Below, one piece after another: positions 1-64,000 of a DNA stretch of 64,000 nt; the first letter of the stretch is position 1, and each line of letters opens with the position of its first letter. The DNA is from Myxococcota bacterium (GTDB lineage: Bacteria; Myxococcota_A; UBA9160; SZUA-336). The stretch lies in NCBI GenBank assembly GCA_035498015.1, contig DATKAO010000018.1, forward strand, positions 1,835 through 65,834, in the 5' to 3' direction. A program made the translations under genes and the position numbers. The notes beneath the pieces are model-generated. The model ran no database searches and had not been told where the DNA came from. It saw nothing but the letters and a program-made list of their open reading frames with translations.

Positions 1-1
1 G

Positions 2-799
2 CCGTTCGTGCCCGCCGACTTTCCCGATCCGGCCAGGCGCCGCGCGCGCTTCGCCGCCTGGCGGCTCAACTGGCAGCCGGGCACGAAGTTCGAGTACCAC
101 CCGAGCTCGTCCATGTACGTGATCGCCGACATCATCGAGCGACTCAGCGGCCAGACCTACAGTGACTTCGTGCGCGAGCGCATCGCGCTGCCGCTCGGGC
201 TCGAGGACCTGTGGGTCGGCCTGCCGCGCGCGCTGCACGGACGCCTGGCCGACTGCGTGCACGTGGGCGAGGCGCTGACCGAGGCCGACTACGCCAAGCT
301 CGGCGTGCCCATGCCGCCGGTCACCGAGGTCACCGAGGAGGCGATCACCAGCTTCAACCGGCCCGAGGTGCGCACGGCCGGCATTCCCGGCGGCGGCGGC
401 ACGATGACCGCGGCCGAGCTCGCGCTCTTCTACCAGGGCCTGCTCGACGGCGGGAAGTCACTCGCCGGGCGCGAGCTGTGGAAGCCCGACACGCTGGCTT
501 CGGCGCGGCGCGTCCGCTCGGGCGACCTGCGCGACCTGTTGTTCAAGAAGCACGCGAACCGCGCGCTCGGCGTGATCGTCGCCGGTGACTCGGACCGCAC
601 TTACCGCGGCTTCGGTCACACCAACTCGGAGCTCGCGTTCGGCCACGGCGGCGCCGGCGGGCAGATCGGCTGGGCGGACCCCAAGACCGGGATCTCGGTC
701 GGCTACTGCACCGACGGCCACGACCGGAACAACATGCGCCAGGGCCGGCGCGGCGTGGGAATCTCGAGCCGCGCGGCGTCCTGTCTGCTCGCTTCTTGA
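2..799 (+). CDS. beta-lactamase-family serine hydrolase (EstB/PBP-like), C-terminal part; the 5' end is outside the window
   Basis: The ORF 8..799 is open to the left window edge. The C-terminal motif AFGHGGAGGQIGWADPKTGISVGY is typical of the class-C beta-lactamase/esterase family. GC3-rich codons. Confidence 0.55.
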   Translation, partial: PFVPADFPDPARRRARFAAWRLNWQPGTKFEYHPSSSMYVIADIIERLSGQTYSDFVRERIALPLGLEDLWVGLPRALHGRLADCVHVGEALTEADYAKLGVPMPPVTEVTEEAITSFNRPEVRTAGIPGGGGTMTAAELALFYQGLLDGGKSLAGRELWKPDTLASARRVRSGDLRDLLFKKHANRALGVIVAGDSDRTYRGFGHTNSELAFGHGGAGGQIGWADPKTGISVGYCTDGHDRNNMRQGRRGVGISSRAASCLLAS

Positions 800-2025
800 C
801 GAAGGACGAGTTCTTTCGGCGCGCGCGCACCGACCTGCCGGGGCCGCTGGCCGGCGTCCGCGTCATCGAGGCGACCACCACCTGGGCCGGGCCCATGTGC
901 GCCTGCGTGCTGGCCGACTTCGGCGCCGACGTGATCAAGGTCGAGCTGCCCGAAGGCGAGGTCGCGCGCCGGCTGCCGCCGTTCCTGCCGGGCGCCGAGC
1001 CGGGTCTCTCGTTCATGCACACCACGGTGAATCGCAACAAGCGCAGCCTGACGCTCGACCTGCGCCAGCCCGCGGGCCGTGACTTGTTTCTGCGACTCGC
1101 GCGCAGCGCCGACGTGGTGGTCGAGAACTTCCGCCCAGGCACGATGGCGGAATGGGGGCTCGGCTACGACGACGTGCACGCGGTGCGGCCCGACGTGGTC
1201 TACGTGTCGATCAGCGGCTTCGGCCAGTTCGGCCCCGACCGCGAGCGCGCGGGCTACGACCCCATGGCGCAGGCCGCCAGCGGCTGGCTGTCACTCAACG
1301 GCGAGCCGGGGGGGCCGCCGGTGAAGGCGCCGACCTTCATCGGCGACGACCTGGGCGGGCTGCACGGCGCGCTCGCGGCGCTGGCCGCGCTGCGCCACCG
1401 TGACCGCACGGGCGAAGGCCAGCACGTGGACGTGGCGCTGCAGGATGCGCTCTTGTTCCAGTCGAACGGCTACCCGATGCTGGCGGCGCTCGGCGTCGAC
1501 CTGCCGCGCATGGGCAGTCAGTTCGTGGTCGCCGCGCCGGCCGGGGTGTACCGCTGCAGCGACGGCTACGTGATGCTCGGCGTCCTGCTCGACGCGCACT
1601 GGCGCGTGCTGGCGGGCCTGCTGGGCCGGCCAGAGCTGGCGGACGATCCCGCCTACGCCACCGGCCGGCTGCGAGTCACCAGGCGCCCGGAGCTGAACGC
1701 GCTGATCGAGGCCTGGGTCGGGCCGCAGCGCGTGGCGGAGGTGGTCGAGACACTCGTGGCGGCGCGGCTCCCCGCCTCGGCCGTGCGCCGCTACGCCGAC
1801 GCCGCCGGCGACCCTCACGTGCGCGAGCGCGACATGCTGCAGAGCGTGGAGCTCGAGAACGGCCAGCGGGCGCCGCTGGTCGGCCCGGCCGCGAAGTTCT
1901 CGCGCACGCCCGTCGGCGTGCGGGCCGCGGCGCCGGCGCTCGGCGCGCACACCGACGAGCTGCTCGAAGAGCTGGGAGTGACTCCCGGCGAGCGCGCCCG
2001 GCTGCGGGAGCGCGGAGTCATCTGA
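796..2025 (+). CDS. CoA-transferase family III (CaiB/BaiF-like)
   Basis: 409-aa ORF with VIEATTTWAGPMCACVLADFGADVIKVE and ENFRPGTMAEWGLGYDDV motifs typical of family-III CoA transferases. 4-nt overlap with the upstream gene. Confidence 0.85.
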   Translation: MTKDEFFRRARTDLPGPLAGVRVIEATTTWAGPMCACVLADFGADVIKVELPEGEVARRLPPFLPGAEPGLSFMHTTVNRNKRSLTLDLRQPAGRDLFLRLARSADVVVENFRPGTMAEWGLGYDDVHAVRPDVVYVSISGFGQFGPDRERAGYDPMAQAASGWLSLNGEPGGPPVKAPTFIGDDLGGLHGALAALAALRHRDRTGEGQHVDVALQDALLFQSNGYPMLAALGVDLPRMGSQFVVAAPAGVYRCSDGYVMLGVLLDAHWRVLAGLLGRPELADDPAYATGRLRVTRRPELNALIEAWVGPQRVAEVVETLVAARLPASAVRRYADAAGDPHVRERDMLQSVELENGQRAPLVGPAAKFSRTPVGVRAAAPALGAHTDELLEELGVTPGERARLRERGVI

Positions 2026-2029
2026 GCCC

Positions 2030-2722
2030 ATGCGGCGGCTGGCGCTCGCGCTCGTGCTGTTCGCGCTCGCCTCGGTCGGGCCGGCGCGCGCGGCCGAGCC
2101 CACCGGCAGCGTGAAGGGCAGCGTGAAGGTGCTGAAGAAGGGCTTCTTCGGGCGCATCGGCGAGAGCGACGACAAGAGCGGCGTCTTGCTGTACGTGACC
2201 GGCTACGAGGAGCCGGCGCCCCGAGAGGTCGCGCAGCTCGTGCAGCAGAACGAGCGCTTTGCGCCGCGCCTCCTGCCGATCGTGGCCGGTCAGACGGTGA
2301 GCTTCCCGAACCGCGACCGCCTGTACCACAACGTGTTCTCGGTCGCGCCCGCGATGTCGTTCGACCTGGGTCAGTACAAGTCGAGCGACCCGCCGCGCAC
2401 CCAGACCTTCGACAAGCCCGGCCTCGTGCCCGTTTACTGCAACATCCACCCGCAGATGATCTCCTACGTGGTGGTGCTGGAAAACCGCGCGTTCGCGCTG
2501 ACCGGCGAGGACGGCGCGTTCGAGCTGCGCGGCGTGCGCGCGGGCAAGCACGCACTGAACGCCTGGATGCCCGGCGCGCAGCGGGTGACTCGCGACGTCG
2601 AGATACCCGCCGGCGGCGAGGTTGCGGTGGAGCTCACGCTCGAGCAGACCCAGGCGATCCCGCCGCACCTGCGCAAGGACGGCACGCCCTATCCGCCGCC
2701 GCCGACCTACGACGGGAATTGA
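2030..2722 (+). CDS. secreted cupredoxin-like (amicyanin-type C-x2-H-x2-M) protein
   Basis: Signal peptide MRRLALALVLFALASVGPARA. C-terminal VYCNIHPQM matches the type-1 copper ligand spacing C-x2-H-x2-M of amicyanin, and YHNVF is a candidate upstream His ligand. Stop 4 nt before the cyclase start. Confidence 0.55.
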   Translation: MRRLALALVLFALASVGPARAAEPTGSVKGSVKVLKKGFFGRIGESDDKSGVLLYVTGYEEPAPREVAQLVQQNERFAPRLLPIVAGQTVSFPNRDRLYHNVFSVAPAMSFDLGQYKSSDPPRTQTFDKPGLVPVYCNIHPQMISYVVVLENRAFALTGEDGAFELRGVRAGKHALNAWMPGAQRVTRDVEIPAGGEVAVELTLEQTQAIPPHLRKDGTPYPPPPTYDGN

Positions 2723-2725
2723 GCG

Positions 2726-4765
2726 ATGGCCGCGCGGCTGCGCCTGCGCTTCCGCACCAAGATCTGGATCGCCCTGTGCGGCCTGGTCGGCGTGGCGCTG
2801 GCCGTCGCGCTCGCGGTCGCCCAGGACGCAGCGCTGGAGCGCGTGCGCAGCGAGTCACGCGCGCGCTTCGACCGCACGCTCACCGCGTTCCACGAGCTGC
2901 AGCGGCTGCGCGCGCAGTACGCCTCGGCCGAGATCGACGCGCTCTCGCGCGCGAACCCGCAGCTGCGCACGATCCTGTCCACGGCCTCGCTGGCCGCGGC
3001 CGACCTGGGCTTCGGCGGCGCCGCGCCCGAGGACGCGCTGCACGACGCCAACCTGCGCCTGCAGTCGGCGCTGCCCTCGCTCGCCGCCAAGGAGAAGCTC
3101 GTGGTGTTCGCGCTGACCGACGCGCACGGGCGCCTGCTCTACAGCCGCGCCGACCCGGAGCGCTTCGGCCAGGACCTGCTCGCGCTCGGCCGCGTGAAGA
3201 GCGTGGCCGACGGCGCGCGCGCCACCTGGATCTGGCTCGACGGCGACGCCGTGGTCGGCGACGCGCGGCTGGCGCCCGCGTATCCGTCGCCGGCGCTGTA
3301 TCTCGTGCGCGGCGAGCCGGTGGTCTTCGACGACGAGGTGCACGGCATCGTGCTGCTGGGCGAGCCGCTCGACCGCGAGCTGCTCGAGTCACTGCGCGGG
3401 ATCACCGGCGTCGACCTGGCCCTGGTCTCGCGCGGACGGGTGATCGCGACCACGCTCTCGGCCGCGCACGAGGGCGCGCTGCCGGTCGCGCTCGAGCGCA
3501 TGGAGCGCGCCCGCGACCCGGGCCGCGGCATGGCCGAGCTGCAGCTCGACGACGAGCGCTTCCTGGCGCTGCGCTCGGAGCTCGACCCGGGCACGCCCCA
3601 GGCCGACGCCGGCTTCGTGCTCCTGACTTCGCTCTCGGGCGAGCTCGCCGCGTTCCGCGAGCTGCGCACGACACTCTCCGGTGTCGGCCTGCTCGTGCTC
3701 GCCGGCGCGCTCGGCGTCGGCTACGCGCTGGCGCGCGGCATCACCAACCCGCTCTCCGACCTGGGGCGCGCGGCGCGCCGCGTGGGCCGAGGCGACCTGG
3801 ACGCGCGCGTCTCGATCGCGACCGGCGACGAGCTCGAATCACTCGGCGACGCCTTCAACGAGATGGCCGCGGGCCTGCGCGAGCGCGAGCTGATCAAGAG
3901 CACGCTCGAGCGCTACGTGAGCAAGAAGGTCGCGGCCGAGCTGCTGCGCGACCCGGGCCGCGTGACTCTGGCCGGCGCGCGCCGCGAGCTGACGGTGATG
4001 TTCGTCGACCTCGGCGGCTTCACGGCGCTGGCCGAGGAGCTCCCGCCCGAAGTCGTGGTCGCCCACCTGAACGAGTATTTCGAGGCGGTGTGCGGCGCCG
4101 TGCTCGAGGAGGACGGCACGGTCAAGGAGTTCCAGGGCGACGGCGTGGTGGCGTTCTGGGGCGCGCCCATCCCGCAGCCCGACCACGCGCCCCGCGCGTG
4201 CCGCGCCGCGCTCGCCGCCGCGGCGCGCCTCGACGCGCTGCGCGGCCGCTGGGAGCGGCGCGGAGTGATTGCCCCGAGCTACCGCCTGGGCTTGCACAGC
4301 GCGGAGCTGGTGGCGGGCGAGATCGGCTCGGCCGAGCGCGGCGCGTACGGGATCGTGGGCGACGGCATGAACCTCGCCGCGCGCATCGAGGGCGCGAACA
4401 AGCTCTACGGCACGCGCTTGCTCGTCTCCGAAGCCACGCGCGAGCGGCTCGGTGCCGGGTTCCTGCTGCGCGAGCTCGACCGCGTGCGCGTGGTCGGCCG
4501 CCGCCAGCCCGTGCGGCTGTTCGAGCTGATCGCGCAGGACTCCGCCGCCACCCCGCAGGCGCGGCGCGCGTGTGCGCTCTACGAGCGCGCGCTCGCCGCG
4601 TACCGCGCGCGCGCGTTCGGAGAGTCACTGCGCGCGCTCGACGAGCTCCTGGCAGCGGCGCCGGACGACGCCCCGGCGCGGTTCCTGCGCGCGCGCGTCA
4701 GCGAGCTCGAGTCGAGCCCGCCGCCGGCCGACTGGGACGCCGTGCTCGCGCTCGAGACCAAGTGA
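2726..4765 (+). CDS. membrane adenylate/guanylate cyclase with periplasmic sensor region, HAMP domain and C-terminal TPR-like tail
   Basis: N-terminal TM helix, about 280-aa extracytoplasmic region, second TM, HAMP (LSDLGRAARRVGRGDLDARV). Class III cyclase motifs LTVMFVDLGGFTALAEEL, FQGDGVVAFWGAP, GIVGDGMNLAARIEG. Confidence 0.85.
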   Translation: MAARLRLRFRTKIWIALCGLVGVALAVALAVAQDAALERVRSESRARFDRTLTAFHELQRLRAQYASAEIDALSRANPQLRTILSTASLAAADLGFGGAAPEDALHDANLRLQSALPSLAAKEKLVVFALTDAHGRLLYSRADPERFGQDLLALGRVKSVADGARATWIWLDGDAVVGDARLAPAYPSPALYLVRGEPVVFDDEVHGIVLLGEPLDRELLESLRGITGVDLALVSRGRVIATTLSAAHEGALPVALERMERARDPGRGMAELQLDDERFLALRSELDPGTPQADAGFVLLTSLSGELAAFRELRTTLSGVGLLVLAGALGVGYALARGITNPLSDLGRAARRVGRGDLDARVSIATGDELESLGDAFNEMAAGLRERELIKSTLERYVSKKVAAELLRDPGRVTLAGARRELTVMFVDLGGFTALAEELPPEVVVAHLNEYFEAVCGAVLEEDGTVKEFQGDGVVAFWGAPIPQPDHAPRACRAALAAAARLDALRGRWERRGVIAPSYRLGLHSAELVAGEIGSAERGAYGIVGDGMNLAARIEGANKLYGTRLLVSEATRERLGAGFLLRELDRVRVVGRRQPVRLFELIAQDSAATPQARRACALYERALAAYRARAFGESLRALDELLAAAPDDAPARFLRARVSELESSPPPADWDAVLALETK

Positions 4766-5534
4766 GTCCCAGCGCCGCCAGCGCCAGCAGTCCGGCCGCG
4801 CCGGGCTCCGGCACGATCGCGAAGGCGTCGACGTCGCTCGCGTAGGCGTCACCGGCGTCCTGGAACACGCGCACGTACTGGATCCAGGGCAGGCCGAGCG
4901 CGGCCAGGTCGACGCCCACACCGCCGCCGCCGCCCGCGTAGAGCGCCGCGATCTCGGCCGTCGTCTTGCCCGCGAAGTCGCCGAGCCCGAGCGCCGGGTC
5001 GACGGGCTGGGTGTAGCGGGTCGGGATCGAGCCGTCGGAGCCGAAGGGGTCGGTCACGTCCTGGTACGCCAGCGTCGGGAACATGCCGTCGGCAGTCACT
5101 GTCGCGGTGTACCAGGTCACGCCGTCCTGACTCACCGCGATGCGCGCCGGCTCGGCGAACACCGTGCCGTCGGCGAGACCGGTGTTGAAGTCGATGCCCA
5201 GGAAGGCGTTTCCGTACACCAGGAGGTCGATGCCGTACGGGTTGGCGCCGTCGTCGGCGACGGGGTGGTCGAAGCGCACCGTGAGCTGTCCGCCGGCGCC
5301 GATCGAGACCACGTCGCTCGACTGGTACGGCGCGTTGAACGGCGTGAGCGACCCGTCGAACGGGCCCGTGCCGGTGGCGCGCCCCGGCGAGCCGAGCGCC
5401 ACGTTCGGGTCCGTGTAGCCCGCGCTGACGTTCGAGCCGGGCGTGTAACTCACGACCTCGCTGGCAAAGGAGGACGCGAGCACACGCGTGGCCAGGGACG
5501 AAAAGACGACGGCGGTGAGCGCGATGGCTCTCAT
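4698..5534 (-). CDS. PEP-CTERM sorting-signal secreted protein
   Basis: N-terminal signal peptide. C-terminus IVPEPGAAGLLALAALGLTWSRARARR has the PEP motif, a hydrophobic helix and an Arg-rich tail. GGAGG-type RBS before the ATG at 5534. The 3' end overlaps the cyclase 3' end by 68 nt. Confidence 0.7.
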   Translation of the reverse strand: MRAIALTAVVFSSLATRVLASSFASEVVSYTPGSNVSAGYTDPNVALGSPGRATGTGPFDGSLTPFNAPYQSSDVVSIGAGGQLTVRFDHPVADDGANPYGIDLLVYGNAFLGIDFNTGLADGTVFAEPARIAVSQDGVTWYTATVTADGMFPTLAYQDVTDPFGSDGSIPTRYTQPVDPALGLGDFAGKTTAEIAALYAGGGGGVGVDLAALGLPWIQYVRVFQDAGDAYASDVDAFAIVPEPGAAGLLALAALGLTWSRARARRPSRPAAGSTRAR

Positions 5535-5839
5535 GCAAGAACTCCTCGACTCGCTTTCGGAGTCGCATTTCGGACGTTCATTCCACGCGCCAGGCCGGTC
5601 TTCTGGCTCCCGGATCGTCCTCCCGCCGAGCCTTCCCGGAGCCGCGAGGCGGCTCCAGTGGCATGATTCGGCGTTCGTCCCCGGTCACAGCGACGGGCTC
5701 GCGCCGGACTCTCACCGGCTTCCCGACACCTGACGCGACTCTTGTTGTTGGTCTTCTACCTCGCACCGCCGTCGGAGTCAAACCGCAGTCCTGTCGAGCG
5801 CGCGGCCACCCTGCCCACGCGCTCGGTTGACGCTGCAGG

Positions 5840-6020
5840 TTGCGGGGTGATACAGGTCGCGGTGAGCTCGGTTAAGGGAAGGCCGTGAGAATCGGCCGCG
5901 GTCCCGCCACTGTGATGGGGTTCCCCACGTCGGGGAAGTCAGTCCGAGACATGCCACTGGGAGCGCCGCTCCCGGGAAGGCTCGGAACGGCGAAGTAACC
6001 CTGAGCCAGGAGACCTGCCG
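5840..6020 (+). promoter_or_regulatory. cobalamin (AdoCbl) riboswitch
   Basis: Conserved elements GGTGATAC, GGTTAAGGGAAG, GTGAGAATC, CGGTCCCGCCACTGTGATGGGG, GCCACTGGGAG, CCGGGAAGG and the B12 box CCCTGAGCCAGGAGACCTGCC lie 40 nt upstream of a TonB-dependent receptor gene. GAGGAGGGAG RBS directly downstream. Confidence 0.85.
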
Positions 6021-6061
6021 AGCGCTCGGGACGAAGTCCCGCTCTCCGAGGAGGGAGTCAC

Positions 6062-8110
6062 TTGGCGTCGTCTCGACTCACTTGCGCGGCCCTGGCGTGC
6101 GTACTGGCTGCACGCAGCGTGCTCGCGGGCGAGCTGCACGAGTCGGCGGACGACCCGTCGGCGTTCTCGACCGTGATCGACGCCACGAAGTACGACGATC
6201 GCTTCGCCACCGTCGAGGAATTGCTCGACCAGGTGCCCGGCGCGAAGGTGACTCGCAGCGGGGGAATCGGCTCGCGCAGCACGCTCGGGCTGCGCGGCTC
6301 CAAGCCCGAGCAGGTGCTGGTGCTGCTCGACGGCGTCCGGCTCAATTCACCCGAGCGCGGCGCGGCGGACCTGTCGACCATCCCCGTGCGCCAGGTCCAA
6401 GAGATCGAAGTGATTCGCGGCGGCGGCGCCGCGCGCTTCGGCAGCGACGCCGTCGGCGGCGTGGTGCTGATCACCACGCGCAAGGCCGCGAGCGACGGCC
6501 CGCACGCCGACGCGTCGCTCACGGCCGGCAGCACCACGCTGCGCGGCGGCGACATCACGCTCTCGGGCGCGGGCGACCGCGGCAGCGCGCTCCTGAGTTA
6601 CTCGCGGCTCTCGGCCCGGAACGACTATCTCTTCGACCTGCCGTCGCGCGATCCGGGCCGGACCTTCACGTTCCGCCGGCTGAACGCCGACTCCAGCGAG
6701 GACTCCGGGCTGCTGCGCGGCAGCCTGCTCCTGGGTCAGTTCACCAGCCTCGATGCGTCCGTCGATCTCTACCGGCGCGACGGCGGCCAGCCGGGCAGCG
6801 TGTACGGCAAGCCGCGCGAGAACGCGACCAGCGAGGACATCTCGTGCACGACCAGCGACGAGAGCTACCAGCGCGGCCTGGCCCGGCTCGCGCTCGTGAG
6901 TCAGCGTTTCCTCGGCGGCGCCTTCGAGCTCGCGGGCTCGGTGCGCAGCGACGACGACGACCTCGAGGACCCCGGCGGCGCCTGCGGCTTCGTGAGCCCG
7001 CTGAACACGGGCGGCCGCGACAGCGCGTCGTGGCGCGAGCGCGAGTCGGCGCTCGAGACCAGTTGGTCCGCCGAGCGAGTCACTTGGGACTGGGTCGAGC
7101 TCTCCGGGCGTGCGGTGGCCGGCCTGCGCTACACCACGGTCGACTCTTCCGACGCGGACCTGCACCGGCGCACGCTCGGCTCGGTGTCACTCCTGCCGGA
7201 GCTCGCGTTCTTCGGGCGCACGCTGCGCATCCTGCCCGGCTTCGGCGTCGAGCTGGCGAGCTCGAGCTCGGGGCTGGCGCGCTCGTCGGTGTCGCAGTCG
7301 TTCGTCGAGACACAGCCGCACGATCCGACCGCGTGGCTGCCGGCCGTGGGCGCGATCCTGGAAGTCGCGCCCGGCTTCCGCTTCAAAGCCAACTGGAAGC
7401 GCGTGCTGCGCCGGCCCACGTTCACGGAGCTCTACCACCCCGACTGGACCTTCATCCGCGGCAACCCCGAGCTCGAGCCCGAGCGCGGCTGGAACGCCGA
7501 CGTGGGCTTCGAGCTGGCGTCGGACGGCGCGGGCTGGGTGCGCGACCTGGGGCTGCAGGTGAGTCTCTTCCAGCGCGAGCTCGACCAGGGCATCGAGTGG
7601 CTGTTGAGCCGGGGCAACAGCTACATGCCGCTCAACACCGGCCCGCAGCGCGCGCTCGGCGGCGAGCTGTCGTTCCAGTCCACCTGGCTGCGCGTGCTCG
7701 AGCTCGGCGGCTCCTACACCTACACCGACGCGCGCTATCTCGACCGGTCACAGGCGGGCGTGGCTTTCGACAGCGGCATCCGGCCCGTGGTGCCTCACGT
7801 GCCCATGAACTCGGTCTCGGCCAACGCCGCGCTCGAGCTGGGCGTGCTGCGGCCATGGGCGCAGCTGCACTACGACAGCGACTTCGCCTACCGCGTGGGA
7901 CAGGTGCCGCTGGCGCCGGCGACCTTCGTGGTGAACGCCGGCGTGGTGCTGCGGCCGAACCGCATTCCGCGGCTCCAGTTCCTGCCCGACACGCTCGCGC
8001 TGTCGCTCGAGGCGAGCAATCTCGGTCACGAGCAGCGCTACGACTCGTTCGGCCAGCCGCTCTCGCGACAGACGCTCTGGGTGGTGCGTATCCGCGGGGC
8101 CGCGCCGTGA
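6062..8110 (+). CDS. btuB: TonB-dependent outer-membrane receptor, BtuB-like (vitamin B12 transporter)
   Basis: TTG start after a strong RBS. Signal peptide, then plug-domain motifs (VTRSGGIGSRSTLGLRGSKPEQVLVLLDGVRLN, EIEVIRGGGAARFGSDAVGGVVLITT). Directly preceded by a cobalamin riboswitch. Confidence 0.8.
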   Translation: MASSRLTCAALACVLAARSVLAGELHESADDPSAFSTVIDATKYDDRFATVEELLDQVPGAKVTRSGGIGSRSTLGLRGSKPEQVLVLLDGVRLNSPERGAADLSTIPVRQVQEIEVIRGGGAARFGSDAVGGVVLITTRKAASDGPHADASLTAGSTTLRGGDITLSGAGDRGSALLSYSRLSARNDYLFDLPSRDPGRTFTFRRLNADSSEDSGLLRGSLLLGQFTSLDASVDLYRRDGGQPGSVYGKPRENATSEDISCTTSDESYQRGLARLALVSQRFLGGAFELAGSVRSDDDDLEDPGGACGFVSPLNTGGRDSASWRERESALETSWSAERVTWDWVELSGRAVAGLRYTTVDSSDADLHRRTLGSVSLLPELAFFGRTLRILPGFGVELASSSSGLARSSVSQSFVETQPHDPTAWLPAVGAILEVAPGFRFKANWKRVLRRPTFTELYHPDWTFIRGNPELEPERGWNADVGFELASDGAGWVRDLGLQVSLFQRELDQGIEWLLSRGNSYMPLNTGPQRALGGELSFQSTWLRVLELGGSYTYTDARYLDRSQAGVAFDSGIRPVVPHVPMNSVSANAALELGVLRPWAQLHYDSDFAYRVGQVPLAPATFVVNAGVVLRPNRIPRLQFLPDTLALSLEASNLGHEQRYDSFGQPLSRQTLWVVRIRGAAP

Positions 8111-9864
8111 TTGCCGCGCTGCTCGCGGTCACGCTCACGGTCGGCTCGGGCGACACGCTGCTGTTCGGCACCACCTCGGCGCCCGGGCTCGAAGTGAGTC
8201 CGGCGGACCCCAACCGGGCGTTCATCGCCGACTCGGAGACCGACCCGGGCATCTACCCGCTGCGAACGGCGACCGGCCAGTCGCTGGCGCTCGTGACTCC
8301 GTCGTACGGGCTCGCGGGCAACCTGAACTGCAGCGAGTCGTCGCCCTTCAACACCCCGCGCCTCGGGGGCTTCTGGCTCGAGCCCACGGGGCCCACCCGC
8401 GGCTGGATCCACACCTCGGCCTGCGAGCTGGCCGTGCCGTTCAACTACGCGACCGGCGCGGGAGTCACGATCAGCTACTCCGGCCAGACCCGCACGGCGG
8501 TGCCCACGCGGCAGACGCTCACGGGCGCGTTCACGCGCTACCAGAACGGCGGCGGCGGCGCGGCGATCACGAGCTTCAAGACCAACTTCACCTCCGGCGT
8601 GGTGCGAGTCGGGAACCGGCTGGTCGTGGCCAGCTCGAACCTGCAGCAGACCGGCTCGAACCCGGTCTACAACCCGGGCACGGTGCTGTTCTTCACGCTC
8701 GACGACTCCGGCTCCACGCCGGCGATCGCGCCGGCCAGCCCGTTCTTCGCCATCACCTCGGACCCGAACCCGATCGCGCTCAGCGTGCTGCCGGGCGGGC
8801 GCGTGGCCGTCACGAACGCGGGCATCTTCGACGCCTCGTTCCCGCCGCTGGTCACGGGTCAGGGCTCGATCGACATCATCGATCCGCAGAGCGGGTCACT
8901 CGTGGGCTCGATCCCGCTGGGCGCCGCCAACCCTTCGAGCGCGCTCGCGCTCGACCCGACCGGCTCGGTGGGAGTCACCGGCTCCGCCACGTTCCGGCGC
9001 CTGTACGCCGTCGACCTGCGCGGCGTGGACGCGCTGCCGGCGGCGCCCGTCGACCCGCGCGTGCAGCGGCCCTCGTGCAACGACGGCAGCGGTCCGAGCG
9101 CCGGCGGCGTGCCGTGCCTGCGCTCGCGCGTGGTGCGCGGCGGCGCGAGCCCGATCGTGCTGTCGCCGCCGCCCGGCTCGGGCGGCGTGTACTCCTACGT
9201 GCCCGTGACCCGCTTCGCGCCCTCGGGTGACTTCGCGGCGGCGACCTCCTACAACGACGGCGGGCTCGCGCTGGCGGCGTTCGACCCGCGCAACCTCGCG
9301 CGCTCTCACCCGCTGCTCGCCTCGCGCTTCGGCCCGCCCGAGACACTCGCCGCGACCGGTGCGGCCGGAGTGATCGGCCAGGAGTGCTGCCCCGGCCCGC
9401 TGCTCCTGCGCGCGACCGGCGGCGCCGGACTCACGACCACCGACGCGCTGTTCGCGACCGCCAGCCCGAGCGGCTTCGTGGTGCGCGGCCACCTGGGCGG
9501 CAGCCTCGCGCCCGCGGGCGGCGACGCCGACGGCGACGGCGTGGAGGACGCGCTCGACGTGTGCCCGCTCGCCGCCGATCCGGGTCAGGCCGACTCGGGC
9601 GGCGTGGGCAGTGCGGCGCCGCCCGACGGCGTCGGCAACGCGTGTCAGTGCGGCGACGTCTCCGACGACGGCCACGTCGACGTGGCCGACGTGATGGCGC
9701 TGCGCGACTTCCTGTCGCGGCCGTCCGTTCCGCTGCCCGCGCCGCAGAAGTGCGACGTGGGCTCGCTCGCCGGCGGGGCCTGCGACGTGCTCGACGCGGC
9801 GCTGTTGCGGCGGGCGCTCGCCGGGCTCGCGCCGGGGATCGGGTTCGGCTGCGAGCTCCAGTAG
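8107..9864 (+). CDS. secreted beta-rich (propeller-like) protein with C-terminal dockerin/thrombospondin-type Ca-binding repeats; co-transcribed with btuB
   Basis: GTG start overlaps the btuB stop (GTGA). It is the coding tail of the long ORF 6082..9864, whose first 2 kb is a frame-shadow of btuB. Hydrophobic N-terminus, repeated Gly/Ser/Thr-rich beta-strand segments, C-terminal DADGDGVEDALDVCP and CQCGDVSDDGHVDVADVMALRDFL. Confidence 0.55.
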   Translation: MIAALLAVTLTVGSGDTLLFGTTSAPGLEVSPADPNRAFIADSETDPGIYPLRTATGQSLALVTPSYGLAGNLNCSESSPFNTPRLGGFWLEPTGPTRGWIHTSACELAVPFNYATGAGVTISYSGQTRTAVPTRQTLTGAFTRYQNGGGGAAITSFKTNFTSGVVRVGNRLVVASSNLQQTGSNPVYNPGTVLFFTLDDSGSTPAIAPASPFFAITSDPNPIALSVLPGGRVAVTNAGIFDASFPPLVTGQGSIDIIDPQSGSLVGSIPLGAANPSSALALDPTGSVGVTGSATFRRLYAVDLRGVDALPAAPVDPRVQRPSCNDGSGPSAGGVPCLRSRVVRGGASPIVLSPPPGSGGVYSYVPVTRFAPSGDFAAATSYNDGGLALAAFDPRNLARSHPLLASRFGPPETLAATGAAGVIGQECCPGPLLLRATGGAGLTTTDALFATASPSGFVVRGHLGGSLAPAGGDADGDGVEDALDVCPLAADPGQADSGGVGSAAPPDGVGNACQCGDVSDDGHVDVADVMALRDFLSRPSVPLPAPQKCDVGSLAGGACDVLDAALLRRALAGLAPGIGFGCELQ

Positions 9865-9875
9865 ACTGCGCGGCC

Positions 9876-10607
9876 ATGGGCCGCGTGCGCCAGATCGCGG
9901 GCGTTCTGGAGATCGAGCGCGCGCTGCGCGCGGCCGAGGACGTGCGCCTCCTGCTCGTCGCCGACGACGCGCGCGCCGAGGACGTGCGCCGGCTGATCGC
10001 CAGCGCCGAGGAGCGCGGCGTGGCGGTCCGCACGATCACCCGCAACGTGATCGCGAGACTCTCCGTGGTCCGGCCCGCCGAGGACGCGCTCGCGCTCGTG
10101 GGCCGTGACCCGGCGGCGAGCCTCGACGAGTCACTCGCGCGCGGCGGCGCCTTCTGGCTGCTGGTCGGGGTGGCGTACCCCGGCAACGTGGGCATGGTGG
10201 TGCGCACCGCCGAGGTCTCGGGCGCCGACGGCATCGCGGTCGATGCCGGCTTCGACCATGAGGCCAAGCGCGCCGCGCTGCGCGCCTCGATGCGCGCCGA
10301 CAAGTTCATGCCCGTGTTCTGGGCCCGCGCGCAGGAGGTGCTCGACGCGGCCCGGGCGCACGGCCACCGCGTGCTCGCCGTCGACGAGGCGGGCGAGGCG
10401 AGTCATTTCGCCACCGACCTGACCGGGCCGCGCGTGTTCGTGGTGGGCGGCGAGAACGGGGGCGTTCCGCCCGAGGTGCTGGCGCGCTGCGACGCGCGCG
10501 TGCGCGTGCCCATGGCGGGCTTCATCCCTTGTTACAATCTCCAGGCTGCCGTCTCGGCCGTCGCGGTCGAGAGACTGCGGCAGCTGCTCGCGGCCGGCCA
10601 GGAGTGA
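9876..10607 (+). CDS. SpoU/TrmH-family RNA 2'-O-methyltransferase
   Basis: ATG at 9876 in-frame within ORF 9384..10607. Motifs WLLVGVAYPGNVGMVVRTAEVSGADGI and VFVVGGENGGVPPEVL, and a C-terminal SPOUT knot region. Confidence 0.75.
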   Translation: MGRVRQIAGVLEIERALRAAEDVRLLLVADDARAEDVRRLIASAEERGVAVRTITRNVIARLSVVRPAEDALALVGRDPAASLDESLARGGAFWLLVGVAYPGNVGMVVRTAEVSGADGIAVDAGFDHEAKRAALRASMRADKFMPVFWARAQEVLDAARAHGHRVLAVDEAGEASHFATDLTGPRVFVVGGENGGVPPEVLARCDARVRVPMAGFIPCYNLQAAVSAVAVERLRQLLAAGQE

Positions 10608-10681
10608 GCCACTCCTTAGACTCGACTCACGACGAGTGCGAGCGGAGCCGGCGGGAGAGCGACCTGCTACCCAAGCGCTTC

Positions 10682-12922
10682 ATGCAGCAACGCGGGGACG
10701 CACGGCTGGAAGGGCCGCCGATCGCGCGGGTGCTCGCGGCCGTCGCCGCGGGGGCGCTCGTCGACTTCGCGCTCTTCGCCTGGCTGGCGCGGCGCGGGGT
10801 GCTGCTGGCCGGCGCGAACCTGGCCGCCGGTGGCGCGGGCGCGGCGCTCGCGCTCCCGCTGTGCTTCCGGGGGCTCTACGGCCGGCGCGCGCTGCGCTTC
10901 GGGGCAGTGAGTCTCCTGGCGATCTTCCTGCGCGGCGGCGCGCTCGCCAGCCTGGCGCGCAATACGGCTCTCGGGCCGCTCGCGGCGTTCGCGCTCGCGC
11001 AGGCCGCCGGGCTCGCGATCCTGGCCGCGACCGTGCGCGGCTTCGTGCTCGCCCCCGAGCTCCGTCCCGAAACGCGCGAGCGCGCGCTGCAGCTCGCGTG
11101 TCTGGGCGTGGCCGCCTACCTGCTGGCCCTGCGCATCGCGTACGCGGGCGCGCTCGAGCTCCTGCCCGAGGAGGCCTACTACTGGAGCTACGCCCAGCAC
11201 CTGGACCTGTCGTATCTGGACCATCCGCCGCTCGTCGCCTGGCTGATCTCCGCGGGCACCAAGCTCGTCGGTCACAGTGAGTGGAGCGTGCGGCTGGGCG
11301 CGATCGCGTGCTCGGTGATCACCGCAACCTGCTGCGGCGCGCTGACCGTGCGCTGGTTCGGACGCACCGCGGGCGCGGCGGCGGTCGCGCTGCTCTCGGC
11401 CACTCCGTTCGGCTTCGCGAGCGGCGTGCTCATGACTCCCGATGCGCCGCTGGCGGCGGCCTGGGCCGGTGCGCTGCTGGCGCTGTGGTACGCGCTGGTC
11501 GAGCTGCGCCCGCGCGCCTGGCCGTGGGTCGGCGCGTGTCTGGGCGTGGGCCTGCTCGCGAAGTACACGATCGCGCTGCTCGGCGTGGGCGCGCTCCTGT
11601 TCCTGCTGGCCGACCGCCGCGCGCGCGGCGAGCTGCGCCGGCCCGGTCCGTATCTCGCGGGCCTGGTCGCGCTCGCGCTGTTCTCGCCCGTGCTGATCTG
11701 GAACTACCAGAACGACTGGGCGTCGTTCCTGTTCCAGACCCGGCGCAGGCTCGACGACCCGGCGGCCTTCGGCCTGCACCGGCTGATCGGCAGCGTGCTC
11801 GTGTTGCTCGGCCCGGGCGCGCTCGCCGCGCTGTTCGCGCTGCGCCGCAGTCAGGTCCGGCGCGCGCTCGACCCCGAGCCGTCGGGCAGCGAGCGCAAGC
11901 GCCACTGGCGCTTCGCGGCGCTGGCCGTGTTCGCGCCGCTGGTCGTGTTCGTGCTGTTCTCGCTTGCGCACCAGCCCAAGGTGAACTGGACCGGGCCGCT
12001 CTGGCTCGCGCTGCTGCCCGCGGCCGCCGCGCTGCTCGTGCGCGCCGGGCTGGCGCGCGACGATCGCGCGGGCCGGCTGGCCGCCTCGCTCACCGCGCCG
12101 AGTCTCTGGCTCGCGCTGCTCGGCTACGGCTTCGGGTTGCACTCACTCGCGCTCGGTGTGCCCGGCAGCGAGTTCCCCAACGGCACGCGCTGGGCGCAGC
12201 ACTGGCGCGCGATCGCCGCATCGGTCGACGGCTTCGCGCAGAGAGTGCGCGCCGAGACGGGCCAGTCACCCGTGATCGTGACCTTCGACCGCTACGCCAC
12301 CTCGAGCCTGATCGGCTTCTACCAGCCCCAGGGCGGACCGCGCTGGCGCCTGGGCGGCCGATCGCTGTTCGGCGCGGGCGAGAGCCTGATGTACGGCTAC
12401 TGGACGCCGCCCGACTCGGTCGCAGGAGAGACGCTCCTGTGCGTGTCCGACGACCTCGGGGACATGCAGCTGCCGATCCGCTTCGGACACGCGGGCGAGA
12501 TCGGCAGCATTCCCGTCGCCGGCGACGACCCGCTGTTCGTGCGCGCGCTGTACGGCTACGAGCCGGGCGCGCTCTCGGGCACGAAGCGGAAGAACGCGGC
12601 GGCCTCGAGCACCGCGGACTCTGCCGCCTCGAGCTCGCACATGCTGCCCAGCTCGCGGATGCCTTCGGTGGCGCGCTGGTCGAGCCCGAGCTCCTCGGGC
12701 TTGGCGGCCTTGGCCTTGCCGAGTGACTCGACGATCTTCGGCGCCCACTCCGGCCGCGGCTCGCCCTTGGTGTCGAACACCACCGCGCTCCAGTCCGGCC
12801 CGTCCTTGAACACGCAGATCACGCCCGCGCCGCGCAGCTCGGCCGAGGGCACCGTGAACATGGCCGCGCGGCCGCGCACGCCGTCCTCGAGCTCGAGCAG
12901 GAGACCCTCGACCAGCGGGTGA
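10682..12922 (+). CDS. GT39-family (ArnT/PMT-like) membrane glycosyltransferase with a GtrA-like N-terminal segment
   Basis: ATG at 10682. EEAYYWSYAQHLDLSYLDHPPLVAWLI motif and more than 10 TM helices. No stop until 12922; the last ~120 aa are Ser-rich low complexity that overlaps rapA on the opposite strand. Confidence 0.7.
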   Translation: MQQRGDARLEGPPIARVLAAVAAGALVDFALFAWLARRGVLLAGANLAAGGAGAALALPLCFRGLYGRRALRFGAVSLLAIFLRGGALASLARNTALGPLAAFALAQAAGLAILAATVRGFVLAPELRPETRERALQLACLGVAAYLLALRIAYAGALELLPEEAYYWSYAQHLDLSYLDHPPLVAWLISAGTKLVGHSEWSVRLGAIACSVITATCCGALTVRWFGRTAGAAAVALLSATPFGFASGVLMTPDAPLAAAWAGALLALWYALVELRPRAWPWVGACLGVGLLAKYTIALLGVGALLFLLADRRARGELRRPGPYLAGLVALALFSPVLIWNYQNDWASFLFQTRRRLDDPAAFGLHRLIGSVLVLLGPGALAALFALRRSQVRRALDPEPSGSERKRHWRFAALAVFAPLVVFVLFSLAHQPKVNWTGPLWLALLPAAAALLVRAGLARDDRAGRLAASLTAPSLWLALLGYGFGLHSLALGVPGSEFPNGTRWAQHWRAIAASVDGFAQRVRAETGQSPVIVTFDRYATSSLIGFYQPQGGPRWRLGGRSLFGAGESLMYGYWTPPDSVAGETLLCVSDDLGDMQLPIRFGHAGEIGSIPVAGDDPLFVRALYGYEPGALSGTKRKNAAASSTADSAASSSHMLPSSRMPSVARWSSPSSSGLAALALPSDSTIFGAHSGRGSPLVSNTTALQSGPSLNTQITPAPRSSAEGTVNMAARPRTPSSSSSRRPSTSG

Positions 12923-14916
12923 CCGCTGGCGAAGAACTCGAGCTCGTCCTTCTCCAGCGCCTCCACGCGGTCGAAGGTGCCGAGCCAGCGGCTCTCGTCG
13001 CGCACGCCGGGCAGTGACTCGACCGTGAGCGAGGTGCCCATCTCCAGGTAGTAGAGCGCCGTGCCGCCCTTCTCGACGATCTTGAGCCCGAGGTCGTTGG
13101 CCGCGCCCAGGCAGAAGCGGCGCATGTGCTGCTCGAGCTCGGGCGGCACGAGCGCGAGCAGGCGCTCGGCCTGCGAGGCGTCGTAGGCGTCGCGGTAGAT
13201 CACGCGCGGAATGTCGGCGACCTGCTGGGCGCGCGCGGCGTCGATCTCGGCCACCAGCGCGTCGACGTCGATCGCGCTCTCGTCGGCCTGCGCGCGCTCC
13301 ACCGCCGCGCGCACGCCGGCCAGCGCCAGGTCGAGCCCCGCCGACGGGCGCGCGAACAGGTCGAGTCTCTCGTACAGCCGCGCCACGTCGGGCTGCGCGT
13401 GCGCGCCCCGGAAGTACACGATCTCGACGTCTTTCGTGCGGCCGATGCGGTCGAGCCGGCCGATGCGCTGCTCGAGCGCGACCGGGTCGCTCGGCAGGTC
13501 GTAGTGCACCATGCGGTCGCAGAACTGGAAGTTGCGGCCCTCGGCGCCGGCCTCGGTGCAGATCAGCACGGGCAGGTGGGTCTCGCGGAAGCGCGCGACC
13601 TCGATGTCGCGCTGCGCGGGCGTCAGTGACTCGTGGAAGACGGCGATGTGCGTGCGCGTGGCCTGCTCGAGCTGCTTCTTCAGCTTCTCGAGCCGGTCTA
13701 GGTCGTGCACGAAGACCAGCGCCTTCTCCTTCTTCCGGTGCCACTCGCGCACGCGCGCCGACAGCCACTCGGTGCGCGGATCCTTGCGCGGGTCCTTGCC
13801 GAACGCGGCCACGTCGACCGGCTCGGGCTTGCGCGGCGGCAGGCCGCCCAGGTCGGAGCGGCGCACGGCGCTCGTGCAGGGAAACACCGCCCCGCCCGAG
13901 CCGACGGCGGCGTCGAAGGCCTCGAACGACGCGAAGCTCTCCGGGTGCAAGAGCTGCAGCAGGTGGAAGAAGCCGCGCTTGTCGGCCGAGAGCGGCGTGG
14001 CCGTGAGCAGGATCGAGTGAGTGGCGCTCTTCACCAGCGGCGCGACCGCGGCGTCGAAGTGCTCGAGCGCCAGCCGGTGCGCCTCGTCGACGATCACCAG
14101 GTCGAGGTCCGCGTTGCGCGCCTGGCGCGCGAGCGCCGGGTCCGCCGCCAGGTCCTCCATCGAGACCACGCCGAAGGGGTGCACGTCGAAGGGGTTGTTG
14201 CCCTCGCCGTAGTCGCGCTCGACGCTCTCGATGCGCGCCTCGTCGATCAGCACGAACACCTGGTGGAACTTGCGGTAGAGCTCGCCGAGCCACTGCACGG
14301 TCAAGGTCGACGGGGCGATCACGAGCGCGCGCTTGGCGCGGCCGGTGCGGATCAAGGCCGAGAGGATGAGACACGCGACGATGGTCTTGCCCAGCCCGAC
14401 CTCGTCGGCCAGGAGCCAGCGCACGGGGTCGGTGCGCACCGCCGCCAGGGCCGTGTGCAGCTGGTGCGGGAACAAGGCGATGCGCCCGCCCAGGAACGAG
14501 CCCAGCCCGCCGGCCTCGCGCAGCTTGCGCAGCTGCAGGCCCTCGATGCGGTTGCGGAACGAGCCCATCCGATCCAGCCGGAACTGCGCCAGTCGTTCGA
14601 TCGGCCCGGAGCTTTGCTCCAGAGGCCAGATCTCCTTGTCCTCGACGCGCCGGCCGTCGGCGAGCACGTAGCGCTCGCCGTCCCAGCTGGCGATGCGCAC
14701 CTCGGTGCTCGTCGCCAGCTCGATCGCAGGTGCGCCGGGCGGCAGGATCATCGGCACGAGGCCCGCGCCCTGCGCGGCCATCGTGACTTCGCGCTCGACC
14801 GCCGGGAAGTAGACCACCAGATAGCGGCCCTCGACGCGCCGGACGAAGCCCACCCCTAGCTCGGGGTTGTAGGGGTGGACCAGCTTGCTGCCTTCCCTCC
14901 AGGCAGGAGTGGTCAT
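12556..14916 (-). CDS. rapA: RNA polymerase-associated SNF2-family ATPase RapA/HepA
   Basis: N-terminus LVHPYNPELGVGFVRRVEG resembles the RapA N-domain. DEAH-box helicase motifs LLADEVGLGKTIVA and LVIVDEAHRL, plus a helicase-C region. Start chosen at the internal ATG 14916 to avoid a divergent overlap with the neighbouring start. Confidence 0.75.
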   Translation of the reverse strand: MTTPAWREGSKLVHPYNPELGVGFVRRVEGRYLVVYFPAVEREVTMAAQGAGLVPMILPPGAPAIELATSTEVRIASWDGERYVLADGRRVEDKEIWPLEQSSGPIERLAQFRLDRMGSFRNRIEGLQLRKLREAGGLGSFLGGRIALFPHQLHTALAAVRTDPVRWLLADEVGLGKTIVACLILSALIRTGRAKRALVIAPSTLTVQWLGELYRKFHQVFVLIDEARIESVERDYGEGNNPFDVHPFGVVSMEDLAADPALARQARNADLDLVIVDEAHRLALEHFDAAVAPLVKSATHSILLTATPLSADKRGFFHLLQLLHPESFASFEAFDAAVGSGGAVFPCTSAVRRSDLGGLPPRKPEPVDVAAFGKDPRKDPRTEWLSARVREWHRKKEKALVFVHDLDRLEKLKKQLEQATRTHIAVFHESLTPAQRDIEVARFRETHLPVLICTEAGAEGRNFQFCDRMVHYDLPSDPVALEQRIGRLDRIGRTKDVEIVYFRGAHAQPDVARLYERLDLFARPSAGLDLALAGVRAAVERAQADESAIDVDALVAEIDAARAQQVADIPRVIYRDAYDASQAERLLALVPPELEQHMRRFCLGAANDLGLKIVEKGGTALYYLEMGTSLTVESLPGVRDESRWLGTFDRVEALEKDELEFFASGHPLVEGLLLELEDGVRGRAAMFTVPSAELRGAGVICVFKDGPDWSAVVFDTKGEPRPEWAPKIVESLGKAKAAKPEELGLDQRATEGIRELGSMCELEAAESAVLEAAAFFRFVPESAPGS

Positions 14917-15019
14917 GGAAAGGGGGTGGGTAGCCCACTCGGCCAATCTTGCAAAGACCCTCTCTTGAACCGCGCGCGTCGTCGGATCTAGGCTTGCGCA
15001 CCCAGCGAGGGGAGGGGTC

Positions 15020-16213
15020 ATGTCCTTCGAGGTTCCAGAGCATGTGCGCGAGGTCCGCGACCGGGTCGCGCGCTTCGTCGAGGAGCGCTGCTACCCCGTC
15101 GAGCCCCTCGTCGAGGAGCGCGGCGGCGAGCAGGGCCGCGCGGTCATGCGCGACCTGATGAAGGCGGCCAAGGAAGAGGGCCTGTGGGCGCTCGGTCACC
15201 CGCGCGAGATCGGCGGCCACGGCATGCCCTTCCTCGACTACGTGTACGTGAACGAGGTGGTCGGCCGTTCGAGCGTGGCCATGGTCGCGCTCGGCACTCA
15301 CTCGCTGCAGGACTCGCTCATGCTGCACGAGTTCGCTGACAGCGAGTGGCGCGACAAGTACCTGCGCCCGCTCGTCGACGGAGACGTGTTCCCGAGCTTC
15401 GCCATGACCGAGCCCGACGTCGCGAGCTCCGACCCCACGCAGCTCCAGACGCGTGCCGATCTCCAGGGCGACCACTGGGTGATCAACGGCCGCAAGTGGT
15501 TCACCAGCGGGGCGGACGTGGCGGCCTACACCACCGTCATGTGCCGCACCGAGCCCGACGCGCAGTCACACGACGCGTTCTCGATGATCATCGTGCCCAC
15601 CGACACGCCCGGCTACAACATCGTGCGCGACGTGCGCGTCATGGGTCACTACGGCGGCCACTGCGAGGTGCAGTACGACAACGTGCGCGTGCCCCGCAAG
15701 AACCTGCTCGGCCCGCGCGGCGGCGGGTTCAAGATCGCCCAGCGCCGGCTCGGCCCGGGCCGCATCTTCCACTGCATGCGCTGGCTCGGCCAGGCGCAGC
15801 GCGCGTTCGACCTCTTGTGCGAGCGCGCGAACTCGCGTGTGGCCTTCGGCAAGACCCTCGGCCAGCACCAGCAGATCCAGAAGTTCGTGTTCGACAGCCT
15901 GTGCGAGATACAGGCAAGTCGCATGCTCACCCTGGCGGCCGCGCAGAAGATCGACCGCGGCGACGAGGCGCGGGTCGAGATCGGCATGATCAAGGTCTAC
16001 GGCGCGCAAATGCTGCACAACGTGGTCGACCGCGCGATCCAGGTCTGGGGCGCGAAGGGCGTCACCGAGGACACCCCGCTCGAGCGCATGTACCGCCACG
16101 CCCGCTTCGCGCGCATCTACGACGGCCCGGACGAGGTGCACGTGACCACCACGGCCCGGCGGGTGCTCGCTTCCTACAAGATCGGGGACGGCTGGGACTT
16201 TGGGCAGCACTGA
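15020..16213 (+). CDS. acyl-CoA dehydrogenase
   Basis: 397 aa with the ACAD three-domain pattern and the YDGPDEVH C-terminal motif. Confidence 0.85.
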   Translation: MSFEVPEHVREVRDRVARFVEERCYPVEPLVEERGGEQGRAVMRDLMKAAKEEGLWALGHPREIGGHGMPFLDYVYVNEVVGRSSVAMVALGTHSLQDSLMLHEFADSEWRDKYLRPLVDGDVFPSFAMTEPDVASSDPTQLQTRADLQGDHWVINGRKWFTSGADVAAYTTVMCRTEPDAQSHDAFSMIIVPTDTPGYNIVRDVRVMGHYGGHCEVQYDNVRVPRKNLLGPRGGGFKIAQRRLGPGRIFHCMRWLGQAQRAFDLLCERANSRVAFGKTLGQHQQIQKFVFDSLCEIQASRMLTLAAAQKIDRGDEARVEIGMIKVYGAQMLHNVVDRAIQVWGAKGVTEDTPLERMYRHARFARIYDGPDEVHVTTTARRVLASYKIGDGWDFGQH

Positions 16214-16264
16214 GCGCGGCCACCCGAATCCGCCTCCGCTCATTTTGTAAAACCACAGATTCTT

Positions 16265-16325
16265 GTTGACGCCGCCTTGGTCCGACCGGTATAACCCGCT
16301 CAGATCAGAACCGAAATTCGGGTTC
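16265..16325 (+). promoter_or_regulatory. putative sigma70-type promoter (TTGACG ... TATAAC) plus palindromic operator GAACCGAAATTCGGGTTC upstream of tetR
   Basis: TTGACG at 16265, TATAAC at about 16290 (19-nt spacer), near-perfect inverted repeat at 16308..16325, about 85 nt upstream of the TetR start. Confidence 0.35.
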
Positions 16326-16411
16326 GTGGCTTTTAGTTCAAAACTGCGGACCGAACAGTCCATCGACCGACCACCGCGCCTCACTCGAGCGCCTCACTCG
16401 AAGGAGACCCC

Positions 16412-17092
16412 ATGGCCGCCCCCCAGCTCTCGACCCCCAGCGCCCCACTTCCGGAGCTCGTGTGGGTCCGCCCGCCGCAGCAGGCGCGGAGTCAGCTGAC
16501 TCTCTCGCGCATCCTCGACGCGACGGAAGCGCTGCTGAACGAGAAGAGCTGGGAGGACGCGTCGGTCGCGGAAATCGCGCGCCGCGCGGGATCGTCGGTG
16601 GGCGCGTTCTACACGCGCTTCCCGGACAAGGACAGCCTGCTCGCGGCGCTGCACCAGCGCTTCGTGGAAGAGGCGTGGGCGACCGCGCAGGTGGCGCTCG
16701 ACGACAAGCGCTGGGCAGGCGCGTCGATCTGCGAGATCGTGCGCGAGCTCGTCGCGTTCCAGGTGCGCGTGAACGACCAGCGCCGCGGCCAGCTGCGCGC
16801 CTTCGCGCTGCGCAGCATCAACGACCCGAGCTTCTACGCGCGCGCCGAGAGACTCTCGAAGCAGATGGAGGAGCTGTTCGTGAAGCTCGTGGTCGCACGG
16901 CGCCATGAGATCCTCCACCCGATCCCGGTGGTCGCCGCGGGCTTCGTGGGCCGCATGATCAACGCCATGCTCACCAGCCGCCTGCTCGACGCGAAGTTCG
17001 TGCCGCCTGGAATCTCGTTCGTCGACGAGCTCACCCACGCCGCGCTCGCCTATCTCGGGGTGTTTCCGGAAGACGCGATCGACGTCTTATAG
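16412..17092 (+). CDS. TetR-family transcriptional regulator
   Basis: HTH LSRILDATEALLNEKSWEDASVAEIARRAGSSVGAFYTRFPDKDSLL. Confidence 0.85.
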   Translation: MAAPQLSTPSAPLPELVWVRPPQQARSQLTLSRILDATEALLNEKSWEDASVAEIARRAGSSVGAFYTRFPDKDSLLAALHQRFVEEAWATAQVALDDKRWAGASICEIVRELVAFQVRVNDQRRGQLRAFALRSINDPSFYARAERLSKQMEELFVKLVVARRHEILHPIPVVAAGFVGRMINAMLTSRLLDAKFVPPGISFVDELTHAALAYLGVFPEDAIDVL

Positions 17093-17167
17093 ACTTCGTT
17101 CGCCTGCGGCTCACTGCGCTCGGCTTGCGCCGCTTGCGGGCCTCGCTCAGGGCGGCCTTCGCTCGGC
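17092..17167. repeat. about 75-bp repeat, copy A (inverted relative to copy B at 19106..19180)
   Basis: The sequence gacttcgttcgcctgcggctcactgcgc...cctcgctcagggcggccttcgctcggc is the reverse complement of 19106..19180, apart from about 10 central mismatches. Confidence 0.6.
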
Positions 17168-17228
17168 TGCGCGCAGGTTCTGAAGCTGCGTTGACCCCGT
17201 TCGAGTGCGCGGGGCAAGCTACGCGCCG

Positions 17229-17693
17229 ATGGGATGGACGATGACGCCGGGTCCGCGCAGGACCGCCGCGATCGCACTCTGCGCCGCGGGGGTCGCCCTG
17301 TCCGGCTGTCGCCGAGCGGAGCCGACGACCCCGCCGCCGGTGGCTGCCTCGCCGGTGTCCCCGCCCGTCGACGGTCACATCGATCCCGGCCCGTATCGCA
17401 CCGAGATCCAGGCCGCAGAGGCGATCCTCTACGCCAGCGATGCCCCGAGCGACGGCGCGTGGAAGGACCTGTCTCGCGCGCTGCTCGAGCTCCACAACGC
17501 GATCGTCTTCCGCGATACCTCGCCCGAGGCCCGAGAGACCAGCCGCAAGCTCTTCTTCCTGTCGGCCGATGTCGATTCGAGGAAGGCGCCCACCCAAGGC
17601 GGCGAGCCGCTCGCCGAGGTGCGCGCCTCGTGGGAAGAGATTCGCACCCGGCAGTTCATCCAGGCGGATTGGTTTCACACGGCGACGCCGTAG
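17229..17693 (+). CDS. lipoprotein of unknown function
   Basis: Signal peptide with lipobox AAGVALSGC; Pro-rich linker. Precise start uncertain (Met at 17205, 17229 or 17241). Confidence 0.5.
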   Translation: MGWTMTPGPRRTAAIALCAAGVALSGCRRAEPTTPPPVAASPVSPPVDGHIDPGPYRTEIQAAEAILYASDAPSDGAWKDLSRALLELHNAIVFRDTSPEARETSRKLFFLSADVDSRKAPTQGGEPLAEVRASWEEIRTRQFIQADWFHTATP

Positions 17694-17768
17694 ACGCCCC
17701 GCGGCCGCTGCGCGAGAATCCGCGCGCGGCGCGCTGCCCGCGGCGCTCGCGCGCCTCGGAGCGATGCA

Positions 17769-19100
17769 ATGACTCAAGCGTTGGTCGATGAAGACGACCA
17801 TCTGAATCCCGCCGACCTGCGCACGATCTGGCGCATCCTCACGCCCGAGGAGCGCGTCGAGGCGTTCCACTTGCTCGGCCGCGAGGACGCGGAGGAGTTC
17901 TTCCTCGGTCTCTCCGCGGCCGACCTGGCCATGCTGATGCGCGTGCTGCCGCGCAGCGAGCGCCGCTCCTGGATGCGCCTGCTCGCGCCCGACGACGCGG
18001 CCGACCTGGTGCAGCAGGTCCCCGACGAGGAGCGCAACGAGTTACTCGGCCTGCTCGATGACCCGACGCGCAAGGAGGTCACGGCGCTCCTGGCCTACAA
18101 GCAGGACGCCGCCGGCGGGCTGATGAACCCGCGCTACGCGCGCCTGCGCCCCGAGATGACGGTCGACGAGGCGATCGGCTACCTGCGCCGGCAGGCGCGC
18201 ACGAACCTCGAGGTGATCTCCTACCTGTACGTGATCGACGACCAGCAGAAGCTGCTGGGCGTGGTGTCGTTCCGGGAGCTGTTCGGCTCGCCGCCCGAGC
18301 GCACGGTGCGCGAGGTCATGCGCAAAGACATCGTCATGGTGCGCGACGACCAGGACCAGGAGGAGGTCAGCAAGGTCTTCACCGAGAACGACCTGATCGC
18401 GATCCCCGTCGTCGACGCCGAGGGTCACATGAAGGGCATCGTGACCTTCGACGACATCGTCGGCGTCGTGCAGGAAGAAGCCACCGAGGACATCCAGAAA
18501 CTCGGCGGCATGGAGGCCCTCGAGGCCCCGTATCTCGACATCGCCTTCGGCCGCATGTTCCGGCGCCGCGCGGGCTGGCTCTCGGCGCTGTTTCTCGGCG
18601 AGATGCTCACCGCCACCGCGATGGCGTTCTTCGAGGACGAGATCGCGCGCGCGGTCGTGCTGGCGCTGTTCGTGCCGCTGATCATCTCGAGCGGCGGCAA
18701 CTCGGGCTCACAGGCCTCGACCCTGGTCGTGCGCGCCATGGCGCTGGGCGAAGTCACCCTGCGCGACTGGTGGCGCGTGGTGCGGCGCGAGTTCGCCTCG
18801 GGCCTGGCGCTGGGCTCGCTCCTGGGCACGATCGGCTTCTTCCGCATCGTGGTCTGGCAGATGGTCTCGCCGCTCTACGGCGAGCACTACCTGCGCGTGG
18901 CCTTCACGGTCGCGGGGAGCCTCGTGGGCGTGGTGCTGTTCGGCTCGCTCGCCGGCTCGCTCCTGCCGTTCCTGTTCCGCCGCCTGGGCGTCGACCCCGC
19001 GAGCGCCTCCGCGCCGTTCGTCGCCACGCTCGTCGACGTGAGCGGGCTCGTCATCTACTTCACGATCGCGAACCTGATTCTCGGTGGCACGCTGCTGTAG
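17769..19100 (+). CDS. mgtE: magnesium transporter MgtE
   Basis: MgtE N-domain, tandem CBS domains (VREVMRKDIVMV), five C-terminal TM helices. Confidence 0.85.
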   Translation: MTQALVDEDDHLNPADLRTIWRILTPEERVEAFHLLGREDAEEFFLGLSAADLAMLMRVLPRSERRSWMRLLAPDDAADLVQQVPDEERNELLGLLDDPTRKEVTALLAYKQDAAGGLMNPRYARLRPEMTVDEAIGYLRRQARTNLEVISYLYVIDDQQKLLGVVSFRELFGSPPERTVREVMRKDIVMVRDDQDQEEVSKVFTENDLIAIPVVDAEGHMKGIVTFDDIVGVVQEEATEDIQKLGGMEALEAPYLDIAFGRMFRRRAGWLSALFLGEMLTATAMAFFEDEIARAVVLALFVPLIISSGGNSGSQASTLVVRAMALGEVTLRDWWRVVRREFASGLALGSLLGTIGFFRIVVWQMVSPLYGEHYLRVAFTVAGSLVGVVLFGSLAGSLLPFLFRRLGVDPASASAPFVATLVDVSGLVIYFTIANLILGGTLL

Positions 19101-19105
19101 GTCAG

Positions 19106-19180
19106 GCCGAGCGAAGGCCGCCCTGAGCGAGGCCCGCAAGCGCCGGAGGCGCGCGCAGTGAGCCGCAGGCGAACGAAGTC
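19106..19180. repeat. about 75-bp repeat, copy B (inverted relative to copy A at 17092..17167)
   Basis: gccgagcgaaggccgccctgagcgagg...gcgcagtgagccgcaggcgaacgaagtc. Lies between the convergent mgtE and LLM oxidoreductase genes. Confidence 0.6.
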
Positions 19181-20060
19181 AGAAGTTACTGGCGGCGGGG
19201 ATGATCTCCTTGCCGAAGGTGACCAGCGGTGCGATGTCGTGGGCGTTGGGCAGGTTGAAGATCGCCTGGTCGATGCCCACGGCAGCGAGCTCGCGGCACA
19301 CCTTGATCAGGTCGGCGGCCGACTGCTTGCCCGGCGCAAGCCAGGCGGTGCCCAGCGTCGTCTTCTCGATCGCGCCGAAGTCGCGCTTCTCGGTGTCACA
19401 GTGGCGGCGCAGCACGTCGAGCTTGCGGCCCAGGCCGTCGGGACCGAGGAACGCGAATAGGTTGCAGGCGTCGGCGTAGCGCGCGACCAGGCGCAGCGTC
19501 TTCTTCTCGCCCGCGCCGCCGATCAGGATCTTGGGCCGCGGGCGGGTGATGGGCGCCGGCACGCACAGTGTCTCGGCCAGCTTGTAGTGCTTGCCGTTGA
19601 ACGGCGCGACCTTGCCCGACCACATCTGCAGGGCGATGCGCAGCGTTTCCTCGAGCCTCTCGAAGCGCTCGGCGAGCGGTGGGAAGGGCACGCCCAAACC
19701 CACGTGCTCGCGCTCGAACCAGGCCGCGCCGATGCCCAGGTACGCGCGGCCGCCCGACAGCACGTCGAGCGTGGTCACCGTCTTCAAGAGCACCCCCGGA
19801 TGGCGGTAGGTGACTCCCGTGACCATGGTGCCGAGCTTGGGGCGGTGGGTGACTCCCGCGAGATAGGAGAGTGCCGCGTAGCCCTCGAGCATCTCCTGCT
19901 CGGCTGCGCCCACCATCGGGATCTGGAAGAAGTGGTCCATGACCCAGATGCTGGCGAAGCCCGCCTCCTCGGCGGCCTGAGCGATCTCGCGCAGCTTGGC
20001 GGACAGCCCGGCGGCGCCGCCCGGCCAGGTGAAGATCGGGATCTGCAATCCGATTCGCAC
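19179..20060 (-). CDS. luciferase-like (LLM-class, probably F420/flavin-dependent) oxidoreductase
   Basis: GTG start at 20060 preceded by GGAGGAG, which overlaps the dsbA stop. Motifs RIGLQIPIF, IWVMDHFFQIP, LEGYAALSYLAGVT. Confidence 0.75.
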   Translation of the reverse strand: MRIGLQIPIFTWPGGAAGLSAKLREIAQAAEEAGFASIWVMDHFFQIPMVGAAEQEMLEGYAALSYLAGVTHRPKLGTMVTGVTYRHPGVLLKTVTTLDVLSGGRAYLGIGAAWFEREHVGLGVPFPPLAERFERLEETLRIALQMWSGKVAPFNGKHYKLAETLCVPAPITRPRPKILIGGAGEKKTLRLVARYADACNLFAFLGPDGLGRKLDVLRRHCDTEKRDFGAIEKTTLGTAWLAPGKQSAADLIKVCRELAAVGIDQAIFNLPNAHDIAPLVTFGKEIIPAASNF

Positions 20061-20071
20061 GGTGACTCCTC

Positions 20072-20683
20072 CTAGGCCGCGTCGAGCGCGCGGCGGACCC
20101 AGCGGCGGTAGACCTCGAGCGGCTGGGCGCCGCTGATCGCGACGTCGTTGCCGACCATGCGCACGGCGGGCACGCCGCCGACGCCCAGCTCGATGGCCTG
20201 GTTGTGCTCTTTGGCGATCTGCTCCAACAGCTCGGGCGCCATGGCGCGCGAGAGCTCGGACTCGGGCAGCCCCACCTCGCGCCACAGCGCAGCCAGCGTC
20301 TGCGCGTTCGAGATGTCGCGGCTCTGCACGAAGTAGGCGTGCAGGAGCGCGTGGTGCATCAGATAGAAGGGCTCGGGGCCGAGCGAGGCAGCGGCCTTGG
20401 CCACCAGGTGCGCGGGCACGCTGTGAGACGGCGGGCCCTCGTCGCTCGCCCAGGTGTGGAACTCCGCGGTCGGCTCTTCCTGCGCGGCGCGCTGCCACAG
20501 CTCGGTGTAGCGGCGGAACTTCTCGAGGTCGCGGCCCGGCTCGGGCGCGGGCCGGAGCAAGAAGCTTCTCCACACGATCTCGAGCTCGGGACCGACCTCG
20601 GCCGCGACGCGCTCCAGCCGGATCGACGCCACGTTGCACCACGGACACAGATAGTCGGACCAGACCTCGAGCACGACGGCCAA
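20072..20683 (-). CDS. DsbA-family thiol:disulfide oxidoreductase
   Basis: LAVVLEVWSDYLCPWC thioredoxin-fold CPxC motif. TTG (20683) or GTG (20674) start immediately after the ethD stop. Confidence 0.7.
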   Translation of the reverse strand: MAVVLEVWSDYLCPWCNVASIRLERVAAEVGPELEIVWRSFLLRPAPEPGRDLEKFRRYTELWQRAAQEEPTAEFHTWASDEGPPSHSVPAHLVAKAAASLGPEPFYLMHHALLHAYFVQSRDISNAQTLAALWREVGLPESELSRAMAPELLEQIAKEHNQAIELGVGGVPAVRMVGNDVAISGAQPLEVYRRWVRRALDAA

Positions 20684-20684
20684 G

Positions 20685-21059
20685 TTACTTCCCAGCGATG
20701 ATCTCGCGCTCGCGCGCCCAGAACAGCGGCGAGTTCGCGAGGTCGATGAACTTGCGCTCGTCTTCCAAGAGGATGCGTCCCGCCTCGACGCCCGCGGGTG
20801 TGCCGAGGGCGGCCGCGATGTCCTCCTCGCTCTTCCACCACAGCTCGGCAACGCCGTCGTAGCCGGGCGGGCCGCCGCGCGTCGCTCGCAGCGCGTCGGC
20901 GGCGTCGCCGAGCAGTGTATGGGTCTGCACGTAGCGCTGGATGCGCAGCGCGGCCGCTTGCTTCCGAACGAGCGGCGCGTGTGTCTCGAACCAGTACTTC
21001 TGGAACGCCTCGCGCGACAGGTGGGGCAGCCGGCGCAGACAGAAGCTGAGCTTCACCAT
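20685..21059 (-). CDS. EthD-family (Dabb-fold) protein
   Basis: MVKLSFCLRRLPHLSREAFQKYWFETHAPLV matches the EthD-family N-terminus. 124 aa. Confidence 0.65.
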   Translation of the reverse strand: MVKLSFCLRRLPHLSREAFQKYWFETHAPLVRKQAAALRIQRYVQTHTLLGDAADALRATRGGPPGYDGVAELWWKSEEDIAAALGTPAGVEAGRILLEDERKFIDLANSPLFWAREREIIAGK

Positions 21060-21089
21060 GGGCGCAGCGTATCACGCCCCGCGGGCCGG

Positions 21090-22154
21090 CTACTCCTTGG
21101 GCAGGAGCGGCTCGAAACGCTGCTTGTCGGTCGCCTTGGCGTAGGCGTCGTGCGGGTCGACCTTCTTGGCCTGGGCCAGCTCGAACAGCGCGTCGTCCAT
21201 GAGCTGCATGCCGTCGGCCTTGCCCTGCTGGATGAACGAGCCGAGCATGCCCACGTTCGCCTCGCGGATGATGTTCGGCAGCGCCTTGGTCTTGAGCAGT
21301 ATCTCGTTGGCGGCGACGCGGCCCTTGCCGTCGGCGGTCGGCAGCAAGAGCTGCGCGACCACGCCGCCGAGTGACTCGGCGAGCGACAGCCGCACCTGCG
21401 CCTGCTCGTCGGAGGGGAAGGTGTCGATGATGCGGTCGATCGTCTTGGGCGCGTTGTTCGTGTGCAGCGTGCCGAACACGAGCATGCCCATCTCGGCCGC
21501 GGTGAGCGCGAGCGAGATCGTCTCGTAGTCGCGCATCTCACCCACCAGCACCACGTCCGCGTCCTGGCGGATCGCGGCGCGCAGACCGGGGCCGAAGCCC
21601 CGGGTGTGCGAGCCGACCTCGCGGTGCGAGAGCACGCTCTTCTTGTTCTCGTGCACGAACTCGACCGGGTCCTCGAGCGTGAGGATGTGCTTGGCGTAGG
21701 TGCGGTTGATCTTGTCGATGATCGCCGCCAGCGTGGTCGACTTGCCCGAGCCGGTGGGGCCAGTCACCACGACCAGCCCCTTGCGCAGGTGCACCAGGCC
21801 CTCGATCGCCTTGGGCAGGTGCAGCTCCTCGAGCGGCACGATCTTCTCGGGGATCATGCGGAACACCGCGCCCGCGCCGTGCTCCTGCACGAAGAAGTTG
21901 GCGCGAAAGCGCGCGACGCCCTCGAGGCCGTAGGCGAAGTCGAGGTCGTGCTTCTCGTCGTAAGTCGTCCACTGGGACTGGGTCGCCATCTCGCGCAGCA
22001 GCTTGCGCAGGCCGGCGTCGTCGAGCCGCGACTGGCCTTCGACGGCCCGCAGCTCGCCGTTCACGCGGATGCGCGGCTCGAGACCCGCCGCGAGATGCAG
22101 GTCGGAGCCTTTGTGCTGTTTCAGGTAGCGGAGGAGCTCGTCGATCTGCGCCAC
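21090..22154 (-). CDS. pilT: type IV pilus retraction ATPase PilT
   Basis: Walker A GPTGSGKSTT, Asp box, and the AIRQDADVVLVGEMRD PilT signature. 354 aa. Confidence 0.85.
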   Translation of the reverse strand: MAQIDELLRYLKQHKGSDLHLAAGLEPRIRVNGELRAVEGQSRLDDAGLRKLLREMATQSQWTTYDEKHDLDFAYGLEGVARFRANFFVQEHGAGAVFRMIPEKIVPLEELHLPKAIEGLVHLRKGLVVVTGPTGSGKSTTLAAIIDKINRTYAKHILTLEDPVEFVHENKKSVLSHREVGSHTRGFGPGLRAAIRQDADVVLVGEMRDYETISLALTAAEMGMLVFGTLHTNNAPKTIDRIIDTFPSDEQAQVRLSLAESLGGVVAQLLLPTADGKGRVAANEILLKTKALPNIIREANVGMLGSFIQQGKADGMQLMDDALFELAQAKKVDPHDAYAKATDKQRFEPLLPKE

Positions 22155-22167
22155 GTCGTCTCTCCGC

Positions 22168-23649
22168 TCACTTCCCGCCCGGGATCAGCTTCGGATCCTC
22201 GGCGTGGAGCAGTGCCTCGTCGCGCTTCACGCTGCCGGCCTTGACCAGCTGGGCCAGCGACGCGTCGAGCAGACACATTCCCGACGCGGCGCCGGTCTGC
22301 ATGGTCGAGCGGATCTGGACCGTCTTCTCCTCGCGGATCAGGTTGCCGACCGGCCGGTTCACGACCAGGATCTCGACCGCCGGCACCATGCCGCGCGCGT
22401 CGGCGCGCGGCAGGAGCCGCTGCGAGATGACCGCGCGCAGTGACTCGGAGAGCATCGCGCGCACCTGGTCCTGCTGCTCGGGCGGGAACGAGCCGATGAT
22501 GCGGTTCACCGTGCGCACCGCGTTGTCGGTGTGCAGCGTGGCCAGCACGAAGTGACCCGTCTCGGCGGCGGTCATGGCCAGCGAGATCGTCTCGCGGTCG
22601 CGCAGCTCGCCGATCACGATCACGTCCGGGTCCTCGCGCAGGGCCGCGCGCAGCGCGCGCGCGAACGATTCGGTGTGGCGCTTCACGTTGCGCTGGTTGA
22701 CCACGCAGCGCTTCGACGGATGCAGATACTCGATCGGATCCTCGATCGTGAGGATGTGCTCGGCGCGCTCCTCGTTGATCAGGTTCACCAGCGCCGCCAT
22801 GGTCGACGACTTGCCGCAGGCCGACGGGCCGGTGATCAGCACCATGCCCTGGTGGAAGTTGGTGAACTTCGCGAGGGCGCTGGGCAGGTTCAGGTCGTCG
22901 AGCGTGGGCGGCTGGAGCGAGATGCGCCGGAAGCTCGCGTCGAGCCCGCGCAGCTGCTTGTACACGTTGGCGCGGAAGCGCGCGAGACCCTTCACCGTGT
23001 GACAGAAGTCGAGCTCGCCGTGGGTCTCGAGCGCCGCGCGGTCCTCGTCGGACAGCACGGACAGGATGAGCTTCTCGGCGATCGGCGGTGACAGCTTGGA
23101 GTCGGGCACCTCGACCAGTGACCCGCGCACGCGCAGGCGCACGTTCGAGCCGCTGTGCAGGTGCACGTCGCTCGCGCCCTGGCCGGCAGCGTCGACCAGC
23201 AGCGCGTCGAGGCCCTTGTCGAGCGGGATGCGCGAGGCCGCGCTGGCCGCGCTGCCCACGACCGGGCGCGCCTTGGGCGCAGTCGCGGGCGCGGCCTTCG
23301 GCGTGGGACGCGCCTCGCGCGCCAGCGACGCCGCCGCGGGTGAGTCGGTCTCGGAGCCGAGCTCGGGCGCCGGCTTCGCGATCGCCGGAGTGACTGGCGC
23401 ATCGCCCTTCTTCTCGCGGGCACGCGCGATCACGCTCTTCTGCAGCTCGACGGCCTTCGCGAGGTTGTCCTTGGAGAGGAATCCCATCGCGATCAGGACC
23501 TCGCCCAGGTTCTTGCCCCCGCCGATGCGCGCCTGCTCGCGCGTGGCCTGCGCGAGCTGCTCCATGGTGATCAGCTTCGCCGCGACGGCCACCCGCCCGA
23601 GCAGCGCATCGGCGGGTGTGGCGGGCGGGGGGTTCTGCGGCGTCGACAT
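22168..23649 (-). CDS. PilT/PilU-family ATPase paralog with an N-terminal GspE_N-like domain and Ala/Pro-rich linker
   Basis: ATG at 23649. N-terminal LGEVLIAMGFLSKDNLAKAVELQ (T2SS-E N-domain like). ATPase core LITGPSACGKSSTMAALV and IVIGELRDRETISLAMTAAETGH. Confidence 0.75.
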   Translation of the reverse strand: MSTPQNPPPATPADALLGRVAVAAKLITMEQLAQATREQARIGGGKNLGEVLIAMGFLSKDNLAKAVELQKSVIARAREKKGDAPVTPAIAKPAPELGSETDSPAAASLAREARPTPKAAPATAPKARPVVGSAASAASRIPLDKGLDALLVDAAGQGASDVHLHSGSNVRLRVRGSLVEVPDSKLSPPIAEKLILSVLSDEDRAALETHGELDFCHTVKGLARFRANVYKQLRGLDASFRRISLQPPTLDDLNLPSALAKFTNFHQGMVLITGPSACGKSSTMAALVNLINEERAEHILTIEDPIEYLHPSKRCVVNQRNVKRHTESFARALRAALREDPDVIVIGELRDRETISLAMTAAETGHFVLATLHTDNAVRTVNRIIGSFPPEQQDQVRAMLSESLRAVISQRLLPRADARGMVPAVEILVVNRPVGNLIREEKTVQIRSTMQTGAASGMCLLDASLAQLVKAGSVKRDEALLHAEDPKLIPGGK

Positions 23650-23761
23650 CGGCCCCCGCGCTATCGGCAGGCGCGGTGGGGCCGTTGAGCTCGCGACCGG
23701 CAACTCATGTGCAACTTCGAAGCGATTGTTCGCAGGTGCCGCGATCGCGTACCCTGTGGCC

Positions 23762-24142
23762 ATGGTGCGCGCGAGTGTCTCGTGTGTCGTGTGGCTGCTC
23801 CTCACCTCGCTCTGCCAGGCCGAGGGCCTGTCCGGGACTTACCAAGGCTCGGGCACCTGCCGCGGCGCGAACGGGGTCATGGCGCAGCCCTCGACGCTGG
23901 TGGTGTCCGAGACCGGCCCGGGTGCGTTTCGCGCCGAGCTCGGCGGCGTGGCCTACACGGGCCGGGTCGATGCCTCGGGCTCCGGATTCCTGAAGCGCCG
24001 CGGCGCGCTGGACCCCGGCTACGGGAACGGCCACGGGGCGCTGCTCGACCTGCGCCTGGCGCCGGGCGGGGCGCTCAGCGTCTCGGGCGAATTCCCGGGC
24101 GCGGGCACCTGCACGGGGACCTGGACGCGCGTCGCCGAGTGA
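23762..24142 (+). CDS. small secreted protein of unknown function
   Basis: ATG at 23762 within ORF 23066..24142. Signal peptide MVRASVSCVVWLLLTSLCQA; Gly-rich 126-aa product. Confidence 0.4.
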   Translation: MVRASVSCVVWLLLTSLCQAEGLSGTYQGSGTCRGANGVMAQPSTLVVSETGPGAFRAELGGVAYTGRVDASGSGFLKRRGALDPGYGNGHGALLDLRLAPGGALSVSGEFPGAGTCTGTWTRVAE

Positions 24143-24187
24143 CTCGCCGGCCGGCTGCGCCGGAGCGCGCCCGCTACTCTCCCTCGA

Positions 24188-25441
24188 GTGAAGCAGGTCG
24201 TGGTCGTCGGCGGAGGTTTTGCCGGCCTGGCCGCCGCGCGCGGGCTGGCGCGCGAGCCCGGTGTGCAGGTCACGTTGATCGACCGCCGCAATCACCACCT
24301 GTTTCAGCCGCTCTTGTACCAGGTCGCTACCGCCGGGCTGTCGCCGGCCGACATCGCCGTCCCGATTCGCGGGCTCTTGTCGCGCCAGGCGAACGCGCGC
24401 GTGCTGCGCGCGGAGGTGCGCGACGTGGATCTGGTGGCGCGCGAGGTGAAGACCGAGGCCGGCTCATTCCCTTACGACTATCTCGTGCTCGCGTGCGGCT
24501 CGCGCCATTCGTACTTCGGTCACGAGGAGTGGGAGGCGTTCGCGCCCGGCCTGAAGACCATCGAGCAGGCGACCGAGATCCGCCGCCGCGTGCTCGACGC
24601 CTTCGAAGACGCCGAGAAGGAGACCGACGCGCGCCGGCAGCGCGCGGCGCTCACCTTCGTGATCGTCGGCGGCGGCCCGACCGGCGTGGAGCTGGCGGGC
24701 GCGATCGGTGAGATGAGCCGCTTCACGCTGGCGCGTGACTTCCGCCGCATCGATCCCAAGCTCGCGCGCATCGTGCTGGTCGAGGCGGCAGCGCGCATCC
24801 TGCCCGCGCTCGCGCCCGCGCTCGCGAGCCGCGCCGTCCGCGACCTCGAGTCACTCGGCGTACAGGTGTGGACCCACAGCGCGGTCACGCGCGTCGACGC
24901 GCAGGGCGTCGAGATCGGCGCGGAGCGCATCGAAGCCCACACCGTGCTGTGGGCCGCGGGCGTGCGCTCCGACGAGCTCAGCCGGCGCCTGGGAGTCACG
25001 CTCGGTCCCGGTGGGCGCGTGCCGGTGGGCAGCGACCTCTCACTGGCCGATCACCCCGAGGTCTTCGTCGCCGGCGATCAGGCCCAGGTGCGCGATGCCG
25101 GAGGGCACGACCTGCCGGCGCTCGCGCCCGTCGCGCTCCAAGAGGGCCGCTTCATCGCGCGCCAGATCCGCGCCTCGCTGGCCGCGCTGCCGCGCGCGTC
25201 GTTCCACTACGTCGACCGCGGCACGCTCGCGACCATCGGCCGCAGCCGCGCGGTGGGCCAGATTCGCGGCTGGCAGGTGCACGGCAGCTTCGCCTGGCTG
25301 GTCTGGCTGTTCGTCCACATCTACTACCTGGTGGGCTTCCGCAACCGGGCGCTGGTCGTGTTCCAGTGGGCCTGGTCGTACTTCCGTTTCCGCCGGGGCG
25401 CGCGCTTGATCGTGGAGAAGGAGTGGCGCTTCTACGGCTGA
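24188..25441 (+). CDS. ndh: type II NADH:quinone oxidoreductase (NDH-2)
   Basis: GTG start. Two Rossmann motifs VVVVGGGFAGL and FVIVGGGPTGVELAG; C-terminal membrane-anchoring helix. Confidence 0.8.
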   Translation: MKQVVVVGGGFAGLAAARGLAREPGVQVTLIDRRNHHLFQPLLYQVATAGLSPADIAVPIRGLLSRQANARVLRAEVRDVDLVAREVKTEAGSFPYDYLVLACGSRHSYFGHEEWEAFAPGLKTIEQATEIRRRVLDAFEDAEKETDARRQRAALTFVIVGGGPTGVELAGAIGEMSRFTLARDFRRIDPKLARIVLVEAAARILPALAPALASRAVRDLESLGVQVWTHSAVTRVDAQGVEIGAERIEAHTVLWAAGVRSDELSRRLGVTLGPGGRVPVGSDLSLADHPEVFVAGDQAQVRDAGGHDLPALAPVALQEGRFIARQIRASLAALPRASFHYVDRGTLATIGRSRAVGQIRGWQVHGSFAWLVWLFVHIYYLVGFRNRALVVFQWAWSYFRFRRGARLIVEKEWRFYG

Positions 25442-26220
25442 CGCAGCGCGGCGCCGAGTCGCTCGGCGAACTCTTTGGCCGGGTCCGCTTCATGAGTCAT
25501 CACCGCCACGCCATCGGCCAGTCCCGAGCGCGCGAGCCGGCGCACGAGCTCGCCGAACCAGTCCCAGCCGAAGTCCGCGCCGCGCTCTTCGAGGCCGCGC
25601 AGCAAGGCCTCCGGCAGGGGCACGCCGAGCCGCTCGCCGAGCCGCTCGGCGGCAGCCAGGGAAGTGAGTGGGATCAGCATGGGCACGATCGCGACCGCGG
25701 GCGCCCGGGCGCGGATCGCCTCGGCCAGCGGAGCGAGCGCCGCGAGCTCGAAGACCGGCTGTGTCTGCACGAAGCCGGCCCCGGCCGCGAGCTTGGGCCA
25801 GAGCAGCGCCAGCGCGCGCTCGCGCGGGCCGTAGGGGTCGGCAGTGACTCCCACGCGCGCCCCCGGCATCGCGGCGCGAGTTCGCGCGACCAACGACGCC
25901 AGCGTGGGCGGCGGCACCGGCTCGGGCGGCCCCGCCTCACCGCGCACCACGAGTGCGGCGCGCAGGCCCGCCACGGCCGCGCGCGCGATCTCGCGCTCGA
26001 GCTCGGCTTCGCTGCGGCCGCGACTCACCAGGTGCCACACCGCGGGAGTGCCGTGGCGTTCGAGCTCGAGCGCCGCGTCGAGGCTCGGCTGGCGGTCGGG
26101 GCGTTGGATCACGTGGACCGGGCGGGCCAGGTCGCCGAGCAGGCCGGCCCGGCGCAGCAGGATCTCGGGCCGCGACTGGCGCGGTGGTGTGATCTCGAGC
26201 GCGACACCGAGCCGTGTCAT
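25432..26220 (-). CDS. methylenetetrahydrofolate reductase-like (MetF family) protein
   Basis: LEITPPRQ, VAVMTHEAD and a TIM-barrel pattern comparable to E. coli MetF. Start overlaps the lysR stop (operonic). Confidence 0.65.
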   Translation of the reverse strand: MTRLGVALEITPPRQSRPEILLRRAGLLGDLARPVHVIQRPDRQPSLDAALELERHGTPAVWHLVSRGRSEAELEREIARAAVAGLRAALVVRGEAGPPEPVPPPTLASLVARTRAAMPGARVGVTADPYGPRERALALLWPKLAAGAGFVQTQPVFELAALAPLAEAIRARAPAVAIVPMLIPLTSLAAAERLGERLGVPLPEALLRGLEERGADFGWDWFGELVRRLARSGLADGVAVMTHEADPAKEFAERLGAALRQP

Positions 26221-27143
26221 GGCTCGGCCAGGCCTGCGACGAGCGCGCTGCGGAAGGCGCGCAGGGTCTCGGAGCGCCAGGCGCCCGCCGGCTCCTCGAG
26301 CCAGACGGCGTCGCGCAGCTCGGGGCGGCCGCTGCGTGCCGCGTGGAGCTGCCCCGCGCGCAGCAGCGGCTCCGCCAGCTCGCGCGGCACGACCGCCGCG
26401 CCCGCGCCCGCCAGCACGAGCTCGAGCGCCATGTCGGTGCTGGCCGCGAACACGCGCACGTCGGGCGCGAGCCGGCGGCGCGGGAAGTGGTGGCGCAGCC
26501 AGCGGCGCACCAGCGTGCTGGACTGGTAGTAGTCGACGAAGGGTTGCGCGCCGAGTGACTCGACCAGCGCCCGCCCGCGGGCGAAAGGTCGCGCCGCCAC
26601 CAGCAGCAGCTCCTGGCGGAAGAGCAGGGTGGAGCGCACGCGCGCCAGCGGCGAGTGACTTGCCTCGAGCGCGAGCGCGAAGTCGAGCCGGTTCGCCGCC
26701 AGCGCCTCGCGCAGCTCGCCGTGTGCGCCGTAGAGCAGCTTCACCTGCAGCTTGGGGTGACTCGCGGTGAAGCCCGCCAGGAAGCCCGCCACCCGCGCGC
26801 GCGACGCGCCGAGATAGAGCCCCAGCCGCACCTGGCCACGCACCTCGCGCTCGGCGTTCACCACCAGCTCGAGCGCCGCGGCCAGCTCCTCGTGCAGGCG
26901 GCCGAAGCGGCGCGCCAGGGTGCGGCCCTCGCGCGTGGGCACGAGCCGCCGGCCGACCCGGTCGAAGAGCTGCACGCCCAGCGACCCTTCGAGGCCCGAC
27001 ACGCTCTGGCTCACGGCCGAGCGCGTGAGCCCCAGCGCCGCCGCCGCGGGGCTGATCCCGCCGCGCTCCGCCACGGCCAGGAAGGTGCGCAGCTTGTTGA
27101 GGTCGACATTGTTCAGCGCCACTGAACGATTCCGCCAGGACAT
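26217..27143 (-). CDS. LysR-family transcriptional regulator
   Basis: HTH LNKLRTFLAVAERGGISPAAAALGLTRSAVSQSVSGLE followed by a LysR substrate-binding domain. Confidence 0.8.
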   Translation of the reverse strand: MSWRNRSVALNNVDLNKLRTFLAVAERGGISPAAAALGLTRSAVSQSVSGLEGSLGVQLFDRVGRRLVPTREGRTLARRFGRLHEELAAALELVVNAEREVRGQVRLGLYLGASRARVAGFLAGFTASHPKLQVKLLYGAHGELREALAANRLDFALALEASHSPLARVRSTLLFRQELLLVAARPFARGRALVESLGAQPFVDYYQSSTLVRRWLRHHFPRRRLAPDVRVFAASTDMALELVLAGAGAAVVPRELAEPLLRAGQLHAARSGRPELRDAVWLEEPAGAWRSETLRAFRSALVAGLAEP

Positions 27144-27185
27144 TTAACGCGGCTAATCTAGCAGAGGCCGGTTAGGATCTGCGCC

Positions 27186-27560
27186 ATGGCCCTGCTCGAG
27201 TTCAACGGAGCGCGTCTCTGGCCGCGGCTCGGCTGCGGCGCGGAGGAGCGCGCCCGCCCGCAGGCCGTCGACCTCGACGTGGCGGTGCGCTTCGCCGAGC
27301 CGCCGCCGGCGTGCGAGAGCGACAAGCTCGGCGACACGGTCTGTTACGCCGACCTGATCGAAGCGGCGCGCGCGGCGGTCGCGGGCCGGGAGTTCCACCT
27401 GGTCGAGCGGCTTGCGCACGAGCTCTACGCCGCGCTGCGTCCGCTCGTGCCGCCCGGCGCCGAGCTCTGGCTGCGCGTGACCAAGCTCCACCCGCCCGTG
27501 GCCGATCTCGCCGGCGGTGTCGCTTTCTCACTCGGCGATTTCGAGAGGTCGTCCGGCTAG
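27186..27560 (+). CDS. folB: dihydroneopterin aldolase
   Basis: CYADLIEAARAAVAGREFHLVERLAHEL aligns with E. coli FolB (SYADIAETV...LVERVAEEV). Confidence 0.75.
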   Translation: MALLEFNGARLWPRLGCGAEERARPQAVDLDVAVRFAEPPPACESDKLGDTVCYADLIEAARAAVAGREFHLVERLAHELYAALRPLVPPGAELWLRVTKLHPPVADLAGGVAFSLGDFERSSG

Positions 27561-27569
27561 AATCGCGCG

Positions 27570-28928
27570 ATGGCGCGATACGACTTCGACCTGTTCGTGA
27601 TCGGCGCGGGCTCGGGCGGCGTGCGCGCGAGCCGCATGTCCGCGAGCTTCGGCGCGCGCGTGGCGGTCGCCGAGGAACGCTACCTGGGCGGCACCTGCGT
27701 GAACGTGGGCTGCATCCCGAAGAAGCTGCTCACCTATGCGGCTCACTACGCCGACGACTTCGAGGACGCGCGCGCCTACGGCTGGACGCTCGGCGAGCCG
27801 GCGTTCGACTGGGCGACGCTCGTCGCGAACAAGGACCGCGAGATCGCACGACTCAATTCGGTGTACGGCAAGCTCTTGGCCGACGCCGGCGTGAAGGTGA
27901 TCGACGCGCGCGCGCGCATCGTCGACGCGCACACGGTCGAGGCGGCGGGCAGGACCTACACGGCCGAGCACCTGCTGGTCGCGACGGGCGGCTGGCCCCG
28001 CCGGCCCGACCTGCCGGGCATCGAACACGCGATCAGCTCCAACGAGGCCTTCCACCTGAAGGAGCTGCCGCGCAGCGTGCTGGTCGTGGGCGGCGGCTAC
28101 ATCGCGGTCGAGTTCGCGGGCATCTTCCACGGGCTGGGCGCGCGAGTCACCCAGGTGCACCGGGGCGAGCTCTTCCTGCGTGGCTTCGACGACGACGTGC
28201 GCCACGCGCTGCGCAGCGAGATGGAGAAGCGCGGCATCGAGCTGCGCTTCGGCATGAAGCTCGGCTGCATCGAGCGCGCCGGCGCCGGCCTGCGCACCGT
28301 GTTCGCCGACGGCAGCGCGCTCGAGACCGACCAGGTGCTGGTGGCGATCGGGCGCGACCCGAACGTGGCGGGGCTCGGGCTCGAGGCGCTGGGCGTGGCA
28401 CTCACTCCGACCGGCGCCGTGGCGGTCGACGACTTCTCGCGCACGAGCGCCCCGAGCGTGTGCGCGATCGGCGACGTGACCGACCGGCTGAACCTCACGC
28501 CCGTGGCGATCCACGAGGCGATGGCCTACGCGCGCACGGTGTTCGGCAAGACGCCGACGCCAATCGATCACCGCGACGTGCCCAGCGCCGTGTTCAGCCA
28601 GCCGCAGCTCGGCGCGGTGGGACTCACCGAGGCAGCGGCGCGCGAGAGTCACGGCGAGCTCGACGTATATCTCAGCTCGTTCAAGCCGCTGCGCCACACG
28701 CTCACCGGCCGCGACGAGAAGACGCTGATGAAGCTCGTGGTCGAGCGCGCCGGCCAGCGGGTGGTGGGCGCGCACATGGTCGGCCCCGACGCCGGCGAGA
28801 TCATCCAGGGCATCGCGATCGCCGTGAAGCTGGGCGCGACCAAGGCGCAGTTCGACGCCACCGTCGGCATCCATCCCACCGCGGCGGAAGAGTTCGTGAC
28901 GATGCGGACGCCGGTGGCGCGCAGCTGA
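27570..28928 (+). CDS. gor: glutathione-disulfide reductase (class I pyridine nucleotide-disulfide oxidoreductase)
   Basis: MARYDFDLFVIGAGSGGVRAS...GGTCVNVGCIPKK matches the Gor N-terminus and redox-active CVNVGC. The C-terminal HPTAAEEF dimerisation-domain His is present. Confidence 0.75.
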   Translation: MARYDFDLFVIGAGSGGVRASRMSASFGARVAVAEERYLGGTCVNVGCIPKKLLTYAAHYADDFEDARAYGWTLGEPAFDWATLVANKDREIARLNSVYGKLLADAGVKVIDARARIVDAHTVEAAGRTYTAEHLLVATGGWPRRPDLPGIEHAISSNEAFHLKELPRSVLVVGGGYIAVEFAGIFHGLGARVTQVHRGELFLRGFDDDVRHALRSEMEKRGIELRFGMKLGCIERAGAGLRTVFADGSALETDQVLVAIGRDPNVAGLGLEALGVALTPTGAVAVDDFSRTSAPSVCAIGDVTDRLNLTPVAIHEAMAYARTVFGKTPTPIDHRDVPSAVFSQPQLGAVGLTEAAARESHGELDVYLSSFKPLRHTLTGRDEKTLMKLVVERAGQRVVGAHMVGPDAGEIIQGIAIAVKLGATKAQFDATVGIHPTAAEEFVTMRTPVARS

Positions 28929-29246
28929 GTCAGCGTCGCCGATCGGATCGTGCTGATCAGGATGAGGGCCGCCACGACGAGCGCGATCGCCGGGTCGAAG
29001 GCGCAGATGGGAACGAGCCCCAGTGAGTTGAACAGGTTGGCCCAGCGCAAGAATCCGCCGGAGAGTCCCGTGCGAAGCGTGTGGGCGAGGACGAGAAGAG
29101 CGAGGGCGACCTCGATCACGAGCACGCCGCCGTTCGGGAAGAATGCACCAGCCAGCGGTTTCCGACGGTGTGCCAGGGCCCTCGGCGAACGATGCCTCCG
29201 TTGGCTTCACGAGTCAACGTGAGACACGCTGTTTCCCCGCGATCGT

Positions 29247-29275
29247 TTGACACCCCCCTGGGCCTCCGATAGGTT
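29247..29275 (+). promoter_or_regulatory. sigma70-type promoter (TTGACA, 17 nt, TAGGTT) driving a leaderless mRNA
   Basis: TTGACA at 29247, a 17-nt spacer containing GGGCCTCCGA, TAGGTT at 29270, and the ATG 7 nt downstream of the -10 element. Near-identical module at 34011..34039. Confidence 0.5.
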
Positions 29276-29282
29276 CGCGCGG

Positions 29283-29657
29283 ATGCGGGAGTTTTTCTCC
29301 GCGCCCGTGAAACGAACTGCGCTCGCCGCCGCGTTGGCGCTCGCAACGCACGCGCTTCTCCCGTATCTGCACGTGCACCCCAACCCATGCAGTCCTGGCC
29401 AGTGCGCCTCCGAGGCGAGAGCCGGTCAGCCGGCATCGTCCGGCGCGGGGAGCTCGAGCTCTCCCGACGACTGCCCCGTGTGCAGCGCGCTCGCGCACGG
29501 CGGCGCCCGCGCCATCAACGCCCAGGCACCGCATCTGCTCGACTTGGTCGAGCTCTGGCTGGCGAACTCGCCGCCCGCCGCAGAAATCCTCGCGCCGACC
29601 AGCGACGTCGAAGTCGCTTGCGCGCGCGCGCCTCCTGCGCTCCCTCGCTCCGCCTAG
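29283..29657 (+). CDS. small Cys/His-rich exported protein, paralog of 34048..34428 (DUF2946-like?)
   Basis: 124 aa. Hydrophobic N-segment, CSPGQC, Ser/Gly linker, DDCPVCSALAHGG, C-terminus ...PRSA. The paralog has HCGICGAFAHGKG and ...RRSA. Confidence 0.5.
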   Translation: MREFFSAPVKRTALAAALALATHALLPYLHVHPNPCSPGQCASEARAGQPASSGAGSSSSPDDCPVCSALAHGGARAINAQAPHLLDLVELWLANSPPAAEILAPTSDVEVACARAPPALPRSA

Positions 29658-29849
29658 AGAAATCGTCAGCTACTGATCGATTCTCGGCAGAGTGCGCGAT
29701 GACGCCGAGGGGTGTCGTTCGCAGCTGACCGCCTGCCGGCCGTCGATCCAGGCGATCCGCCACGCCTGCGCAGTCACTGCGCCTCAGGAGTGGCCGTGAC
29801 CGGCCAGGTGCGCGCGCGTCGCGGGTGTCGGCCGGAGAGAGGGACGACC

Positions 29850-32195
29850 ATGAGAGGAATCACCATCGCGCTCATCTGCGCGCTGCAGCTCTGCAGCGCC
29901 GCGATTGCTTCGGCAGATCCCGCAACGCCAGCCGGCAAGGTCGTGGGGCGGATCAAGGACGCGCTCGACCGGCCGCTCGGAGGCGTCGAGCTCAAGCTCC
30001 AGGCACCGGACGGAAGCACCGTCGCCACGACCACGAGCGCACCGGACGGCCGCTTCGAGTTCGGGAACGTCGCGTCGGGCACGTACTCGCTCAGCGCCGC
30101 AAAGCAGGAGTTCGAGACCGCGACCGCCATCGTGAGCGTGAGCGGCGGAGAGACCGCTTCGGCGCAGCTCGTTCTGGCGTCGAAGACCGCGCTCGAGCTG
30201 GGAGTCGTCGCCCAGAAGCTCGACGTCGCGCGGAACTCGATCACTCCGAGCACCGGGAGCAGCGTCTACAACATCACCGAGAAGGCGATCGAGGCGCAGC
30301 CGCAGGGCGACAACTCCTCGTTCAACGAGGTCTTGCTGCGCGCGCCCGGGGTCGCGAATGACTCGTTCGGTCAGATTCACGTCCGCGGCGACCACGCGAA
30401 CCTGCAATACCGCATCAACGGCGTCCAACTGCCGGAGGGCATCAGCGGCTTCGGGCAGTCACTCGACCCCCGCTACGTCGACGGCCTGCGCCTGATCGAC
30501 GGCGCGCTTCCGGCGCAATACGGCTTCCGGACCGCTGGTGTGATCGAGATCGACACCAAGAACGGGGCCTACGAGCCCGGTGGCAGCGTCTCGATGTACG
30601 GCGGCAGCCACGGCACCATCGAGCCCAGCTTCGAGTACGGGGGCGCGAGCGACACGCTCAGCTACTTCGTGACCGGCAACTATCTCTACAACAACCTCGG
30701 CGTCGAGTCTCCCACGGGCACGATCAATCCCATTCACGACCGCTCGAATCAAGCGAAGGGCTTCGCCTACCTCTCGGGACTGCTCGATCCGACCACGCGC
30801 GTGAGTCTCATCACGGGCAACTTCGTCGGCAAGTTCGACATCCCGAACAACCCCGGCCAGATCCCCGGCTTCACCCTCAACGGCGTGCCTACCTTCTCTT
30901 CGCGCGACCTCGATGAGAATCAGTCTGAATGGAACCACTACGGAATCCTCTCGCTGCAGAAGTCGACGGAGTCGGTCGACTATCAGCTGTCGGCGTTCAC
31001 GCGCTTCAGCCAGACGCTCTTCCGACCCGACCTCGCGGGTGATCTGATCTTCAACGGAGTCGCGAGCCGGGACCTCCGAAACAGCTGGGCGAACGGCCTG
31101 CAGGGCGATGCCAGCTACAGGCTCAATGACTCGCACACAGTTCGCTTCGGCCTTCTCTTTCAGGAAGAGAAGATCACCAGCGACAACGACGTGACCGTGT
31201 TCCCGGTCGATGCGGGCGGCGCACAGACCAGCGACGTCCCCTTCACGATCACCGACAACAGCAACAAGCTCGGATACCAGTATGGCGCGTACTTGCAGGA
31301 CGAGTGGCGACTCACGAAAGAGCTCACCTTCAACTACGGTCTGCGCTACGACCGCGTAGCGGCGTTCGTCCGGGGCGGGCAGGTGAGCCCGCGCATCAAC
31401 ATGGTCTACGCCACGCCGGAGGGGACGACGCTCCACGTCGGCTGGTCGCGCTACTTCACGCCGCCGCCACTGGAGCTCGTCGCGCCGACGTCGGTTGCGG
31501 CGTTCAATGGAACGACGAACGAGTCGGCGATCCAGGCCGACTCACCCGTGAAGCCCGAGCGGACGGACTACTTCGACGCAGGGATCACGCAGGTGATCTT
31601 CCCCGGATTTCAGGTGGGGGTCGACGGGTACTACAAGAACGTCCGGAACCTGATCGACGAGGGACAGTTTGGCGCCGCGCTGATCCTCTCGCCCTTCAAC
31701 TACAAGCGGGGCTACGTTTATGGCACCGAGCTCACGGCCTCGTACCAGATCGAGAACTTCACGGCGTTCGCCAACGTGGCCTACTCGGTGGCGCGCGCGA
31801 AACAGGTGGTGTCGAGCGAGTTCGAGTTCGACCCGGACGAGCTGAACTTTATCGCCCAGCACTTCGTCTATCTGGACCACGACCAGCGCTACACCACGTC
31901 GTTCGGGGTTTCATATCTGTGGAGAGATACCCGGTTCACGGTGGATTGCCTGACGAGCAGTGGTCTGCGTCGCGGCTTCGCGAACACGGAGAAGCTTCCC
32001 GCCTACGAGCCCGTGAACATCGGCATCTCGCACGTCTTTCGCGTCGGCTCATTCGGCACTCTCACCGTGCGTGGCGACATCATCAACCTGTTCGACGAAG
32101 GCTACGAGATCCGCGACGGCAGCGGGATCGGGGTCGGCGCGCCGCAGTTCGGACAACGCCGCTCGTATTACGCCGGTATCTCGAAGAGTTTCTGA
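29850..32195 (+). CDS. TonB-dependent receptor with N-terminal carboxypeptidase-regulatory-like domain
   Basis: ATG at 29850 after GGAGAGAGGGA. Signal peptide. Cna-B/CarbopepD-reg-like segment GRIKDALDRPLGGVELKLQAPDGS...GRFEFGNVASGTYSL, then plug and barrel, C-terminal ...GISKSF. Confidence 0.85.
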   Translation: MRGITIALICALQLCSAAIASADPATPAGKVVGRIKDALDRPLGGVELKLQAPDGSTVATTTSAPDGRFEFGNVASGTYSLSAAKQEFETATAIVSVSGGETASAQLVLASKTALELGVVAQKLDVARNSITPSTGSSVYNITEKAIEAQPQGDNSSFNEVLLRAPGVANDSFGQIHVRGDHANLQYRINGVQLPEGISGFGQSLDPRYVDGLRLIDGALPAQYGFRTAGVIEIDTKNGAYEPGGSVSMYGGSHGTIEPSFEYGGASDTLSYFVTGNYLYNNLGVESPTGTINPIHDRSNQAKGFAYLSGLLDPTTRVSLITGNFVGKFDIPNNPGQIPGFTLNGVPTFSSRDLDENQSEWNHYGILSLQKSTESVDYQLSAFTRFSQTLFRPDLAGDLIFNGVASRDLRNSWANGLQGDASYRLNDSHTVRFGLLFQEEKITSDNDVTVFPVDAGGAQTSDVPFTITDNSNKLGYQYGAYLQDEWRLTKELTFNYGLRYDRVAAFVRGGQVSPRINMVYATPEGTTLHVGWSRYFTPPPLELVAPTSVAAFNGTTNESAIQADSPVKPERTDYFDAGITQVIFPGFQVGVDGYYKNVRNLIDEGQFGAALILSPFNYKRGYVYGTELTASYQIENFTAFANVAYSVARAKQVVSSEFEFDPDELNFIAQHFVYLDHDQRYTTSFGVSYLWRDTRFTVDCLTSSGLRRGFANTEKLPAYEPVNIGISHVFRVGSFGTLTVRGDIINLFDEGYEIRDGSGIGVGAPQFGQRRSYYAGISKSF

Positions 32196-32196
32196 G

Positions 32197-32844
32197 ATGA
32201 CATCGAACCTGACGGAGACACTGGCTGCGCTGCGCATCGGGGGCGCCGTCATCTACCCGCTCCTGGCGCTGGCGGTGCTCGCCGGGGTGATCGCGCTCGA
32301 CAAGTGCTGGGTGTACCTGCGCTGGACGCGTCTGCCGGCGCAGATCACCGATACCCTCGAAGAGTTCGGCTTCGACTGGAGCGGGCTCGAGAAGCAGCTC
32401 GCGAACGTCGATGGCCGGAACTACCTGGCGCGCTTCCTGGGTGTGATCGCGGAGAACCGTGAGCACCCCGCATGGTGGGTCGAGTCACGCGCCGCCGACG
32501 AGGCCAGCATGATCGAGCGCGCGCTCGCGCGCGGTCTCTGGGTGCTGGAGACGATCGTGACTGCTGCGCCGCTGCTCGGGCTGCTCGGCACCATCACCGG
32601 CATGATCCGCTCCTTCCACCTGTTCGGAGACCAGAGCCTGGTGGACCCGCGTGGCGTGACCGGCGGAGTCGCCGAAGCGCTGATCGCGACGGCGGTAGGG
32701 CTCTTGATCGCGCTCGCCGCCCTCTTCGCGTTCAATCTGCTGTCGAACTGGCAGACGGCCTTCATGGACCAGATGGAGCGGCTCGGTACGCGGCTGGTCG
32801 ACCACATCCGGCTCGACGAGGAGAAGTCCGATGCGGCTCCGTAG
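32197..32844 (+). CDS. exbB: MotA/TolQ/ExbB proton-channel protein
   Basis: 3-TM topology with the conserved TAAPLLGLLGTITGMI region. Start 2 nt after the receptor stop. Confidence 0.85.
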   Translation: MTSNLTETLAALRIGGAVIYPLLALAVLAGVIALDKCWVYLRWTRLPAQITDTLEEFGFDWSGLEKQLANVDGRNYLARFLGVIAENREHPAWWVESRAADEASMIERALARGLWVLETIVTAAPLLGLLGTITGMIRSFHLFGDQSLVDPRGVTGGVAEALIATAVGLLIALAALFAFNLLSNWQTAFMDQMERLGTRLVDHIRLDEEKSDAAP

Positions 32845-33229
32845 ACAGCGGCGCGCACGGCGCGGGCGCATCGAGATCATCCCGATGATCGACGTGATGT
32901 TCTTCTTGCTCGCCACGTTCATGCTCGCCTCGCTCGCGCTGCAGAACCTGCACTCCCTGCGCGTCGACCTGCCGCAGGGTAGAGCGGATCCGCTGCAGGC
33001 GCACTCGCCACTCACCCTGGGCGTGACGCGCGACGGGACGATCTACGTGAACGAGGTCGCGCTCACGCTGGACGATCTTGCTCCGGCGCTGCGGGCGATG
33101 CTCCACGGCGCCGATGACATCGTGGTCTCGGCCGACGCGGCCGCACCGGAGGGAGTCGTCGTGCAGGCGATGCTACGCGCGCGCGACGCTGGCGCGCAAC
33201 ACTTTCTGATCGCGGTCAGACGCGACTGA
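32831..33229 (+). CDS. exbD: biopolymer transport protein ExbD/TolR
   Basis: IEIIPMIDVMFFLLATFMLAS TM helix and a periplasmic domain. 132 aa. Confidence 0.85.
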   Translation: MRLRRQRRARRGRIEIIPMIDVMFFLLATFMLASLALQNLHSLRVDLPQGRADPLQAHSPLTLGVTRDGTIYVNEVALTLDDLAPALRAMLHGADDIVVSADAAAPEGVVVQAMLRARDAGAQHFLIAVRRD

Positions 33230-33248
33230 CACCGAACGGTGTTGGACG

Positions 33249-33905
33249 ATGGATAGCTCCTGGCAGCGACTGCCGTTCACGCTCCCGGGCGCGATCGTCC
33301 TCACCTCGACCTTGATGCTCGGCTTCCTGCGCCTCATGTCTCTCGGGGCGGCGGTGACCGCGCCGCCCGCGCCGCTGGACGCCCGCTTCGTCGAGATCGG
33401 ACCTCCGGAAGCCTCGGCGGCCGCGGCAGCACCTGCCGCCCCACCCGACGTCGCACCGCGCAGGAAGGTGCCTGCCGAGTCGAGGCCGCGGCCGAAGCCC
33501 GAGGCTGCGCAGCGGCCGGCGCCAGCCTCTGCAGCGCCGGAGACGGCGGGGCCAGCGGCCGCCGAATCGGGCGCCGAGACCTCGGCGAGTGCCGCTCGCA
33601 GCCAGCCGAGCGAGGCGCACGGCGGCGCTCCCGGGGGGAGCATGAGCGCACGCGCACTCTACAAGCCGCTGCCCGAGATTCCCGAACGGCTGCGACGCCA
33701 TGACGTGGAGCTCGTCGCGGTCGCACGCTTCCTGGTCGCGGCGGATGGCACCGCGCAGGTGGAGCTGATCGAGCCCACCAGCGAGCCGAGTCTGAATCAG
33801 AGCTTGTTGGTCACGCTTCGCACCTGGCGCTTCTTTCCAGCGCTCGAGCAGGGCCGGCCCGTCGCGTCCACGATCGATCTCCGGATCCCGATCTCGGTGC
33901 GCTGA
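33249..33905 (+). CDS. tonB: energy transducer TonB
   Basis: N-terminal anchor, Pro/Ala-rich spacer, C-terminal PEIPERLRRHDVELVAVARFLVAADGTAQVELIEPTSEPSLNQSLLVTLRTWRFFP TonB-C domain. Confidence 0.8.
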   Translation: MDSSWQRLPFTLPGAIVLTSTLMLGFLRLMSLGAAVTAPPAPLDARFVEIGPPEASAAAAAPAAPPDVAPRRKVPAESRPRPKPEAAQRPAPASAAPETAGPAAAESGAETSASAARSQPSEAHGGAPGGSMSARALYKPLPEIPERLRRHDVELVAVARFLVAADGTAQVELIEPTSEPSLNQSLLVTLRTWRFFPALEQGRPVASTIDLRIPISVR

Positions 33906-34010
33906 CCGCAAAGACCCAGGCGTGAGTCATGAGTAGCTTGTTAGCTGCGCCGGGTCACTGCACGCGACTACACAATTGTGTGACGGACCACGGCGCGGAC
34001 CCGAAGCGCG

Positions 34011-34039
34011 TTGACACCGATGGGGGCCTCCGATAGTTT
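34011..34039 (+). promoter_or_regulatory. sigma70-type promoter (TTGACA, 17 nt, TAGTTT) driving a leaderless or near-leaderless mRNA; paralog of 29247..29275
   Basis: TTGACA at 34011, spacer CCGATGGGGGCCTCCGA, TAGTTT at 34034, ATG at 34048. A 12-bp perfect palindrome ACACAATTGTGT lies 30 nt upstream. Confidence 0.5.
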
Positions 34040-34047
34040 GCGCGGCG

Positions 34048-34428
34048 ATGGGGACTCTCGCTCGCGAGGCGCTTCGCCGGGCAACGCTGCTCGGCTTGCT
34101 CGCGCTCGCGTCCGCGACGGTGTTGCCGTCCGTGCACGCGATCGTCGGCGGCTGCGCTCACGCCGTGTCGGCTTGCGACGCCTCCGACCATCAGGAGAGC
34201 GCGAGAGATGGCGCTGCTGGCTCGACGAGTCATAGGAGTCACTGCGGCATCTGTGGCGCGTTCGCACACGGCAAGGGCCGGAGCCTCGCATTGGGTCCCG
34301 CCCCGTCGGTGGCCTCGCCGCTGCTAGGCATCCCGGGCGCGCCTTTCGTTCCGGTCGTGGTCCTCTCCAGCAGCGACCGCGATGTGGCAGGTGCGCGCGC
34401 GCCGCCCGCTTCCCGTCGATCTGCCTGA
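34048..34428 (+). CDS. small Cys/His-rich exported protein, paralog of 29283..29657
   Basis: 126 aa. Hydrophobic N-segment LLGLLALASATVLPSVHA, CAHAVSAC, HCGICGAFAHGKG, C-terminal ...RRSA. Confidence 0.5.
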   Translation: MGTLAREALRRATLLGLLALASATVLPSVHAIVGGCAHAVSACDASDHQESARDGAAGSTSHRSHCGICGAFAHGKGRSLALGPAPSVASPLLGIPGAPFVPVVVLSSSDRDVAGARAPPASRRSA

Positions 34429-34477
34429 AAGAAGTCGTCAGTCACTCTGAGGCTTTCTCTTTTTTTCGGAGGATGCG

Positions 34478-35749
34478 ATGGGACCCGCACGTTCGGTGTC
34501 TCGCGCGGCGGTGGCGCTGGCCGCACTCGCCGCTCTCTCGTCGCCGGGCCTGGCTCGCGCCGAGACCGACTCACAACAGATTGCCGCCCTGAAGCAGGAG
34601 CTCGCCGCCACCAAAGGCGAGCTGTCTCGCACCCAGTCCGCGCTCGAGGCGCTCGAGCGCAAGGTCGACGCGCTGGGCGCCGCGCCGGCAGCCGCTGCGC
34701 CGGCGCCAGTCACTCCGAGCGACACCGCGCGGCTCGCGCCGGTGAACGCGGACAACCCGGCGATCAGCTTCGTGATCGACGCCCAGGCCGGTACCAACAC
34801 GCAGGGAAATGACGGCGTCGGCTTCCTGCTGGGCACGGGCGAGCTGTTCATCTCGGCGCCGATCGACCCGTTCCTGCGCGGCTACGCCAGCATCAACGGC
34901 ACGACCGACGAGGGCTTCGACATCGAGGAGGCGGCGCTGGTCACGACGGCTCTGCCGGGGAACCTCACCGTGAAGGGCGGGCGTTTCTTCGCCGACTTCG
35001 GGCGCTTTCCGCACTGGCACGACGAGGCGCTGCCCTTCGTCAAGCGGCCCGACTCGATCGAGCGCTTCATCGGCGGCGAATCGAAGTCCGAAGGCGCCGA
35101 AGTTTCCTGGCTGGCGCCCATGGACCAGTATCTCAACGTCAGCGTCGGGGTCTACAACTCCGTCGGCGCCGAGCGCTTCGAGGATCCGGCCATGTTCGGC
35201 GAGGACAAGGGCCAGCGATCGTTCAGCGAGCTGACCTACCTGGTGCATCCGACGACCTACTTCGACCTCACCGACACGCTGAATCTGGAGCTGGGCGGGA
35301 CTTACCTCAGCGTGCCGACCGGTGCGAAGCGCGGCCTCTACGGCCTCGACGCGACGCTCCGGCACCAGCCGGGCACGAGCGAGTTCTACCAGGGGACCGA
35401 CGTCGGCGTGGAGTGGCTGTGGAGCACCGAGCGCTTCGTGAACGCCGAGCTCGAAGACGGTGGGACCGTCTCGGGCCGCTTCCGGCGCGACGGCGGCTAC
35501 GCGTACTTCGAGAGCTTCTTCGGCCGGCGCTTCTCGGTCGGTGGGCTCTTCGACTACGCCGAGAACCTGTTCGGGCCCAAAGACCTGCAGCGCACTTACT
35601 CGGCCTTCATCACCTGGAAGCCGTCCGAGTTCCAGCGGCTGCGGCTGCAGTGGGACGACGTGGGCATCGACGGTCCGGACAACCAGCGCTTCACGCTGCA
35701 GTGGACCGCCTTCATCGGGAGTCACAGCCATGGTTTCTCGCAGCGTTAG
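34478..35749 (+). CDS. secreted coiled-coil plus beta-rich protein, putative outer-membrane channel in the zinc-uptake cluster
   Basis: Signal peptide, N-terminal coiled coil (QQIAALKQELAATKGELSRTQSALEALERKVDAL), then alternating amphipathic beta-strand-like segments. GGAGGA RBS. Directly upstream of znuA. Confidence 0.45.
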   Translation: MGPARSVSRAAVALAALAALSSPGLARAETDSQQIAALKQELAATKGELSRTQSALEALERKVDALGAAPAAAAPAPVTPSDTARLAPVNADNPAISFVIDAQAGTNTQGNDGVGFLLGTGELFISAPIDPFLRGYASINGTTDEGFDIEEAALVTTALPGNLTVKGGRFFADFGRFPHWHDEALPFVKRPDSIERFIGGESKSEGAEVSWLAPMDQYLNVSVGVYNSVGAERFEDPAMFGEDKGQRSFSELTYLVHPTTYFDLTDTLNLELGGTYLSVPTGAKRGLYGLDATLRHQPGTSEFYQGTDVGVEWLWSTERFVNAELEDGGTVSGRFRRDGGYAYFESFFGRRFSVGGLFDYAENLFGPKDLQRTYSAFITWKPSEFQRLRLQWDDVGIDGPDNQRFTLQWTAFIGSHSHGFSQR

Positions 35750-36662
35750 CGCCGCCCTCGCGGCGGCAGTCACTTGGAGTCTCGCGCTCGGCGCGGCAGG
35801 GGCGCTGCGCGTGGTCGCGTCGCTGCCCGACGTGGCCGACATGACGCGTCAGATCGGCGGCGACCGGGTCGACGTGACCACCATCGCCGAGGGCGGCCAG
35901 GACCCGCACAAGGTCCCGGTCAAGCCCTCGTTCGTGACCAAGCTGAACCGCGCCGACGCGCTGGTCGTGCAGGGGCTCGGGCTCGAGCACGCGTATCTCC
36001 CCGCGCTGATCGAGGCTTCGCGCAACCCGAAGATCGCGCCCGGCGCGGCCGCGTACATCGACGCGTCGCTCTACGTGCAGCCGCTCGAGGTGCCGGAGAG
36101 TCAGAACCGCGCGCAGGGCGAGCTCCACCCCTTGGGCAACCCGCACTTCAACCTGGACCCCGGCGAGGGCAAGCAGATGGCGCGCGCGATCGCCGAGGGA
36201 CTCACGCGCGTCGACCCGGACGGCGCGGCAGCCTACGCGGCCGGCCTCGCGCGCTACGAGAAGACGCTCGACGACAAGATCGCCGAATGGAACCAGCTGG
36301 CGGCGCCGCTGCGCGGGCTGAAGGTCGTTTCCTATCACCCCGACCTCGTGTATCTCGCGCGGCGCTACGGACTGGAGCTGGTGGGCACGATCGAGACCAG
36401 GCCCGGCGTGCCCGCCACGCCGGGTCACATCGCGGAGCTGGTGGCCTCCATGAAGCAGAAGAAGGTGGAGCTGGTGGTGCGCGAGGTGGCCTACGAGCTG
36501 CCGCTCGCCCAGGAGGTGGCCGAGCAGGCGGGCGCGAAGGTGGTCACGCTGTCCACGCTCACCGGCGGCCTGCCCGGCTCGGGTCCGACCTACATCGACT
36601 TCGTCGACGCCAACCTGCGCGCGCTGGTCGCCGCCGCGAAGCAGCAGGCCGGGAGTCACTGA
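35730..36662 (+). CDS. znuA: periplasmic zinc/manganese ABC transporter substrate-binding protein (TroA/ZnuA family)
   Basis: VVASLPDVADMTRQIGGDRVDVTTIAEGGQDPHKVPVKPS and ELHPLGNPHFNLDP: cluster-9 metal-binding motifs with conserved His residues. Confidence 0.75.
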   Translation: MVSRSVSAALAAAVTWSLALGAAGALRVVASLPDVADMTRQIGGDRVDVTTIAEGGQDPHKVPVKPSFVTKLNRADALVVQGLGLEHAYLPALIEASRNPKIAPGAAAYIDASLYVQPLEVPESQNRAQGELHPLGNPHFNLDPGEGKQMARAIAEGLTRVDPDGAAAYAAGLARYEKTLDDKIAEWNQLAAPLRGLKVVSYHPDLVYLARRYGLELVGTIETRPGVPATPGHIAELVASMKQKKVELVVREVAYELPLAQEVAEQAGAKVVTLSTLTGGLPGSGPTYIDFVDANLRALVAAAKQQAGSH

Positions 36663-37316
36663 GTGGAGGAGGAGCTGATCCGCGTGGAGCGCGCGACGCT
36701 GGGCTATCCCGGGCGCGTGGTGCTGCGCGACGTGTCGCTCGCGCTCCGCCCCGGCGAGTTCGTGGCGGTGCTGGGCGCCAACGGCTCGGGCAAGACCACG
36801 CTCTTGCGCAGCCTGCTCGGCTTCCTGCCGCCGCTGCTCGGCCGCGTGGAGCGCGCGGCCGGGCTGCGCGTGGGCTACGTGCCCCAGCGCGAGACACTCG
36901 ACGACCTGTACCCGCTCACCGCGGGCGACGTGGCGCTCATGGGCACCTACGCCGACGTGCCGTTCTGGCGCCTGCTCGGCGCAGGCGAGCGGGAGCGCGC
37001 GCGGCGGGCGCTCGCGGCTTGCGGGGCGACCGGCTTCGAGCGGCTGCGCTACTCGGAGCTCTCGGGCGGCCAGCGCCAGCGCGTGCTGATCTCGCGCGCC
37101 CTGGCGACCGAGCCGCAGCTGCTCTTGCTCGACGAGCCGACCGCGGGCGTGGACCACGAGACCGAGCAGGCGATCGTGCGCGTGCTGGCCGCCCTGCGCA
37201 GCGAGCGCTCGCTGGCGGTCTGGATCGTGACTCACCATGCCGAGGCGGTGCTCGGCGCGGTCGACCGCGTGATCCAACTCGGCGCCGGCACCGCGGCGGA
37301 GGTGCGTGCGCAATGA
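36663..37316 (+). CDS. znuC: zinc/manganese ABC transporter ATP-binding protein
   Basis: Walker A GANGSGKTT, signature LSGGQRQRV, Walker B LLLDEPTAGVD. GTG start abutting the znuA stop. Confidence 0.85.
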   Translation: MEEELIRVERATLGYPGRVVLRDVSLALRPGEFVAVLGANGSGKTTLLRSLLGFLPPLLGRVERAAGLRVGYVPQRETLDDLYPLTAGDVALMGTYADVPFWRLLGAGERERARRALAACGATGFERLRYSELSGGQRQRVLISRALATEPQLLLLDEPTAGVDHETEQAIVRVLAALRSERSLAVWIVTHHAEAVLGAVDRVIQLGAGTAAEVRAQ

Positions 37317-38668
37317 GCGAGCTGTTCTCACCGGACTTCCTGTTCCGCAACGCCGTGTACGGGGGCTGGATCGTGTGCGTCCTGTGCGCGCTGCTCGGGG
37401 TGTACGTGGCGCTGCGGCGCATGGTGCTCCTGGGCCTGGCGCTGCCGCAGGCCGGCGCGGCCGGCATCGCGTTTGTGTTTCTCGTGACCCACCACGTGCA
37501 CGGCGACGCCGGCGGTGCGCACGGGGTCGCGCTCGCGGGCTCGCTGGCCGCGACCTTCGCGGCGCTCGGACTCCTGGTCGCAGGCGCGCGCGGCTCGCGC
37601 ACGCCGGTGGAGTGGCGCATCGGCGCGGTGCTCGCGGTGGCCTCGGCGCTGACCCTGTTCTGTGTCTCGCTGAATCCGAGCGGCGACCTCGAGATGACGA
37701 GCCTGCTGCGCGGCGAGCTGCTCGCCATCTCGGACCGCGACCTGGCGGTGCTGGCAGTCACCGCCGGGCTCGTGCTGGTCGGCTTCGTGCTGTTCCGCCG
37801 CGACCTCCTGCTGGTCTCGTTCGACCGCGAGTTCGCGCGCACGGTCGGCAAGAGCCCGACCCGCTGGGACGCGTTGCTCTACGCGCTGCTCGGCGTGGGC
37901 ATCTCGGTCGGCGTGATGACGGCCGGGCCGATGGTGGTGTTCGGGTTCCTGGTGCTGCCGGCGCTCGCCGCGCTGCGCGTCACGAGTCGCCTGGCGGCGA
38001 CCTTCGCGCTCGCGGCCGCGATCGGCAGCGTGTGCGCGCTCGGCGGCTTCGAGATCTCGTATCGCGCGGACCTGCCCGCAGGCCCGGTGTACGTGCTGCT
38101 CGCGGCGGCGATCTGGCTGGCGATCAGTGGCGTGGCGCGGCTGCGGCGGCGGCGCGCCGTGGCGAGAGCGCTCGGGCTGCTGCTCGCGGCGCTGCTCCTG
38201 CCGGGCTGCGCGACGACCCGCGGAACGGTGCTTCCGCCGCTCGAAGGCCGCTCGGTGGCCGTGCTGCCGTTCCGCAACGAGACCGGCGCGAGCCTGCGCC
38301 TGGCCTCGCCCAACCCGCTCCAGGAGGTGACTCGCGCGCTGGGCCGCGCCTCGGCCGATCCGCCCGCGACCGTGCTCGACGTGCTCGAGGCCAGCGCCGT
38401 GCGCGAGCTCGCGCAGCGCGGCTACCGGGTCGCGCCGAGTGACTTCCCGCCCGTGAATCTCGTCGGCACGCTCTACGTCTTCGACCGCCCCGCAGACGAG
38501 CCGCTGCGCGTCCGGCTCGAGCTCGAGCTCGTCGACCCGGCCGACGGCTCGGTGCTGTGGCGCGGCGGCGCACGCCGCCCGGTGCCCGTGCCGGCCGCGC
38601 AGACGCTGGCCGAGGTCGCGCAAGATGCCGCGCCCAGCATCTTTGCCGAGGCCTTCGCGGCGCACTGA
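37313..38668 (+). CDS. znuB: ABC-3 family metal permease (ZnuB-like) fused in frame to a C-terminal lipoprotein-type domain
   Basis: ATG at 37313 overlapping the znuC stop. 8-TM permease with no stop codon, continuing into RLRRRRAVARALGLLLAALLLPGC (signal-peptide-like with a lipobox) and an SVAVLPFRNETG module. Internal in-frame GTG candidates at 38132 and 38159. Confidence 0.7.
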   Translation: MSELFSPDFLFRNAVYGGWIVCVLCALLGVYVALRRMVLLGLALPQAGAAGIAFVFLVTHHVHGDAGGAHGVALAGSLAATFAALGLLVAGARGSRTPVEWRIGAVLAVASALTLFCVSLNPSGDLEMTSLLRGELLAISDRDLAVLAVTAGLVLVGFVLFRRDLLLVSFDREFARTVGKSPTRWDALLYALLGVGISVGVMTAGPMVVFGFLVLPALAALRVTSRLAATFALAAAIGSVCALGGFEISYRADLPAGPVYVLLAAAIWLAISGVARLRRRRAVARALGLLLAALLLPGCATTRGTVLPPLEGRSVAVLPFRNETGASLRLASPNPLQEVTRALGRASADPPATVLDVLEASAVRELAQRGYRVAPSDFPPVNLVGTLYVFDRPADEPLRVRLELELVDPADGSVLWRGGARRPVPVPAAQTLAEVAQDAAPSIFAEAFAAH

Positions 38669-38713
38669 CTCGCGCTTGCCGCGCCTCGGGCCCCGTGGCA
38701 CGTTCGGGCGCGC

Positions 38714-39358
38714 ATGGACCTGCAGCGCCCGAACGCGGAGCTCCTGCTGCGCGCCTACGCGCGCGGCATCTTTCCCATGGCCGACCCCGGCACGGGCAGC
38801 ATCGACTGGTACAGCCCCGACCCGCGCGCCGTGATTCCGCTCGACGCCTTCCACGTGCCCAGGAGCGTGCAGCGCGTGGCGCGCTCGGGTGCGTTCGAGA
38901 TCCGGAGTGACTCGGAGTTCGAGGCGGTGATCCGCGCCTGCGCCGAGCCCCGCCCGGGCCGCAAGCAGACCTGGCTGAACGAGCGCCTGATCCGGCCCTA
39001 CGTCGAGCTGCACCGCAACGGTTTCGCCCACAGCGTGGAGGCCTGGCGCGACGGGCAGCTGGTGGGCGGCTTGTACGGCGTGCACGTCGGCGGCGCCTTC
39101 TTCGGCGAGAGCATGTTCAGCCGCCCCGAGACGGGCGGGCGCGACGCCTCGAAGGTGTGTCTGGTGCGGCTCGTCGAGTGGCTGCGCGCGGGCCGCTTCC
39201 ACCTGCTCGACACCCAGTTCAAGACGCCGCACCTGGCGCGCTTCGGCTGCGTGGAGATCCCGCGCGGAGAGTATCTCGAGCGGCTCGCGCAGGCGCTCGA
39301 GCGCCGCGGGCGCTGGCCGCACGAGCCACCTCCGCCCCAGGGCCGCGACTTCAAGTAG
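38714..39358 (+). CDS. aat: leucyl/phenylalanyl-tRNA--protein transferase
   Basis: GIFPMADPG...DWYSPDPRAVIPL and GVHVGGAFFGESMFS motifs. 214 aa. Confidence 0.85.
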   Translation: MDLQRPNAELLLRAYARGIFPMADPGTGSIDWYSPDPRAVIPLDAFHVPRSVQRVARSGAFEIRSDSEFEAVIRACAEPRPGRKQTWLNERLIRPYVELHRNGFAHSVEAWRDGQLVGGLYGVHVGGAFFGESMFSRPETGGRDASKVCLVRLVEWLRAGRFHLLDTQFKTPHLARFGCVEIPRGEYLERLAQALERRGRWPHEPPPPQGRDFK

Positions 39359-39558
39359 CTTCGGGGCGGTTCCGATGCGAGCCCATGGCGAGCTTCATGG
39401 CGATGGTCGTCGCCTCGCTCGTGGGGCTCGGGCTGCGCGACCCGTTGGACGGGCTGTTCGGCGTGGTGCCCGGCGAGGCGCTCGGGCTGGTCGTCGGCTT
39501 GGTGGTGTACTTCTACGCGCGCCGCTGGCTTCGCGAGCTGCGCGGAGAGTGAGTCGAC

Positions 39559-40824
39559 CTAGCGCTCGGGATCGAACTCGATGCGCATTTCCTTCACGCC
39601 GTTGATGAAGTTCGAGCGCAGGCGGCGCGGCGGCGCGGCCAGGCGCGGGTTCTTCAGGCGCCTCAGCATCTCCTGGAAGATCACGGTCAGCTCGAGCCGC
39701 GCGAGGTTCGCGCCCAGGCAGTAGTGCTCGCCGATGCCGAACGCGAGGTGCTCGTTCTCCCGGCGCGTCACGTCGAAGCGGTCGGGGCTCGCGAACACGT
39801 CCTCGTCGCGGTTCGCCGACGGGTACCACATGACCACCTTGTCGCCCTCGCGGATCTTGCGCCCGCGGAGCTCCGTGTCTTGCGTCGCGGTGCGGCGGAA
39901 GTGATGCACCGCGGGGTCGAAGCGCACGAACTCCTCGACCGCGCCCGGCACGAGTGAGGGGTCGTTGGCCAGCATGCGCAGCTGGTCCGGATGGTCGAGC
40001 AGCGCCTTCATGCCGTTGGTCGTGACGGTGCGCGTGGTCTCGTTGCCGGCCACGAGCAGGAGCAGGAAGAACGAGCAGAACTCGAGCTCGGTCAGCTTCT
40101 CGCCGTCGATCTCCACGTTCATGAGCGTGGTGGTGAGGTTGTCCGCGGGGTGATTGCGGTAGTACTCCGCCAGCTTCATGGCGAAGCCGAACATCTGCGC
40201 CGAGGCCGCGCGCGCGTCTTCCTCGGTGTTCTGATACTCCGGATCGTCGAAGCCGATCAGCTTGTTCGACAGCTCGAAGATCAGCTTGCGGTCTTCCTGC
40301 GGCACTCCGACCAGCTCGCAGATCACCTGCAGCGGCAGCTCGGCGGCGAGCTCCTCCACGAACTCACACTCGCCGCGGTGCGCGACCTGGTCGACGATGC
40401 GCTTCGAGAGCGCGCGCAGATACGGCTCCTGTTTCGCCGTCATCTGCGGCGTGAAGCCGCGCTGCACCATGCGCCGGAACTTCACGTGCTGCGGCGGATC
40501 CATGTTGAGCATGATCATGCGCATGCCCATGAGCGCGGCCTCGTCGCGGTCGGGGATGTTCGTGCCGCCGCGCCACGACGAGAACAAGAGCGGGTTGCGC
40601 GAGACGTGCTTCAGGTCCTCGTACTTGGTCACGCACCAGAAGCCGCGTCCGCCGGGGGTCTGCTCCTTGTGCCAGTGGACCGGGTCCTCGCGCCGCAGCT
40701 CCTTGAACCAGTGGTGCGGGGTGCCCGCGACGAAGTTGTCCGGATTGTCGAGGTCGATGTGTTCGAGGGCCAACGGACGTCCTCCAGCGTGCGCGATTAG
40801 AACACGTTCTACTCGCACTGGCAA
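39559..40824 (-). CDS. cytochrome P450
   Basis: Heme-binding loop FGIGEHYCLGANLARLE, EXXR (ETTR) motif, I-helix AGNETT. Confidence 0.85.
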   Translation of the reverse strand: MPVRVERVLIAHAGGRPLALEHIDLDNPDNFVAGTPHHWFKELRREDPVHWHKEQTPGGRGFWCVTKYEDLKHVSRNPLLFSSWRGGTNIPDRDEAALMGMRMIMLNMDPPQHVKFRRMVQRGFTPQMTAKQEPYLRALSKRIVDQVAHRGECEFVEELAAELPLQVICELVGVPQEDRKLIFELSNKLIGFDDPEYQNTEEDARAASAQMFGFAMKLAEYYRNHPADNLTTTLMNVEIDGEKLTELEFCSFFLLLLVAGNETTRTVTTNGMKALLDHPDQLRMLANDPSLVPGAVEEFVRFDPAVHHFRRTATQDTELRGRKIREGDKVVMWYPSANRDEDVFASPDRFDVTRRENEHLAFGIGEHYCLGANLARLELTVIFQEMLRRLKNPRLAAPPRRLRSNFINGVKEMRIEFDPER

Positions 40825-40871
40825 CCGTTCGGTCGATTGAGAGCAGCCCGATCGCGTGTTCCAATCGTGGC

Positions 40872-41669
40872 ATGCCGAGCCCCCACGCGATCGTCGAGCG
40901 CGACGGACACGTCCTGGTCGTGACCTTGAACCGGCCCGAGGCGAAGAACGCCCTCTCGCCCGACATGTTGTGGCGTTTGTACGAGGCGTGGCGGCTGCTC
41001 GACAGCGACTCCGAGCTGCGCTGCGCCGTGCTCACCGGCGCGGGCGGCACGTTCTGCGCCGGCGCCGACTTGAAGACGATGGGACGCGAGCAGCCGGACG
41101 CGGAAATGCAGAAGCGCATGCAGGAGGTGCCCGACCTGCACTGGCAGGCGCTGTTGCGGCACAACCGGCCGATGAAGCCGATCATCGCTGCGGTCGAGGG
41201 CTACGCGGTGGCCGGAGGCACCGAGATACTCCAGGGCACCGACATCCGCGTCGCAGGAGACAGCGCGACCTTCGGAGTCACCGAGGCCAAGCGCGGGCTG
41301 TTCCCGCTGGGCGGCTCGACCGTCCGCCTGCGCCGGCAGATCCCGTACACGCTCGCGGCCGAGATCCTGCTCACCGCGCGCCACGTGAGCGCGCAGGAGG
41401 CCAAGGAGTTCGGCCTGATCGGGCGCGTCGTGCCGGCCGGCTCCGCGCTCGAGGAGGCGCGCAAGATCGCGGCGCAGATCTGCGAGAACGGCCCGCTCTC
41501 GGTGCAGGCGATCTTGAAGTCACTGCGCACGCTCGACGAGTCAGTCCCCGAAGCGGTCGCGCTCGAGAAGGAGCTCGAGCTCGGCTGGCCCGTGTTCGCC
41601 AGCGAAGACGCGAAGGAGGGACCGCGCGCCTTCGCCGAGAAGCGCAAGCCCGTCTACAAGGGGCGCTAG
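40872..41669 (+). CDS. enoyl-CoA hydratase/isomerase (crotonase family)
   Basis: FCAGADLK oxyanion-hole motif and IAAVEGYAVAGGTEI. 265 aa. Confidence 0.85.
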   Translation: MPSPHAIVERDGHVLVVTLNRPEAKNALSPDMLWRLYEAWRLLDSDSELRCAVLTGAGGTFCAGADLKTMGREQPDAEMQKRMQEVPDLHWQALLRHNRPMKPIIAAVEGYAVAGGTEILQGTDIRVAGDSATFGVTEAKRGLFPLGGSTVRLRRQIPYTLAAEILLTARHVSAQEAKEFGLIGRVVPAGSALEEARKIAAQICENGPLSVQAILKSLRTLDESVPEAVALEKELELGWPVFASEDAKEGPRAFAEKRKPVYKGR

Positions 41670-41679
41670 GCCCCGCGAC

Positions 41680-42813
41680 TCACTGACCCGCGGGCGGGGT
41701 CGAGGCGAGCACCTCGCCGATGCGCTCCAGATGGCGGGCGGCGGAGCCGAGCGTGAGCTCGATCTGCCGCGTCCACAGATAGGAGCGGTGCAAGGGGTAG
41801 TCGAGGTCGACGCCGATGCCGCCGTGCAGGTGCTGCGCAGCGTAGGTCGAGAAGTTGCCGCCGTCGGCGGCCCAGATCTTCGCGACCGAGACCGCGAGCG
41901 CCGCGGGCCGGCCCTCGGCCAGCAGGAAGGCGGCCTGCTGCATGGTGAGCCGCATGGCTTCGATGTTCACGTACGCGTCGCCCGCGCGCTGGTGCACGGC
42001 CTGGAAGCTGCCGATCGGCCGGTCGAACTGCTTGCGCTCCGAGGTGTAGGCGGCGGTCATGCGCAGCGCCCGGTCGGCCACGCCGACCTGCATGGCGCAC
42101 AGGCCGGTCACCGCGCGCTCGCCGATCCAGCGCGCGATCTCGCGCCCGCGCGCGATCGTGCCCAGCAGGTCCTGTGACTTCGCCTTGGTGCGGCGCAGCG
42201 TGAGCGTCGCGACCGGCTCGCGGCTCGTGACTCGCTGGGGCTCGAGCTTCACGCCTGGCGCGTTCGGGTCGATCCAGAACCAGCCGATGCGGCCCTGGCC
42301 GGTCGCGGCCGGCACCAGCACGCGCGCCGCGTGCTGGGCGATCGGCACCGTGAGCTTGGTGCCGGTGAGTCGCCAGCCCGCGCCGTCGCGCTCGGCGCGC
42401 GTCGAGGGGCGCTCGAGGTCGTCGGAATCGGGCTCTTCGAGCGCGGCGGTGAGCAGCGTCTCGCCCGAGATCACGCCCGGGAGCCAGCTCTTCTTCTGCT
42501 CGGCCGAGCCGAACTGCGCCAGTGGCAGCGCACCCAGCACGACCGTGGCGAAGTAGGGCACCGGCGCCACCGTGCGGCCGACCTCTTCGAGCACGAGACA
42601 CAGCTCGAAGAAGCCCAGGCCGCTGCCGCCGAACTCCTCGGGCAGGCAGGCGCCCACCAGGTTCGCCTCGGCCAGCGCGCGCCACAGCTCGCGGTCGATG
42701 CCGTCGGCGCTGGCCTCGATCGCCTTCAGGCGCTCGTGGGTCGCGCGGTCCTGCAGGATCTTGCGCGCCAGCTCGACGAGTGACTTCTGGTCTTCCGAGA
42801 GTGCGAAGTTCAT
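41680..42813 (-). CDS. acyl-CoA dehydrogenase family protein
   Basis: ACAD three-domain architecture, C-terminal QHLHGGIGVDLDYPLHRSY. Confidence 0.8.
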   Translation of the reverse strand: MNFALSEDQKSLVELARKILQDRATHERLKAIEASADGIDRELWRALAEANLVGACLPEEFGGSGLGFFELCLVLEEVGRTVAPVPYFATVVLGALPLAQFGSAEQKKSWLPGVISGETLLTAALEEPDSDDLERPSTRAERDGAGWRLTGTKLTVPIAQHAARVLVPAATGQGRIGWFWIDPNAPGVKLEPQRVTSREPVATLTLRRTKAKSQDLLGTIARGREIARWIGERAVTGLCAMQVGVADRALRMTAAYTSERKQFDRPIGSFQAVHQRAGDAYVNIEAMRLTMQQAAFLLAEGRPAALAVSVAKIWAADGGNFSTYAAQHLHGGIGVDLDYPLHRSYLWTRQIELTLGSAARHLERIGEVLASTPPAGQ

Positions 42814-42820
42814 CGCGCGC

Positions 42821-43999
42821 TCACCCCTTGTAGTGCGGCATCTGCAGGCCGGCCATCGCGATGATGTCGCGCTGCACCTCGTTGGTGCCGCCTCCGAAGG
42901 TCAGGATCAGCGCCGAGCGGTACATGCGCTCCAGCCGCCCGGCCAGCACGGCGCCCGGCGAGCGCCGGTTGATCGCCGCCGCGGGGCCGATCACCTCCAT
43001 CAGCAGCCGGTAGGCCTCGACGAAGAACTCACTGGCGTAGACCTTCACGGTCGAGGCCTCGGCCGGGTGCAGCCGCGAGTGAGTCAGCGTCCAGGCCTGC
43101 TTCCACAGCATGAGCCGCAGCGCCTCGGCGCCCGCGTAGCAGCGCGCGAGGTTGCGGCGCACGAACGGCTGGTCGATCACACGCCGGCCGTCGGCGAGCT
43201 TGGTCGACTGCGCCCAGCGGCGCACGTCGTCGGAGAGCCTCTCGAACGGCCCGATCGGGAACAGCGACACGCGCTCGTGGTTGAGCTGACTCGTGATCAG
43301 GCCCCAGCCGTTGTTCAGCCCGCCCACCAGATAGCGGCCGGGCACGCGCACCTGGTCGTAGAAGGTCGCGTTGGTGCGCACGTCGGAGACGGTCCAGATC
43401 GGCGTGAGTCGGAAGCCGGGCGAGCTCGTCGGCACGATGAACATGGAGATGCCGCGGTGCTTCTTCGCGTCGGGATCGGTGCGGGCCGCGAGCCAGATGT
43501 AGTCGGCGAAGTCGGCCAGGCTGGTGAAGGTTTTCTGGCCCTGGATGATCCAGTCGTCGCCGTCGCGCACCGCGCTGGTGGTGAGCGAGGCCAGGTCGGT
43601 GCCGGCACCCGGCTCCGAGTAGCCGATCGCGAAGTTCAGCTCGCCGGCAAGAATGCGCGGCAGGAACTCGGCCTTCTGCTCCGGCGTGCCGAACGCCATG
43701 ATCGTCGGGCCGATCGTGTTCAAGGTGAGGAAGGGCAGGGGGAAGCCGGCGCGCTGGATCTCGTCGGCGAACAGGAACTGCTCGAGCGGCGTGCGGTCCA
43801 TGCCGCCGTATTCCTTGGGCCAGCCGACGCCCAGCCAGCCGTCCTTCCCCATCTTCTTCATGGCGCGGCGGTACTGCGGCCCGCCGCCTTCGCCGCCCGC
43901 GGTCAGCTCGGCGACGAGCTCCGGAGTCATGAGCTTGGCGAAGTAGGTGCGGAGCTCGTCGCGCAGCGCGCGCAGCTCGGGGGTCAGATCGATGTACAT
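42821..43999 (-). CDS. acyl-CoA dehydrogenase family protein
   Basis: ATG at 43999 with a GGGAGAG RBS. ACAD motifs GYSEPGAGTDLASL and FGGGTNEVQRDIIA. Confidence 0.8.
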   Translation of the reverse strand: MYIDLTPELRALRDELRTYFAKLMTPELVAELTAGGEGGGPQYRRAMKKMGKDGWLGVGWPKEYGGMDRTPLEQFLFADEIQRAGFPLPFLTLNTIGPTIMAFGTPEQKAEFLPRILAGELNFAIGYSEPGAGTDLASLTTSAVRDGDDWIIQGQKTFTSLADFADYIWLAARTDPDAKKHRGISMFIVPTSSPGFRLTPIWTVSDVRTNATFYDQVRVPGRYLVGGLNNGWGLITSQLNHERVSLFPIGPFERLSDDVRRWAQSTKLADGRRVIDQPFVRRNLARCYAGAEALRLMLWKQAWTLTHSRLHPAEASTVKVYASEFFVEAYRLLMEVIGPAAAINRRSPGAVLAGRLERMYRSALILTFGGGTNEVQRDIIAMAGLQMPHYKG

Positions 44000-44073
44000 G
44001 GGCTCTCCCGTCGGAGAGCCATTAGAACGTGTTGCAAAATAGAGGGCAAGCGCGCCCGTCTCATGTTCGGGCC

Positions 44074-45519
44074 TCAGCCCGCGGCGGCGGCTCTCTTCTT
44101 GCGGTGGTCGCGCTCGCGGCGCGCGATGGCCGCGAGGATCACGCCTTCGCGGATGCCCCAGTCGCTGATCATCATGCCGGGCAGGCCGAGCGACTGGAGC
44201 ACGGTCGAGAGGATCAGCGCGCCGGTCGGCAGCAGGTCGGCGCGGCGCGAGTCGATGCCGACCATGTCGAGTCTCTCTTCGTGGGACGAACGGCGCAGCC
44301 GGCTCGCGAGCTTCTCGAGCTGGTCGGCCGAGACGAGCAGGCCGCGCAGCGCGCCGTTCTCTTCCTCGAGCAGGAGCCGGCCGAGCGCGCGGGCGGTGCC
44401 GCCCGCGGCGATGCAGCGCACGGGCGCGAGCGCCTTCACGCGCGACACGAGCGGCGCGAGCGAATCCTCGACCCGCTGGCGCAGGGCGCGCGCCTCGCCG
44501 CCCGTCATGGGGTCCGAGGGCGCGAGCTCGCTCTGCAGGCGAGTCACTCCGAGCCGCAGCGTCTCTTCGAAGCGCAGGTGCTGCGCGTTGCCGACCGCGA
44601 GCTCCAGGCTGCCGCCGCCCAGGTCGAGCCCGAGCGCCGGCTCGGTGCCCAGGCCGACGCGGCGCCGGAAGGCCGAGAAGATCAGGCGCGCCTCCTCCTG
44701 GCCGGAGAGGATGCGCACGTTGGTGCCGAGCGCGCGCCCGAGCTGCTCGGCGAGCTTGCGCCCGTTCCTGGCGTCGCGCAGCGCCGCGGTCGCGATCGCG
44801 TGCATCTGCTCCGCGCCCGCGCGCTGCGCGGCGCGGCCGAGCCGGCGCGCTGCGTCGACCGCGCGCTCGCAGGTCTCGGGCGGGATCAGCCCGTCGGGTC
44901 CGATGGCCGCGCCCAGGCGCAGCATCTCGCGCTCGCGCGCGACGCGCTCCAAGTGACCGTCGGGCGTGGCGTCGGCGACCATCACGTGGAAGGACGTGCT
45001 GCCCAGATCGGCCACGCCGACGCGCACTCTCTCGCCCTCGGCGCCGGTGCCGAAGGCGTGCTTCGGCGGCGGGAGATACGCGACGCGCAGCGTGTCGCCC
45101 AGCGTCCCCTGGAACACCCAGGTCGCGCCCTTGGGCACGCCGCCGCCGCCCTCGAGCTCGAGCGCCCCCGGCCAGAGTCTCTCGACGAGCCCGGGAATCA
45201 GATCTCCGTGCGAGCACAGCGCCACCGGCCGGTTGCCGAGTGACTGGATGAGCGACATGGCGTCGCCCATGCTCGAGCCTTCACCGAGCCGCGGATCGAT
45301 CTCGACCGGCAGGCCGAAGCGCGAGGCGAGTGGCTCGACCGTCTGCCGGCAGCGCAGCGCGGGGCTCGAGATGACTCGCGCCAGTGGCACGCCGTCGAGT
45401 CTCTCGACCAGGCCCATCGCTTCGGAGTGACCTGCGGCGGAGAGAGGCCGGAGCACGTCTTCGTGCCACCACGATGCTCGGCTCTCCGCTTTGGCGTGCC
45501 GGATCAGGTAGAGCTTCAC
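44074..45519 (-). CDS. ppx: fusion of a histidine-phosphatase (SixA-like) domain to exopolyphosphatase/guanosine pentaphosphate phosphohydrolase (Ppx/GppA)
   Basis: N-terminus MKLYLIRHAKAE...CSHGDL (RHG phosphatase), then Ppx/GppA motifs VGVADLGSTSFHVMVAD and LGLDLGGGSLELAV. Downstream of ppk on the same strand. Confidence 0.8.
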   Translation of the reverse strand: MKLYLIRHAKAESRASWWHEDVLRPLSAAGHSEAMGLVERLDGVPLARVISSPALRCRQTVEPLASRFGLPVEIDPRLGEGSSMGDAMSLIQSLGNRPVALCSHGDLIPGLVERLWPGALELEGGGGVPKGATWVFQGTLGDTLRVAYLPPPKHAFGTGAEGERVRVGVADLGSTSFHVMVADATPDGHLERVAREREMLRLGAAIGPDGLIPPETCERAVDAARRLGRAAQRAGAEQMHAIATAALRDARNGRKLAEQLGRALGTNVRILSGQEEARLIFSAFRRRVGLGTEPALGLDLGGGSLELAVGNAQHLRFEETLRLGVTRLQSELAPSDPMTGGEARALRQRVEDSLAPLVSRVKALAPVRCIAAGGTARALGRLLLEEENGALRGLLVSADQLEKLASRLRRSSHEERLDMVGIDSRRADLLPTGALILSTVLQSLGLPGMMISDWGIREGVILAAIARRERDHRKKRAAAAG

Positions 45520-45564
45520 TGCCGTCCTTCGCCGCAGAACGTAATGCGTTCGCGGCGAAAGCGC

Positions 45565-47670
45565 TCAGGTCGAAGGGGCGAGTGAGCGCTCCCGGGCCAG
45601 CCGTTGGAAACGTTCGTGTGACGTCGGCGTGGCGGTCTCGCGCTTGGACCACACGCCGTCCGGCCCGAGCGACCACGCCAGCGCATTGGGCGCCAGGTTC
45701 ACCTCGAGCAGCTCCTCGAGGCGCGCCTGCAGCGCCGGGTCGTCGACCTGCGCGAGAGTCTCGACCCGTTTGTCGAGGTTGCGGTTCATGAGGTCGGCCG
45801 AGCCGATGTAGTAGCGGGCGTTGCGGCCGGGCTTGCCGAAGCGGTACACGCGCGAGTGTTCCAGGAAGCGGCCGAGCACCGAGCGCACGCGGATGCGCTC
45901 GGACAGGCCGGGCACGCCGGGGCGCAGGCAGCAGATGGCGCGCACGGAGAGGTCGATCTCGGTGCCCGCGGCCGATGCGGCGTAGAGCGCCTCGATGATG
46001 GTCTCGTCGGAGAGGTTGTTGACCTTGATCGCGATGCGACCGTCGCCCGACTCCGCCTCGCGCCGGATCTCTTCCAGGAGCCGCGGCCGCAGAGTCACCG
46101 GCGCGACCAAGAGCTTGCGATAGCTCTGCGGCCGGCCGCAGCCCGTCAGGTAGTTGAACAGCTCCGTCAGGTCCTGGCCGAGCTCGGGCCGCGCCGAGAG
46201 CAGGCCCACGTCTTCGTAGGTGTCGGCGGTGATCGGGTTGTAGTTGCCCGTGCCGATGTGCACGTAGCGGCGGATCTGCGCGCCCTCGCGCCGCACGACC
46301 AGCGCGATCTTGGCGTGCGTCTTCAGCCCGACGATCCCGTACACCACGTGCACGCCGGCCTGCTCGAGGCGCCGCGCCCACTCGATGTTGGAGCCTTCGT
46401 CGAAGCGCGCCTTGAGCTCGATCAGCGCCACGACCTCTTTGCCGGACTGCGCCGCGCGCATCAGCGCGCGCACCAGCGGGTTGTCGCGGCCCGAGGTGCG
46501 GTAGAGCGTGTGCTTGATCGCCAGCACGTCGGGGTCACTCGCGGCCTCGGTGAGGAACGCCTCGACCGAGGTGCGGAACGAGTCGTAGGGGTGGTGCAGC
46601 AGCACGTCGCCTTCCGACACCACGCGGAAGATCGAGATCTTGCCCTCGTCGGACTTGAGCCGCGCCGGAGTCTGCGGCTGCCAGGGCTCGTCTTTCAGGT
46701 CGGGGCGGCTCAGCCCGTACAGCGCCCATAGACTGGCGAGGTCGAGCAGGCCGTCCATCACGTACACGTCGTCGGGCGTGAGCTCGAGCTCGGAGACCAG
46801 CACGTCGCGCACCTTCGACGACATGGTCTTGTCGACCTCGAGCCGCACGGCGTCGTTCAGCCGCAGACGCCGGTGCAAGCCGGACTGGACCGCCGCGAGC
46901 AGGTCGCGCGCCGCGTCTTCGTCGACGGCGAGGTCGGCGTCGAGCGTGAGTCGGAACGGGTGGTGCGAGACCAGCTCCATGCCGGGGAAGAGTGACTCGA
47001 GGTTCGCCGCGATCAGCTGCTCGACCGGCAGGAAGCGCTCGCCGTCGGGCAGCGCGTAGAAGCGGGGCAAGAGCCGCGGCACCTTCACGCGCGCGAAGCG
47101 GTTCTCGCCGCTGGCGGCGTCGCGCACCACGACCGCGAGGTTCAGCGACAGGTTCGAGATGTACGGGAACGGGTGCGCGCGGTCGACCGACTGCGGCGTC
47201 AGCACCGGCAGGATCTCGTCCTCGAAGATGCGCGCGAGCCGCGAGCGGTCGATCTCGTCGAGCTGGCTCCAATCCACGATGCGGATGCGCTGCTCGGCGA
47301 GCTTGGGTAGGAGCTCCTTGTGCAGCAGGCTCTCCTGCTCGCGCAGCTGGTCGAGCACCTGCGCGCGCGCCTCGGCGACCTGCTCGCGCGGGCTGCGCCC
47401 GTCGGCTCCCGGCTGGGTGACCCCGGCGTCGATCTGCGCGTGCAGACCCGCGATCCGCACCTGGAAGAACTCGTCGAGGTTCGCGCTCACGATCGCGAGG
47501 TACTTCACGCGCTCGAGCAGCGGCTGCGCGGGATCCTGCGCCAGCGCGAGCACGCGCTTGTTGAAGTCGAGCCACGACAGCTCGCGGTTCAGGAAGCGAG
47601 CCGGGGGGGCTGGGCTCGCGGAACCGGTTGCGGAAAGGTCGCCGGGCATCGGCTCTCCGGGGGAGGACAT
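45565..47670 (-). CDS. ppk: polyphosphate kinase 1
   Basis: 701 aa. FLNRELSWLDFNKRVLALA N-domain, two PLD-like HKD motifs (THAKIALV), C-terminal domains. Confidence 0.9.
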   Translation of the reverse strand: MSSPGEPMPGDLSATGSASPAPPARFLNRELSWLDFNKRVLALAQDPAQPLLERVKYLAIVSANLDEFFQVRIAGLHAQIDAGVTQPGADGRSPREQVAEARAQVLDQLREQESLLHKELLPKLAEQRIRIVDWSQLDEIDRSRLARIFEDEILPVLTPQSVDRAHPFPYISNLSLNLAVVVRDAASGENRFARVKVPRLLPRFYALPDGERFLPVEQLIAANLESLFPGMELVSHHPFRLTLDADLAVDEDAARDLLAAVQSGLHRRLRLNDAVRLEVDKTMSSKVRDVLVSELELTPDDVYVMDGLLDLASLWALYGLSRPDLKDEPWQPQTPARLKSDEGKISIFRVVSEGDVLLHHPYDSFRTSVEAFLTEAASDPDVLAIKHTLYRTSGRDNPLVRALMRAAQSGKEVVALIELKARFDEGSNIEWARRLEQAGVHVVYGIVGLKTHAKIALVVRREGAQIRRYVHIGTGNYNPITADTYEDVGLLSARPELGQDLTELFNYLTGCGRPQSYRKLLVAPVTLRPRLLEEIRREAESGDGRIAIKVNNLSDETIIEALYAASAAGTEIDLSVRAICCLRPGVPGLSERIRVRSVLGRFLEHSRVYRFGKPGRNARYYIGSADLMNRNLDKRVETLAQVDDPALQARLEELLEVNLAPNALAWSLGPDGVWSKRETATPTSHERFQRLARERSLAPST

Positions 47671-47779
47671 GGGTGCGGGAACGGTACCGAGACCAAGCCC
47701 GGTTCTGGCCCCCCATCTTACGACATTCGGGTGACGATTTCGGGTGGTCCCGTGTGTTCCCGCGGAGTTGCTCGGTTAA

Positions 47780-48478
47780 TTACCGTTCTTTTTCCGGCAA
47801 CGCCGCCAGGCGATAGCCCACGCCGTGGAGGCTTTCGAGCACCCAGGCCGAGCTGCCCAGCTTGCGCCGGATCCCCTTCACATGGGTGTCGACCACGCGG
47901 GGGGTCCGGGCCGCGCCATCGGGCCAGATCTCGGTGAGGATCTCCTCGCGGGTGAACACGTGGGTAGGGCGGCGCAGCAGCAGCCCGAGCAGCGCGAACT
48001 CGATCTCGGTCAGCGCGACCGCGTCGCCGTCGGCCAGCACCGAGCGGCGGCCGGGATCGAGGCTGATCGGCCCGTGCGCGAGCGGCGGCTCGGGCGCGCT
48101 GCGCTCGCCGTCGGCCCGGCGCAAGAGCGCCCGCACGCGCAGCGCGAGCTCGCGCGGGAAGAACGGCCGCACCACCACGTCGTCGGCGCCGGCCTCGAGC
48201 GCCAGGATCCGGTCCAGGTCCGAGGTGCTGCGAGTCACGACCAGAATGGGCACGTCCTTCGCGTCGGGGTTCTCGCGGATCGCGCGGCAGACCGCGAAGC
48301 CCGACTGGTCGCGCAGGAACATGTCGAGCACCACGGCGTTGGGCGCCGAGTCACGCAGCCGCTCGGCGGCCTCGCTGGCGGTCGAGGCTTCCGCAAGACT
48401 GAATCCCGCCCCGGACAGACAGCTCTCCAGCTCGGCTCGGCCAGCCGGATCCGAATCGACGACGAGCACACGCGCCAC
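47780..48478 (-). CDS. OmpR/PhoB-family response regulator (orphan; no kinase adjacent)
   Basis: GTG at 48478 after GGGAGG. Receiver domain RVLVVDSD...VVLDMFL...ILVVT, winged-helix LTEIEFALLGLL...VDTHVKGIRRKL. Confidence 0.8.
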   Translation of the reverse strand: MARVLVVDSDPAGRAELESCLSGAGFSLAEASTASEAAERLRDSAPNAVVLDMFLRDQSGFAVCRAIRENPDAKDVPILVVTRSTSDLDRILALEAGADDVVVRPFFPRELALRVRALLRRADGERSAPEPPLAHGPISLDPGRRSVLADGDAVALTEIEFALLGLLLRRPTHVFTREEILTEIWPDGAARTPRVVDTHVKGIRRKLGSSAWVLESLHGVGYRLAALPEKER

Positions 48479-48616
48479 GCCTCCCGTGTAGCAGGCCAAG
48501 GGAGCGTTACTGCCAAGGATCCGTGCGAAGCTCGTGAAGTCTCTGCGTCGAGCCTTCGGCAAACCGCCATCTGACCGTCACGGAGCGCCCTCGGGTGAGT
48601 GCTAACCTGCCGTTTC

Positions 48617-49249
48617 ATGTCACGGGTCGCTCTCGGAGCGCTGGCGGCGCTCGGCGCCGCAGTGATCGCCGCGGCCGTGTGGCTCCGGCCCGCGCCCGAG
48701 GTCGCGCCGGCGCCCGCTCCGAAGCCGCGAGCTGCGGCCGACGCACCGCCCGCACCCGCCGAGAACGCCCGGCCAGCGGCGGCTGCCGTCGTCGAGCCCC
48801 CGGCCGTCGCGCCGCCTCCCCCCAATTCCGCGTCGCGGACTTACGGCGCGTCGCCGGCCGAGATCCAGCTCATCGGGCTCGAGGAGGAGGCCCTGCGGCG
48901 GATCGACGTGGAGGCCGTGCTCGAGGCCGCCGGCGTCGACGTCCACGCGCTCAAAGCCCGCCCCGATGCTGCGGAAATCCTGCGCCACGTGGCCGCCGAC
49001 GAGCTCATGACCCGCAGCTACATGCGCGACTACTTCAACGACACGACCTTCCCGTACGGCTACCCGACCGAGAACGCGACCCGCGATGCGCGCGCGCACG
49101 CGGAAGGCATGATCGCCCAGCTGACCGTCGAGGGCCGGGTGGAATCTCTCACTCACGACCTCGAGTCCGACGACGTGGAGATGCCGGAGCCCAAGGTCTA
49201 CCCGGAATCCAGTGGCCGCATCTGGACTCCTCCGTCAGAGCAACCGTGA
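48617..49249 (+). CDS. membrane-anchored Ala/Pro-rich protein of unknown function
   Basis: ATG at 48617. N-terminal TM MSRVALGALAALGAAVIAAAVWL, Pro/Ala-rich linker, C-terminal globular segment. Confidence 0.4.
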   Translation: MSRVALGALAALGAAVIAAAVWLRPAPEVAPAPAPKPRAAADAPPAPAENARPAAAAVVEPPAVAPPPPNSASRTYGASPAEIQLIGLEEEALRRIDVEAVLEAAGVDVHALKARPDAAEILRHVAADELMTRSYMRDYFNDTTFPYGYPTENATRDARAHAEGMIAQLTVEGRVESLTHDLESDDVEMPEPKVYPESSGRIWTPPSEQP

Positions 49250-49333
49250 GCACACGGTTCCTTCACGCCGAGTTCGCATAATCGTCACGGTCGATCCACT
49301 GCTGCGACACCCTCGCTGCCTAGTCTTCGCACG

Positions 49334-50053
49334 ATGGAAGGCCACCAATCGGCGCTGATTTTCGCGCTGGGGCACATGACCATCGAGGGTAAGGTCACGA
49401 TGAGCCTGCTCTTCGTGCTCTCGCTGCTCTCGTGGGCCGTGATCTTCAGCAAGTGGATTGCCGTGATCCGGCAGCGCCGCGCGATGCGCCGGTTCGACGA
49501 AGCCTACGCCGAGCTGCAGGACTCACTGACGCTCGACACCGAGGCGAAAGGTCTGGCGCAGGCGCCGGCGCTGACCGTGTACGAAGCCATGCGCGAGGAG
49601 ATCGACCGGCAGACGGCGAAGGGCGCGCGCTCTCTGTCGGAGCGCAACCTGCCGTCGCTGCACGCGGTGCTCGAGAAGAGCGTGAACATCGAGTCGCTGG
49701 CGCTCGAGTCCGGCACGATCGTGCTGGCGATGGCGATCTCGGGCGGTCCGTTCATCGGACTCACCGGCACGGTGTTCGGCGTGATGGAGACCTTCTCGGG
49801 CGTCGCGCAGGCCGGTCAGGCGAACCTGGCCGCGATGGCGCCCGGCGTCGCGGGCGCGCTGGTCAACACGATCGTGGGCCTGGTCGTCGCGATCCCGGCG
49901 CTGTTCGCGTACAACCTGATCACCAAGTCGATCCAGGGCATCCAGGTCGCGCTCACGGGCTTCGCGACCGACCTCGAAGCGCGCGTGATCTCCGAGCACT
50001 ACCGCGGCGAGCGGGGCGAGCGCGACGTGCCCAAGCTCGCGGCGAGTCACTGA
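49334..50053 (+). CDS. MotA/TolQ/ExbB-family proton-channel protein (second module)
   Basis: 3-TM protein with a GPFIGLTGTVFGVMETF signature. Confidence 0.8.
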   Translation: MEGHQSALIFALGHMTIEGKVTMSLLFVLSLLSWAVIFSKWIAVIRQRRAMRRFDEAYAELQDSLTLDTEAKGLAQAPALTVYEAMREEIDRQTAKGARSLSERNLPSLHAVLEKSVNIESLALESGTIVLAMAISGGPFIGLTGTVFGVMETFSGVAQAGQANLAAMAPGVAGALVNTIVGLVVAIPALFAYNLITKSIQGIQVALTGFATDLEARVISEHYRGERGERDVPKLAASH

Positions 50054-50065
50054 GGCAGGTGACCC

Positions 50066-50467
50066 GTGAAAGCCCCTCAGCGCGGCGGCGTCGTCGCAGA
50101 CATCAACATCACCCCGCTGCTCGACCTGGCGTGGGTGCTGCTCGTGATCTTCATCCTCACGACCACCACGATCGTGCAGGGCATCGACCTCAAGCTCCCC
50201 GACGCGTCCAAGGAGCAGAAGCAGGAGATTCCGACCGAGGTCGTGACCATCTCCCTCGACCAGACGGGCACGATCTTCGTCAACGAGGAGCCCATGCCGC
50301 TGGAGCGGATGATGGAGAAGCTCCGCCTGTACAAGCTCGCGAACCCTGATTTGCCGGTGATCCTGCGCGCGGACAAGCGGCTCTACTACGAGCAGGTCGT
50401 GAAAGTGCTCGACGGCATCAAGCGCGTGCCCGTCGAGAATCTGGCCGTGGCCACGGAGGTGGAATGA
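50066..50467 (+). CDS. ExbD/TolR-family protein (second module)
   Basis: GTG start. ADINITPLLDLAWVLLVIFIL TM helix and a periplasmic domain. Confidence 0.8.
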   Translation: MKAPQRGGVVADINITPLLDLAWVLLVIFILTTTTIVQGIDLKLPDASKEQKQEIPTEVVTISLDQTGTIFVNEEPMPLERMMEKLRLYKLANPDLPVILRADKRLYYEQVVKVLDGIKRVPVENLAVATEVE

Positions 50468-51120
50468 CTCCCCAGCAGTCGACTCAGAAGAAGAAACGGA
50501 AGCGCGGCTCGAACCTGCCGGTCGTGATCGGCTTGGTGGTCGGCATTCATGCCGTGATGGGCGGCGGACTCTACGCACTCACTCAGACCGACGCCGGTCA
50601 GGAGTTCATCCGCATCCACAAGATCAAGTTTCTCGAGCCCGAGCAGGAGAAGCAGGAAGAGGCCAAGGCCCCGGAGCCGCCGCCTCTGCCGCCGCCCATC
50701 CAGCAGCAGGTCGAAGCTCCCACGGTGAGTGCAGCGCCGGCCCCGACCACCAGCGCGCCGTCGGTCTCGATCGGCGGCGGCGGCGGTACGAACTGGAGCG
50801 GTGGCAAGTTCATCGGCGGGCTCGAGGACGGCCCGATGGGCGCGTTCCACGCCGGCGTGCTGGGGCGGATCCGCAGCTGCTTCGGCAGCTGGACCGGACC
50901 GTCTCGTCCGGCCGAGGTCGCGCTCGACGTGAGTCACGAGGGATCGGTCGTCTCGTACAAGCTCGTCCACGGCACCGGATCGACCGCCGAGGACGACCAG
51001 CTCATGGACGCGGTCCGCTGCGTCCAGCAGAAGGGCGTCGGTGCTCCCCCCGAAGGCGTCGGACGCGTCGTGACCCTGCGCCTCCGGCCGTCCCACGGGG
51101 TCGCCAGTGGTCAGGGTTAG
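50464..51120 (+). CDS. TolA/TonB-like energy-transducing protein
   Basis: ATGA overlap with the upstream stop. Basic N-terminus plus TM helix, Glu/Lys and Pro-rich spacer, C-terminal VALDVSHEGSVVSYKLVHGTGSTAEDDQLMDAVRCV resembling TolA domain III / the TonB-C fold. Confidence 0.6.
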   Translation: MTPQQSTQKKKRKRGSNLPVVIGLVVGIHAVMGGGLYALTQTDAGQEFIRIHKIKFLEPEQEKQEEAKAPEPPPLPPPIQQQVEAPTVSAAPAPTTSAPSVSIGGGGGTNWSGGKFIGGLEDGPMGAFHAGVLGRIRSCFGSWTGPSRPAEVALDVSHEGSVVSYKLVHGTGSTAEDDQLMDAVRCVQQKGVGAPPEGVGRVVTLRLRPSHGVASGQG

Positions 51121-54100
51121 CCAGCAGCTGCTGTCCGTCCTGCTGTCCGGGCTGATCGCGGGACTCGGACCCGCCTCCGCGCTCGCGAACCCGGCGGGCG
51201 GGGTCGTGCAGGGCGGCGCCGCCACGATCTCGGGTCAGGGCACCTCGAACGTCACGATCAACCAGACCTCGAATTCCGCGGTGCTGTCCTGGCAGAGCTT
51301 CAACATCGCGCCCGGAGAGAGCACCAACTTCGTGCAGCCGAGCGCCCGCGCGCTCGCGCTGAACCGCATCCTCGATGGCCAGGCCTCGCAGATCCTCGGC
51401 AACCTGAACGCGAACGGCCGCGTGTATCTCATCAACCCGAACGGCATCCTGTTCGGGCAGGGCGCCGTGGTGAACGTGGGCGGCCTCGCGGCGGCCACGA
51501 ACGCGCAGGTCACCAACCTGGTGAATGCGCAGGTCGATGCGGCGGCCAGCGCGCAGGGCGCCCCGGGCGCGAGCATCACCAACCAGGGCCGCATCAACGT
51601 GGCGCCGGGGGGTGACGTGTATCTGGTCGGCGCCAAGGTCGAGAACTCGACGACCGGAGTGATCCACGTCGACGGCGGCACCGTGACGGTGGCGTCGGGC
51701 GCCACGCTCACGCTCGCGGGCGAGGATGGCGTGGCGGTCGAGTATCAGGTGCCGACCACTCCGGACAACACGGCGGTGAACCTGGGCCAGATCCTTGCGG
51801 ACAAGGGCACGGCCGACATCCGCGCCGCGGTCGTGCGCCAGGGCGCGGCGCAGGCGAGCGCCGCGGTGGAGATCGACGGACAGATCGTGCTGGTCGGTGA
51901 CTCCGTGCGGGTCGCGGGAGACACCGCGACCGACAACGGCAAGGTGGGCGTGACTGCGCTGAATGGCGACGTGGAGATCGCCGCCGGCGGCAACGTGCGC
52001 AGCAACACCGGGGACATCGCGGTGACTGCGGGTCGCGACGTGACCTTCACCTCGACCGACCGGGCCCACGACAGCGTGATCGAGACGGGCAGCGGCAACA
52101 TCGACGTGGTCGCCGAGCGCGACGTGAACCTGCAGCCCAACGTGAACGCGGCCGGGAACACGGCGATCCGCACGCGCGGCATCGACGTCGAGCAACCGGA
52201 CGGCACTGTCGTGCACGAGAAGGGCGACGGCGGCAACGTGGTCGTGATTGCGAAGACCGGCAACGTGAACGCAGGCACGGCTGATCGCTGGGTCGACTCC
52301 GTGCCGCCGCTCGAGCGCACGGCCTTCGGAACGTTCGGCCTCGACTACCCCAAGAACTTCGACCCGCTCCCCGTCGACCCGCGCGGGATCCTCGGCATCG
52401 GCTCCGAAGCCGGCGGCAACGTCACGGTGATCGCGGGTGGCAACGTCGCGACCCGCCGCACCGACGTGAACGTGACTCGCACCGGTGGCAGCGCCACGGC
52501 CCTCCCACCGTCGGACCCCGACGCACCGCTCCCGTTCGACTACGACGGGAGTCACATCGGCGTGTTCGGTCAGGCCTATACGACCCTCGAGCTGCCGCCC
52601 TTTGCCTTTCCGGTGAACAGCCTGCGGATCCCCGTCGCCAACGCGCCCAAGGCCAAGCTCACGGTGATTGCGGGCGGCGACATCACCGGCGACTACATGA
52701 TTCGCAACGGCACGGCGACGCTGCGCGCCGGCTACGCACTCGCACCCGACGCCCTCCCGCAGGTCGCCGCCGACCCGGGCGCGCTGGCGGCGATCGAGGC
52801 GAGCAGCAATCATGCCGATCCCACCAGCCAGTTCCACTTCTCCGATGCCGCGACCGCGGACCCCTCGCGCGGCTGGCTCGGCAGCCTCGGCAGCCCGCTC
52901 ACGCTCGACATGGTCTTCGCTTCGGTCGACGGGCGCGGCGCCAACGGAGTCGCACTCCGCGCGGCGGAGAACCCGTCGCTCGTCTACCCGTCGTCGAACA
53001 TCAACGCGAACGGCACCGCCAAGCTGCCGACCTACGGCGAGGACGACACTCTCGCGCTGGACGCCGAGCGCGGCGACGTGGTCCTGCTCGGAACGGACAC
53101 CGTGTTGCGGGAGGCCGGGAGCACGGCGACCACCACGCCCAACCCGTTCGTCCTGATGCTGCCTCCGAGTGTCTCGATCGCGACTCACGACTTCACGCGC
53201 AACGTCGGGTCGGAGGTCGAGTCGCGGTCCGGCGATCTCGTGATCCTGAACGACTTCCAGATGCTTCCCTCCGAACAGGGGGGCCTGTCACTGAACGTCG
53301 CGGGCGAGGTGCGGACCGCAGGCGTGGCTGCGAGCGGCAAGGCCAAGGTGCAGATCGACGTGCAGTCGTTCGGCGCCTCGGGCGACCAGAGCTTCACTCT
53401 GCTGCCGGGGCTCAAGCTGCGCGACACCGCGAACGGCGCCGAGTACACGCTGGACGGCCAGATCTCGATGCAGCCGCGCCTCCCGCCCACGCCGGCTCAG
53501 GGCTCCGTCCAGTTCAACATCTCGCCCGACGCCCTGGCGCACGGAATCACCATTCCCAAGGGTACGGTGGTCGTCGCTCAGAACGGGACGCGCTACACGA
53601 CCGACCGCGAGCTGGTGATTCCGCCGCCGGCACAACGCCCGCGGCAGACCCAGGTGGTCCTCACACTCGCCCAGGCGCCCTCGGGCCCGGTCACGGTGGC
53701 GGCGACCGCGAAGCTCGTGGGCCCCGACGGAGCGCTCTACAACCTCGACCAGGCCGTGAACTTCAAGGCGGGGCAGACGTCGGCGCTCGTCACGGTCACC
53801 GCGCAACAGGGCGGCGGCAAGGACTTGCGCCCCGGTCAGCTCCAGCTCGCAGCGCCGGTGGCCGAGTTCCCGGGGCTCACCGCGACGAACATCACGATCA
53901 GCACGCGCAAGGCCATCACCGCAGTCACTGTGACTGCGGAGGATACGGGGCTGGACGGGAACTCGCTGCCTCGTCGGGTCGCGGGCCTCGAGACTCCGAT
54001 TCCCGGCGTCATCTCGGTCACGAACTCCTCGGCGCTGAGCAACGGGAGCGACCTCGCAGAGTTCGGCAAGGTCGTGGGCGGGGGTGTGTCGCTGCCGACG

Positions 54101-56086
54101 ATCTCCGCGCTGACCGTGCTGGGTCCTGCCGGTGTGGCGCCGCAGGGCTCGACCCTGGTGATCGAGCCCGGTCAGAACCTGCCTGCCGGGATCTCCACGG
54201 AGGACATCGTGATCACGGCGGGCGGCAAGGTCGGTGGCAGTGACGCGCTCGTGCCGGCGGTGTTCCGAACGCTGCAAGTGACTCACGACGACGCGGGCAA
54301 GGTCTCGACCCGGGTCGATCCCGCGCGCGGCGAGCTCCTGGTGCTCGATCCGAGCCTGGTGTGGACCTCGTCGGCATCGGCGCCTTCTGGGCTCTCTGCC
54401 ACGGCGCACATCGTGCAGTCACGCGCGAGTCCCGACATCGACGGACGCGGTGGCGCGGTCTTCAACTACGCGGACTACTACACGACCTGCCGCTCCGGCG
54501 CCGCCTGCCGCATGCAGGACCCGGTGAACGTGGACCCGAACGGCGTGCCGCTTCCGACCACGCTCCGGGGAACCGGCCCGACTCACTCCGACAACCCGTC
54601 GCCTGCCCTCTTGCTCGCGTACGGCGGATACCACCGGATCGGCTTCGATCTCGCCGAGTCGGCCACCGTGTGGAGTGGGAAGAACGTCGTCGACCTGCAG
54701 CTCAAGGCGCAGAACACCTCGGCTACGGACCTGACTCAGATCGTCGTGCCGTACGGCAACGCCACGTTCGGCGCAGGTACCGAGACACTCGTCGACCACC
54801 AGCTCGGGTCCCCGGTCAACGTGGAGCTTCCGGACGATCCGGGCGCCGGCATGAACGTGAGTGGTCCGGGCCGGGCGCGCATGCTCGTCGGCGTTGCGCC
54901 GCACGTGGATCCGATCGAGGGCTTCGAAGGCCCGCTTGCGGCGCTCGTGCCTGCGCCCGTCGACCCGCAGGACGACGGGATCCGGCTCGCGGACTGGACC
55001 GGGAGCGCGGAGTCATTCACGGGTCTGGACGAGCGCGGGAAGCTGCCGGGCACCGGCGACGGTGTCCTGACCGCGAGCGAGGCGCCCTGGGTGCCGACCG
55101 CGAAGGCGCTCGACGGCACCGCGCTCGCCCCGGGCAGCGCGGGAAGGCTCGAGCTCGACGACGTCGGTGGCGGGGCACTGGGGTCCGTCGCCGAGCCGCT
55201 GATTCTGGGGCTGCTCACGTCCGGTAACGCGAGCAACGCGGCACTGGCGCGCGGGGGTGCGAGTCTCGAAGTGGTCACTGCGGGTGACGTGCTGATGCAC
55301 CGCTTCGGTGCCGTGGGCGCCATCCAGGGCGGCGACCTCAGCGTCACGAGCGTGGCGGGTCAGATCACCGCCACGCAGCCGCCGTCGACTTACACGCGCC
55401 AGCGCGGCTTCCTGACGATGAACGCCGAGGGCTCCACGAACGAGCCCGAGGGCGGCGGGAAGATCTCGCTCGACGCGAGCGGCGACGTCGACACCGGCGG
55501 CTCGGCCGTGGCGACGCTCTCGTCGTCGGACATCGCCATCACGACGCGGACCGGCTCCATCACCGCCGGGCACGGCGAGAAGTTCGAGATTCGGGGCATC
55601 GGCTACGACCCGGTCACAGGGACTCCCCAGATCTCGTACGCGGGTGCCGGCTTCTTCGCGTCCGGCGACGGCAACGTCAAGCTGACCGCGCGGAAGGACA
55701 TCAACCTCGGGGCGGGCATCCGGGCGCAGGGCATCCAGCTCACCGCCGGCGGGAACATCACGGCGGGCACGGGCTCTGCGCAGGCGTCGACGATCTCGAT
55801 CGACGCCGGCGGAACCATCAGCGGTCACATGTCGGCGACCAGCATCAGCATCGGCAGCGGAACGGTCTCGTCGGGAGCCACGCTCACGGCCGGCGTCGTG
55901 TCTGGAGCGGGCGGGTCCGTGTCCAATACCGGCGCGAATCAAGTGAGCGCAGGCAGCGTGCTCTCGGGCTCGAGCCCGCAGGCGGGCTCGATCACAGAGA
56001 CGGCCGCGGGCGCGGCTCAATCGGGCCTGCGCAGCGTGATCATCGACATCAGCTCACGCCCCTGCGAATCGCAAGAGTGCCGCTAG
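51107..56086 (+). CDS. two-partner-secretion exoprotein (TpsA, filamentous-haemagglutinin family)
   Basis: GTG start overlapping the TolA-like gene by 14 nt. Signal peptide, then a TPS/haemagglutination-activity domain (NPAGGVVQGGAATISGQG...LINPNGILFGQGAVVNVGGLAAATN), followed by about 1400 aa of beta-helical-type Gly/Thr/Val-rich repeats. Confidence 0.85.
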   Translation: MVRVSQQLLSVLLSGLIAGLGPASALANPAGGVVQGGAATISGQGTSNVTINQTSNSAVLSWQSFNIAPGESTNFVQPSARALALNRILDGQASQILGNLNANGRVYLINPNGILFGQGAVVNVGGLAAATNAQVTNLVNAQVDAAASAQGAPGASITNQGRINVAPGGDVYLVGAKVENSTTGVIHVDGGTVTVASGATLTLAGEDGVAVEYQVPTTPDNTAVNLGQILADKGTADIRAAVVRQGAAQASAAVEIDGQIVLVGDSVRVAGDTATDNGKVGVTALNGDVEIAAGGNVRSNTGDIAVTAGRDVTFTSTDRAHDSVIETGSGNIDVVAERDVNLQPNVNAAGNTAIRTRGIDVEQPDGTVVHEKGDGGNVVVIAKTGNVNAGTADRWVDSVPPLERTAFGTFGLDYPKNFDPLPVDPRGILGIGSEAGGNVTVIAGGNVATRRTDVNVTRTGGSATALPPSDPDAPLPFDYDGSHIGVFGQAYTTLELPPFAFPVNSLRIPVANAPKAKLTVIAGGDITGDYMIRNGTATLRAGYALAPDALPQVAADPGALAAIEASSNHADPTSQFHFSDAATADPSRGWLGSLGSPLTLDMVFASVDGRGANGVALRAAENPSLVYPSSNINANGTAKLPTYGEDDTLALDAERGDVVLLGTDTVLREAGSTATTTPNPFVLMLPPSVSIATHDFTRNVGSEVESRSGDLVILNDFQMLPSEQGGLSLNVAGEVRTAGVAASGKAKVQIDVQSFGASGDQSFTLLPGLKLRDTANGAEYTLDGQISMQPRLPPTPAQGSVQFNISPDALAHGITIPKGTVVVAQNGTRYTTDRELVIPPPAQRPRQTQVVLTLAQAPSGPVTVAATAKLVGPDGALYNLDQAVNFKAGQTSALVTVTAQQGGGKDLRPGQLQLAAPVAEFPGLTATNITISTRKAITAVTVTAEDTGLDGNSLPRRVAGLETPIPGVISVTNSSALSNGSDLAEFGKVVGGGVSLPTISALTVLGPAGVAPQGSTLVIEPGQNLPAGISTEDIVITAGGKVGGSDALVPAVFRTLQVTHDDAGKVSTRVDPARGELLVLDPSLVWTSSASAPSGLSATAHIVQSRASPDIDGRGGAVFNYADYYTTCRSGAACRMQDPVNVDPNGVPLPTTLRGTGPTHSDNPSPALLLAYGGYHRIGFDLAESATVWSGKNVVDLQLKAQNTSATDLTQIVVPYGNATFGAGTETLVDHQLGSPVNVELPDDPGAGMNVSGPGRARMLVGVAPHVDPIEGFEGPLAALVPAPVDPQDDGIRLADWTGSAESFTGLDERGKLPGTGDGVLTASEAPWVPTAKALDGTALAPGSAGRLELDDVGGGALGSVAEPLILGLLTSGNASNAALARGGASLEVVTAGDVLMHRFGAVGAIQGGDLSVTSVAGQITATQPPSTYTRQRGFLTMNAEGSTNEPEGGGKISLDASGDVDTGGSAVATLSSSDIAITTRTGSITAGHGEKFEIRGIGYDPVTGTPQISYAGAGFFASGDGNVKLTARKDINLGAGIRAQGIQLTAGGNITAGTGSAQASTISIDAGGTISGHMSATSISIGSGTVSSGATLTAGVVSGAGGSVSNTGANQVSAGSVLSGSSPQAGSITETAAGAAQSGLRSVIIDISSRPCESQECR

Positions 56087-56265
56087 CGGGGCTTCCGCGT
56101 CGGAAGCAAAGCAAAAGCGACGGTTTTGTGAGTGCCGATGCCCGTTTTATGGAGATTCGCGTAACCCAGTTCCGCAGTGAATTCGCCCGCTTATACTGCC
56201 CGCGATCCAAAAAAGTGTAGATCGTTCTGCTTCGCGTGTTGGCCTTAATCCTTGGAGGGAATGAA

Positions 56266-56979
56266 ATGCATCGCAACTTGTCCCCCTGGCTCCGGAGGGG
56301 CGTCGTGGCCGTGGCAGGCTTCGCGCTCTTGTTCGGGGCCTCGCTCAGCGCTCGAGCGGGCTCGCTCGTCGGCGTATACCAGAAGAACGGCTTCGAGTAT
56401 CTCGTGAACCTGGGCACCGGCGTCGGGCCACTCACTTACGACGCGAACATCACCGAGTTCGGAGGCTCCACCGCCGGTGCGCTCTTCAGCGTCGTCGGCG
56501 TCGTCGACCGCAACCTGGTGGATGACTTCGGAAGCGCGATCGGCAACATCGAGTACAGCAAGACCGGCTCGCCAGGCTCGCTCAGCGACGACGCGATCCT
56601 CACGGCGGGAACCCGCGTCGCGGGCTTCGGCACTTCGGACTCGTGGTTCGACCTGATCCCGGCGATCGCCAACGGCGCGCCCGGGACTCACACCACGATT
56701 CCCAACAACCTCGTCAACTCCTTCGCGGTGCGAGTCGACAACACCTTCTTCGGCGCCTTCCCCTTCTCGATCGCCGGGACGATCGCAGCCGACGGCACGC
56801 TCACGACCTCGGTGTACCAAGCCATCTCGAGCAGTGACGTCAACGGCACGCCCCAGGTGAACAGCTTGCTCGTGACTCTGCATGTGACACCCACGGGTCT
56901 GGCTCCGGAGCCCATGAGCATGGTGCTGATCGGCGTGGCCCTCGCGGGCGTCGCCGCCGTGCGCCGCCGCTCCGCCTGA
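56266..56979 (+). CDS. PEP-CTERM sorting-signal secreted protein
   Basis: GGAGGG RBS, signal peptide, C-terminal TGLAPEPMSMVLIGVALAGVAAVRRRSA. Confidence 0.7.
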   Translation: MHRNLSPWLRRGVVAVAGFALLFGASLSARAGSLVGVYQKNGFEYLVNLGTGVGPLTYDANITEFGGSTAGALFSVVGVVDRNLVDDFGSAIGNIEYSKTGSPGSLSDDAILTAGTRVAGFGTSDSWFDLIPAIANGAPGTHTTIPNNLVNSFAVRVDNTFFGAFPFSIAGTIAADGTLTTSVYQAISSSDVNGTPQVNSLLVTLHVTPTGLAPEPMSMVLIGVALAGVAAVRRRSA

Positions 56980-57042
56980 TCGCTCGACTCACTTTCCGCA
57001 TCAAGCGAACCCTCTCGTAACCCCTTTGTGGAGAACCTACAG

Positions 57043-58812
57043 ATGACCCTTGCCCGAAAATCGATCAGCTGGGTGATCGCGGCCGGCCTGATGGTCGGCT
57101 TGGCCTCACCCGCCTTTGCCTTGAATCCCTCGACGACCAGTGACGCAGGCACCGATCGCGACGGTCTGCGCACCGGTGGCTGCACCGGCTGCTTCGACGC
57201 GCAGATGCAGGCCGCGATCGCGAGCTTCGCCAGCATCAACCGCGTGTTCCGCATCTGTCAGAAGGGCGCGGCGCTGACCGGCGACAACTGCGACGGCAGC
57301 GGCAACGGCGTCCTGGCTCAGTTCATCGAGCTCCAGGGCGTGCTGCGCAACTCGAGCACCGACCCGCTCGGGCTCGGCGTTCCGGGCGGATCGCCGAACG
57401 ACCCCAACCAGCTCGTGACTTACCGCATCTCCGGCAACGGCTCCGGCAACGGTCTGGCGTGCGCGTCCGGCTCGGGCCCGACCGGGATCGGCTTCATCGC
57501 GCCCGAAGGCTTCGACGGCATTCCGAACACCGCCGACGACGCCGGAGGCAATGGCGTGAACACCTTCGGACAGCCCGGCCCCGGCACCAACAACGGCCTC
57601 CCGGGAGCGACCGGCGACCCCAACGACACCGCGCCGGCGATGACCGCGTGTGACACGAAGCTCCGCAAGTCGGACGGCGCCGCGAACGGCTACGCGTTCA
57701 CGTTCCCCGGGAGCGTCGCCGAGCCCGACACGGCCTATCCCGCGCGACTGACTCAGGAGTTCTGCATCATCAACGTCGACAAGGCTCCCGGCGACAAGCA
57801 GATCCTGAACGATCGCGTCGGCGCTGCGGCACCGGGCGTGATCACCAAGCTCGGTCAGCTCAACGCTGCCAACGAGACCACCAACCTCACCATGTCCTGC
57901 GACACGGGTTTCGCGGATCTTCCGCCGACGGACTTCATCCAGGCCTCGTTGAACACGCTCACGTTCGCGAACCAGGACACGTTCGGCGCGCAGATCTTCA
58001 AGATCGTCGCGAGCAAGGACGTCCACGCGAACGGAACCAACAACAAGAAGGTGCAGCTCGCCAAGCCCCAGATCGAGGGCATCTTCAACGCATGGTCTGG
58101 GCAGACCACCTGCAGCTGGCAGCAGGTCGGCGCTGACTCGGGCACTCACCACGTGGCCGGTCCGCCGCTCTCCGGAACGGACATGAACGTGTGCTACCGC
58201 GCGCTCGGCTCGGGCACGCGAGAGGTGTTCCGCAACACGTGGGACGCGAATACCAAGGGCGATGCCAACCAGGGCCAGGGCAGCACGGTGGGCATCACGA
58301 ACACCTGCGCTCAGCGGCTGGGCTCGATCACCGCGCCGGCGAACACGCCGTTCCGCAAGACTCTGATCGAGAACGGTGGAACGAACGACGTGAAGACGTG
58401 CGTGAGCACCAACCTGGGCGCAGTCGGCTACGTCGACGGGTTCATCAATACGGATCCCGCCAATCCCCTCTTCTATGGGGTTCCCGTCGACGGCGTGGAC
58501 CCGGACACGAACGACCTGAAGCTGCTCACTCGCTGCGGCCTCTACCGGTACTGGGGCCCGCTCGCGGGCGGCACCGGCGGTCGCCTGGGTGGCATCGCCA
58601 CGGATCCCAAGACGGGTCACCGCTTCGCGATGAAGGTGGCGCAGATCTTCGTGACCAACGAGTCATATCTGCCCTCGAACGGCCTGAACTACAACAAGAC
58701 CGCAACCGACGGCGCGAGCGTCACTCAGTTCGTCTCGCCGGCGTTCCCCGCGGCCGATGCGTGCCCCGGGTCGATCAACCCGCCCGGCACCATTCCCGGT
58801 GTCGCTCCGTGA
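57043..58812 (+). CDS. secreted Gly/Asn-rich protein with a C-terminal PstS/PBP-like (phosphate-binding-type) domain
   Basis: Signal peptide MTLARKSISWVIAAGLMVGLASPAFA. CYRALGSGTREVFRNTW resembles the SGSGT motif of phosphate-binding PBP_like_2 proteins. Followed by a strong terminator. Confidence 0.45.
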   Translation: MTLARKSISWVIAAGLMVGLASPAFALNPSTTSDAGTDRDGLRTGGCTGCFDAQMQAAIASFASINRVFRICQKGAALTGDNCDGSGNGVLAQFIELQGVLRNSSTDPLGLGVPGGSPNDPNQLVTYRISGNGSGNGLACASGSGPTGIGFIAPEGFDGIPNTADDAGGNGVNTFGQPGPGTNNGLPGATGDPNDTAPAMTACDTKLRKSDGAANGYAFTFPGSVAEPDTAYPARLTQEFCIINVDKAPGDKQILNDRVGAAAPGVITKLGQLNAANETTNLTMSCDTGFADLPPTDFIQASLNTLTFANQDTFGAQIFKIVASKDVHANGTNNKKVQLAKPQIEGIFNAWSGQTTCSWQQVGADSGTHHVAGPPLSGTDMNVCYRALGSGTREVFRNTWDANTKGDANQGQGSTVGITNTCAQRLGSITAPANTPFRKTLIENGGTNDVKTCVSTNLGAVGYVDGFINTDPANPLFYGVPVDGVDPDTNDLKLLTRCGLYRYWGPLAGGTGGRLGGIATDPKTGHRFAMKVAQIFVTNESYLPSNGLNYNKTATDGASVTQFVSPAFPAADACPGSINPPGTIPGVAP

Positions 58813-58853
58813 TGTCTGAGACACACAGGCTCTAAAGAGAGCCTGGGCACTTC

Positions 58854-58897
58854 GGGGGCCTGGATCCGATTGCGGATCCAGGCCCCCTTCGCTTTTG
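58854..58897 (+). terminator. rho-independent terminator
   Basis: 14-bp perfect stem GGGGGCCTGGATCC / GGATCCAGGCCCCC with a 6-nt loop, followed by TTCGCTTTTG. A second 8-bp hairpin CAGGCTCTaaagAGAGCCTG lies at 58826..58845. Confidence 0.7.
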
Positions 58898-59005
58898 AAT
58901 CTCACGGTTCCTTCGCGAACGCGGAGAGACTCACACGCAACCTTCACAGAACCGAGAGATCTCCTTCACGAGAGCGCTACAGAGCAGGTGCTAGGTTGCC
59001 TGGGG

Positions 59006-60859
59006 ATGCGGGGCCGGGAGCTCATTGCAGTTCTATTTGTCGTGGTGTCGTTCGCGCTCGCCCGGACGGCGAGCGCCGACGACGCCGGTGCGTCGACGTT
59101 CGCCTCGGGTGAGCGTCTGTACCGCACGCGCAAGTGGACGATGGACGAGATCCCGGTGCCGGCGCGACCCGTGGCGCGAGCTGCGCCCGAGGTCAAGGCT
59201 CCGAACGGCCCGGTCTTCGCGATCCGCCGCTTCGAGATCGTCGGAAACACTCTTCTGCCCAGGGACGAGGTCGACAAGACGCTCGCGCCCTACGTGACTC
59301 CCAAGGCGACCTTCGACACGATCGAGCAAGCGCGCGACGCGCTGCAGCAGCGCTACGCGAGCGACGGCTTCATCGCGGTGGCGGTCGGCGTGCCACCGCA
59401 GACCGTCGAGAGCGGGAGCGTGCGCCTCGACGTGGCCGAGGCGCGCATCGGCAACGTCACGGTCGAGAACGAAGGCCAGCGCTGGATCTCCGACGCACGC
59501 GTCCGTGCGCTGACTCCTCACATCCAGTCCGGCGCGATCCTGCGCGAGTCGGACCTGCGCCAGGACCTGACCGCGGCCAACACGAGCGCCGATCGCATCA
59601 TCCGGCCGGTGCTGACCGCGGGCAAGCAGCCGGGGATCGTCGACGTGAAGCTGATCGTCGACGACCAGGCGCCCGTGCACGCCTCGGTGAATCTCGACAA
59701 CGACCGCACCCCGGGATCGCCTCACTCCCGCCTCGAGACGAACTTCAACTACAACAACCTCTGGGACCTCGACCACGCGCTGGGTCTCACCTACATCACG
59801 TCTCCCACCGACTCCAGCGCGGTGCTGATCGGCACCGCCAACTACAGCGCGCCGATGCCCTGGAACCCGAACGAGCAGCTCATGGGTTACTGGGCCTACT
59901 CGGACACGTTCAGCAACGTGCCGCTGGTCCCGGGTCTGGGCAGCCTCGGCAACGGGCAGAGCTTCGGCCTGCGCTACAACGTCGCGGCGCCGGATTTCTC
60001 GGTCTGGGAGAAGCCGGTACGCGCCGGAATCACCGCGGGCGTCGACTACAAGGACATCCACAGCACGCTGCGGCAGGACTCGAACGACCCGAACCAGTCG
60101 GGCGCCGAGATCAAGACCCCGATCCGCTACCTCCCGTTCCTGCTCAACCTGTGGACGAGCTACACCGGCCGCGACGACTTCCTGGCCGCGTCGGTCGGCG
60201 ATCACTGGAACTACGCAGGGCTCGTCTCGGGCGGCAGCAGCGACGACTTCCGCGCGAATCGCTCCGCGAACAACGTGGATGGCAACTACCACGTCATGGT
60301 GTGGACCGCCGACTGGCGGCACCGGCTCTCGATGGCCGACGGCGAGAGCTGGCTGGCCAACCTGAGTCAGTCGGCGCTCGGTCCGCTATGGCCGCACACG
60401 GGCATCCCTCCCGAAGCGATCGGCTTGTTCGACGACTGGGCGCTCAGCGTGCACGTCAACGGCCAGCTCGCGAGTCAGCCGCTGATTCCCACCGAGCAGT
60501 ACGCCGCGGGCGGCGTGAGCAGCGTGCGCGGCTACCTGCAGAGCGAGATCTTCGGCGACTCCGCCTGGGCTTTCAACATCGAGCTCTGGACGCGCCGTTA
60601 CTCGTTCCCGATCGGCGCGGCCGGCTATCCGTTCGACCTGCGGCCCTCGGCGTTCTGGGACCACGCCTGCATGCACAACCTCGATCCCGGCGAAGGCGAG
60701 AAGTCGGGTCAGTGCATGTCCTCGGTCGGTCTGGGGCTGCAGCTCGCGGTCACACGCTGGTTCACGGGTCAGCTTTATCTCGCCGACCCGCTCGACACCA
60801 CCCCCAATACGACGGCCGGCAACGTCCGGCTCCATTTCCGCCTGACGGGCGGCTTCTGA
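59006..60859 (+). CDS. TPS outer-membrane transporter (TpsB; ShlB/FhaC/HecB family)
   Basis: Signal peptide from the ATG at 59006 (within ORF 58895..60859). POTRA region FAIRRFEIVGNTLLPRDEVDKTL...RLDVAEARIGNVTVEN, C-terminal beta-barrel ending RLTGGF. Confidence 0.8.
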   Translation: MRGRELIAVLFVVVSFALARTASADDAGASTFASGERLYRTRKWTMDEIPVPARPVARAAPEVKAPNGPVFAIRRFEIVGNTLLPRDEVDKTLAPYVTPKATFDTIEQARDALQQRYASDGFIAVAVGVPPQTVESGSVRLDVAEARIGNVTVENEGQRWISDARVRALTPHIQSGAILRESDLRQDLTAANTSADRIIRPVLTAGKQPGIVDVKLIVDDQAPVHASVNLDNDRTPGSPHSRLETNFNYNNLWDLDHALGLTYITSPTDSSAVLIGTANYSAPMPWNPNEQLMGYWAYSDTFSNVPLVPGLGSLGNGQSFGLRYNVAAPDFSVWEKPVRAGITAGVDYKDIHSTLRQDSNDPNQSGAEIKTPIRYLPFLLNLWTSYTGRDDFLAASVGDHWNYAGLVSGGSSDDFRANRSANNVDGNYHVMVWTADWRHRLSMADGESWLANLSQSALGPLWPHTGIPPEAIGLFDDWALSVHVNGQLASQPLIPTEQYAAGGVSSVRGYLQSEIFGDSAWAFNIELWTRRYSFPIGAAGYPFDLRPSAFWDHACMHNLDPGEGEKSGQCMSSVGLGLQLAVTRWFTGQLYLADPLDTTPNTTAGNVRLHFRLTGGF

Positions 60860-60872
60860 TCTCGGAGGACCC

Positions 60873-62459
60873 ATGCACCACCGCGCCGCCCGATGCCTCT
60901 CTTTGGCCGCCGTTGTGACACTGTACTGTGTCACAGGCATCGCCTTCGCCGACGATGCGCAGCCTCCGAAGCCCTCCGACGCCGCGGCCGGCATGCTCGA
61001 TGCGATGCGCGAGAAGGGCATCATCACCGAGGCCGAGTACGAGGATCTCTACAAACGCCAGGCCCTGTACGAGATGGAGCAGAAGGAGGCCTCGGCGCTG
61101 CCCGCCTGGCTGCGCGACTGGACCTTCGGCGGTGACGCCGGCGTGCGCTTCGACGAAGTCGACCGCGGCGGCAAGATCAAGCTGAACAAGCCGCTCTTCT
61201 CGAGCCAGGACCCGGTGAATCTCACCGACGGGACCGCGAGCGCGAAGCGCGACCGCTTCCGCTTCCGGCTGCGGCTCGGCGCCGAGCGCAAGCTCGGCGA
61301 CGATTTCCTGGTCGGCTTCCGGATCGCCACGGCCCAGGCCAGCGCCTTCGGCGTCGACGCGAGCAGCCAGAACACGCTCGGCGTCAACTTCTCGCGCCGC
61401 TTCAACACGGACCCCCGGTCCGCGTGGGTGACGGCGGGTGACTACTTCGCGCCGAAGGGCATTGCGGTCGACCGGATCTACATCCAGTGGGCGCCGCACC
61501 TCGTCGACGGCCTCTCCTTCCAGGTCGGCAAGATGGAGAACGCTTTCTGGTCGCGTGACTTCTCCGGCGACATCATGGTCTGGGACCACGACATCAGCCC
61601 CGAGGGCGGGCTGATCCAGTACGGCCACAGCTTCTTCGGCGAGCGAATGTGGGTGCACGTGCGCGGGTCGTACTTCCAGGTCGACGAGGTCCCGAACGCG
61701 ACCATCCCGGGTCCGCTGCCCGCCACCGACGGCAGCTCGACCTTCCCGCCCGACGTGGACGAGAAGGACCCGTTCATGTACGCGGCACAGGTCGATTTCT
61801 CGGGCGACGTGACTCCCTGGCTGCGCGCAGGTGCGCGCGTGTCCTACTACGACGTGAAGGACGTGAACATGCGGTTTGCCGCCGCGAGCGAGGATCTCGG
61901 AAACGGCGGCGCGTCGATCAAGAACAACCCGCTGCTCGCGATCTTCACGCCGGCGCTCACCGACGGCCGCTCGCGGGGTGAGATGCGCGAGATCGTCTAC
62001 GACATGTTCATGAAGTTCACGCCCTGGGAAGGCTGGTCGCTCACGCCGTGGTTCCAGCTCACGCACATGTTCGAGGTGTCGAGCGAGAACTACGGCTACG
62101 ACACCGGCTTCGACCTCCTCGCGCCCACCAATACCAAGCTCACCTTCATGTGGGCGTCGATGCCGAGGAACGGGACGATGGCGGTGTTCACCGACTCCGA
62201 CTTCTTCGACGGCTACACGAACGCGCGCGGCTGGGGGCTCAGCCTGGAGCAGGCGATCAACCGCTGGGTGTCGCTGCGCGGCAGCTATCTCTCGTCCACC
62301 GAGCGCAGCAAGAACTGCGGCGCTTTCGAAGGCTCGGGAGCGAGCCAGCTCTGTGACACCGCCTTCTGGGGAGGCACCCCACCTTCCGCGCTCGGCAACT
62401 TCCGCCGCCAGGTCCTCGACCGGGATCGCATCCTGGTCGACCTCTTGGTCAAGTTCTGA
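60873..62459 (+). CDS. outer-membrane beta-barrel (putative porin)
   Basis: Signal peptide, alternating amphipathic strands, C-terminal ...LLVKF (terminal Phe). Confidence 0.5.
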   Translation: MHHRAARCLSLAAVVTLYCVTGIAFADDAQPPKPSDAAAGMLDAMREKGIITEAEYEDLYKRQALYEMEQKEASALPAWLRDWTFGGDAGVRFDEVDRGGKIKLNKPLFSSQDPVNLTDGTASAKRDRFRFRLRLGAERKLGDDFLVGFRIATAQASAFGVDASSQNTLGVNFSRRFNTDPRSAWVTAGDYFAPKGIAVDRIYIQWAPHLVDGLSFQVGKMENAFWSRDFSGDIMVWDHDISPEGGLIQYGHSFFGERMWVHVRGSYFQVDEVPNATIPGPLPATDGSSTFPPDVDEKDPFMYAAQVDFSGDVTPWLRAGARVSYYDVKDVNMRFAAASEDLGNGGASIKNNPLLAIFTPALTDGRSRGEMREIVYDMFMKFTPWEGWSLTPWFQLTHMFEVSSENYGYDTGFDLLAPTNTKLTFMWASMPRNGTMAVFTDSDFFDGYTNARGWGLSLEQAINRWVSLRGSYLSSTERSKNCGAFEGSGASQLCDTAFWGGTPPSALGNFRRQVLDRDRILVDLLVKF

Positions 62460-62464
62460 CTCCC

Positions 62465-62872
62465 GTGCGAACGCTGGCAGTCACACTCGCGTTCGCGCTG
62501 ACTCTCGCGAGCTCGCTCTCGTGCAAGCCCGAGGACCCGGCCCCGCTCGAAGCCGAGCGCGCGAAGCTTTTGGAGAGCACGGTCCCGAAGGACGACTACT
62601 GGCGCGAGGTCGAGCGCAAAGGAAGCGCGCTCAAGACCCAGAAGGCCGCGGCTCAGCGCAGCGCGCGCGCCGCCGCGGACCGAGCGCAGATCGAGCCCGC
62701 CATCGAGCAGATGCGCAAGGCGCTTGCCGACGCCAAGCAAGTCAATGCGCAGGTCGAGGAGCAGGTCGCCGGCCTGGACGCGCAGAGCAAGAAGCTGCAC
62801 GCGCGCCAGCAGGAGCTGGAGAGCTATCTCGCGCGCACCGGTCCGCCCGACGTCGGGGCCAAGAAGCCGTGA
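62465..62872 (+). CDS. coiled-coil lipoprotein
   Basis: GTG start. Lipobox LASSLSC, then coiled-coil-forming Ala/Gln/Lys/Glu-rich sequence. Confidence 0.5.
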   Translation: MRTLAVTLAFALTLASSLSCKPEDPAPLEAERAKLLESTVPKDDYWREVERKGSALKTQKAAAQRSARAAADRAQIEPAIEQMRKALADAKQVNAQVEEQVAGLDAQSKKLHARQQELESYLARTGPPDVGAKKP

Positions 62873-63522
62873 CTCGCCGCGCCGGCGCGCTCGTGCTCGC
62901 GCTGCTGCTGCTCGGCTGCGGCGAGGACAAGGTCACTCCGCTGCGCGAAGAGATCGCGAAGCTGAAGAAGGAGCGCGTGCCCGCCGAGCAGCTCGAGACG
63001 GCCAAGAAGGAGGCCGGCGAGGCCGAGACGTCGCGAGACGCGGCGCTTGCGCGCGCGGATGCCGACGAGGCCGGGATCGCCGCGCAGCGCGCGGAGCTCG
63101 AGCGCCTGCGTGGCGCCCTGCAGCACGAGGTGGACCGGAACACGGAGCTGAGAGCGGCCATCGACGCGCGCCAGCAGCCGCTCGCGAACGCCGTGTCGGG
63201 AGTCAATGACCTCGAGGTGCGCGCGAACGAGCGGCGCCGCTATCTGACGACGCTGCGCGATCAGGCGAAGGCGCTCGCGAAGGCGCTCACGCCCGAAGAC
63301 CCCGCCTGGGCCGACAAGCGCCGGCTCGCGGCCGTCGGCGACTTCGAGCGCGCGCTTCGGGAGCAGCTCCCCGGCGAGCCACAGGTCCAGGACCTGGGCC
63401 GGCAGCTGGTGGCGACCCCGCCCGACAAGGCGGCGCTCGTCGCTTCGCTGCAGTCCGTCGCCGAGCTCCTGGACCGCAGGGTCGGGGAGGCGGCCTCGGC
63501 GGCCGCCGCAACGGGCAAATGA
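62869..63522 (+). CDS. coiled-coil lipoprotein
   Basis: GTG overlapping the upstream stop. Lipobox LLLLGC, then an extended coiled coil. Confidence 0.5.
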   Translation: MTRRAGALVLALLLLGCGEDKVTPLREEIAKLKKERVPAEQLETAKKEAGEAETSRDAALARADADEAGIAAQRAELERLRGALQHEVDRNTELRAAIDARQQPLANAVSGVNDLEVRANERRRYLTTLRDQAKALAKALTPEDPAWADKRRLAAVGDFERALREQLPGEPQVQDLGRQLVATPPDKAALVASLQSVAELLDRRVGEAASAAAATGK

Positions 63523-64000
63523 CCGCGTCGCTCGCGCAGCGACTCACTCGGCTCGCGCCCGGCCTCGTGCTGGTGGCGTGCGCCGCCGTGCTGTACGCGC
63601 GCAGCCTGTCCGCGCCGTTCGTGTTCGATGACCTGCCCTCGATCGTCGAGAACCAGAACGTCCGGGCGCTGTGGCCGCTCTCGCGCGCGCTCGGCTCTCC
63701 TGCGCAGTCGAGCGTCGCCGGGCGTCCGCTCGCCAGCCTGTCTTTCGCCGTCAGCTACGCCGCGTTCGGGCTCGATCCGCGGGGCTGGCGCGCGCTGAAC
63801 GTGGCGCTGCACGCCGCGTGCGCGCTGCTGCTGTTCGGCCTGGTGCGACGCAGCCTCGAGCGAGTCACCGAGCGCGCCGGACTCGCCGGCTCGGCGCGCG
63901 GCCTCGCGTTCGCGAGCGCGCTGTTGTGGACCGTCCATCCGCTCGTGACCGAGTCGGTGGCCTACGTGACTCAGCGGACGGAGCTGCTCGTGGCGCTGGC
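63519..64000 (+). CDS. polytopic membrane protein, TMTC/PMT-like (GT-C type?) N-terminal part; continues beyond the window
   Basis: ATG overlapping the upstream stop. YARSLSAPFVFDDLPSIVENQNVR and a hydrophobic ALNVALHAACALLLFGLV helix, typical of TPR-containing PMT_2-type proteins. Confidence 0.45.
   Translation, partial: MTASLAQRLTRLAPGLVLVACAAVLYARSLSAPFVFDDLPSIVENQNVRALWPLSRALGSPAQSSVAGRPLASLSFAVSYAAFGLDPRGWRALNVALHAACALLLFGLVRRSLERVTERAGLAGSARGLAFASALLWTVHPLVTESVAYVTQRTELLVAL

Follow-up and report, generated by a model that had tools for sequence, protein, structure and literature searches.

Distribution of the word in the window

The window analysed, a 64,000-nucleotide stretch of DNA with a G+C content of 70.4%, carries the heptamers GAGTCAC and GACTCAC and their complements GTGACTC and GTGAGTC in protein-coding genes of both strands and in intergenic DNA, for example between a cobalamin riboswitch and a TonB receptor gene (Table 1). 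Exact counting gave 92 top-strand matches to the four heptamers, or one per 696 bp (GAGTCAC 26, GACTCAC 21, GTGACTC 31, GTGAGTC 14), against an expectation from base composition of about 3.1-3.2 per word and about 13 in all. A preliminary description had reached 85-90 matches by hand against an expected 13, and both figures were right. As had been described, the two orientations were similarly frequent (47 versus 45 copies on the top strand), all three codon phases were occupied and some sites, about 15, lay outside genes. The orientations were balanced in each quarter of the window, and site spacing was Poisson. Chi and KOPS were ruled out, as they had been earlier, by the absence of strand skew.

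Table 1. Matches to GAGTCAC and GACTCAC in the window. Remarks compare L-numbered relatives.
Word	Position	Strand	CDS	Codons (peptide)	Remarks
GAGTCAC	585..591	-	2-799(+)	GGT-GAC-TCG (GDS)	
GAGTCAC	1673..1679	+	796-2025(+)	CGA-GTC-ACC (RVT)	
GAGTCAC	1978..1984	-	796-2025(+)	GTG-ACT-CCC (VTP)	
GAGTCAC	2585..2591	-	2030-2722(+)	GTG-ACT-CGC (VTR)	
GAGTCAC	2852..2858	+	2726-4765(+)	GAG-TCA-CGC (ESR)	
GAGTCAC	3386..3392	+	2726-4765(+)	GAG-TCA-CTG (ESL)	
GAGTCAC	3962..3968	-	2726-4765(+)	GTG-ACT-CTG (VTL)	
GAGTCAC	4622..4628	+	2726-4765(+)	GAG-TCA-CTG (ESL)	
GACTCAC	4762..4768	-	2726-4765(+)		includes TGA stop
GACTCAC	5129..5135	+			outside called CDS
GAGTCAC	6055..6061	+			intergenic, between cobalamin riboswitch and TonB receptor gene; site also in L168
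GACTCAC	6075..6081	+			intergenic or TonB receptor gene start; GAGTCAC in L168
GAGTCAC	6248..6254	-	6119-8110(+)	GTG-ACT-CGC (VTR)	
GACTCAC	6896..6902	-	6119-8110(+)	GTG-AGT-CAG (VSQ)	
GAGTCAC	7077..7083	+	6119-8110(+)	CGA-GTC-ACT (RVT)	
GACTCAC	7559..7565	-	6119-8110(+)	GTG-AGT-CTC (VSL)	
GACTCAC	8194..8200	-	8107-9864(+)	GTG-AGT-CCG (VSP)	
GAGTCAC	8293..8299	-	8107-9864(+)	GTG-ACT-CCG (VTP)	
GAGTCAC	8462..8468	+	8107-9864(+)	GGA-GTC-ACG (GVT)	
GAGTCAC	8972..8978	+	8107-9864(+)	GGA-GTC-ACC (GVT)	
GACTCAC	9428..9434	+	8107-9864(+)	GGA-CTC-ACG (GLT)	
GAGTCAC	10128..10134	+	9876-10607(+)	GAG-TCA-CTC (ESL)	kept in L162/L163
GACTCAC	10624..10630	+			outside called CDS
GACTCAC	10907..10913	-	10636-12555(+)	AGT-GAG-TCT (SES)	
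GAGTCAC	12723..12729	-	12556-14916(-)	GAG-TCA-CTC (ESL)	kept in L161, L165, L162, L163; motif-poor L164, L166, L167, L168 read GCGACTC/GCGATTC/GCAGCTC
GAGTCAC	13014..13020	-	12556-14916(-)	GAG-TCA-CTG (ESL)	kept in L161, L165, L162, L163
GAGTCAC	13626..13632	-	12556-14916(-)	GAG-TCA-CTG (ESL)	kept in L161, L165, L162, L163
GAGTCAC	19810..19816	-	19179-20048(-)	GGA-GTC-ACC (GVT)	kept in L162/L163
GAGTCAC	19849..19855	-	19179-20048(-)	GGA-GTC-ACC (GVT)	kept in L162/L163/L164
GAGTCAC	20062..20068	-			short two-gene spacer; overlaps GGAGGAG ribosome-binding-like run
GAGTCAC	21371..21377	-	21090-22154(-)	GAG-TCA-CTC (ESL)	kept in L162/L163; L164/L167 GCGACTC
GAGTCAC	22440..22446	-	22168-23649(-)	GAG-TCA-CTG (ESL)	kept in L162/L163; L164/L167/L168 GCGACTC
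GACTCAC	23340..23346	-	22168-23649(-)	GAC-TCA-CCC (DSP)	
GAGTCAC	24139..24145	-	23756-24142(+)		includes TGA stop
GAGTCAC	24848..24854	+	24188-25441(+)	GAG-TCA-CTC (ESL)	
GAGTCAC	24993..24999	+	24188-25441(+)	GGA-GTC-ACG (GVT)	
GAGTCAC	25844..25850	-	25432-26220(-)	GGA-GTC-ACT (GVT)	
GACTCAC	26022..26028	+	25432-26220(-)	GTG-AGT-CGC (VSR)	
GAGTCAC	26555..26561	-	26217-27122(-)	GAG-TCA-CTC (ESL)	
GAGTCAC	26757..26763	-	26217-27122(-)	GCG-AGT-CAC (ASH)	
GAGTCAC	28144..28150	+	27570-28928(+)	CGA-GTC-ACC (RVT)	
GACTCAC	28621..28627	+	27570-28928(+)	GGA-CTC-ACC (GLT)	
GAGTCAC	28646..28652	+	27570-28928(+)	GAG-AGT-CAC (ESH)	
GACTCAC	30801..30807	-	29943-32195(+)	GTG-AGT-CTC (VSL)	
GACTCAC	31309..31315	+	29943-32195(+)	CGA-CTC-ACG (RLT)	
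GACTCAC	31539..31545	+	29943-32195(+)	GAC-TCA-CCC (DSP)	
GAGTCAC	32482..32488	+	32197-32844(+)	GAG-TCA-CGC (ESR)	
GACTCAC	33922..33928	-			outside called CDS
GAGTCAC	34236..34242	+			outside called CDS
GACTCAC	34568..34574	+	34511-35749(+)	GAC-TCA-CAA (DSQ)	
GAGTCAC	35719..35725	+	34511-35749(+)	GGG-AGT-CAC (GSH)	common to L081
GACTCAC	36199..36205	+	35811-36662(+)	GGA-CTC-ACG (GLT)	
GAGTCAC	36653..36659	+	35811-36662(+)	GGG-AGT-CAC	next codon TGA stop
GAGTCAC	37227..37233	-	36663-37316(+)	GTG-ACT-CAC (VTH)	L081 GTC-ACA-CAC, peptide identical
GACTCAC	37229..37235	+			overlaps 37227..37233 (GTGACTCAC)
GAGTCAC	38327..38333	-	37313-38668(+)	GTG-ACT-CGC (VTR)	VAR in L081
GAGTCAC	38907..38913	-	38714-39358(+)	AGT-GAC-TCG (SDS)	
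GACTCAC	39549..39555	-	39385-39552(+)		includes TGA stop
GAGTCAC	41275..41281	+	40872-41669(+)	GGA-GTC-ACC (GVT)	L081, L001 GGC-GTG-ACC (GVT)
GACTCAC	41677..41683	+	41680-42813(-)		includes TGA stop
GAGTCAC	42227..42233	-	41680-42813(-)	CGA-GTC-ACG (RVT)	RAT in L081/L001
GACTCAC	42365..42371	-	41680-42813(-)	CGA-CTC-ACC (RLT)	RLS in L081/L001
GACTCAC	43079..43085	-	42821-43999(-)	CTG-ACT-CAC (LTH)	common to L081; L001 CTC-ACG-CAC
GACTCAC	43404..43410	-	42821-43999(-)	CGA-CTC-ACG (RLT)	L081 CGC-CTG-ACG, peptide identical
GAGTCAC	44541..44547	+	44074-45417(-)	GTG-ACT-CGC (VTR)	common to L081; L001 GTC-ACG-CGT, peptide identical
GAGTCAC	46092..46098	+	45565-47649(-)	GTG-ACT-CTG (VTL)	ATM in L081, ATL in L001
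GACTCAC	46946..46952	-	45565-47649(-)	CGA-CTC-ACG (RLT)	L081/L001 CGG-CTC-ACG
GAGTCAC	46992..46998	-	45565-47649(-)	GAG-TCA-CTC (ESL)	L081 GAG-TCG-CTG
GAGTCAC	48232..48238	+	47780-48334(-)	GTG-ACT-CGC (VTR)	L081 GTC-ACG-CGG, peptide identical
GAGTCAC	48348..48354	+			outside called CDS; called start 14 nt downstream
GACTCAC	49520..49526	+	49334-50053(+)	GAC-TCA-CTG (DSL)	L081 GAC-TCG-CTC
GACTCAC	49758..49764	+	49334-50053(+)	GGA-CTC-ACC (GLT)	L081 GGG-CTG-ACC
GAGTCAC	50044..50050	+	49334-50053(+)	GCG-AGT-CAC	next codon TGA stop
GACTCAC	50929..50935	-	50464-51120(+)	GTG-AGT-CAC (VSH)	GTGAGTCAC, two overlapping sites
GAGTCAC	50931..50937	+			overlaps 50929..50935
GAGTCAC	51897..51903	-	51107-56086(+)	GGT-GAC-TCC (GDS)	
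GAGTCAC	52472..52478	-	51107-56086(+)	GTG-ACT-CGC (VTR)	common to L081
GAGTCAC	52549..52555	+	51107-56086(+)	GGG-AGT-CAC (GSH)	L081 GGC-AGT-CAC
GACTCAC	53182..53188	+	51107-56086(+)	GCG-ACT-CAC (ATH)	
GAGTCAC	54278..54284	-	51107-56086(+)	GTG-ACT-CAC (VTH)	common to L081
GACTCAC	54280..54286	+			overlaps 54278..54284
GACTCAC	54580..54586	+	51107-56086(+)	CCG-ACT-CAC (PTH)	common to L081
GACTCAC	56685..56691	+	56266-56979(+)	GGG-ACT-CAC (GTH)	L081 GGC-ACG-CAC, peptide identical
GAGTCAC	56872..56878	-	56266-56979(+)	GTG-ACT-CTG (VTL)	
GACTCAC	56986..56992	+			outside called CDS
GACTCAC	58928..58934	+			outside called CDS
GAGTCAC	59294..59300	-	59042-60859(+)	GTG-ACT-CCC (VTP)	
GAGTCAC	61809..61815	-	60993-62459(+)	GTG-ACT-CCC (VTP)	
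GAGTCAC	62869..62875	-	62465-62872(+)		includes TGA stop
GACTCAC	63541..63547	+	63519-63998(+)	CGA-CTC-ACT (RLT)	
GAGTCAC	63862..63868	+	63519-63998(+)	CGA-GTC-ACC (RVT)	
GAGTCAC	63966..63972	-	63519-63998(+)	GTG-ACT-CAG (VTQ)	

Enrichment and shape of the unit

The over-representation is real. Under a 3rd-order Markov model GAGTCAC and its complement were observed 57 times versus 12.6 expected, and AGTCACT/AGTGACT 37 times versus 2.8. Genic sites numbered 77 versus 7.7 +/- 2.6 when synonymous codons were shuffled with genes pooled (10-fold, z=26), and versus 18.0 +/- 3.9 in a stricter shuffle keeping codon-boundary dinucleotides, a null that inherits part of the heptamer signal (4.3-fold, z=15). 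The 2-fold level set in the preliminary description as the limit for refutation was thus exceeded in the window under every null applied. One-mismatch variants were enriched 1.6-fold and two-mismatch variants showed no enrichment.

Enrichment centres on the 7-mer GAGTCAC, which is asymmetric; GACTCAC is a weaker variant of it. Enrichment was 5.5-fold for GAGTCAC, 5.0-fold for GAGTCACT and about 7-fold, on 10 sites, for GAGTCACTC. Because enrichment did not grow beyond the 7-mer, the selected unit is the non-palindromic heptamer and not the 9-mer quasi-palindrome. GAGTSACTC was found at 1976, 10128, 12721, 21369, 24137, 24848, 26553, 38905, 44541 and 46990 (0.84 sites expected), which is only 10 of the 92 sites and brings no extra enrichment, so the word's earlier label of quasi-palindromic was not borne out. 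The 9-10-mer sites listed at that time were present within 0-26 nt of the coordinates reported, and the palindromic dimers were located at 16489 (GAGTCAGCTGACTC) and 25492 (ATGAGTCAT).

Codon choice and origin of sites

A rare A/T-ending codon was used at every genic site, and the word was present at 38% of the positions where synonymous choice permits it, versus about 3% expected. It was chosen in 13/16 GAG-TCN-C, 16/22 GTG-ACN-C, 12/15 [GC]GN-GTC-AC and 7/7 G-AGY-CAC contexts; the frequent GAG-TCA-CTS (E-S-L) usage described earlier was also seen. The word was found in either orientation and in 10 different codon contexts, and it also lay between genes and spanned stop codons. This pattern indicates that selection or drive acts on the DNA and not on the protein, in support of the earlier proposal of selection at the DNA level.

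Only a narrow clade within the Myxococcota, represented by metagenome genomes, carried the word, which was absent from the immediate sister lineages. Within the clade, sites were conserved above matched controls. Comparison of orthologues showed that some sites arose by two simultaneous synonymous changes and others by amino-acid changes; at 41275..41281 both L081 and L001 encode the same peptide with GGC-GTG-ACC, and two synonymous changes therefore made the word.

Interpretation and known systems

The roles proposed in the preliminary description (DNA-binding site, methylation or repair target, uptake or recombination signal) form the right short list. GAGTCAC in this uncultured soil myxobacterium is best read as a putative self-DNA recognition word, which would spread through biased uptake or recombination in the manner of uptake sequences. 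Because no protein partner for the word was found, this mechanism is one that we infer only. To our knowledge, no comparable word has been described so far in this phylum (Myxococcota).

The earlier interpretation stood with respect to DNA-level selection and the exclusion of Chi and KOPS and fell with respect to the quasi-palindrome. Its preference for a HIP1-like over a DUS-like element, argued from DUS being non-palindromic, fails because the enriched core is itself non-palindromic. Filling the genes as it does, GAGTCAC recalls both the cyanobacterial HIP1 word and the tags that mark DNA for uptake in Neisseria and Haemophilus; in its symmetry it sides with DUS/USS.

Abundance of GAGTCAC and the enriched unit

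All statistics were based on the 64 kb window and ~110 kb from relatives, taken from metagenome assemblies with our own gene calls. The window is bacterial chromosome of 70.4% G+C, in which 52-53 genes were called by third-position G+C (~87-90% coding, GC3 ~0.9). The word GAGTCAC, read on either strand, and its weaker variant GACTCAC were counted on the top strand as the four heptamers GAGTCAC, GACTCAC, GTGACTC and GTGAGTC. The total of 92 sites (26 + 21 + 31 + 14) compares with ~13 expected from base composition, which bears out the excess reported in the preliminary description. Under a 3rd-order Markov model of the window GAGTCAC and its complement were found 57 times against 12.6 expected and AGTCACT/AGTGACT 37 times against 2.8.

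Synonymous shuffling within genes gave a whole-window expectation of 24.6 for the 92 sites, including ~16 unshuffled non-genic sites. The 77 genic sites were compared with 7.7 ± 2.6 from a synonymous shuffle pooled over genes and with 18.0 ± 3.9 from a pooled shuffle keeping codon-boundary dinucleotides (4.3-fold, z = 15). The latter null partly contains the signal, because many rare codons before C are motif copies, and the true excess is therefore 4- to 10-fold. The k-mer check proposed in the preliminary description, made here on the window against Markov and codon-aware nulls, thus lies above the 2-fold level at or below which the claim was to be dropped. A within-gene dinucleotide-preserving shuffle (expectation 27), whose small groups largely retain the original arrangement, was replaced by the pooled version. 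Scored against synonymous shuffles, GAGTCAC was the highest 7-mer of all words (z = 24.7) and AGTCAC and GAGTCA were the highest 6-mers.

Codon-boundary biases unrelated to the word were also seen against synonymous shuffles of the whole window (GCTCGAG/CTCGAGC 143 vs 64, TCGA 718 vs 512, CGAG/CTCG 1915 vs 1463). Strong biases of this kind, together with the rise in expectation from 7.7 to 18 once dinucleotides are kept, speak for a word without function, which context-dependent mutation, codon-pair bias or a handful of recurring protein motifs would have left behind as a side effect. The 4.3-fold excess nevertheless remains over the strictest null. Repeated protein motifs, named beforehand as a possible source, fail to account for sites in more than 40 different genes, ten codon contexts, intergenic DNA and stop codons.

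The consensus on either strand is [G>A]-A-[G>C]-T-C-A-C. Fold enrichment climbs from AGTCA (2.4x) through AGTCAC (4.2x) to GAGTCAC (5.5x), then reaches a plateau with GAGTCACT (5.0x), CGAGTCAC (6.5x) and GAGTCACTC (~7x, 10 sites). The frequent T 3' of the word is due to coding context, as Leu CTN follows GAG-TCA. The quasi-palindrome GAGTSACTC (S = G or C), taken as the unit in the preliminary description, was found at 10 sites against 0.84 expected and is no more fold-enriched than the asymmetric 7-mer, which replaces it here. Observed over expected ratios fall with mismatch load from 5.45 (0) through 1.61 (1) to 0.99 (2). One-off variants keeping A/T at positions 2, 4 and 6 are enriched: AAGTCAC (14 observed, 1.8 expected), GACTCAC (35, 13.4), GAGTGAC (26, 7.5) and GAGACAC (17, 5.9). 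Variants with G/C for one such A/T are at or below expectation (GCGTCAC 10 vs 20.8, GAGCCAC 8 vs 12.4).

The last result would suit methylation-linked biased repair, in which an orphan or restriction-modification methyltransferase would mark the word or its embedded GASTC/GTSAC, and methylation-dependent short-patch repair would turn near-matches into the word; Elhai is said to have modelled HIP sequences in this way. The word is also the overlap of two palindromic 5-mers, GAGTC (GANTC) and GTCAC (GTSAC). These 5-mers are, however, enriched only through the 7-mer (GASTC 200 vs 124.5, GTSAC 202 vs 151.6), and the word itself is not a palindrome.

A general alternation of strong and weak bases was considered and set aside. 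SWSWSWS was found 446 times against 282, dominated by GAGTCAC and its one-off neighbours, and many other words of alternating type do not exceed expectation, so a generic structural property is not involved. Nor is the word an interspersed repeat element of REP/MITE type: flanks are unrelated beyond ±2 nt, which excludes a dispersed repeat, ~84% of sites are coding and no indels were found relative to orthologues. Two other words recur, the 10-bp palindrome ACGCCGGCGT with four copies in the window and three in the related lineage L081 (3rd-order Markov expectation well below one site in each), and TCGTGCACGA with four copies in the window. The numbers are small and peptide motifs may be the source.

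Codon cost and placement of sites

Every position at which the protein sequence allows one of the four words by synonymous choice was enumerated as an accessible position. In the window 76 of 200 such positions (38%) are occupied, against 6.8 expected from codon usage. Genic copies fall in ten word-and-phase combinations, each costing one rare A/T-ending codon, with the codon contexts GAG-TCA-C, GTG-ACT-C, GTG-AGT-C, xGA-GTC-AC, xGA-CTC-AC, xxG-AGT-CAC and xxG-ACT-CAC. The rare Ser codon TCA, already singled out in the preliminary description, is chosen in 13 of 16 GAG-TCN-C contexts and makes up 7% of TCN overall. ACT completes the word in 16 of 22 GTG-ACN-C contexts (overall use 8%), GGA/CGA in 12 of 15 [GC]GN-GTC-AC contexts (3-6%) and AGT in all seven G-AGY-CAC contexts (12%).

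The word apparently exploits free room at the ends of genes. Of 32 TGA stop codons, 5 lie within a copy of it (G-TGA-STC), and two genes end in AGT-CAC-TGA. About 15 sites are non-genic. The force acts on the DNA word, not on protein or translation; it overrides a 92% G/C third-position codon bias and alters amino acids. Selection at the DNA level, as first proposed, is upheld by the ten contexts, both orientations, the non-genic sites and the stop codons.

Orientation is balanced at 47 vs 45, with 13/14, 8/11, 11/11 and 15/9 in successive 16-kb quarters, and strand skew is absent from every quarter of the window. The description of a word present in both orientations and all frames thus holds. 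Spacing is Poisson-like (CV 1.13), and no clustering, pairing or regular spacing beyond chance was found apart from three overlapping GTGASTCAC pairs and one 6.2-kb gap. CACTGAG, the word reversed without complementing, shows no enrichment (3 vs 6.2 expected). Together with orientation and spacing this points to recognition of duplex DNA. Promoter clustering of sites and terminator-forming inverted pairs of the word were not seen in the window.

None of the four heptamers occurs in the 6.2-kb gap, an event with P ~0.007 if sites are placed at random. The gap is located in conserved genes and spans part of RapA, an acyl-CoA dehydrogenase, a TetR regulator and MgtE; a 14-bp palindrome, GAGTCAGCTGACTC, lies inside it. 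No clear foreign island was seen in the window, and word density is normal in the two-partner secretion region.

The gene content of the window is ordinary housekeeping and envelope. Envelope genes include TonB-dependent receptors, ExbB/ExbD/TonB, a zinc ABC transporter and a two-partner secretion pair; other genes encode polyphosphate kinase and phosphatase, a RapA/HepA-like helicase, acyl-CoA dehydrogenases and two PilT/PilB-type ATPases. The ATPase pair (21090-23649) occupies the same place in every relative fetched. These are generic type IV pilus parts and alone are no evidence for competence. Within the 64-kb window no genes for an uptake receptor, competence regulator, methyltransferase or nuclease were found, and the missing methyltransferase counts against methylation-linked repair. 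A tRNA scan of the window found no tRNA genes, and tRNA and Rfam scans found no element related to the word.

Coordinates of features and selected sites (window positions unless a relative is named)
Feature	Position	Strand	Remark
Cobalamin riboswitch	5576-5748	-	divergent pair; pair scores 103.8 and 87.1 bits
Cobalamin riboswitch	5852-6036	+	divergent pair; upstream of TonB-dependent receptor gene 6062-8110
Type II/IV secretion ATPase gene (PilT/PilB type)	21090-22154	-	adjoins 22168-23649 gene
Type II/IV secretion ATPase gene (PilT/PilB type)	22168-23649	-	adjoins 21090-22154 gene
Gap without any of the four heptamers	13626-19810		6.2 kb
14-bp palindrome GAGTCAGCTGACTC	16489		inside the gap
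TGA stops inside word (G-TGA-STC)	4762, 24139, 39549, 41677, 62869
AGT-CAC-TGA gene ends	36653, 50044		site positions
10-bp palindrome ACGCCGGCGT, window	7935, 27883, 50849, 61135
10-bp palindrome ACGCCGGCGT, L081	6022, 10209, 11667
Sites before TonB receptor gene	6055, 6075		common to L168
Sites of L168 (examples)	15071, 15234, 16376, 17249, 17267

Carrier and word-free relatives

Syntenic DNA of related lineages (handles beginning with L) was obtained via polyphosphate kinase for L081 and L001 and via RapA for L161-L168. Sister lineages with and without the word share synteny at ~80-85% nucleotide identity. The window, L165, L162 and L163 have 35-56% of their accessible positions occupied and L081 has 17%, whereas L164, L167, L001, L005, L045 and the divergent part of L166 have 0-10%. 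The search for the same word in related genomes, suggested in the preliminary description, thus returned both enriched and word-free lineages.

Density of the word and occupancy of accessible positions in the window and in related lineages
DNA	Sites/kb	Accessible positions occupied
Window	1.44	76/200 (38%)
L165	0.90	5/9
L162	0.83	15/43
L163	0.91	14/36
L081	0.68	13/78
L168	0.36	5/63
L164	0.15	2/20
L001	0.09	2/45
L167	0	0/37
L166, divergent part	0 sites in 7.9 kb	0/7
L005	0	0/22
L045	0	0/40

In a RapA tree the carriers form one subclade, with L164 and L166 branching just outside. The word was switched on recently, at about genus depth. L168, a sister clade outside the carrier subclade with RapA 79% identical, gives a weak signal of the word: AGTGACTC was found 5 times against 0.3 expected, and 1.8 of its accessible positions were expected to be occupied. 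Two sites before the TonB receptor gene are common to L168 and the window.

L166 (ENA ERZ27256607 k141_3799938) was compared with window positions 4316-10660. It is 99.8% identical over 4316-8300 (~4 kb, 7 mismatches), and identity falls abruptly to ~77% from ~8.6 kb, inside a gene. Its 12 sites are all confined to the near-identical 4 kb, with none in the divergent 7.9 kb, and L166 was therefore rejected as a carrier and treated as word-free. Either two lineages have recently recombined at the break, or the metagenome contig is chimeric. Candidates for an iterated palindrome peculiar to each lineage (ATGATCAT in L001, ATGCGCAT in L045, CGCTAGCG in L081; 3-4 sites each) were also discarded. 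As palindromes they had been counted twice, and one or more of them reflect a peptide motif that is conserved between the lineage and the window.

Window sites aligned to L081 were shared in 6 of 33 cases. None of the 12 aligned to L001 was present there, L001 usually having a G/C-rich ancestral form such as GCGTGAC. Of 24 genic sites specific to the window relative to these two lineages, 12 are purely synonymous and 12 carry an amino-acid change. Synonymous gains often combine two changes, as in GGC-GTG-ACC to GGA-GTC-ACC and GTC-ACG-CGG to GTG-ACT-CGC; further examples are GTC-ACA-CAC to GTG-ACT-CAC and CGC-CTG-ACG to CGA-CTC-ACG. Amino-acid-changing gains include RAT to RVT and VAR to VTR. 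Accessible positions are commoner in the window than in word-free relatives, so the proteins have shifted too.

At least six substitution types, G/C transversions included, lie behind the gains, which excludes a single mutational bias. The same spectrum bears on methylation-linked repair, since the word is driven at each of its three A/T positions and at several G/C positions. Known very-short-patch repair converts T:G to C:G at one position, which is too narrow and runs the wrong way. Mobile methyltransferase genes would suit a word so sharply present or absent in closely related lineages, and HIP variants follow methyltransferases of matching specificity (PMC4390886). On balance methylation-linked repair is considered unlikely.

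Conservation of sites was measured against other 7-mers with rare third-position A/T as the control for L162/L163, where 8 of 18 window sites are identical vs 16% of control (P = 0.004-0.005). The 6 of 33 sites conserved in L081 compare with 7% of control (P = 0.027), and in word-free relatives conservation is at control level. Existing sites are kept in place only in lineages carrying the enrichment. This restriction, the many substitution types often occurring two together, and relatives of equal G+C and codon usage that lack the word all run against a functionless by-product. That reading is largely refuted here and is given very little credence.

Site conservation above control would equally come from direct selection for a binding site. 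The word could be such a site for an abundant chromosome-organising or nucleoid-associated protein, kept at each position by natural selection, and Xu, Lawrence and Durand reportedly proposed a function of this kind for HIP1. Graded tolerance of one-off forms, with three critical A/T positions, fits protein-DNA affinity; the sites are spread throughout the window and strand-symmetrically without promoter clustering; and conservation above matched controls within a clade is how the case for HIP1 was made (PMC5861425). If a genome holds thousands of sites, however, a minute fitness effect would be expected of each, yet the word beats codon bias at ~40% of accessible positions and changes amino acids. 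Per-site selection for a nucleoid protein seems too weak for such saturation. Spacing is Poisson-like rather than regular, sister lineages manage without the word, and no candidate protein was found. A nucleoid-protein site is accordingly regarded as improbable, to about the same degree as repair.

Possible role and comparison with known words

Drive by biased transmission has been worked out for uptake sequences in the Pasteurellaceae and Neisseriaceae families, and molecular drive has now been proposed for cyanobacterial HIP1 too. Applied to GAGTCAC, a sequence-specific protein of a DNA uptake or recombination pathway would bind the word, and relatives' fragments or alleles with it would be favoured in uptake or recombination. 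Mutations that create the word would therefore spread by biased transmission (molecular drive), the word acting as a tag for DNA of 'self or close kin'. Biased uptake or recombination drive is the only established process that piles up an asymmetric word in all frames and both orientations with a mismatch gradient and peptide effects (PMC1939737, PMC2817400). For this reason GAGTCAC is tentatively read as a lineage-specific duplex-DNA recognition word, an uptake or recombination self-tag near-saturated in one narrow uncultured Myxococcota clade, with a probability somewhat short of even. That it is a recently arisen self-recognition sequence for uptake or recombination is a more doubtful claim; such a sequence would have no precedent in Myxococcota, or anywhere beyond Neisseriaceae and Pasteurellaceae (and putatively cyanobacterial HIP1).

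Several points count against uptake. In Neisseria the uptake receptor is the minor pilin ComP; no receptor candidate or competence regulator was found among the window genes. The word is only 7 bp long and always bears a rare-codon cost, unlike known uptake sequences, and the only possible recombination trace, in L166, could equally be an assembly chimera. The probability left by these readings belongs to something not yet imagined.

To our knowledge, only a handful of bacterial groups have short words that saturate the genome. Such words have exposed major processes, namely sequence-specific DNA uptake (DUS/USS, DNA uptake sequences) and methylation-linked transformation (HIP1). Here the phylum is new and so is the kind of word, an asymmetric 7-mer placed in rare codons of a 70% G+C genome. 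Among close sisters of identical gene order, some have the word at 35-56% of the positions open to it and others lack it, which amounts to a natural experiment of unusual clarity. This contrast makes directly testable how such words arise and spread, by drive or selection, and which protein reads them. Recent origin among syntenic sisters, if true, would allow comparative genomics to pinpoint the receptor, and a true uptake sequence could show the birth of uptake specificity. Metagenome contigs of the clade can be binned by the word, which gives a strong taxonomic signature and, if an uptake or recombination tag, could be added to constructs to aid genetic access to these uncultured myxobacteria.

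Literature searches for GAGTCAC itself returned only primer matches. A limited search on abundant oligonucleotides and uptake sequences in myxobacteria returned nothing relevant, and no such word described in Myxococcota.

Chi sites, KOPS/FtsK-orienting words and other architecture-imparting words are likewise over-represented short oligomers, recognised by DNA-processing machines. They are strongly skewed to one strand per replichore, whereas GAGTCAC is balanced in every quarter, and their dismissal in the preliminary description was justified.

Uptake sequences resemble GAGTCAC in density (~1 per kb), in occurring in both orientations and all frames, within and between genes, and in an asymmetric core. 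One-mismatch forms are enriched in a graded way (PMC1939737), similar densities in all frames go with reshaped peptide frequencies, as the word here alters peptide content (PMC2817400), and distribution is lineage-specific with sharp boundaries, as in dialects (PMC3630211). Known uptake sequences differ in their longer cores (9-12 bp), which AT tracts flank. In USS the favoured reading frames are those that employ preferred codons (PMC2817400), whereas each genic GAGTCAC needs a rare one. The host is also unlike theirs, a 70% G+C Myxococcota.

HIP1 (GCGATCGC), unlike the asymmetric GAGTCAC, is perfectly palindromic over its 8 bp and is nested on the methylation sites GATC and CGATCG, and a 10-90 kb periodicity has been reported for it. 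The likeness to HIP1 drawn in the preliminary description therefore fails on palindromy and stands for abundance, frame independence and conservation above control. What HIP1 does is a matter of debate, and recent work connects it with transformation (10.1101/2024.09.10.611283; 10.64898/2026.06.24.733823), including a boost to transformation efficiency in Synechococcus (10.1101/2024.09.10.611283). Like HIP1 and the alternate HIPs of cyanobacteria, GAGTCAC is a hyper-abundant, short, frame-independent word conserved above expectation (PMC5861425), and, as for HIP1, certain relatives have it replaced or lack it altogether (PMC4390886).

Follow-up and report, generated by a model that had tools for sequence, protein, structure and literature searches.

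What might a 585-aa protein without any family signature be doing when the start of its gene overlaps the stop codon of a BtuB-like receptor gene, behind a cobalamin riboswitch? The question is raised by a 64,000-nt stretch of DNA from a Myxococcota bacterium (hereafter the window), for which an initial annotation had proposed a possible B12-capturing accessory. The natural standard of comparison is BtuG of Bacteroides thetaiotaomicron, a surface lipoprotein that acts as the lid of BtuB (PMC6143338, PMC10404256), alongside the other accessory B12 binders of Bacteroides, namely BtuH, BtuJ (DUF4465) and BtuK (PMC8941943, PMC13398666, PMC13616437). The locus is probably a corrinoid (vitamin B12) scavenging unit made of three proteins and two divergent riboswitches, and its receptor, propeller and beta-sandwich protein resemble a vitamin-capture kit hitherto described only in gut Bacteroides. 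The best reading of the propeller is that of a surface corrinoid-capture partner of BtuB, and thus a putative functional analogue of BtuG.

Two divergent riboswitches and a hidden gene

On the plus strand, a cobalamin riboswitch aptamer (5852-6036) lies upstream of the receptor-propeller operon and matches the RF00174 covariance model at 87.1 bits (E 4.1e-20), against a gathering score of 31.5 bits, which bears out the riboswitch read there initially. Its B12 box, GCCAGGAGACCTGCC (6006-6020), is followed 41 nt further on by the TTG start of the receptor at 6062, in line with the 40 nt or so given before. A second aptamer, divergent to the first and absent from the initial annotation, occupies positions 5576-5748 of the minus strand and belongs to a 278-aa gene (103.8 bits, E 6.8e-25). 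It covers the full RF00174 model (positions 1-189), over which both aptamers exceed the gathering score.

How might ligand binding be turned into control of the operon? The expression platform, as read from the sequence (6028-6061, plus strand), includes a small hairpin, GGGAC-GAA-GTCCC (6028-6040), then GCTCTCCGAGGAGGGAGT (6041-6058), with the Shine-Dalgarno sequence GGAGGGAG at 6050-6057. The CUCUC within GCTCTCCGAGGAGGGAGT could pair with this Shine-Dalgarno sequence. Of the 18 loci listed, 16 have the motif GCTCTCCGNGGAGGGAGT, and no intrinsic terminator was found. When B12 is scarce, both riboswitches would allow translation; when it is plentiful, ligand binding would lead the conserved CUCUC segment to sequester the Shine-Dalgarno sequence.

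The first gene of the operon (6062-8110, plus strand) starts 5 nt past the Shine-Dalgarno sequence and encodes a 682-aa BtuB-like TonB-dependent receptor, with the plug and barrel architecture of BtuB as recognised by Pfam (Plug PF07715, 74.7 bits; TonB_dep_Rec_b-barrel PF00593, 96.5 bits). BtuB is also its top match in both NCBIfam and the PDB, which agrees with the name it had been given. The best NCBIfam model, TIGR01779 (TonB-B12), scores 143.8 bits against an equivalog cut-off of 599.7, and NF007926 (BtuB) 95.9 against 836, so that the receptor falls below the cut-offs of both BtuB models even though these remain top-scoring; the top PDB sequence match, E. coli BtuB (7.6e-23), covers the plug region only. 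It is riboswitch control and the neighbouring genes that suggest cobalamin as the likely cargo. Such low scores and a plug-only match would also suit a receptor-propeller pair importing something other than a corrinoid, for instance a cobalt chelate or another metallophore, with the riboswitch merely tying expression to B12 status. Cobalt transporters, too, are found under cobalamin riboswitch control. The top rank of BtuB in both databases nonetheless speaks against this alternative, which, with the gene contexts described below, appears improbable.

Behind the receptor comes the 585-aa gene, whose GTG start at 8107 overlaps the receptor TGA (8108-8110) in the GTGA that had been pointed out earlier. 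The receptor frame has a GC content at codon position 3 (GC3) of 0.934, while in the frame of the “1260-aa ORF” this value is 0.52 across the receptor part and 0.96 beyond 8107; the long ORF therefore does conceal a second gene, as had been supposed. The 4-nt overlap implies coupled translation of the two genes. That the propeller gene belongs to the B12 regulon is strongly supported, and the plus-strand transcript would give rise to a BtuB-type receptor and, through translational coupling at the GTGA, to a secreted, disulfide-bonded seven-bladed propeller.

A beta-propeller with a composite tail

Residues 1-465 of the 585-aa protein (8107-9501, plus strand) consist of a short hydrophobic N-terminus and a confidently predicted propeller, apparently of seven-bladed type, the number of blades being taken from its structural matches. 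The AlphaFold2 model is all-beta (pLDDT 89.5, pTM 0.82), and its best Foldseek matches are seven-bladed propellers, including 1jof, YncE (3vgz) and WD40s, with E-values between 1e-9 and 1e-7 and target-normalised TM-scores of up to 0.73. The initial annotation had read propeller-like repeats in this protein. The lack of an obvious family signature also stands: for residues 1-465 neither Pfam nor NCBIfam offers a matching family, no Pfam family was matched in 11 core and 20 sister-family members, and the family profile matched no PDB propeller sequence at E-values of up to 10. At the sequence level, no similarity was detected to BtuG or BtuK, or to any propeller in Pfam or the PDB, and BtuG chains are absent from the best 50 Foldseek matches, so that the resemblance to BtuG goes no further than fold class and gene context.

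The 585-aa product has 87 homologues. Across the family, Cys75 and Cys106 co-occur or are jointly missing, Cys324 and Cys337 are invariant, and so are many polar residues (D16, R297, D303, R305, Q320, R321, S323). The paired, co-varying cysteines and the Ca-binding tail suggest that the protein lies outside the cytoplasm. Could the propeller, while a member of the B12 regulon, be no capture lid at all? It might instead process corrinoids as an enzyme or chaperone, for example by remodelling them or freeing them from carrier proteins, or it might shuttle through the periplasm between the receptor and a transporter of the inner membrane. The abundance of invariant polar residues is compatible with such roles, as are the enzymes among the top Foldseek matches (the muconate lactonizing enzyme 1jof and the lactonase-like 1ri6) and the lack of btuFCD genes near the window locus. 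However, the propeller yielded neither a catalytic motif nor a match to an enzyme family, and the anchors and gene contexts of its relatives, described below, also make this explanation rather unlikely.

In the window copy, the N-terminal signal is unusually short, with 15 residues ahead of the invariant Asp16, and there is no start codon further upstream of the GTG at 8107, so that export of this copy is not secure. Its N-terminus, MIAALLAVTLTVGSGD, has no Cys and hence no lipobox. As a capture partner lacking a lipid anchor, the propeller would be retained at the cell surface by its Ca-binding TSP3 and dockerin module, where it would bind corrinoids outside the cell and pass them to the receptor, like the BtuG lid in Bacteroides.

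This tail (residues 466-585 plus the stop codon; 9502-9864, plus strand) is made of a TSP3 repeat (residues 473-494), a dockerin-like repeat pair (residues 516-571) and six conserved Cys. The window copy scores just below the Pfam cut-offs (Dockerin_1, 18.0 vs 22.9; TSP_3, 23.1 vs 25); paralogous tails exceed both, the scores of homologous tails go up to 47.8 and 32.4 bits, in that order, and the family profile matches the TSP3 repeats of COMP (1.4e-7). What the tail seems to share with type I dockerins and TSP3 repeats is the Asp-rich, Ca-binding motif of the latter and the duplicated, EF-hand-like repeat of the former. It departs from them in its fixed composite make-up, with six conserved Cys, and in belonging to a Gram-negative lineage without a known cellulosome. 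Searches by tblastn found 70 copies (39-60% identity), which almost always form the very C-terminal end of unrelated proteins, and within each of these genomes the whole TSP3, dockerin and six-Cys module recurs on unrelated secreted proteins, dozens of them. The tail that the initial annotation called dockerin/thrombospondin-type appears to be genuine, although as a C-terminal module it is generic to the lineage rather than B12-specific. The whole protein might equally be thought generic, a dockerin-tailed surface or matrix protein co-transcribed with btuB and without a role in B12 uptake; the commonness of the tail would fit, as would the next gene, a SpoU methyltransferase with no obvious B12 link, 12 nt downstream. 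This is highly improbable given the coupled translation implied by the 4-nt overlap and the persistence of the gene pair.

Conservation of the receptor-propeller pair

The order riboswitch, TonB-dependent receptor, propeller gene is found in all 18 testable loci, that is, those with readable upstream sequence (45-100% identity). In every one, an RF00174 riboswitch lies 5′ of the receptor, and the receptor stop and propeller start overlap or abut, so the idea that the pair recurs downstream of B12 riboswitches in related genomes holds throughout. The divergent half of the locus, with its minus-strand RF00174 copy and beta-sandwich gene, is present in 17 of the 18. In the exception, L002, the propeller gene is followed within its operon by genes for a DUF4465 protein and for a 284-aa protein that is weakly related.

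A profile built on the propeller only found 201 representative proteins, and a sister family with about 30% identity to the window propeller is also placed behind B12-riboswitch receptors. Six of its seven sampled contexts directly follow a TonB-dependent receptor (the sampled member L085 is not adjacent to one), and a cobalamin riboswitch is present in all four with readable upstream sequence. The neighbours include DUF4465, a BtuF-type binding protein, FecCD, an ABC ATPase and TonB. By a simple rule (signal peptide, Cys, Gly/Ser linker), 73 of the 99 full-length representatives are lipoprotein-like. Adjacency of propeller and receptor is thus kept down to some 30% identity, and it persists despite changes of anchor type, changes of neighbours and fusion to a beta-sandwich, which is hard to reconcile with a generic matrix protein. 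As for an enzyme or shuttle, a BtuF-type gene shares the operon with the propeller in L089 and L090, so that the propeller does not stand in for BtuF; moreover, a place at the cell surface is suggested by the dockerin and TSP3 tails and by relatives whose lipoprotein N-termini have long Gly/Ser tethers. The same contexts bear on the import of a non-corrinoid ligand. This could be favoured by the MopE-like copper-binding protein that follows the propeller in L088, but the system adjoins BtuF-type ABC import genes (L089, L090) and is accompanied in L002 and L087 by DUF4465, a family for which experiments have shown B12 binding (PMC13398666).

The beta-sandwich neighbour and known systems

The divergent ORF (4698-5534, minus strand) encodes a 278-aa protein with a signal peptide, a beta-sandwich domain of about 210 aa and a PEP-CTERM anchor. 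Its C-terminus, IVPEPGAAGLLALAALGLTWSRARARR, can be read as VPEP, a TM helix and an Arg-rich end. The PEP-CTERM Pfam score is 16.4 vs 20.7 in the window copy, and the domain is matched in 24 of 39 family members (best E 3.8e-6). The protein has 146 homologues; DUF4465 or any other Pfam domain was not matched in the 39 members, nor did PDB sequences match the family. For its AlphaFold2 model (pLDDT 89.0), the sole Foldseek PDB match below 1e-3 is 8blw_B, BtuG1 of B. thetaiotaomicron (3.6e-6, the matched region of BtuG1 not being reported), and stand-alone BtuH structures are absent from the best 50 matches. BtuG1 is itself a fusion of a propeller with a BtuH domain (PMC10404256), and at least nine relatives of the window propeller are fused to a domain of the 278-aa family, as in BtuG1/BtuGH. 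In four members of that family a dockerin tail replaces PEP-CTERM, which suggests that the anchors are interchangeable.

The minus-strand transcript would thus yield a PEP-CTERM-anchored beta-sandwich protein, which, like BtuH, would probably be a second component that binds or relays corrinoids. BtuH, BtuJ and BtuK are surface-anchored beta-sandwich or propeller proteins of B12 loci, and the 278-aa protein likewise appears to be a surface-anchored beta-sandwich with a B12 riboswitch of its own, in a group of loci where DUF4465 proteins also occur (L002, L087). It differs from them in that its family is anchored by PEP-CTERM, not lipid, and has no DUF4465 match.

The comparison of the propeller with BtuG proves apt as a functional analogy: both are seven-bladed (in the window copy, as modelled), the gene of each adjoins btuB and is governed by a cobalamin riboswitch, the window gene being co-transcribed with its receptor gene, the relatives of the new propeller are mostly lipoprotein-like, and fusions occur on both sides. 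Homology, however, was not detected, with no sequence similarity and no common Pfam family. The window protein is also larger in its propeller (about 450 aa), has conserved disulfides, bears a TSP3 and dockerin tail in place of a lipobox, and comes from Myxococcota instead of Bacteroidota. With BtuG homology undetected and B12 binding proposed from context, “possible B12-capturing accessory” is the right strength of claim.

Taken together, these data allow a tentative wider reading, for which the chances are slightly less than even. A propeller superfamily without a Pfam family would serve BtuB-type receptors as caps or capture arms on the outside of the cell, both in Myxococcota and in other MAGs labelled “Deltaproteobacteria,” and would either have arisen independently of Bacteroides BtuG or have diverged too far from it to be recognised. 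Anchoring would be modular: most members would use a lipid, and the window clade a TSP3-dockerin tail. The partner beta-sandwich domain would be either separate, as the PEP-CTERM protein, or fused to the propeller. If so, accessory-capped TonB-dependent vitamin uptake would not be exclusive to Bacteroidota, contrary to what has been suggested (PMC10404256).

E. coli YncE offers a further parallel, as a seven-bladed propeller encoded beside a TonB-dependent transporter gene (YncD/PqqU) and one of the best structural matches of the model (3vgz, E 8e-9, target-normalised TM-score 0.69). Unlike the window propeller gene, yncE is under iron rather than B12 regulation and is transcribed divergently; YncE has no dockerin tail, and PDB searches revealed no sequence similarity between the two. 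One homologue of the 585-aa protein (P0061) carries the NCBI name “YncE family protein.”

Cobalamin riboswitches and a concealed gene

The whole window holds exactly two above-threshold Rfam matches. Both are cobalamin riboswitch aptamers (RF00174, gathering score 31.5), and they lie back to back within a single 527-nt intergenic region. The plus-strand aptamer (5852-6036, 87.1 bits) precedes a TonB-dependent receptor gene and contains, at 6006-6020, the same B12 box that had been recognized in the initial annotation, whose claim of a cobalamin riboswitch ahead of the receptor is thus borne out by the covariance model. The minus-strand aptamer (5576-5748, 103.8 bits) lies upstream of the gene for a 278-aa protein. 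On the receptor side, a strong Shine-Dalgarno sequence, GGAGGGAG (6050-6057, plus strand), and then a TTG start at 6062 come after the aptamer. The leader between aptamer and start is almost invariant, with a small hairpin followed by GCTCTCCGNGGAGGGAGT in 16 of the 18 loci, and its CUCUC is complementary to the Shine-Dalgarno sequence, with which it is able to pair. Read from the sequence, Shine-Dalgarno sequestration is the likely mechanism, i.e., control would be translational; a scan for promoters and terminators found none. This leader segment is invariant and so gives no covariation signal for the pairing, and folding the two leaders by minimum free energy was uninformative (z-scores of -0.95 and -1.85).

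The receptor (6062-8110, plus strand) carries Plug and barrel domains. Among NCBIfam models, TIGR01779 (the B12 receptor) scores highest for it, but far under the equivalog cut-off, and in the PDB its best match by sequence is to E. coli BtuB (7.6e-23). As initially proposed, its stop codon (TGA, 8108-8110) overlaps the start of the next gene (GTG, 8107), which encodes a 585-aa protein and is concealed within a long “1260-aa ORF.” The gene structure is settled by GC3, which is 0.93 in the receptor frame, against 0.52 for the frame of the long ORF over the receptor and 0.96 for that same frame from 8107 on. Twelve nucleotides past the stop of the 585-aa gene begins a SpoU/TrmH-type RNA methyltransferase gene (9876-10607), which adjoins the propeller gene in many related loci (L001, L004; in L087 on the opposite strand). 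Co-transcription with the propeller is possible, but the gene has no evident link to B12.

This arrangement is widely kept. In all 17 further loci with a readable upstream region (L001, L002, L004, L005, L008-L015, L018-L021, and L023), the order is RF00174, receptor, propeller, with the two genes overlapping or abutting, so the pair does recur downstream of B12 riboswitches in relatives. L006 and L007 were excluded from these counts, their loci being fragmented and frameshift-like, probably through sequencing or assembly errors; they also gave rise to spurious short “homologues” (P0085-P0087). The divergent riboswitch and its beta-sandwich gene are present in 17 of the 18 loci, window counted. 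In the exception, L002, the operon continues 3′ of the propeller with genes for a DUF4465 protein that ends in PEP-CTERM and for a 284-aa protein that is weakly related. B12 binding has been demonstrated for eight divergent DUF4465 members, and the family is often encoded alongside TonB-dependent receptors and propeller proteins (PMC13398666).

The propeller and its beta-sandwich neighbour

The 585-aa protein has 87 homologues (39-100% identity), most of them unnamed. Those with informative names all come from uncultured Myxococcota or “Deltaproteobacteria” MAGs, with one fragment labelled Solirubrobacteraceae, and literature searches yielded no description of the family. Residues 1-465 are covered by no Pfam or NCBIfam family, and sequence and profile searches of the PDB gave matches confined to the C-terminal tail. 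The AlphaFold2 model, built from a 45-sequence alignment, is confident (pLDDT 89.5, pTM 0.82) and all-beta to about residue 465. Against the PDB, Foldseek matches it to seven-bladed propellers (E 1e-9 to 1e-7, target-normalised TM-score at most 0.73), including muconate lactonizing enzyme (1jof), E. coli YncE (3vgz), and WD40 proteins. The propeller fold suspected in the initial annotation is thereby recovered. No BtuG chain is among the 50 listed PDB matches. Cys324 and Cys337 are invariant, and Cys75 and Cys106 are either both present (38 sequences) or both missing (7), a pattern that supports an oxidising, extracytoplasmic location.

The 278-aa protein (4698-5534, minus strand), overlooked in the initial annotation, consists of a signal peptide, a domain of ~210 residues, and a PEP-CTERM anchor. 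Its family is uncharacterised and numbers 146 homologues. In four of the 39 aligned members (P0200, P0202, P0203, and P0207), the PEP-CTERM end is swapped for a pair of dockerin repeats, which suggests that the two tails are interchangeable as anchors. The AlphaFold2 model is a confident beta-sandwich (pLDDT 89.0), for which the only Foldseek PDB match below 1e-3 is 8BLW chain B (3.6e-6), i.e., B. theta BtuG1, in which a B12-binding BtuH domain is fused to a propeller (PMC10404256); discoidin and CBM32 sandwiches come next, at about 1e-2. Since Foldseek does not report the region matched, and sequence searches show no link between this family and BtuG1, the resemblance counts as a lead rather than a result. 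At its 3′ end, the gene overlaps by 68 nt (4698-4765) the 3′ end of a convergent 679-aa ORF (2726-4765), which is putatively of the HAMP/adenylate-cyclase type, judging by its translation and by a Guanylate_cyc match on the syntenic gene of L001.

A sister family and a proposed role in corrinoid capture

A propeller-only profile, searched against 1.84 billion representatives (E at most 0.001), retrieved 201 proteins. Those outside the core family make up a sister family, whose proteins are about 430-800 residues long and share 30-34% identity over 200-270 residues; its members are all annotated “hypothetical,” and the propeller has no Pfam match in the 20 tested. A simple rule classes 73 of the 99 full-length representatives as lipoprotein-like at the N-terminus, where they have a signal peptide, a cysteine, and a Gly/Ser-rich tether. 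In a small sample of gene contexts (n = 7), the propeller lies directly 3′ of a TonB-dependent receptor in six, and a cobalamin riboswitch is found in all four whose upstream sequence is intact. Among the genes nearby are one for a 556-aa DUF4465 protein (L087) and complete btuF-type/FecCD/ABC/tonB sets (L089 and L090). In L088 (10082-11284 and 11988-12141), a MopE-like copper-binding protein lies 3′ of the propeller, and the contig end carries a group II intron fragment.

Searched as a profile, the 278-aa family also picks up at least nine long sister propellers, in their C-terminal 150-200 residues (P0235, P0269, P0354, P0320, P0291, P0316, P0307, P0280, and P0287; E 5e-12 to 2e-6), as well as a separate ORF 3′ of the propeller in L086. 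Two genes that are separately riboswitched in the window are thus fused elsewhere, a classic sign of shared function, and the fused proteins have the same propeller and second-domain architecture as BtuG1 (BtuGH) of Bacteroides. The 278-aa gene belongs to the same system as the receptor-propeller operon.

By analogy with Bacteroides, the best-supported reading of the locus is a three-protein corrinoid capture unit, in which a BtuB-type receptor would be served by a surface propeller in the role of BtuG and by a surface beta-sandwich protein in the role of BtuH or BtuJ, with cobalamin switching off all three. The propeller may instead act on corrinoids as an enzyme or chaperone, receptor and propeller may serve another substrate, or the propeller may be a passenger gene, but all three readings fit the gene contexts less well than a capture unit does. 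The window propeller resembles BtuG in fold class and gene context, whereas detectable homology and a lipid anchor are not matched; we therefore call it a functional analogue of BtuG, and membership of the BtuG family proper is not supported.

In gut Bacteroidota, protein-assisted B12 capture decides competitive fitness, and to our knowledge capture of this kind at a TonB-dependent receptor has been documented so far only there. The loci described here point to the same strategy in Myxococcota of soil and sediment, with parts that are unrelated or unrecognisably diverged and with different anchors. Capped transporters of this type have been seen as apparently exclusive to Bacteroidota (PMC10404256). 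The loci offer two new candidate corrinoid-binding families, a natural case of exchangeable surface anchors (lipid, PEP-CTERM, and dockerin), and a regulon, cleanly delimited by riboswitches, that would help to annotate hundreds of “hypothetical proteins”; they could also be a source of new B12-binding scaffolds.

The two ends of the window propeller

Only 15-19 residues precede the invariant Asp16 in the window's subclade, against 21-40 in other members. The N-terminus of this subclade (8107-8151 in the window) has no basic n-region, while the signal peptides of other members are normal. The window's own N-terminus, MIAALLAVTLTVGSG, is a candidate minimal signal peptide. No ATG, GTG, or TTG occurs in the 40 in-frame codons upstream, in the window or in L001. 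A start at CTG 8077 would yield a canonical signal peptide, and is probably an incidental by-product of the receptor's Leu-Trp codons. Fusion of propeller and receptor by frameshifting is ruled out by topology, because the receptor C-terminus faces the periplasm.

At the other end, residues 466-585 score slightly below the Pfam cut-offs for TSP_3 and Dockerin_1. The family profile reaches 1.4e-7 against the COMP TSP3 repeats and gives weak matches to dockerins, and several paralogous tails exceed the Pfam cut-offs. A scan of species-representative genomes shows that these MAGs, and some others (e.g., Binatia), each carry many copies of this module of ~110 residues, mostly 45-60% identical to that of the window. 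One MAG alone accounts for at least 20 of the tail loci returned (L024-L084); Myxococcota, Binatia, and other MAGs are represented. In 70 tblastn matches, the tail almost invariably comes last in the protein, 3-24 residues short of its end, and the N-terminal parts that bear it are mutually unrelated (VWA, glucose/sorbosone dehydrogenase, DUF11, laminin-G). The dockerin/thrombospondin-type tail of the initial annotation is therefore real, but generic rather than particular to this protein. It is most simply read as a calcium-dependent device for surface retention or sorting, and may represent an undescribed sorting or anchoring signal. Besides its TSP3 and dockerin elements, the tail has six cysteines, and many paralogous copies end in C-A-P-A-x-P.

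Follow-up and report, generated by a model that had tools for sequence, protein, structure and literature searches.

CruR/CutF-like upstream open reading frames as probable metal-responsive leader peptides of two uptake operons in a Myxococcota bacterium

Two small paralogous open reading frames, uORF A (29283–29657, 124 aa) and uORF B (34048–34428, 126 aa), each form the first cistron of an operon whose transporter genes follow on the same strand, in the 64,000-nucleotide stretch of Myxococcota DNA analyzed here (the window). All features described below lie on the forward (+) strand. The two ORFs are most likely members of the known CruR/CutF (DUF2946) family of metal-sensing arrest-peptide upstream ORFs. 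With a probability of roughly 0.7, they act in cis as regulatory leader peptides, that is, as RAPP-stalling metal switches for uptake genes, and not as transport components. The original prediction was right about the paralogy of the two ORFs, their link to metal-transport operons and their resemblance to DUF2946, but the periplasmic or surface metal chaperone or metallophore-like role that it proposed is unsupported in light of the studied relatives and of the constraints on RAPP and its spacing.

Sequence features and family membership

uORF A is the ATG-started version of a listed ORF at 29247–29657. Its product has an export helix at approximately residues 7–30, including LLPYLH, a first Cys pair (C36/C41, CSPGQC), a CPVC motif at residues 64–67 (nt 29472–29483), AH at 71–72, and an RAPP motif at 115–118 (nt 29625–29636) followed by a six-residue tail, ALPRSA. 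uORF B has the same parts: an export helix, C36/C43 (CAHAVSAC), CGIC at 66–69 (nt 34243–34254), AH at 73–74, RAPP at 117–120 (nt 34396–34407) and the six-residue tail ASRRSA. Direct reading of the sequence gave the C-termini as ...ARAPPALPRSA and ...ARAPPASRRSA and confirmed all the motifs quoted previously; what had been described as a Pro-rich tail with a nearly identical C-terminus is present, but is actually an invariant RAPP motif plus the six-residue tail. The tail of uORF B uses rare A/T-ending codons (CGT CGA TCT), which are conserved in a genome with a third-position GC content of ≈90%. When the two proteins were compared by BLASTP, they aligned with 34% identity over 103 aa (E = 1e-9).

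Searches with the Pfam DUF2946 model (PF11162, curated cutoff 23.7 bits) gave full-length but sub-threshold matches, at 20.9 bits (E = 6.6e-4) for uORF B and 11.1 bits for uORF A, and 11 of 24 clade members matched at E ≤ 0.01. A profile built from the clade recovered 84 proteins with the same architecture from 1.84 billion representative proteins, and 54 of the 72 that were scanned were PF11162-positive. Profile–profile alignment by hhalign between the clade and a set of 50 out-clade members, 35 of which were PF11162-positive at 1e-3, yielded a probability of 99.4% (E = 5e-22) over 122 columns. The originally suggested relationship to DUF2946 is real.

In CruR and CutF, which are regulatory upstream ORFs acting in cis, the nascent chain senses metal and stalls the ribosome at a RAPP or Pro-rich motif (PMC9426467; 10.1101/2022.11.11.516240; 10.1101/2025.02.05.636593; PMC12992588). 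RAPP has been seen as an arrest motif by cryo-EM (PMC10951233), and toeprinting of CruR assigned Pro3 to the P-site and Pro4 to the A-site (PMC12992588). The features by which PMC9426467 defines the family, namely an N-terminal hydrophobic helix, CxxC, a fixed spacing and RAPP, were all found in uORFs A and B, although their tail after RAPP has six residues compared with three in CruR. CxxC and RAPP are invariant in the clade alignment, with the exception of the uORF B orthologue L001B, in which the second Cys and the His are gone but RAPP is kept, suggesting that metal sensing is not obligatory in every copy. The first Cys pair is missing from one clade subgroup.

CxxC and RAPP are separated by exactly 47 aa in every one of the 24 clade members, whereas the N-terminal part can be anywhere between 46 and 66 aa long and the 47-aa spacer itself is poorly conserved in sequence (majority-residue fraction 0.49). 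In the wider family the spacing is 43–49 aa; the literature value is 45 ± 1–2 aa. This combination of an invariant RAPP, an invariant spacing and a variable spacer fits a ruler for the ribosome tunnel and not a folded binding protein. AlphaFold predicted no stable fold for the uORF peptide (pLDDT 61.7, pTM 0.27), with confidence in the N-terminal helix only.

Operon context, conservation and predicted promoters

As originally described, uORF A precedes a TonB-dependent receptor and exbB–exbD–tonB, and uORF B an outer-membrane protein and znuACB. The receptor (29850–32195) has an N-terminal CarboxypepD_reg domain (Pfam PF00593, 4e-31; PF13620, 7e-14). It matched no specific NCBIfam equivalog, and its sole match among PDB sequences was a weak one to the colicin I receptor. 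The genes exbB (32197–32844; MotA_ExbB, 8e-26), exbD (32831–33229; ExbD, 4e-21) and tonB (33249–33905; TonB_C, 1.4e-6) together (32197–33905) make up the dedicated energising complex of this operon.

In the second operon, the gene at 34478–35749 encodes a porin-like outer-membrane protein with a signal peptide, a coiled coil and a β-barrel of ≈16 strands. The protein had no match in Pfam or among PDB sequences and belongs to an uncharacterised family with more than 415 homologues; the best Foldseek matches of its AlphaFold model (pLDDT 74.7, pTM 0.68) were the porins OprP (2o4v, TM 0.52) and MOMP (5ldt). It is followed by a zinc-type ABC importer (35730–38668) comprising a ZnuA-like binding protein (35730–36662; Pfam ZnuA, 9e-55), an ATPase (36663–37316; ABC_tran, 8e-27) and a permease with a C-terminal extension (37313–38668). 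The best NCBIfam match was AztC. The best solved relative of the binding protein was Synechocystis ZnuA (2ov1/1pq4, E = 3e-24), with which three His ligand positions (DPH, NPH and YHP) align.

Both ORFs are conserved within a small clade of uncultured Myxococcota. The two-uORF layout of the window recurs at loci L001 and L003, and at L007/L011 the order of the genes is unchanged except that additional ones lie between tonB and uORF B; exbB–exbD–tonB synteny is kept in L001, L003 and L007. A single uORF followed by porin–znuACB was found at L005 and L010, and the distant porin–znuACB loci L019, L020 and L021 are also headed by a CxxC...RAPP ORF, with spacings of 47, 47 and 45 aa.

Each uORF has a predicted promoter of its own, deduced from conservation. 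That of uORF A (29247–29275) consists of TTGACA (29247–29252), a 17-nt spacer ending in CCTCCGA and TAGGTT (29270–29275), and that of uORF B (34011–34039) of TTGACA (34011–34016), a 17-nt spacer with the same ending and TAGTTT (34034–34039). The ATG lies 7 and 8 nt, respectively, past the −10 box, suggesting that the mRNAs are probably leaderless. The arrangement TTGACA–17–TAG(G/T/C)(T/C)T, then 7–9 nt and ATG, is kept in 13 of 16 orthologous or paralogous loci. A generic consensus promoter scan did not call the uORF A promoter because its −10 box matches only three of the six TATAAT positions. Upstream of promoter B, a palindrome, CTACACAATTGTGTGAC (33968–33984), is conserved as TACAC-N6-GTGAC, 23–31 nt 5′ of the −35 box, in seven B-type or single-type loci, and is a candidate transcription-factor operator.

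Downstream RNA and proposed mechanism

The region between uORF A and the receptor gene (29658–29849) is 192 nt long, GC-rich and structured, with a modest fold z-score of −1.79. It carries a conserved element, TCGTCAGCTACTGATCGAT, directly past the uORF A stop codon, and the receptor Shine–Dalgarno sequence, GGAGAGAGGGA, at 29834–29844. It contains no match to an Rfam family and no intrinsic terminator, and the C/G ratio is 1.6–2.0 over the first 60 nt from RAPP. In an RNAalifold consensus of five loci, the tail codons of uORF A pair with the Shine–Dalgarno region, and 10 pairs of this consensus are retained despite changes on both sides.

Downstream of uORF B, both the MFE and centroid folds contained a stem-loop at 34411–34483 predicted to mask the ribosome-binding site. 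Here, the uORF B tail codons, together with the stop and a purine run (TCCCGTCGATCTGCCTGAAAGAAG), are predicted to base-pair with a pyrimidine run and with the Shine–Dalgarno sequence (GGAGGA, 34468–34473) and AUG (34478) of the porin gene, and a small hairpin lies within the stem. The alignment consensus had the same architecture. The duplex between tail and ribosome-binding site was computed at −24.9 kcal/mol, a value that only 2.4% of shuffles reached, but the z-score of the stem-loop was only −1.17 and the invariance of the 3′ arm leaves hardly any covariation in the helix; the masking stem-loop is a weak prediction overall. For the two window tails, complementarity to the downstream ribosome-binding site exceeded that of 97.6–99.2% of shuffles, but it was not significant in L003B, L010, L017, L020, L021 and most A-type loci. 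When a ribosome was modelled as parked on RAPP, accessibility of the ribosome-binding site rose only slightly. The first Pro of RAPP is encoded by the rare codon CCT in 6 of 10 loci, giving an anti-Shine–Dalgarno sequence, CCUCC; in neighbouring genes, 3% of Pro codons are CCT.

By extrapolation from the Bordetella and Rhodobacter systems, we propose that each uORF would be transcribed from its own σ70-type promoter as the first cistron of a probably leaderless mRNA, and that the N-terminal signal or anchor helix would bring the nascent chain to the Sec translocon during translation. Once the first Pro codon of RAPP occupies the P-site and the second one the A-site, peptide bond formation would be blocked and the ribosome would stall. 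The CxxC(-x4-His) sensor, 47 residues behind the arrest point, would then be just out of the exit tunnel, at or beyond the translocon. Scarce metal would leave the stall in place and the downstream genes on. At uORF B, the stalled ribosome would cover the tail codons and free the porin Shine–Dalgarno sequence and AUG 49 nt downstream, an unmasking of the SecM/CutF type. At uORF A, the stall might block Rho loading or termination, a route of the CruR type, or open the long-range pairing between tail and Shine–Dalgarno sequence, or both. When metal is replete, its binding to CxxC/His would compact or pull the nascent chain, releasing the arrest; translation would then run to the end of the uORF, and the uptake genes (TonB-dependent receptor with exbBD–tonB; porin with znuACB) would be turned off.

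Alternative readings and the metal ligand

In a window of 70% GC with many spurious long ORFs, and in which R[AG]PP occurs 41 times in six-frame translation, functionless chance frames were also considered. This reading was refuted by conservation: the relatives form ≈23 protein clusters with invariant motifs and constant length, the position of promoter and ATG is kept, and the homology to DUF2946 is clear. The third-position GC content of the named frames (0.82 for uORF A and 0.77 for uORF B) supports coding, and the composite pattern CxxC, 40–52 aa, R[AG]PP, ≤12 aa and stop was confined to uORFs A and B in the six-frame translation of the whole window. We also give little credence to the view that the peptides are exported and, in mature form, supply the receptor and ZnuABC with Zn or Cu as chaperones or metallophore-like peptides. 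The export signal, the conserved CxxC and His, the extra Cys pair and the adjoining metal transporters would suit such a role, a copper chaperone role was initially conjectured for CutF (cited in PMC9426467), and a released peptide may have a dual or secondary role. However, a binding protein needs neither RAPP nor a spacer of fixed length and variable sequence, the peptide was confidently modelled only in its helix, and one subgroup lacks the first Cys pair. No known chaperone family was matched in Pfam or NCBIfam, and these operons hold no peptide-modification genes. Among the relatives, CruR escaped detection by proteomics and is presumed to be short-lived (PMC9426467), and neither cutF nor copL acts in trans (10.1101/2022.11.11.516240).

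If the uORFs are arrest peptides, their polarity might be that of CutF, which is opposite to that of CruR, with metal inducing or prolonging the stall and turning the downstream genes on. With its short intergenic region (49 nt) and predicted masking hairpin, the stretch after uORF B resembles CutF–cutO (10.1101/2022.11.11.516240), but we consider this polarity improbable, as the controlled genes are uptake systems, whose induction by excess metal would be physiologically perverse, and as metal turns expression off through CruR, the one studied uORF upstream of a TonB-dependent receptor (PMC9426467). It is possible, if rather unlikely, that both uORFs sense copper and that the ZnuA-like system is copper-regulated or not a zinc importer. 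All characterised CxxC-type DUF2946 members sense copper, and CxxC is a classic motif for Cu(I); copper operons are where most Cys-type CutF-like proteins and cruR homologues are found, and cruR–crtA operons sometimes contain exbBD–tonB, like the operon of uORF A (PMC9426467; PMC12914433; 10.1101/2022.11.11.516240). Against this, neither operon has a copper-specific gene (PepSY_TM, PCuAC, Sco, CopC/YcnI, multicopper oxidase or Cus), the receptor fails to match copper-type TonB receptor models, and the binding protein is nearest to zinc-specific ZnuA, with the His ligands aligned. Cluster A-I binding proteins are known to handle Zn, Mn and Fe, but are not known to handle Cu. The uORF–porin–znuACB linkage is also kept over wide divergence.

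For the metal-responsive leader peptides that we favor, the ligand of uORF B is most likely Zn(II), because a zinc-type binding protein is under its control; that of uORF A may be Zn or Cu. It is less usual for a copy of this family to head a zinc-type ABC importer operon, as uORF B does. Since a like uORF precedes porin–znuACB in distant loci as well, zinc specificity of this type of uORF is possibly a novel feature of the family.

Two paralogous upstream ORFs related to DUF2946

The two small ORFs of the original prediction, ORF A (29283–29657, forward strand, 124 aa) and ORF B (34048–34428, forward strand, 126 aa), both starting with ATG, were confirmed, together with all of the motifs quoted for them. 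ORF A contains C36 and C41, a CPVC motif at residues 64–67 and AH at 71–72, and ends in ...ACARAPPALPRSA; ORF B contains C36 and C43, CGIC at 66–69 and AH at 73–74, and ends in ...AGARAPPASRRSA. By BLASTP, the two are paralogs, as had been proposed, with 34% identity across 103 residues (E = 1e-9). The region has a GC content of ≈70% and many spurious ORFs; third-position GC peaked in the named frames, at 0.82 for ORF A and 0.77 for ORF B. When a six-frame translation of the 64-kb window was searched for CxxC followed by 40–52 aa, R[AG]PP, up to 12 aa and a stop, only ORF A and ORF B matched. Close homologs at the protein level were few and fell into ≈23 clusters, all metagenomic or from MAGs labeled Myxococcota, and four MAGs in a species-level genome collection carried close homologs.

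PF11162, the Pfam model for DUF2946, was the top Pfam match for both ORFs and aligned nearly end to end, with scores below the gathering threshold of 23.7 bits (20.9 bits, E = 6.6e-4, for ORF B; 11.1 bits, E = 0.71, for ORF A). Among 24 close relatives of the two ORFs, referred to in the following as the clade, 11 matched PF11162 at E ≤ 0.01, with 1.4e-6 as the lowest E-value, and one protein, P0019, carried a precomputed PF11162 assignment. An NCBIfam scan of both ORFs gave no matches. The profile of the clade alignment (A1), run against 1.84 billion representative proteins, retrieved 84 matches at E ≤ 1e-3, all of which have a hydrophobic N-terminus, LPxxH, CxxC and R[AG]PP close to the end; 54 of the 72 that were scanned were PF11162-positive. 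Comparison by hhalign of the clade with 50 matches from outside it, a set itself picked by the clade profile and containing 35 PF11162-positive proteins at 1e-3, gave a probability of 99.4% (E = 5e-22, 122 columns). Because of the hhalign result and the PF11162-positive profile matches, the kinship with DUF2946 named in the original prediction proved correct, and by profile comparison ORF A and ORF B are divergent members of this family.

Putative sensor motif, ruler and arrest motif

DUF2946 is no longer a family of unknown function, since CruR and CutF have been studied (PMC9426467; 10.1101/2022.11.11.516240). In Bordetella pertussis, CruR (Bp2923) is encoded by an upstream ORF (uORF) and its nascent product senses copper via CXXC, relieving arrest at a C-terminal RAPP motif, which permits Rho-dependent termination in a 162-nt intergenic region before a TonB-dependent transporter gene (PMC9426467). 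The CXXC–RAPP spacing in the CruR family is 45 residues ± 1–2, more than 95% of DUF2946 members have an export signal, and the mature CruR peptide was undetectable (PMC9426467). Toeprinting of CruR showed arrest with Pro3 of RAPP in the P-site and Pro4 in the A-site, and TonB-dependent receptor genes are preceded by an excess of uORFs with RAPP or RGPP (PMC12992588). CutF of Rhodobacter capsulatus is exported co-translationally, and copper binding strengthens stalling at its Pro-rich C-terminus (10.1101/2022.11.11.516240 = PMC9973294; 10.1101/2025.02.05.636593); the stall melts a stem-loop masking the cutO ribosome-binding site (10.1101/2022.11.11.516240; 10.1101/2025.02.05.636593). [quoted passage not shown]

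ORF A and ORF B (hereafter uORF A and uORF B) begin with basic residues followed by a hydrophobic stretch of ≈18–20 residues, either a signal peptide or an anchor. In uORF A, this stretch has a Kyte–Doolittle peak of 1.8 at residue 12, and AlphaFold placed a helix at residues 7–30 with pLDDT 79–90. In the 24 relatives of A1, the invariant residues, in uORF A numbering, were L26, P27 and H30, which belong to the LLPYLH that closes the hydrophobic helix, together with C64, C67, A71, R76 and A114-R115-P117-P118; H72 was kept in at least 90%. The putative sensor residues are the CxxC and a nearly invariant His four residues on, with H30 invariant, and many members have an additional His three residues ahead of the first Cys. 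The RAPP motif lies at residues 115–118 of 124 in uORF A and 117–120 of 126 in uORF B, in both cases followed by six residues and the stop codon; in the wider family, this tail has 1–10 residues, 3 and 6 being the commonest lengths.

The distance from CxxC to RAPP was 47 intervening residues in uORF A, in uORF B and in all 24 clade members, and 43–49 residues, with a mode of 46–47, in 70 wider relatives. Within the clade, the number of residues ahead of the CxxC ranges between 46 and 66. The sequence of the spacer is poorly conserved, with a majority-residue fraction of 0.49 compared to 0.93 for the A.ARAPP block. A ruler spanning the ribosomal tunnel and the translocon would need just this, a constant length and a sequence free to vary; the opposite pattern would be expected of a folded binding domain.

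The B-type uORF of the related locus L001 (P0031, L001 14712–15089) has lost two residues of the sensor motif (HCAVRSTLAW), its second Cys and the His after that. It retains RAPP, as well as the promoter and, downstream, the ribosome-binding site. Arrest can therefore probably outlast the loss of metal control, and this copy may be metal-blind and arrest constitutively. Residues 92–106 of uORF B (34321–34365) form a second strongly hydrophobic stretch, LLGIPGAPFVPVVVL (Kyte–Doolittle 2.1), ≈10 residues before RAPP, which has no counterpart in uORF A and, given a preprint on "transmembrane-induced stalling" in CutF, could influence arrest.

We put the probability that uORF A and uORF B are arrest-peptide uORFs of the CruR/CutF class at about 0.7. 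The original prediction had suggested periplasmic or surface metal chaperones or metallophore-like peptides, and the link to metals that it drew is borne out, as both ORFs head metal-transport operons. The role itself found no support. Periplasmic metallochaperones of the CusF, CopC/YcnI, PCuAC, ZinT or AztD kinds would be expected to show a recognizable metal-binding fold; apart from DUF2946, there was no Pfam or NCBIfam match, and the AlphaFold2 model built with the family alignment had a mean pLDDT of 61.7 and a pTM of 0.27, with helix 7–30 as its only confident part. For a RiPP metallophore precursor, such as methanobactin MbnA or the bufferins, modifying enzymes would be needed, and the operons contain neither MbnB/MbnC nor an MNIO/DUF692 protein with its partner. 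What the two peptides have instead is the 47-residue spacing and RAPP. The monitors of Sec and YidC, SecM, ApdA and ApdP, resemble uORF A and uORF B in being exported through an N-terminal signal and in carrying an arrest motif of the RAPP/RAGP type near the C-terminus; in these, force on the nascent chain frees the arrest, and the stalled ribosome remodels the mRNA, exposing a downstream ribosome-binding site (PMC7897499; PMC10951233; PMC10987492). However, they regulate secA, secDF or yidC, whereas the genes downstream here are the receptor, the porin and znuACB, with no localization factor among them, and the peptides have a CxxC/His motif at a fixed distance from RAPP.

Within the preferred arrest-peptide class, CruR is the prototype. 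Like both uORFs, it is a small exported peptide heading an operon, with CXXC, ≈45 residues and a C-terminal RAPP; as with uORF A, a long GC-rich intergenic region (162 nt, compared to 192 nt here) and a TonB-dependent transporter gene follow, and relatives of cruR–crtA sometimes carry exbBD–tonB, as operon A does (PMC12914433). Its logic, in which an uptake system is repressed by its own metal, also matches the operons in the window. CruR differs in its spacing (45 residues instead of 47), its RAPP tail (3 residues instead of 6), its PepSY_TM partner gene, which has no counterpart here, and its host, which belongs to the Proteobacteria rather than the uncultured Myxococcota. In addition, the receptor in the window has a CarboxypepD_reg N-domain, the promoter geometry is apparently leaderless, and the Pfam scores are sub-threshold. 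CutF is likewise a DUF2946 member, with a Sec signal, a metal motif containing Cys and a Pro-rich stalling motif at the C-terminus; the stem-loop in its short intergenic region shields a ribosome-binding site and is melted by the stalled ribosome, and for uORF B and the porin gene, across 49 nt, we predict the same arrangement. The stem-loop of uORF B is weakly supported statistically. CutF, which copper switches on, acts on a detoxifying multicopper oxidase gene, whereas the genes here encode importers, for which the opposite polarity would be expected.

The CruR/CutF class was described in publications from 2022 to 2025, so the two ORFs are most likely further members and the mechanism itself is not new. 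In the literature searched, we found no DUF2946-type leader peptide ahead of a ZnuABC-type importer with a dedicated porin, no tandem diverged paralogs at one locus, no apparent leaderless arrangement and no occurrence in Myxococcota.

Operon organization, predicted promoters and proposed coupling to expression

As the original prediction had it, uORF A is followed by a TonB-dependent receptor gene and exbB–exbD–tonB, and uORF B by an outer-membrane protein gene and znuACB. Each uORF is the first gene, on the same strand as the metal-transport genes. In the double layout, the order is gor, uORF A, receptor, exbB, exbD, tonB, uORF B, porin, znuACB and aat, as seen in the window and in related loci L001 and L003, and in L007/L011 with added genes between tonB and uORF B. 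The single layout, gor, uORF, porin, znuACB and aat, was found in L005 and L010. The occurrence of both layouts suggests that the uORF–porin–znuACB unit is the older one and that the receptor block, which has a uORF and a promoter of its own, was inserted beside it or arose by duplication. The only genes that accompany the uORFs in the operons are those for the receptor, exbB, exbD, tonB, porin and znuACB, flanked by gor/folB and aat. In the MAG carrying L007/L011 (contig JBGQIB010000023.1), uORF B lies ≈7.6 kb past tonB, and because of this distance the uORF A and uORF B operons are separable units. Three more distant loci, reached via the porin (58–67% identity), again had a small CxxC/RAPP ORF ahead of porin–znuACB, with spacings of 47, 47 and 45 residues and tails of 8, 6 and 6; because of these, the linkage of the uORF to a ZnuABC-type importer is, as judged by gene order, conserved well beyond the clade. 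Upstream of uORF B in L016 (1–1791) are genes for a P-type ATPase and an M23 peptidase. Elsewhere in the window, a second exbB–exbD pair (49334–50467), which precedes a 218-aa ORF and the gene of a 1659-aa protein containing a TPS (two-partner secretion) domain (51107–56086), is unrelated to the uORFs.

Upstream of uORF A, we found a TTGACA box, a 17-nt spacer and TAGGTT (29247–29275, forward strand), with the ATG 7 nt past the −10 box; upstream of uORF B are TTGACA, a 17-nt spacer and TAGTTT (34011–34039, forward strand), with the ATG 8 nt past the −10 box. CCTCCGA is conserved at the 3′ end of the spacer in both promoters. Neither ATG is preceded by a Shine–Dalgarno sequence. The geometry recurs in 13 of 16 related loci, with an ATG start in every one of those uORFs. 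From this geometry and its conservation, we predict a sigma-70-type promoter giving a leaderless mRNA. A generic promoter scan called no promoter at either uORF, the −10 box having three of the six TATAAT positions, so the prediction depends on comparative conservation. An AT-rich palindrome, CTACACAATTGTGTGAC (33968–33984), lies upstream of the uORF B promoter. Seven B-type or single-type loci share it in the form TACAC-N6-GTGAC, 23–31 nt ahead of the −35 box, and it may act as the operator of a transcription factor. A Pfam scan of ten further window ORFs resembling regulators found no Fur/Zur-family protein among them. The A-type loci have a different conserved motif, in the window GAGTCAAC-N5-AGACAC (29211–29227), which precedes the −35 box of uORF A by ≈20 nt.

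The model is at its weakest in how arrest would be coupled to expression. For uORF B, a stalled ribosome would unmask the ribosome-binding site of the porin gene, 49 nt downstream. In both MFE and centroid folds, the tail codons, the stop codon and a purine run (UCCCGUCGAUCUGCCUGAAAGAAG) pair with a pyrimidine run, the GGAGGA Shine–Dalgarno sequence and the porin AUG, and the stem contains a small hairpin; the consensus from 10 aligned loci has an identical architecture. The predicted stem is supported by its rank, as the duplex between tail and ribosome-binding site beats 97.6% of dinucleotide shuffles, and by codon usage: the A/T-ending tail codons (CGT CGA TCT) are kept in six loci in spite of a genome third-position GC of ≈90%, and the first Pro of RAPP is the rare CCT in 6 of 10 loci, compared to 3% of Pro codons in neighboring genes. 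It is weakened by a fold z-score of −1.17, by covariation that is nearly absent because the 3′ arm is invariant, by modeling of accessibility with a parked ribosome, where the opening of the ribosome-binding site was small and inconsistent, and by its orthologs. In shuffle tests, the complementarity was significant in the window's two uORFs and close relatives of B, and not in L003B, L010, L017, L019–L021 or most A-type loci, and we do not claim this pairing as a universal mechanism. When the ribosome-binding site was scanned against every 30-nt window of the uORF, the arrest zone was the top partner only in uORF A and uORF B of the window and in L005; the GC-rich sequence supplies many strong alternative partners.

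The intergenic region between uORF A and the receptor gene (29658–29849) is 192 nt long, with 190–211 nt in relatives, GC-rich and structured (fold z-score −1.79). In A-type loci, TCGTCAG..CTGATCGAT pairs with GTCGATC..GACGA over ≈70 nt, with 10 pairs preserved despite changes on both sides in five loci, and in the consensus the uORF tail codons pair with the receptor Shine–Dalgarno sequence. A metagenome scan with the protein alignment gave only three loci, too few for covariation to be analyzed in depth. An Rfam search of 28900–34600 at E ≤ 1 returned no family, and the region is thus not a known riboswitch or leader; it may be an undescribed leader RNA structure. A generic scan found no intrinsic terminator in either intergenic region. 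The RAPP-tail region of uORF A is C-rich and G-poor (C/G 1.6–2.0), as expected for a Rho loading site. Because of the folds, the pairing and this skew, we favor unmasking for uORF B and, for uORF A, CruR-like Rho control, long-range unmasking or both.

Controlled genes, metal ligand and implications

The controlled genes are all on the forward strand. The receptor gene (29850–32195) gave only a weak match to the colicin I receptor in a PDB sequence search and is followed by exbB, exbD and tonB (32197–33905). The porin-like protein (34478–35749) had no Pfam match and no PDB sequence match. Its predicted structure (pLDDT 74.7, pTM 0.68) consists of a signal peptide, an N-terminal coiled coil and a ≈16-strand barrel, and the closest structures are porins, OprP (TM 0.52) and MOMP; more than 415 homologs form a family without a Pfam model. 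Two His-rich motifs, HWHDE (179–183) and GSHSHGF (414–420), are invariant. In every locus examined, znuACB directly follows the porin gene, with a 20-nt overlap between porin and znuA, and because of this adjacency the protein is a candidate metal-selective porin.

The ZnuA-like binding protein (35730–36662) retains in alignment the histidines of DPH, NPH and (Y/F)HP, positions that we take to be the zinc ligands of Synechocystis ZnuA. Of the proteins with solved structures, Synechocystis ZnuA (2ov1/1pq4, E = 3e-24) and further zinc-binding proteins are the closest to it, and NCBIfam ranked AztC, a zinc protein, slightly above MntC. For these reasons, zinc is most likely its substrate, with manganese also possible. 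The ABC ATPase (36663–37316) is followed by a ZnuB-like permease (37313–38668, 451 aa). The permease has a C-terminal extension of ≈170 aa that opens with a lipobox-like LLLPGC past the last transmembrane helix and reflects either fusion to a lipoprotein-like domain or a gene boundary that was missed; orthologs have 477–490 aa, and that in L021 has 281 aa and no extension.

In the arrest-peptide model, the stall would persist when metal is scarce, so that the uptake genes are expressed, and would be released when metal is sufficient, shutting expression off. By analogy with CruR, this polarity would be physiologically sensible, as both operons encode uptake machinery. Our confidence in the ligand, the polarity and the coupling is lower than in the class assignment. 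The sensor residues are compatible with a Cys2His(2) zinc site, and equally with Cu(I). For uORF B, the context favors zinc; for uORF A, either zinc or copper is possible, copper because cruR–crtA operons with exbBD–tonB exist (PMC12914433). There is precedent beyond copper in the His-only CutF-like proteins ahead of HupE/UreJ (clusters 14 and 17; 10.1101/2022.11.11.516240) and in the Caulobacter DUF2946 genes CC2720 and CC1775 (PMC4176598), which adjoin Ni/Co systems, Zn/Cd systems (czrCBA) and TonB-dependent receptors. Tentatively, and with the odds somewhat against it, uORF B and perhaps uORF A could be zinc-responsive arrest peptides, in which Zn(II) at CxxC-x4-His, possibly with H30 or the upstream His, would release the RAPP stall and close porin–ZnuABC import; the tandem paralogs would then separately control outer-membrane TonB-dependent uptake and uptake from periplasm to cytoplasm, possibly with distinct ligands.

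With this analysis, two "hypothetical proteins" become predicted regulatory elements, a plausible but probably wrong chaperone annotation is corrected, and an uncharacterized, widespread porin-like family is tied to ZnuABC systems. The locus is a compact natural experiment, with two diverged sensors, identical 47-residue rulers and differing intergenic regions (49 vs. 192 nt). Regulation of zinc import is generally credited to Zur, and a zinc riboswitch was undescribed according to the authors of the CruR study (PMC9426467). If the zinc reading is true, the sensing of metals by CruR/CutF nascent peptides, shown so far for copper only, would extend to zinc import, and the locus would provide both the first nascent-chain, non-Zur sensor of zinc in control of the import of this metal and a case in which a sensor was duplicated inside one locus.
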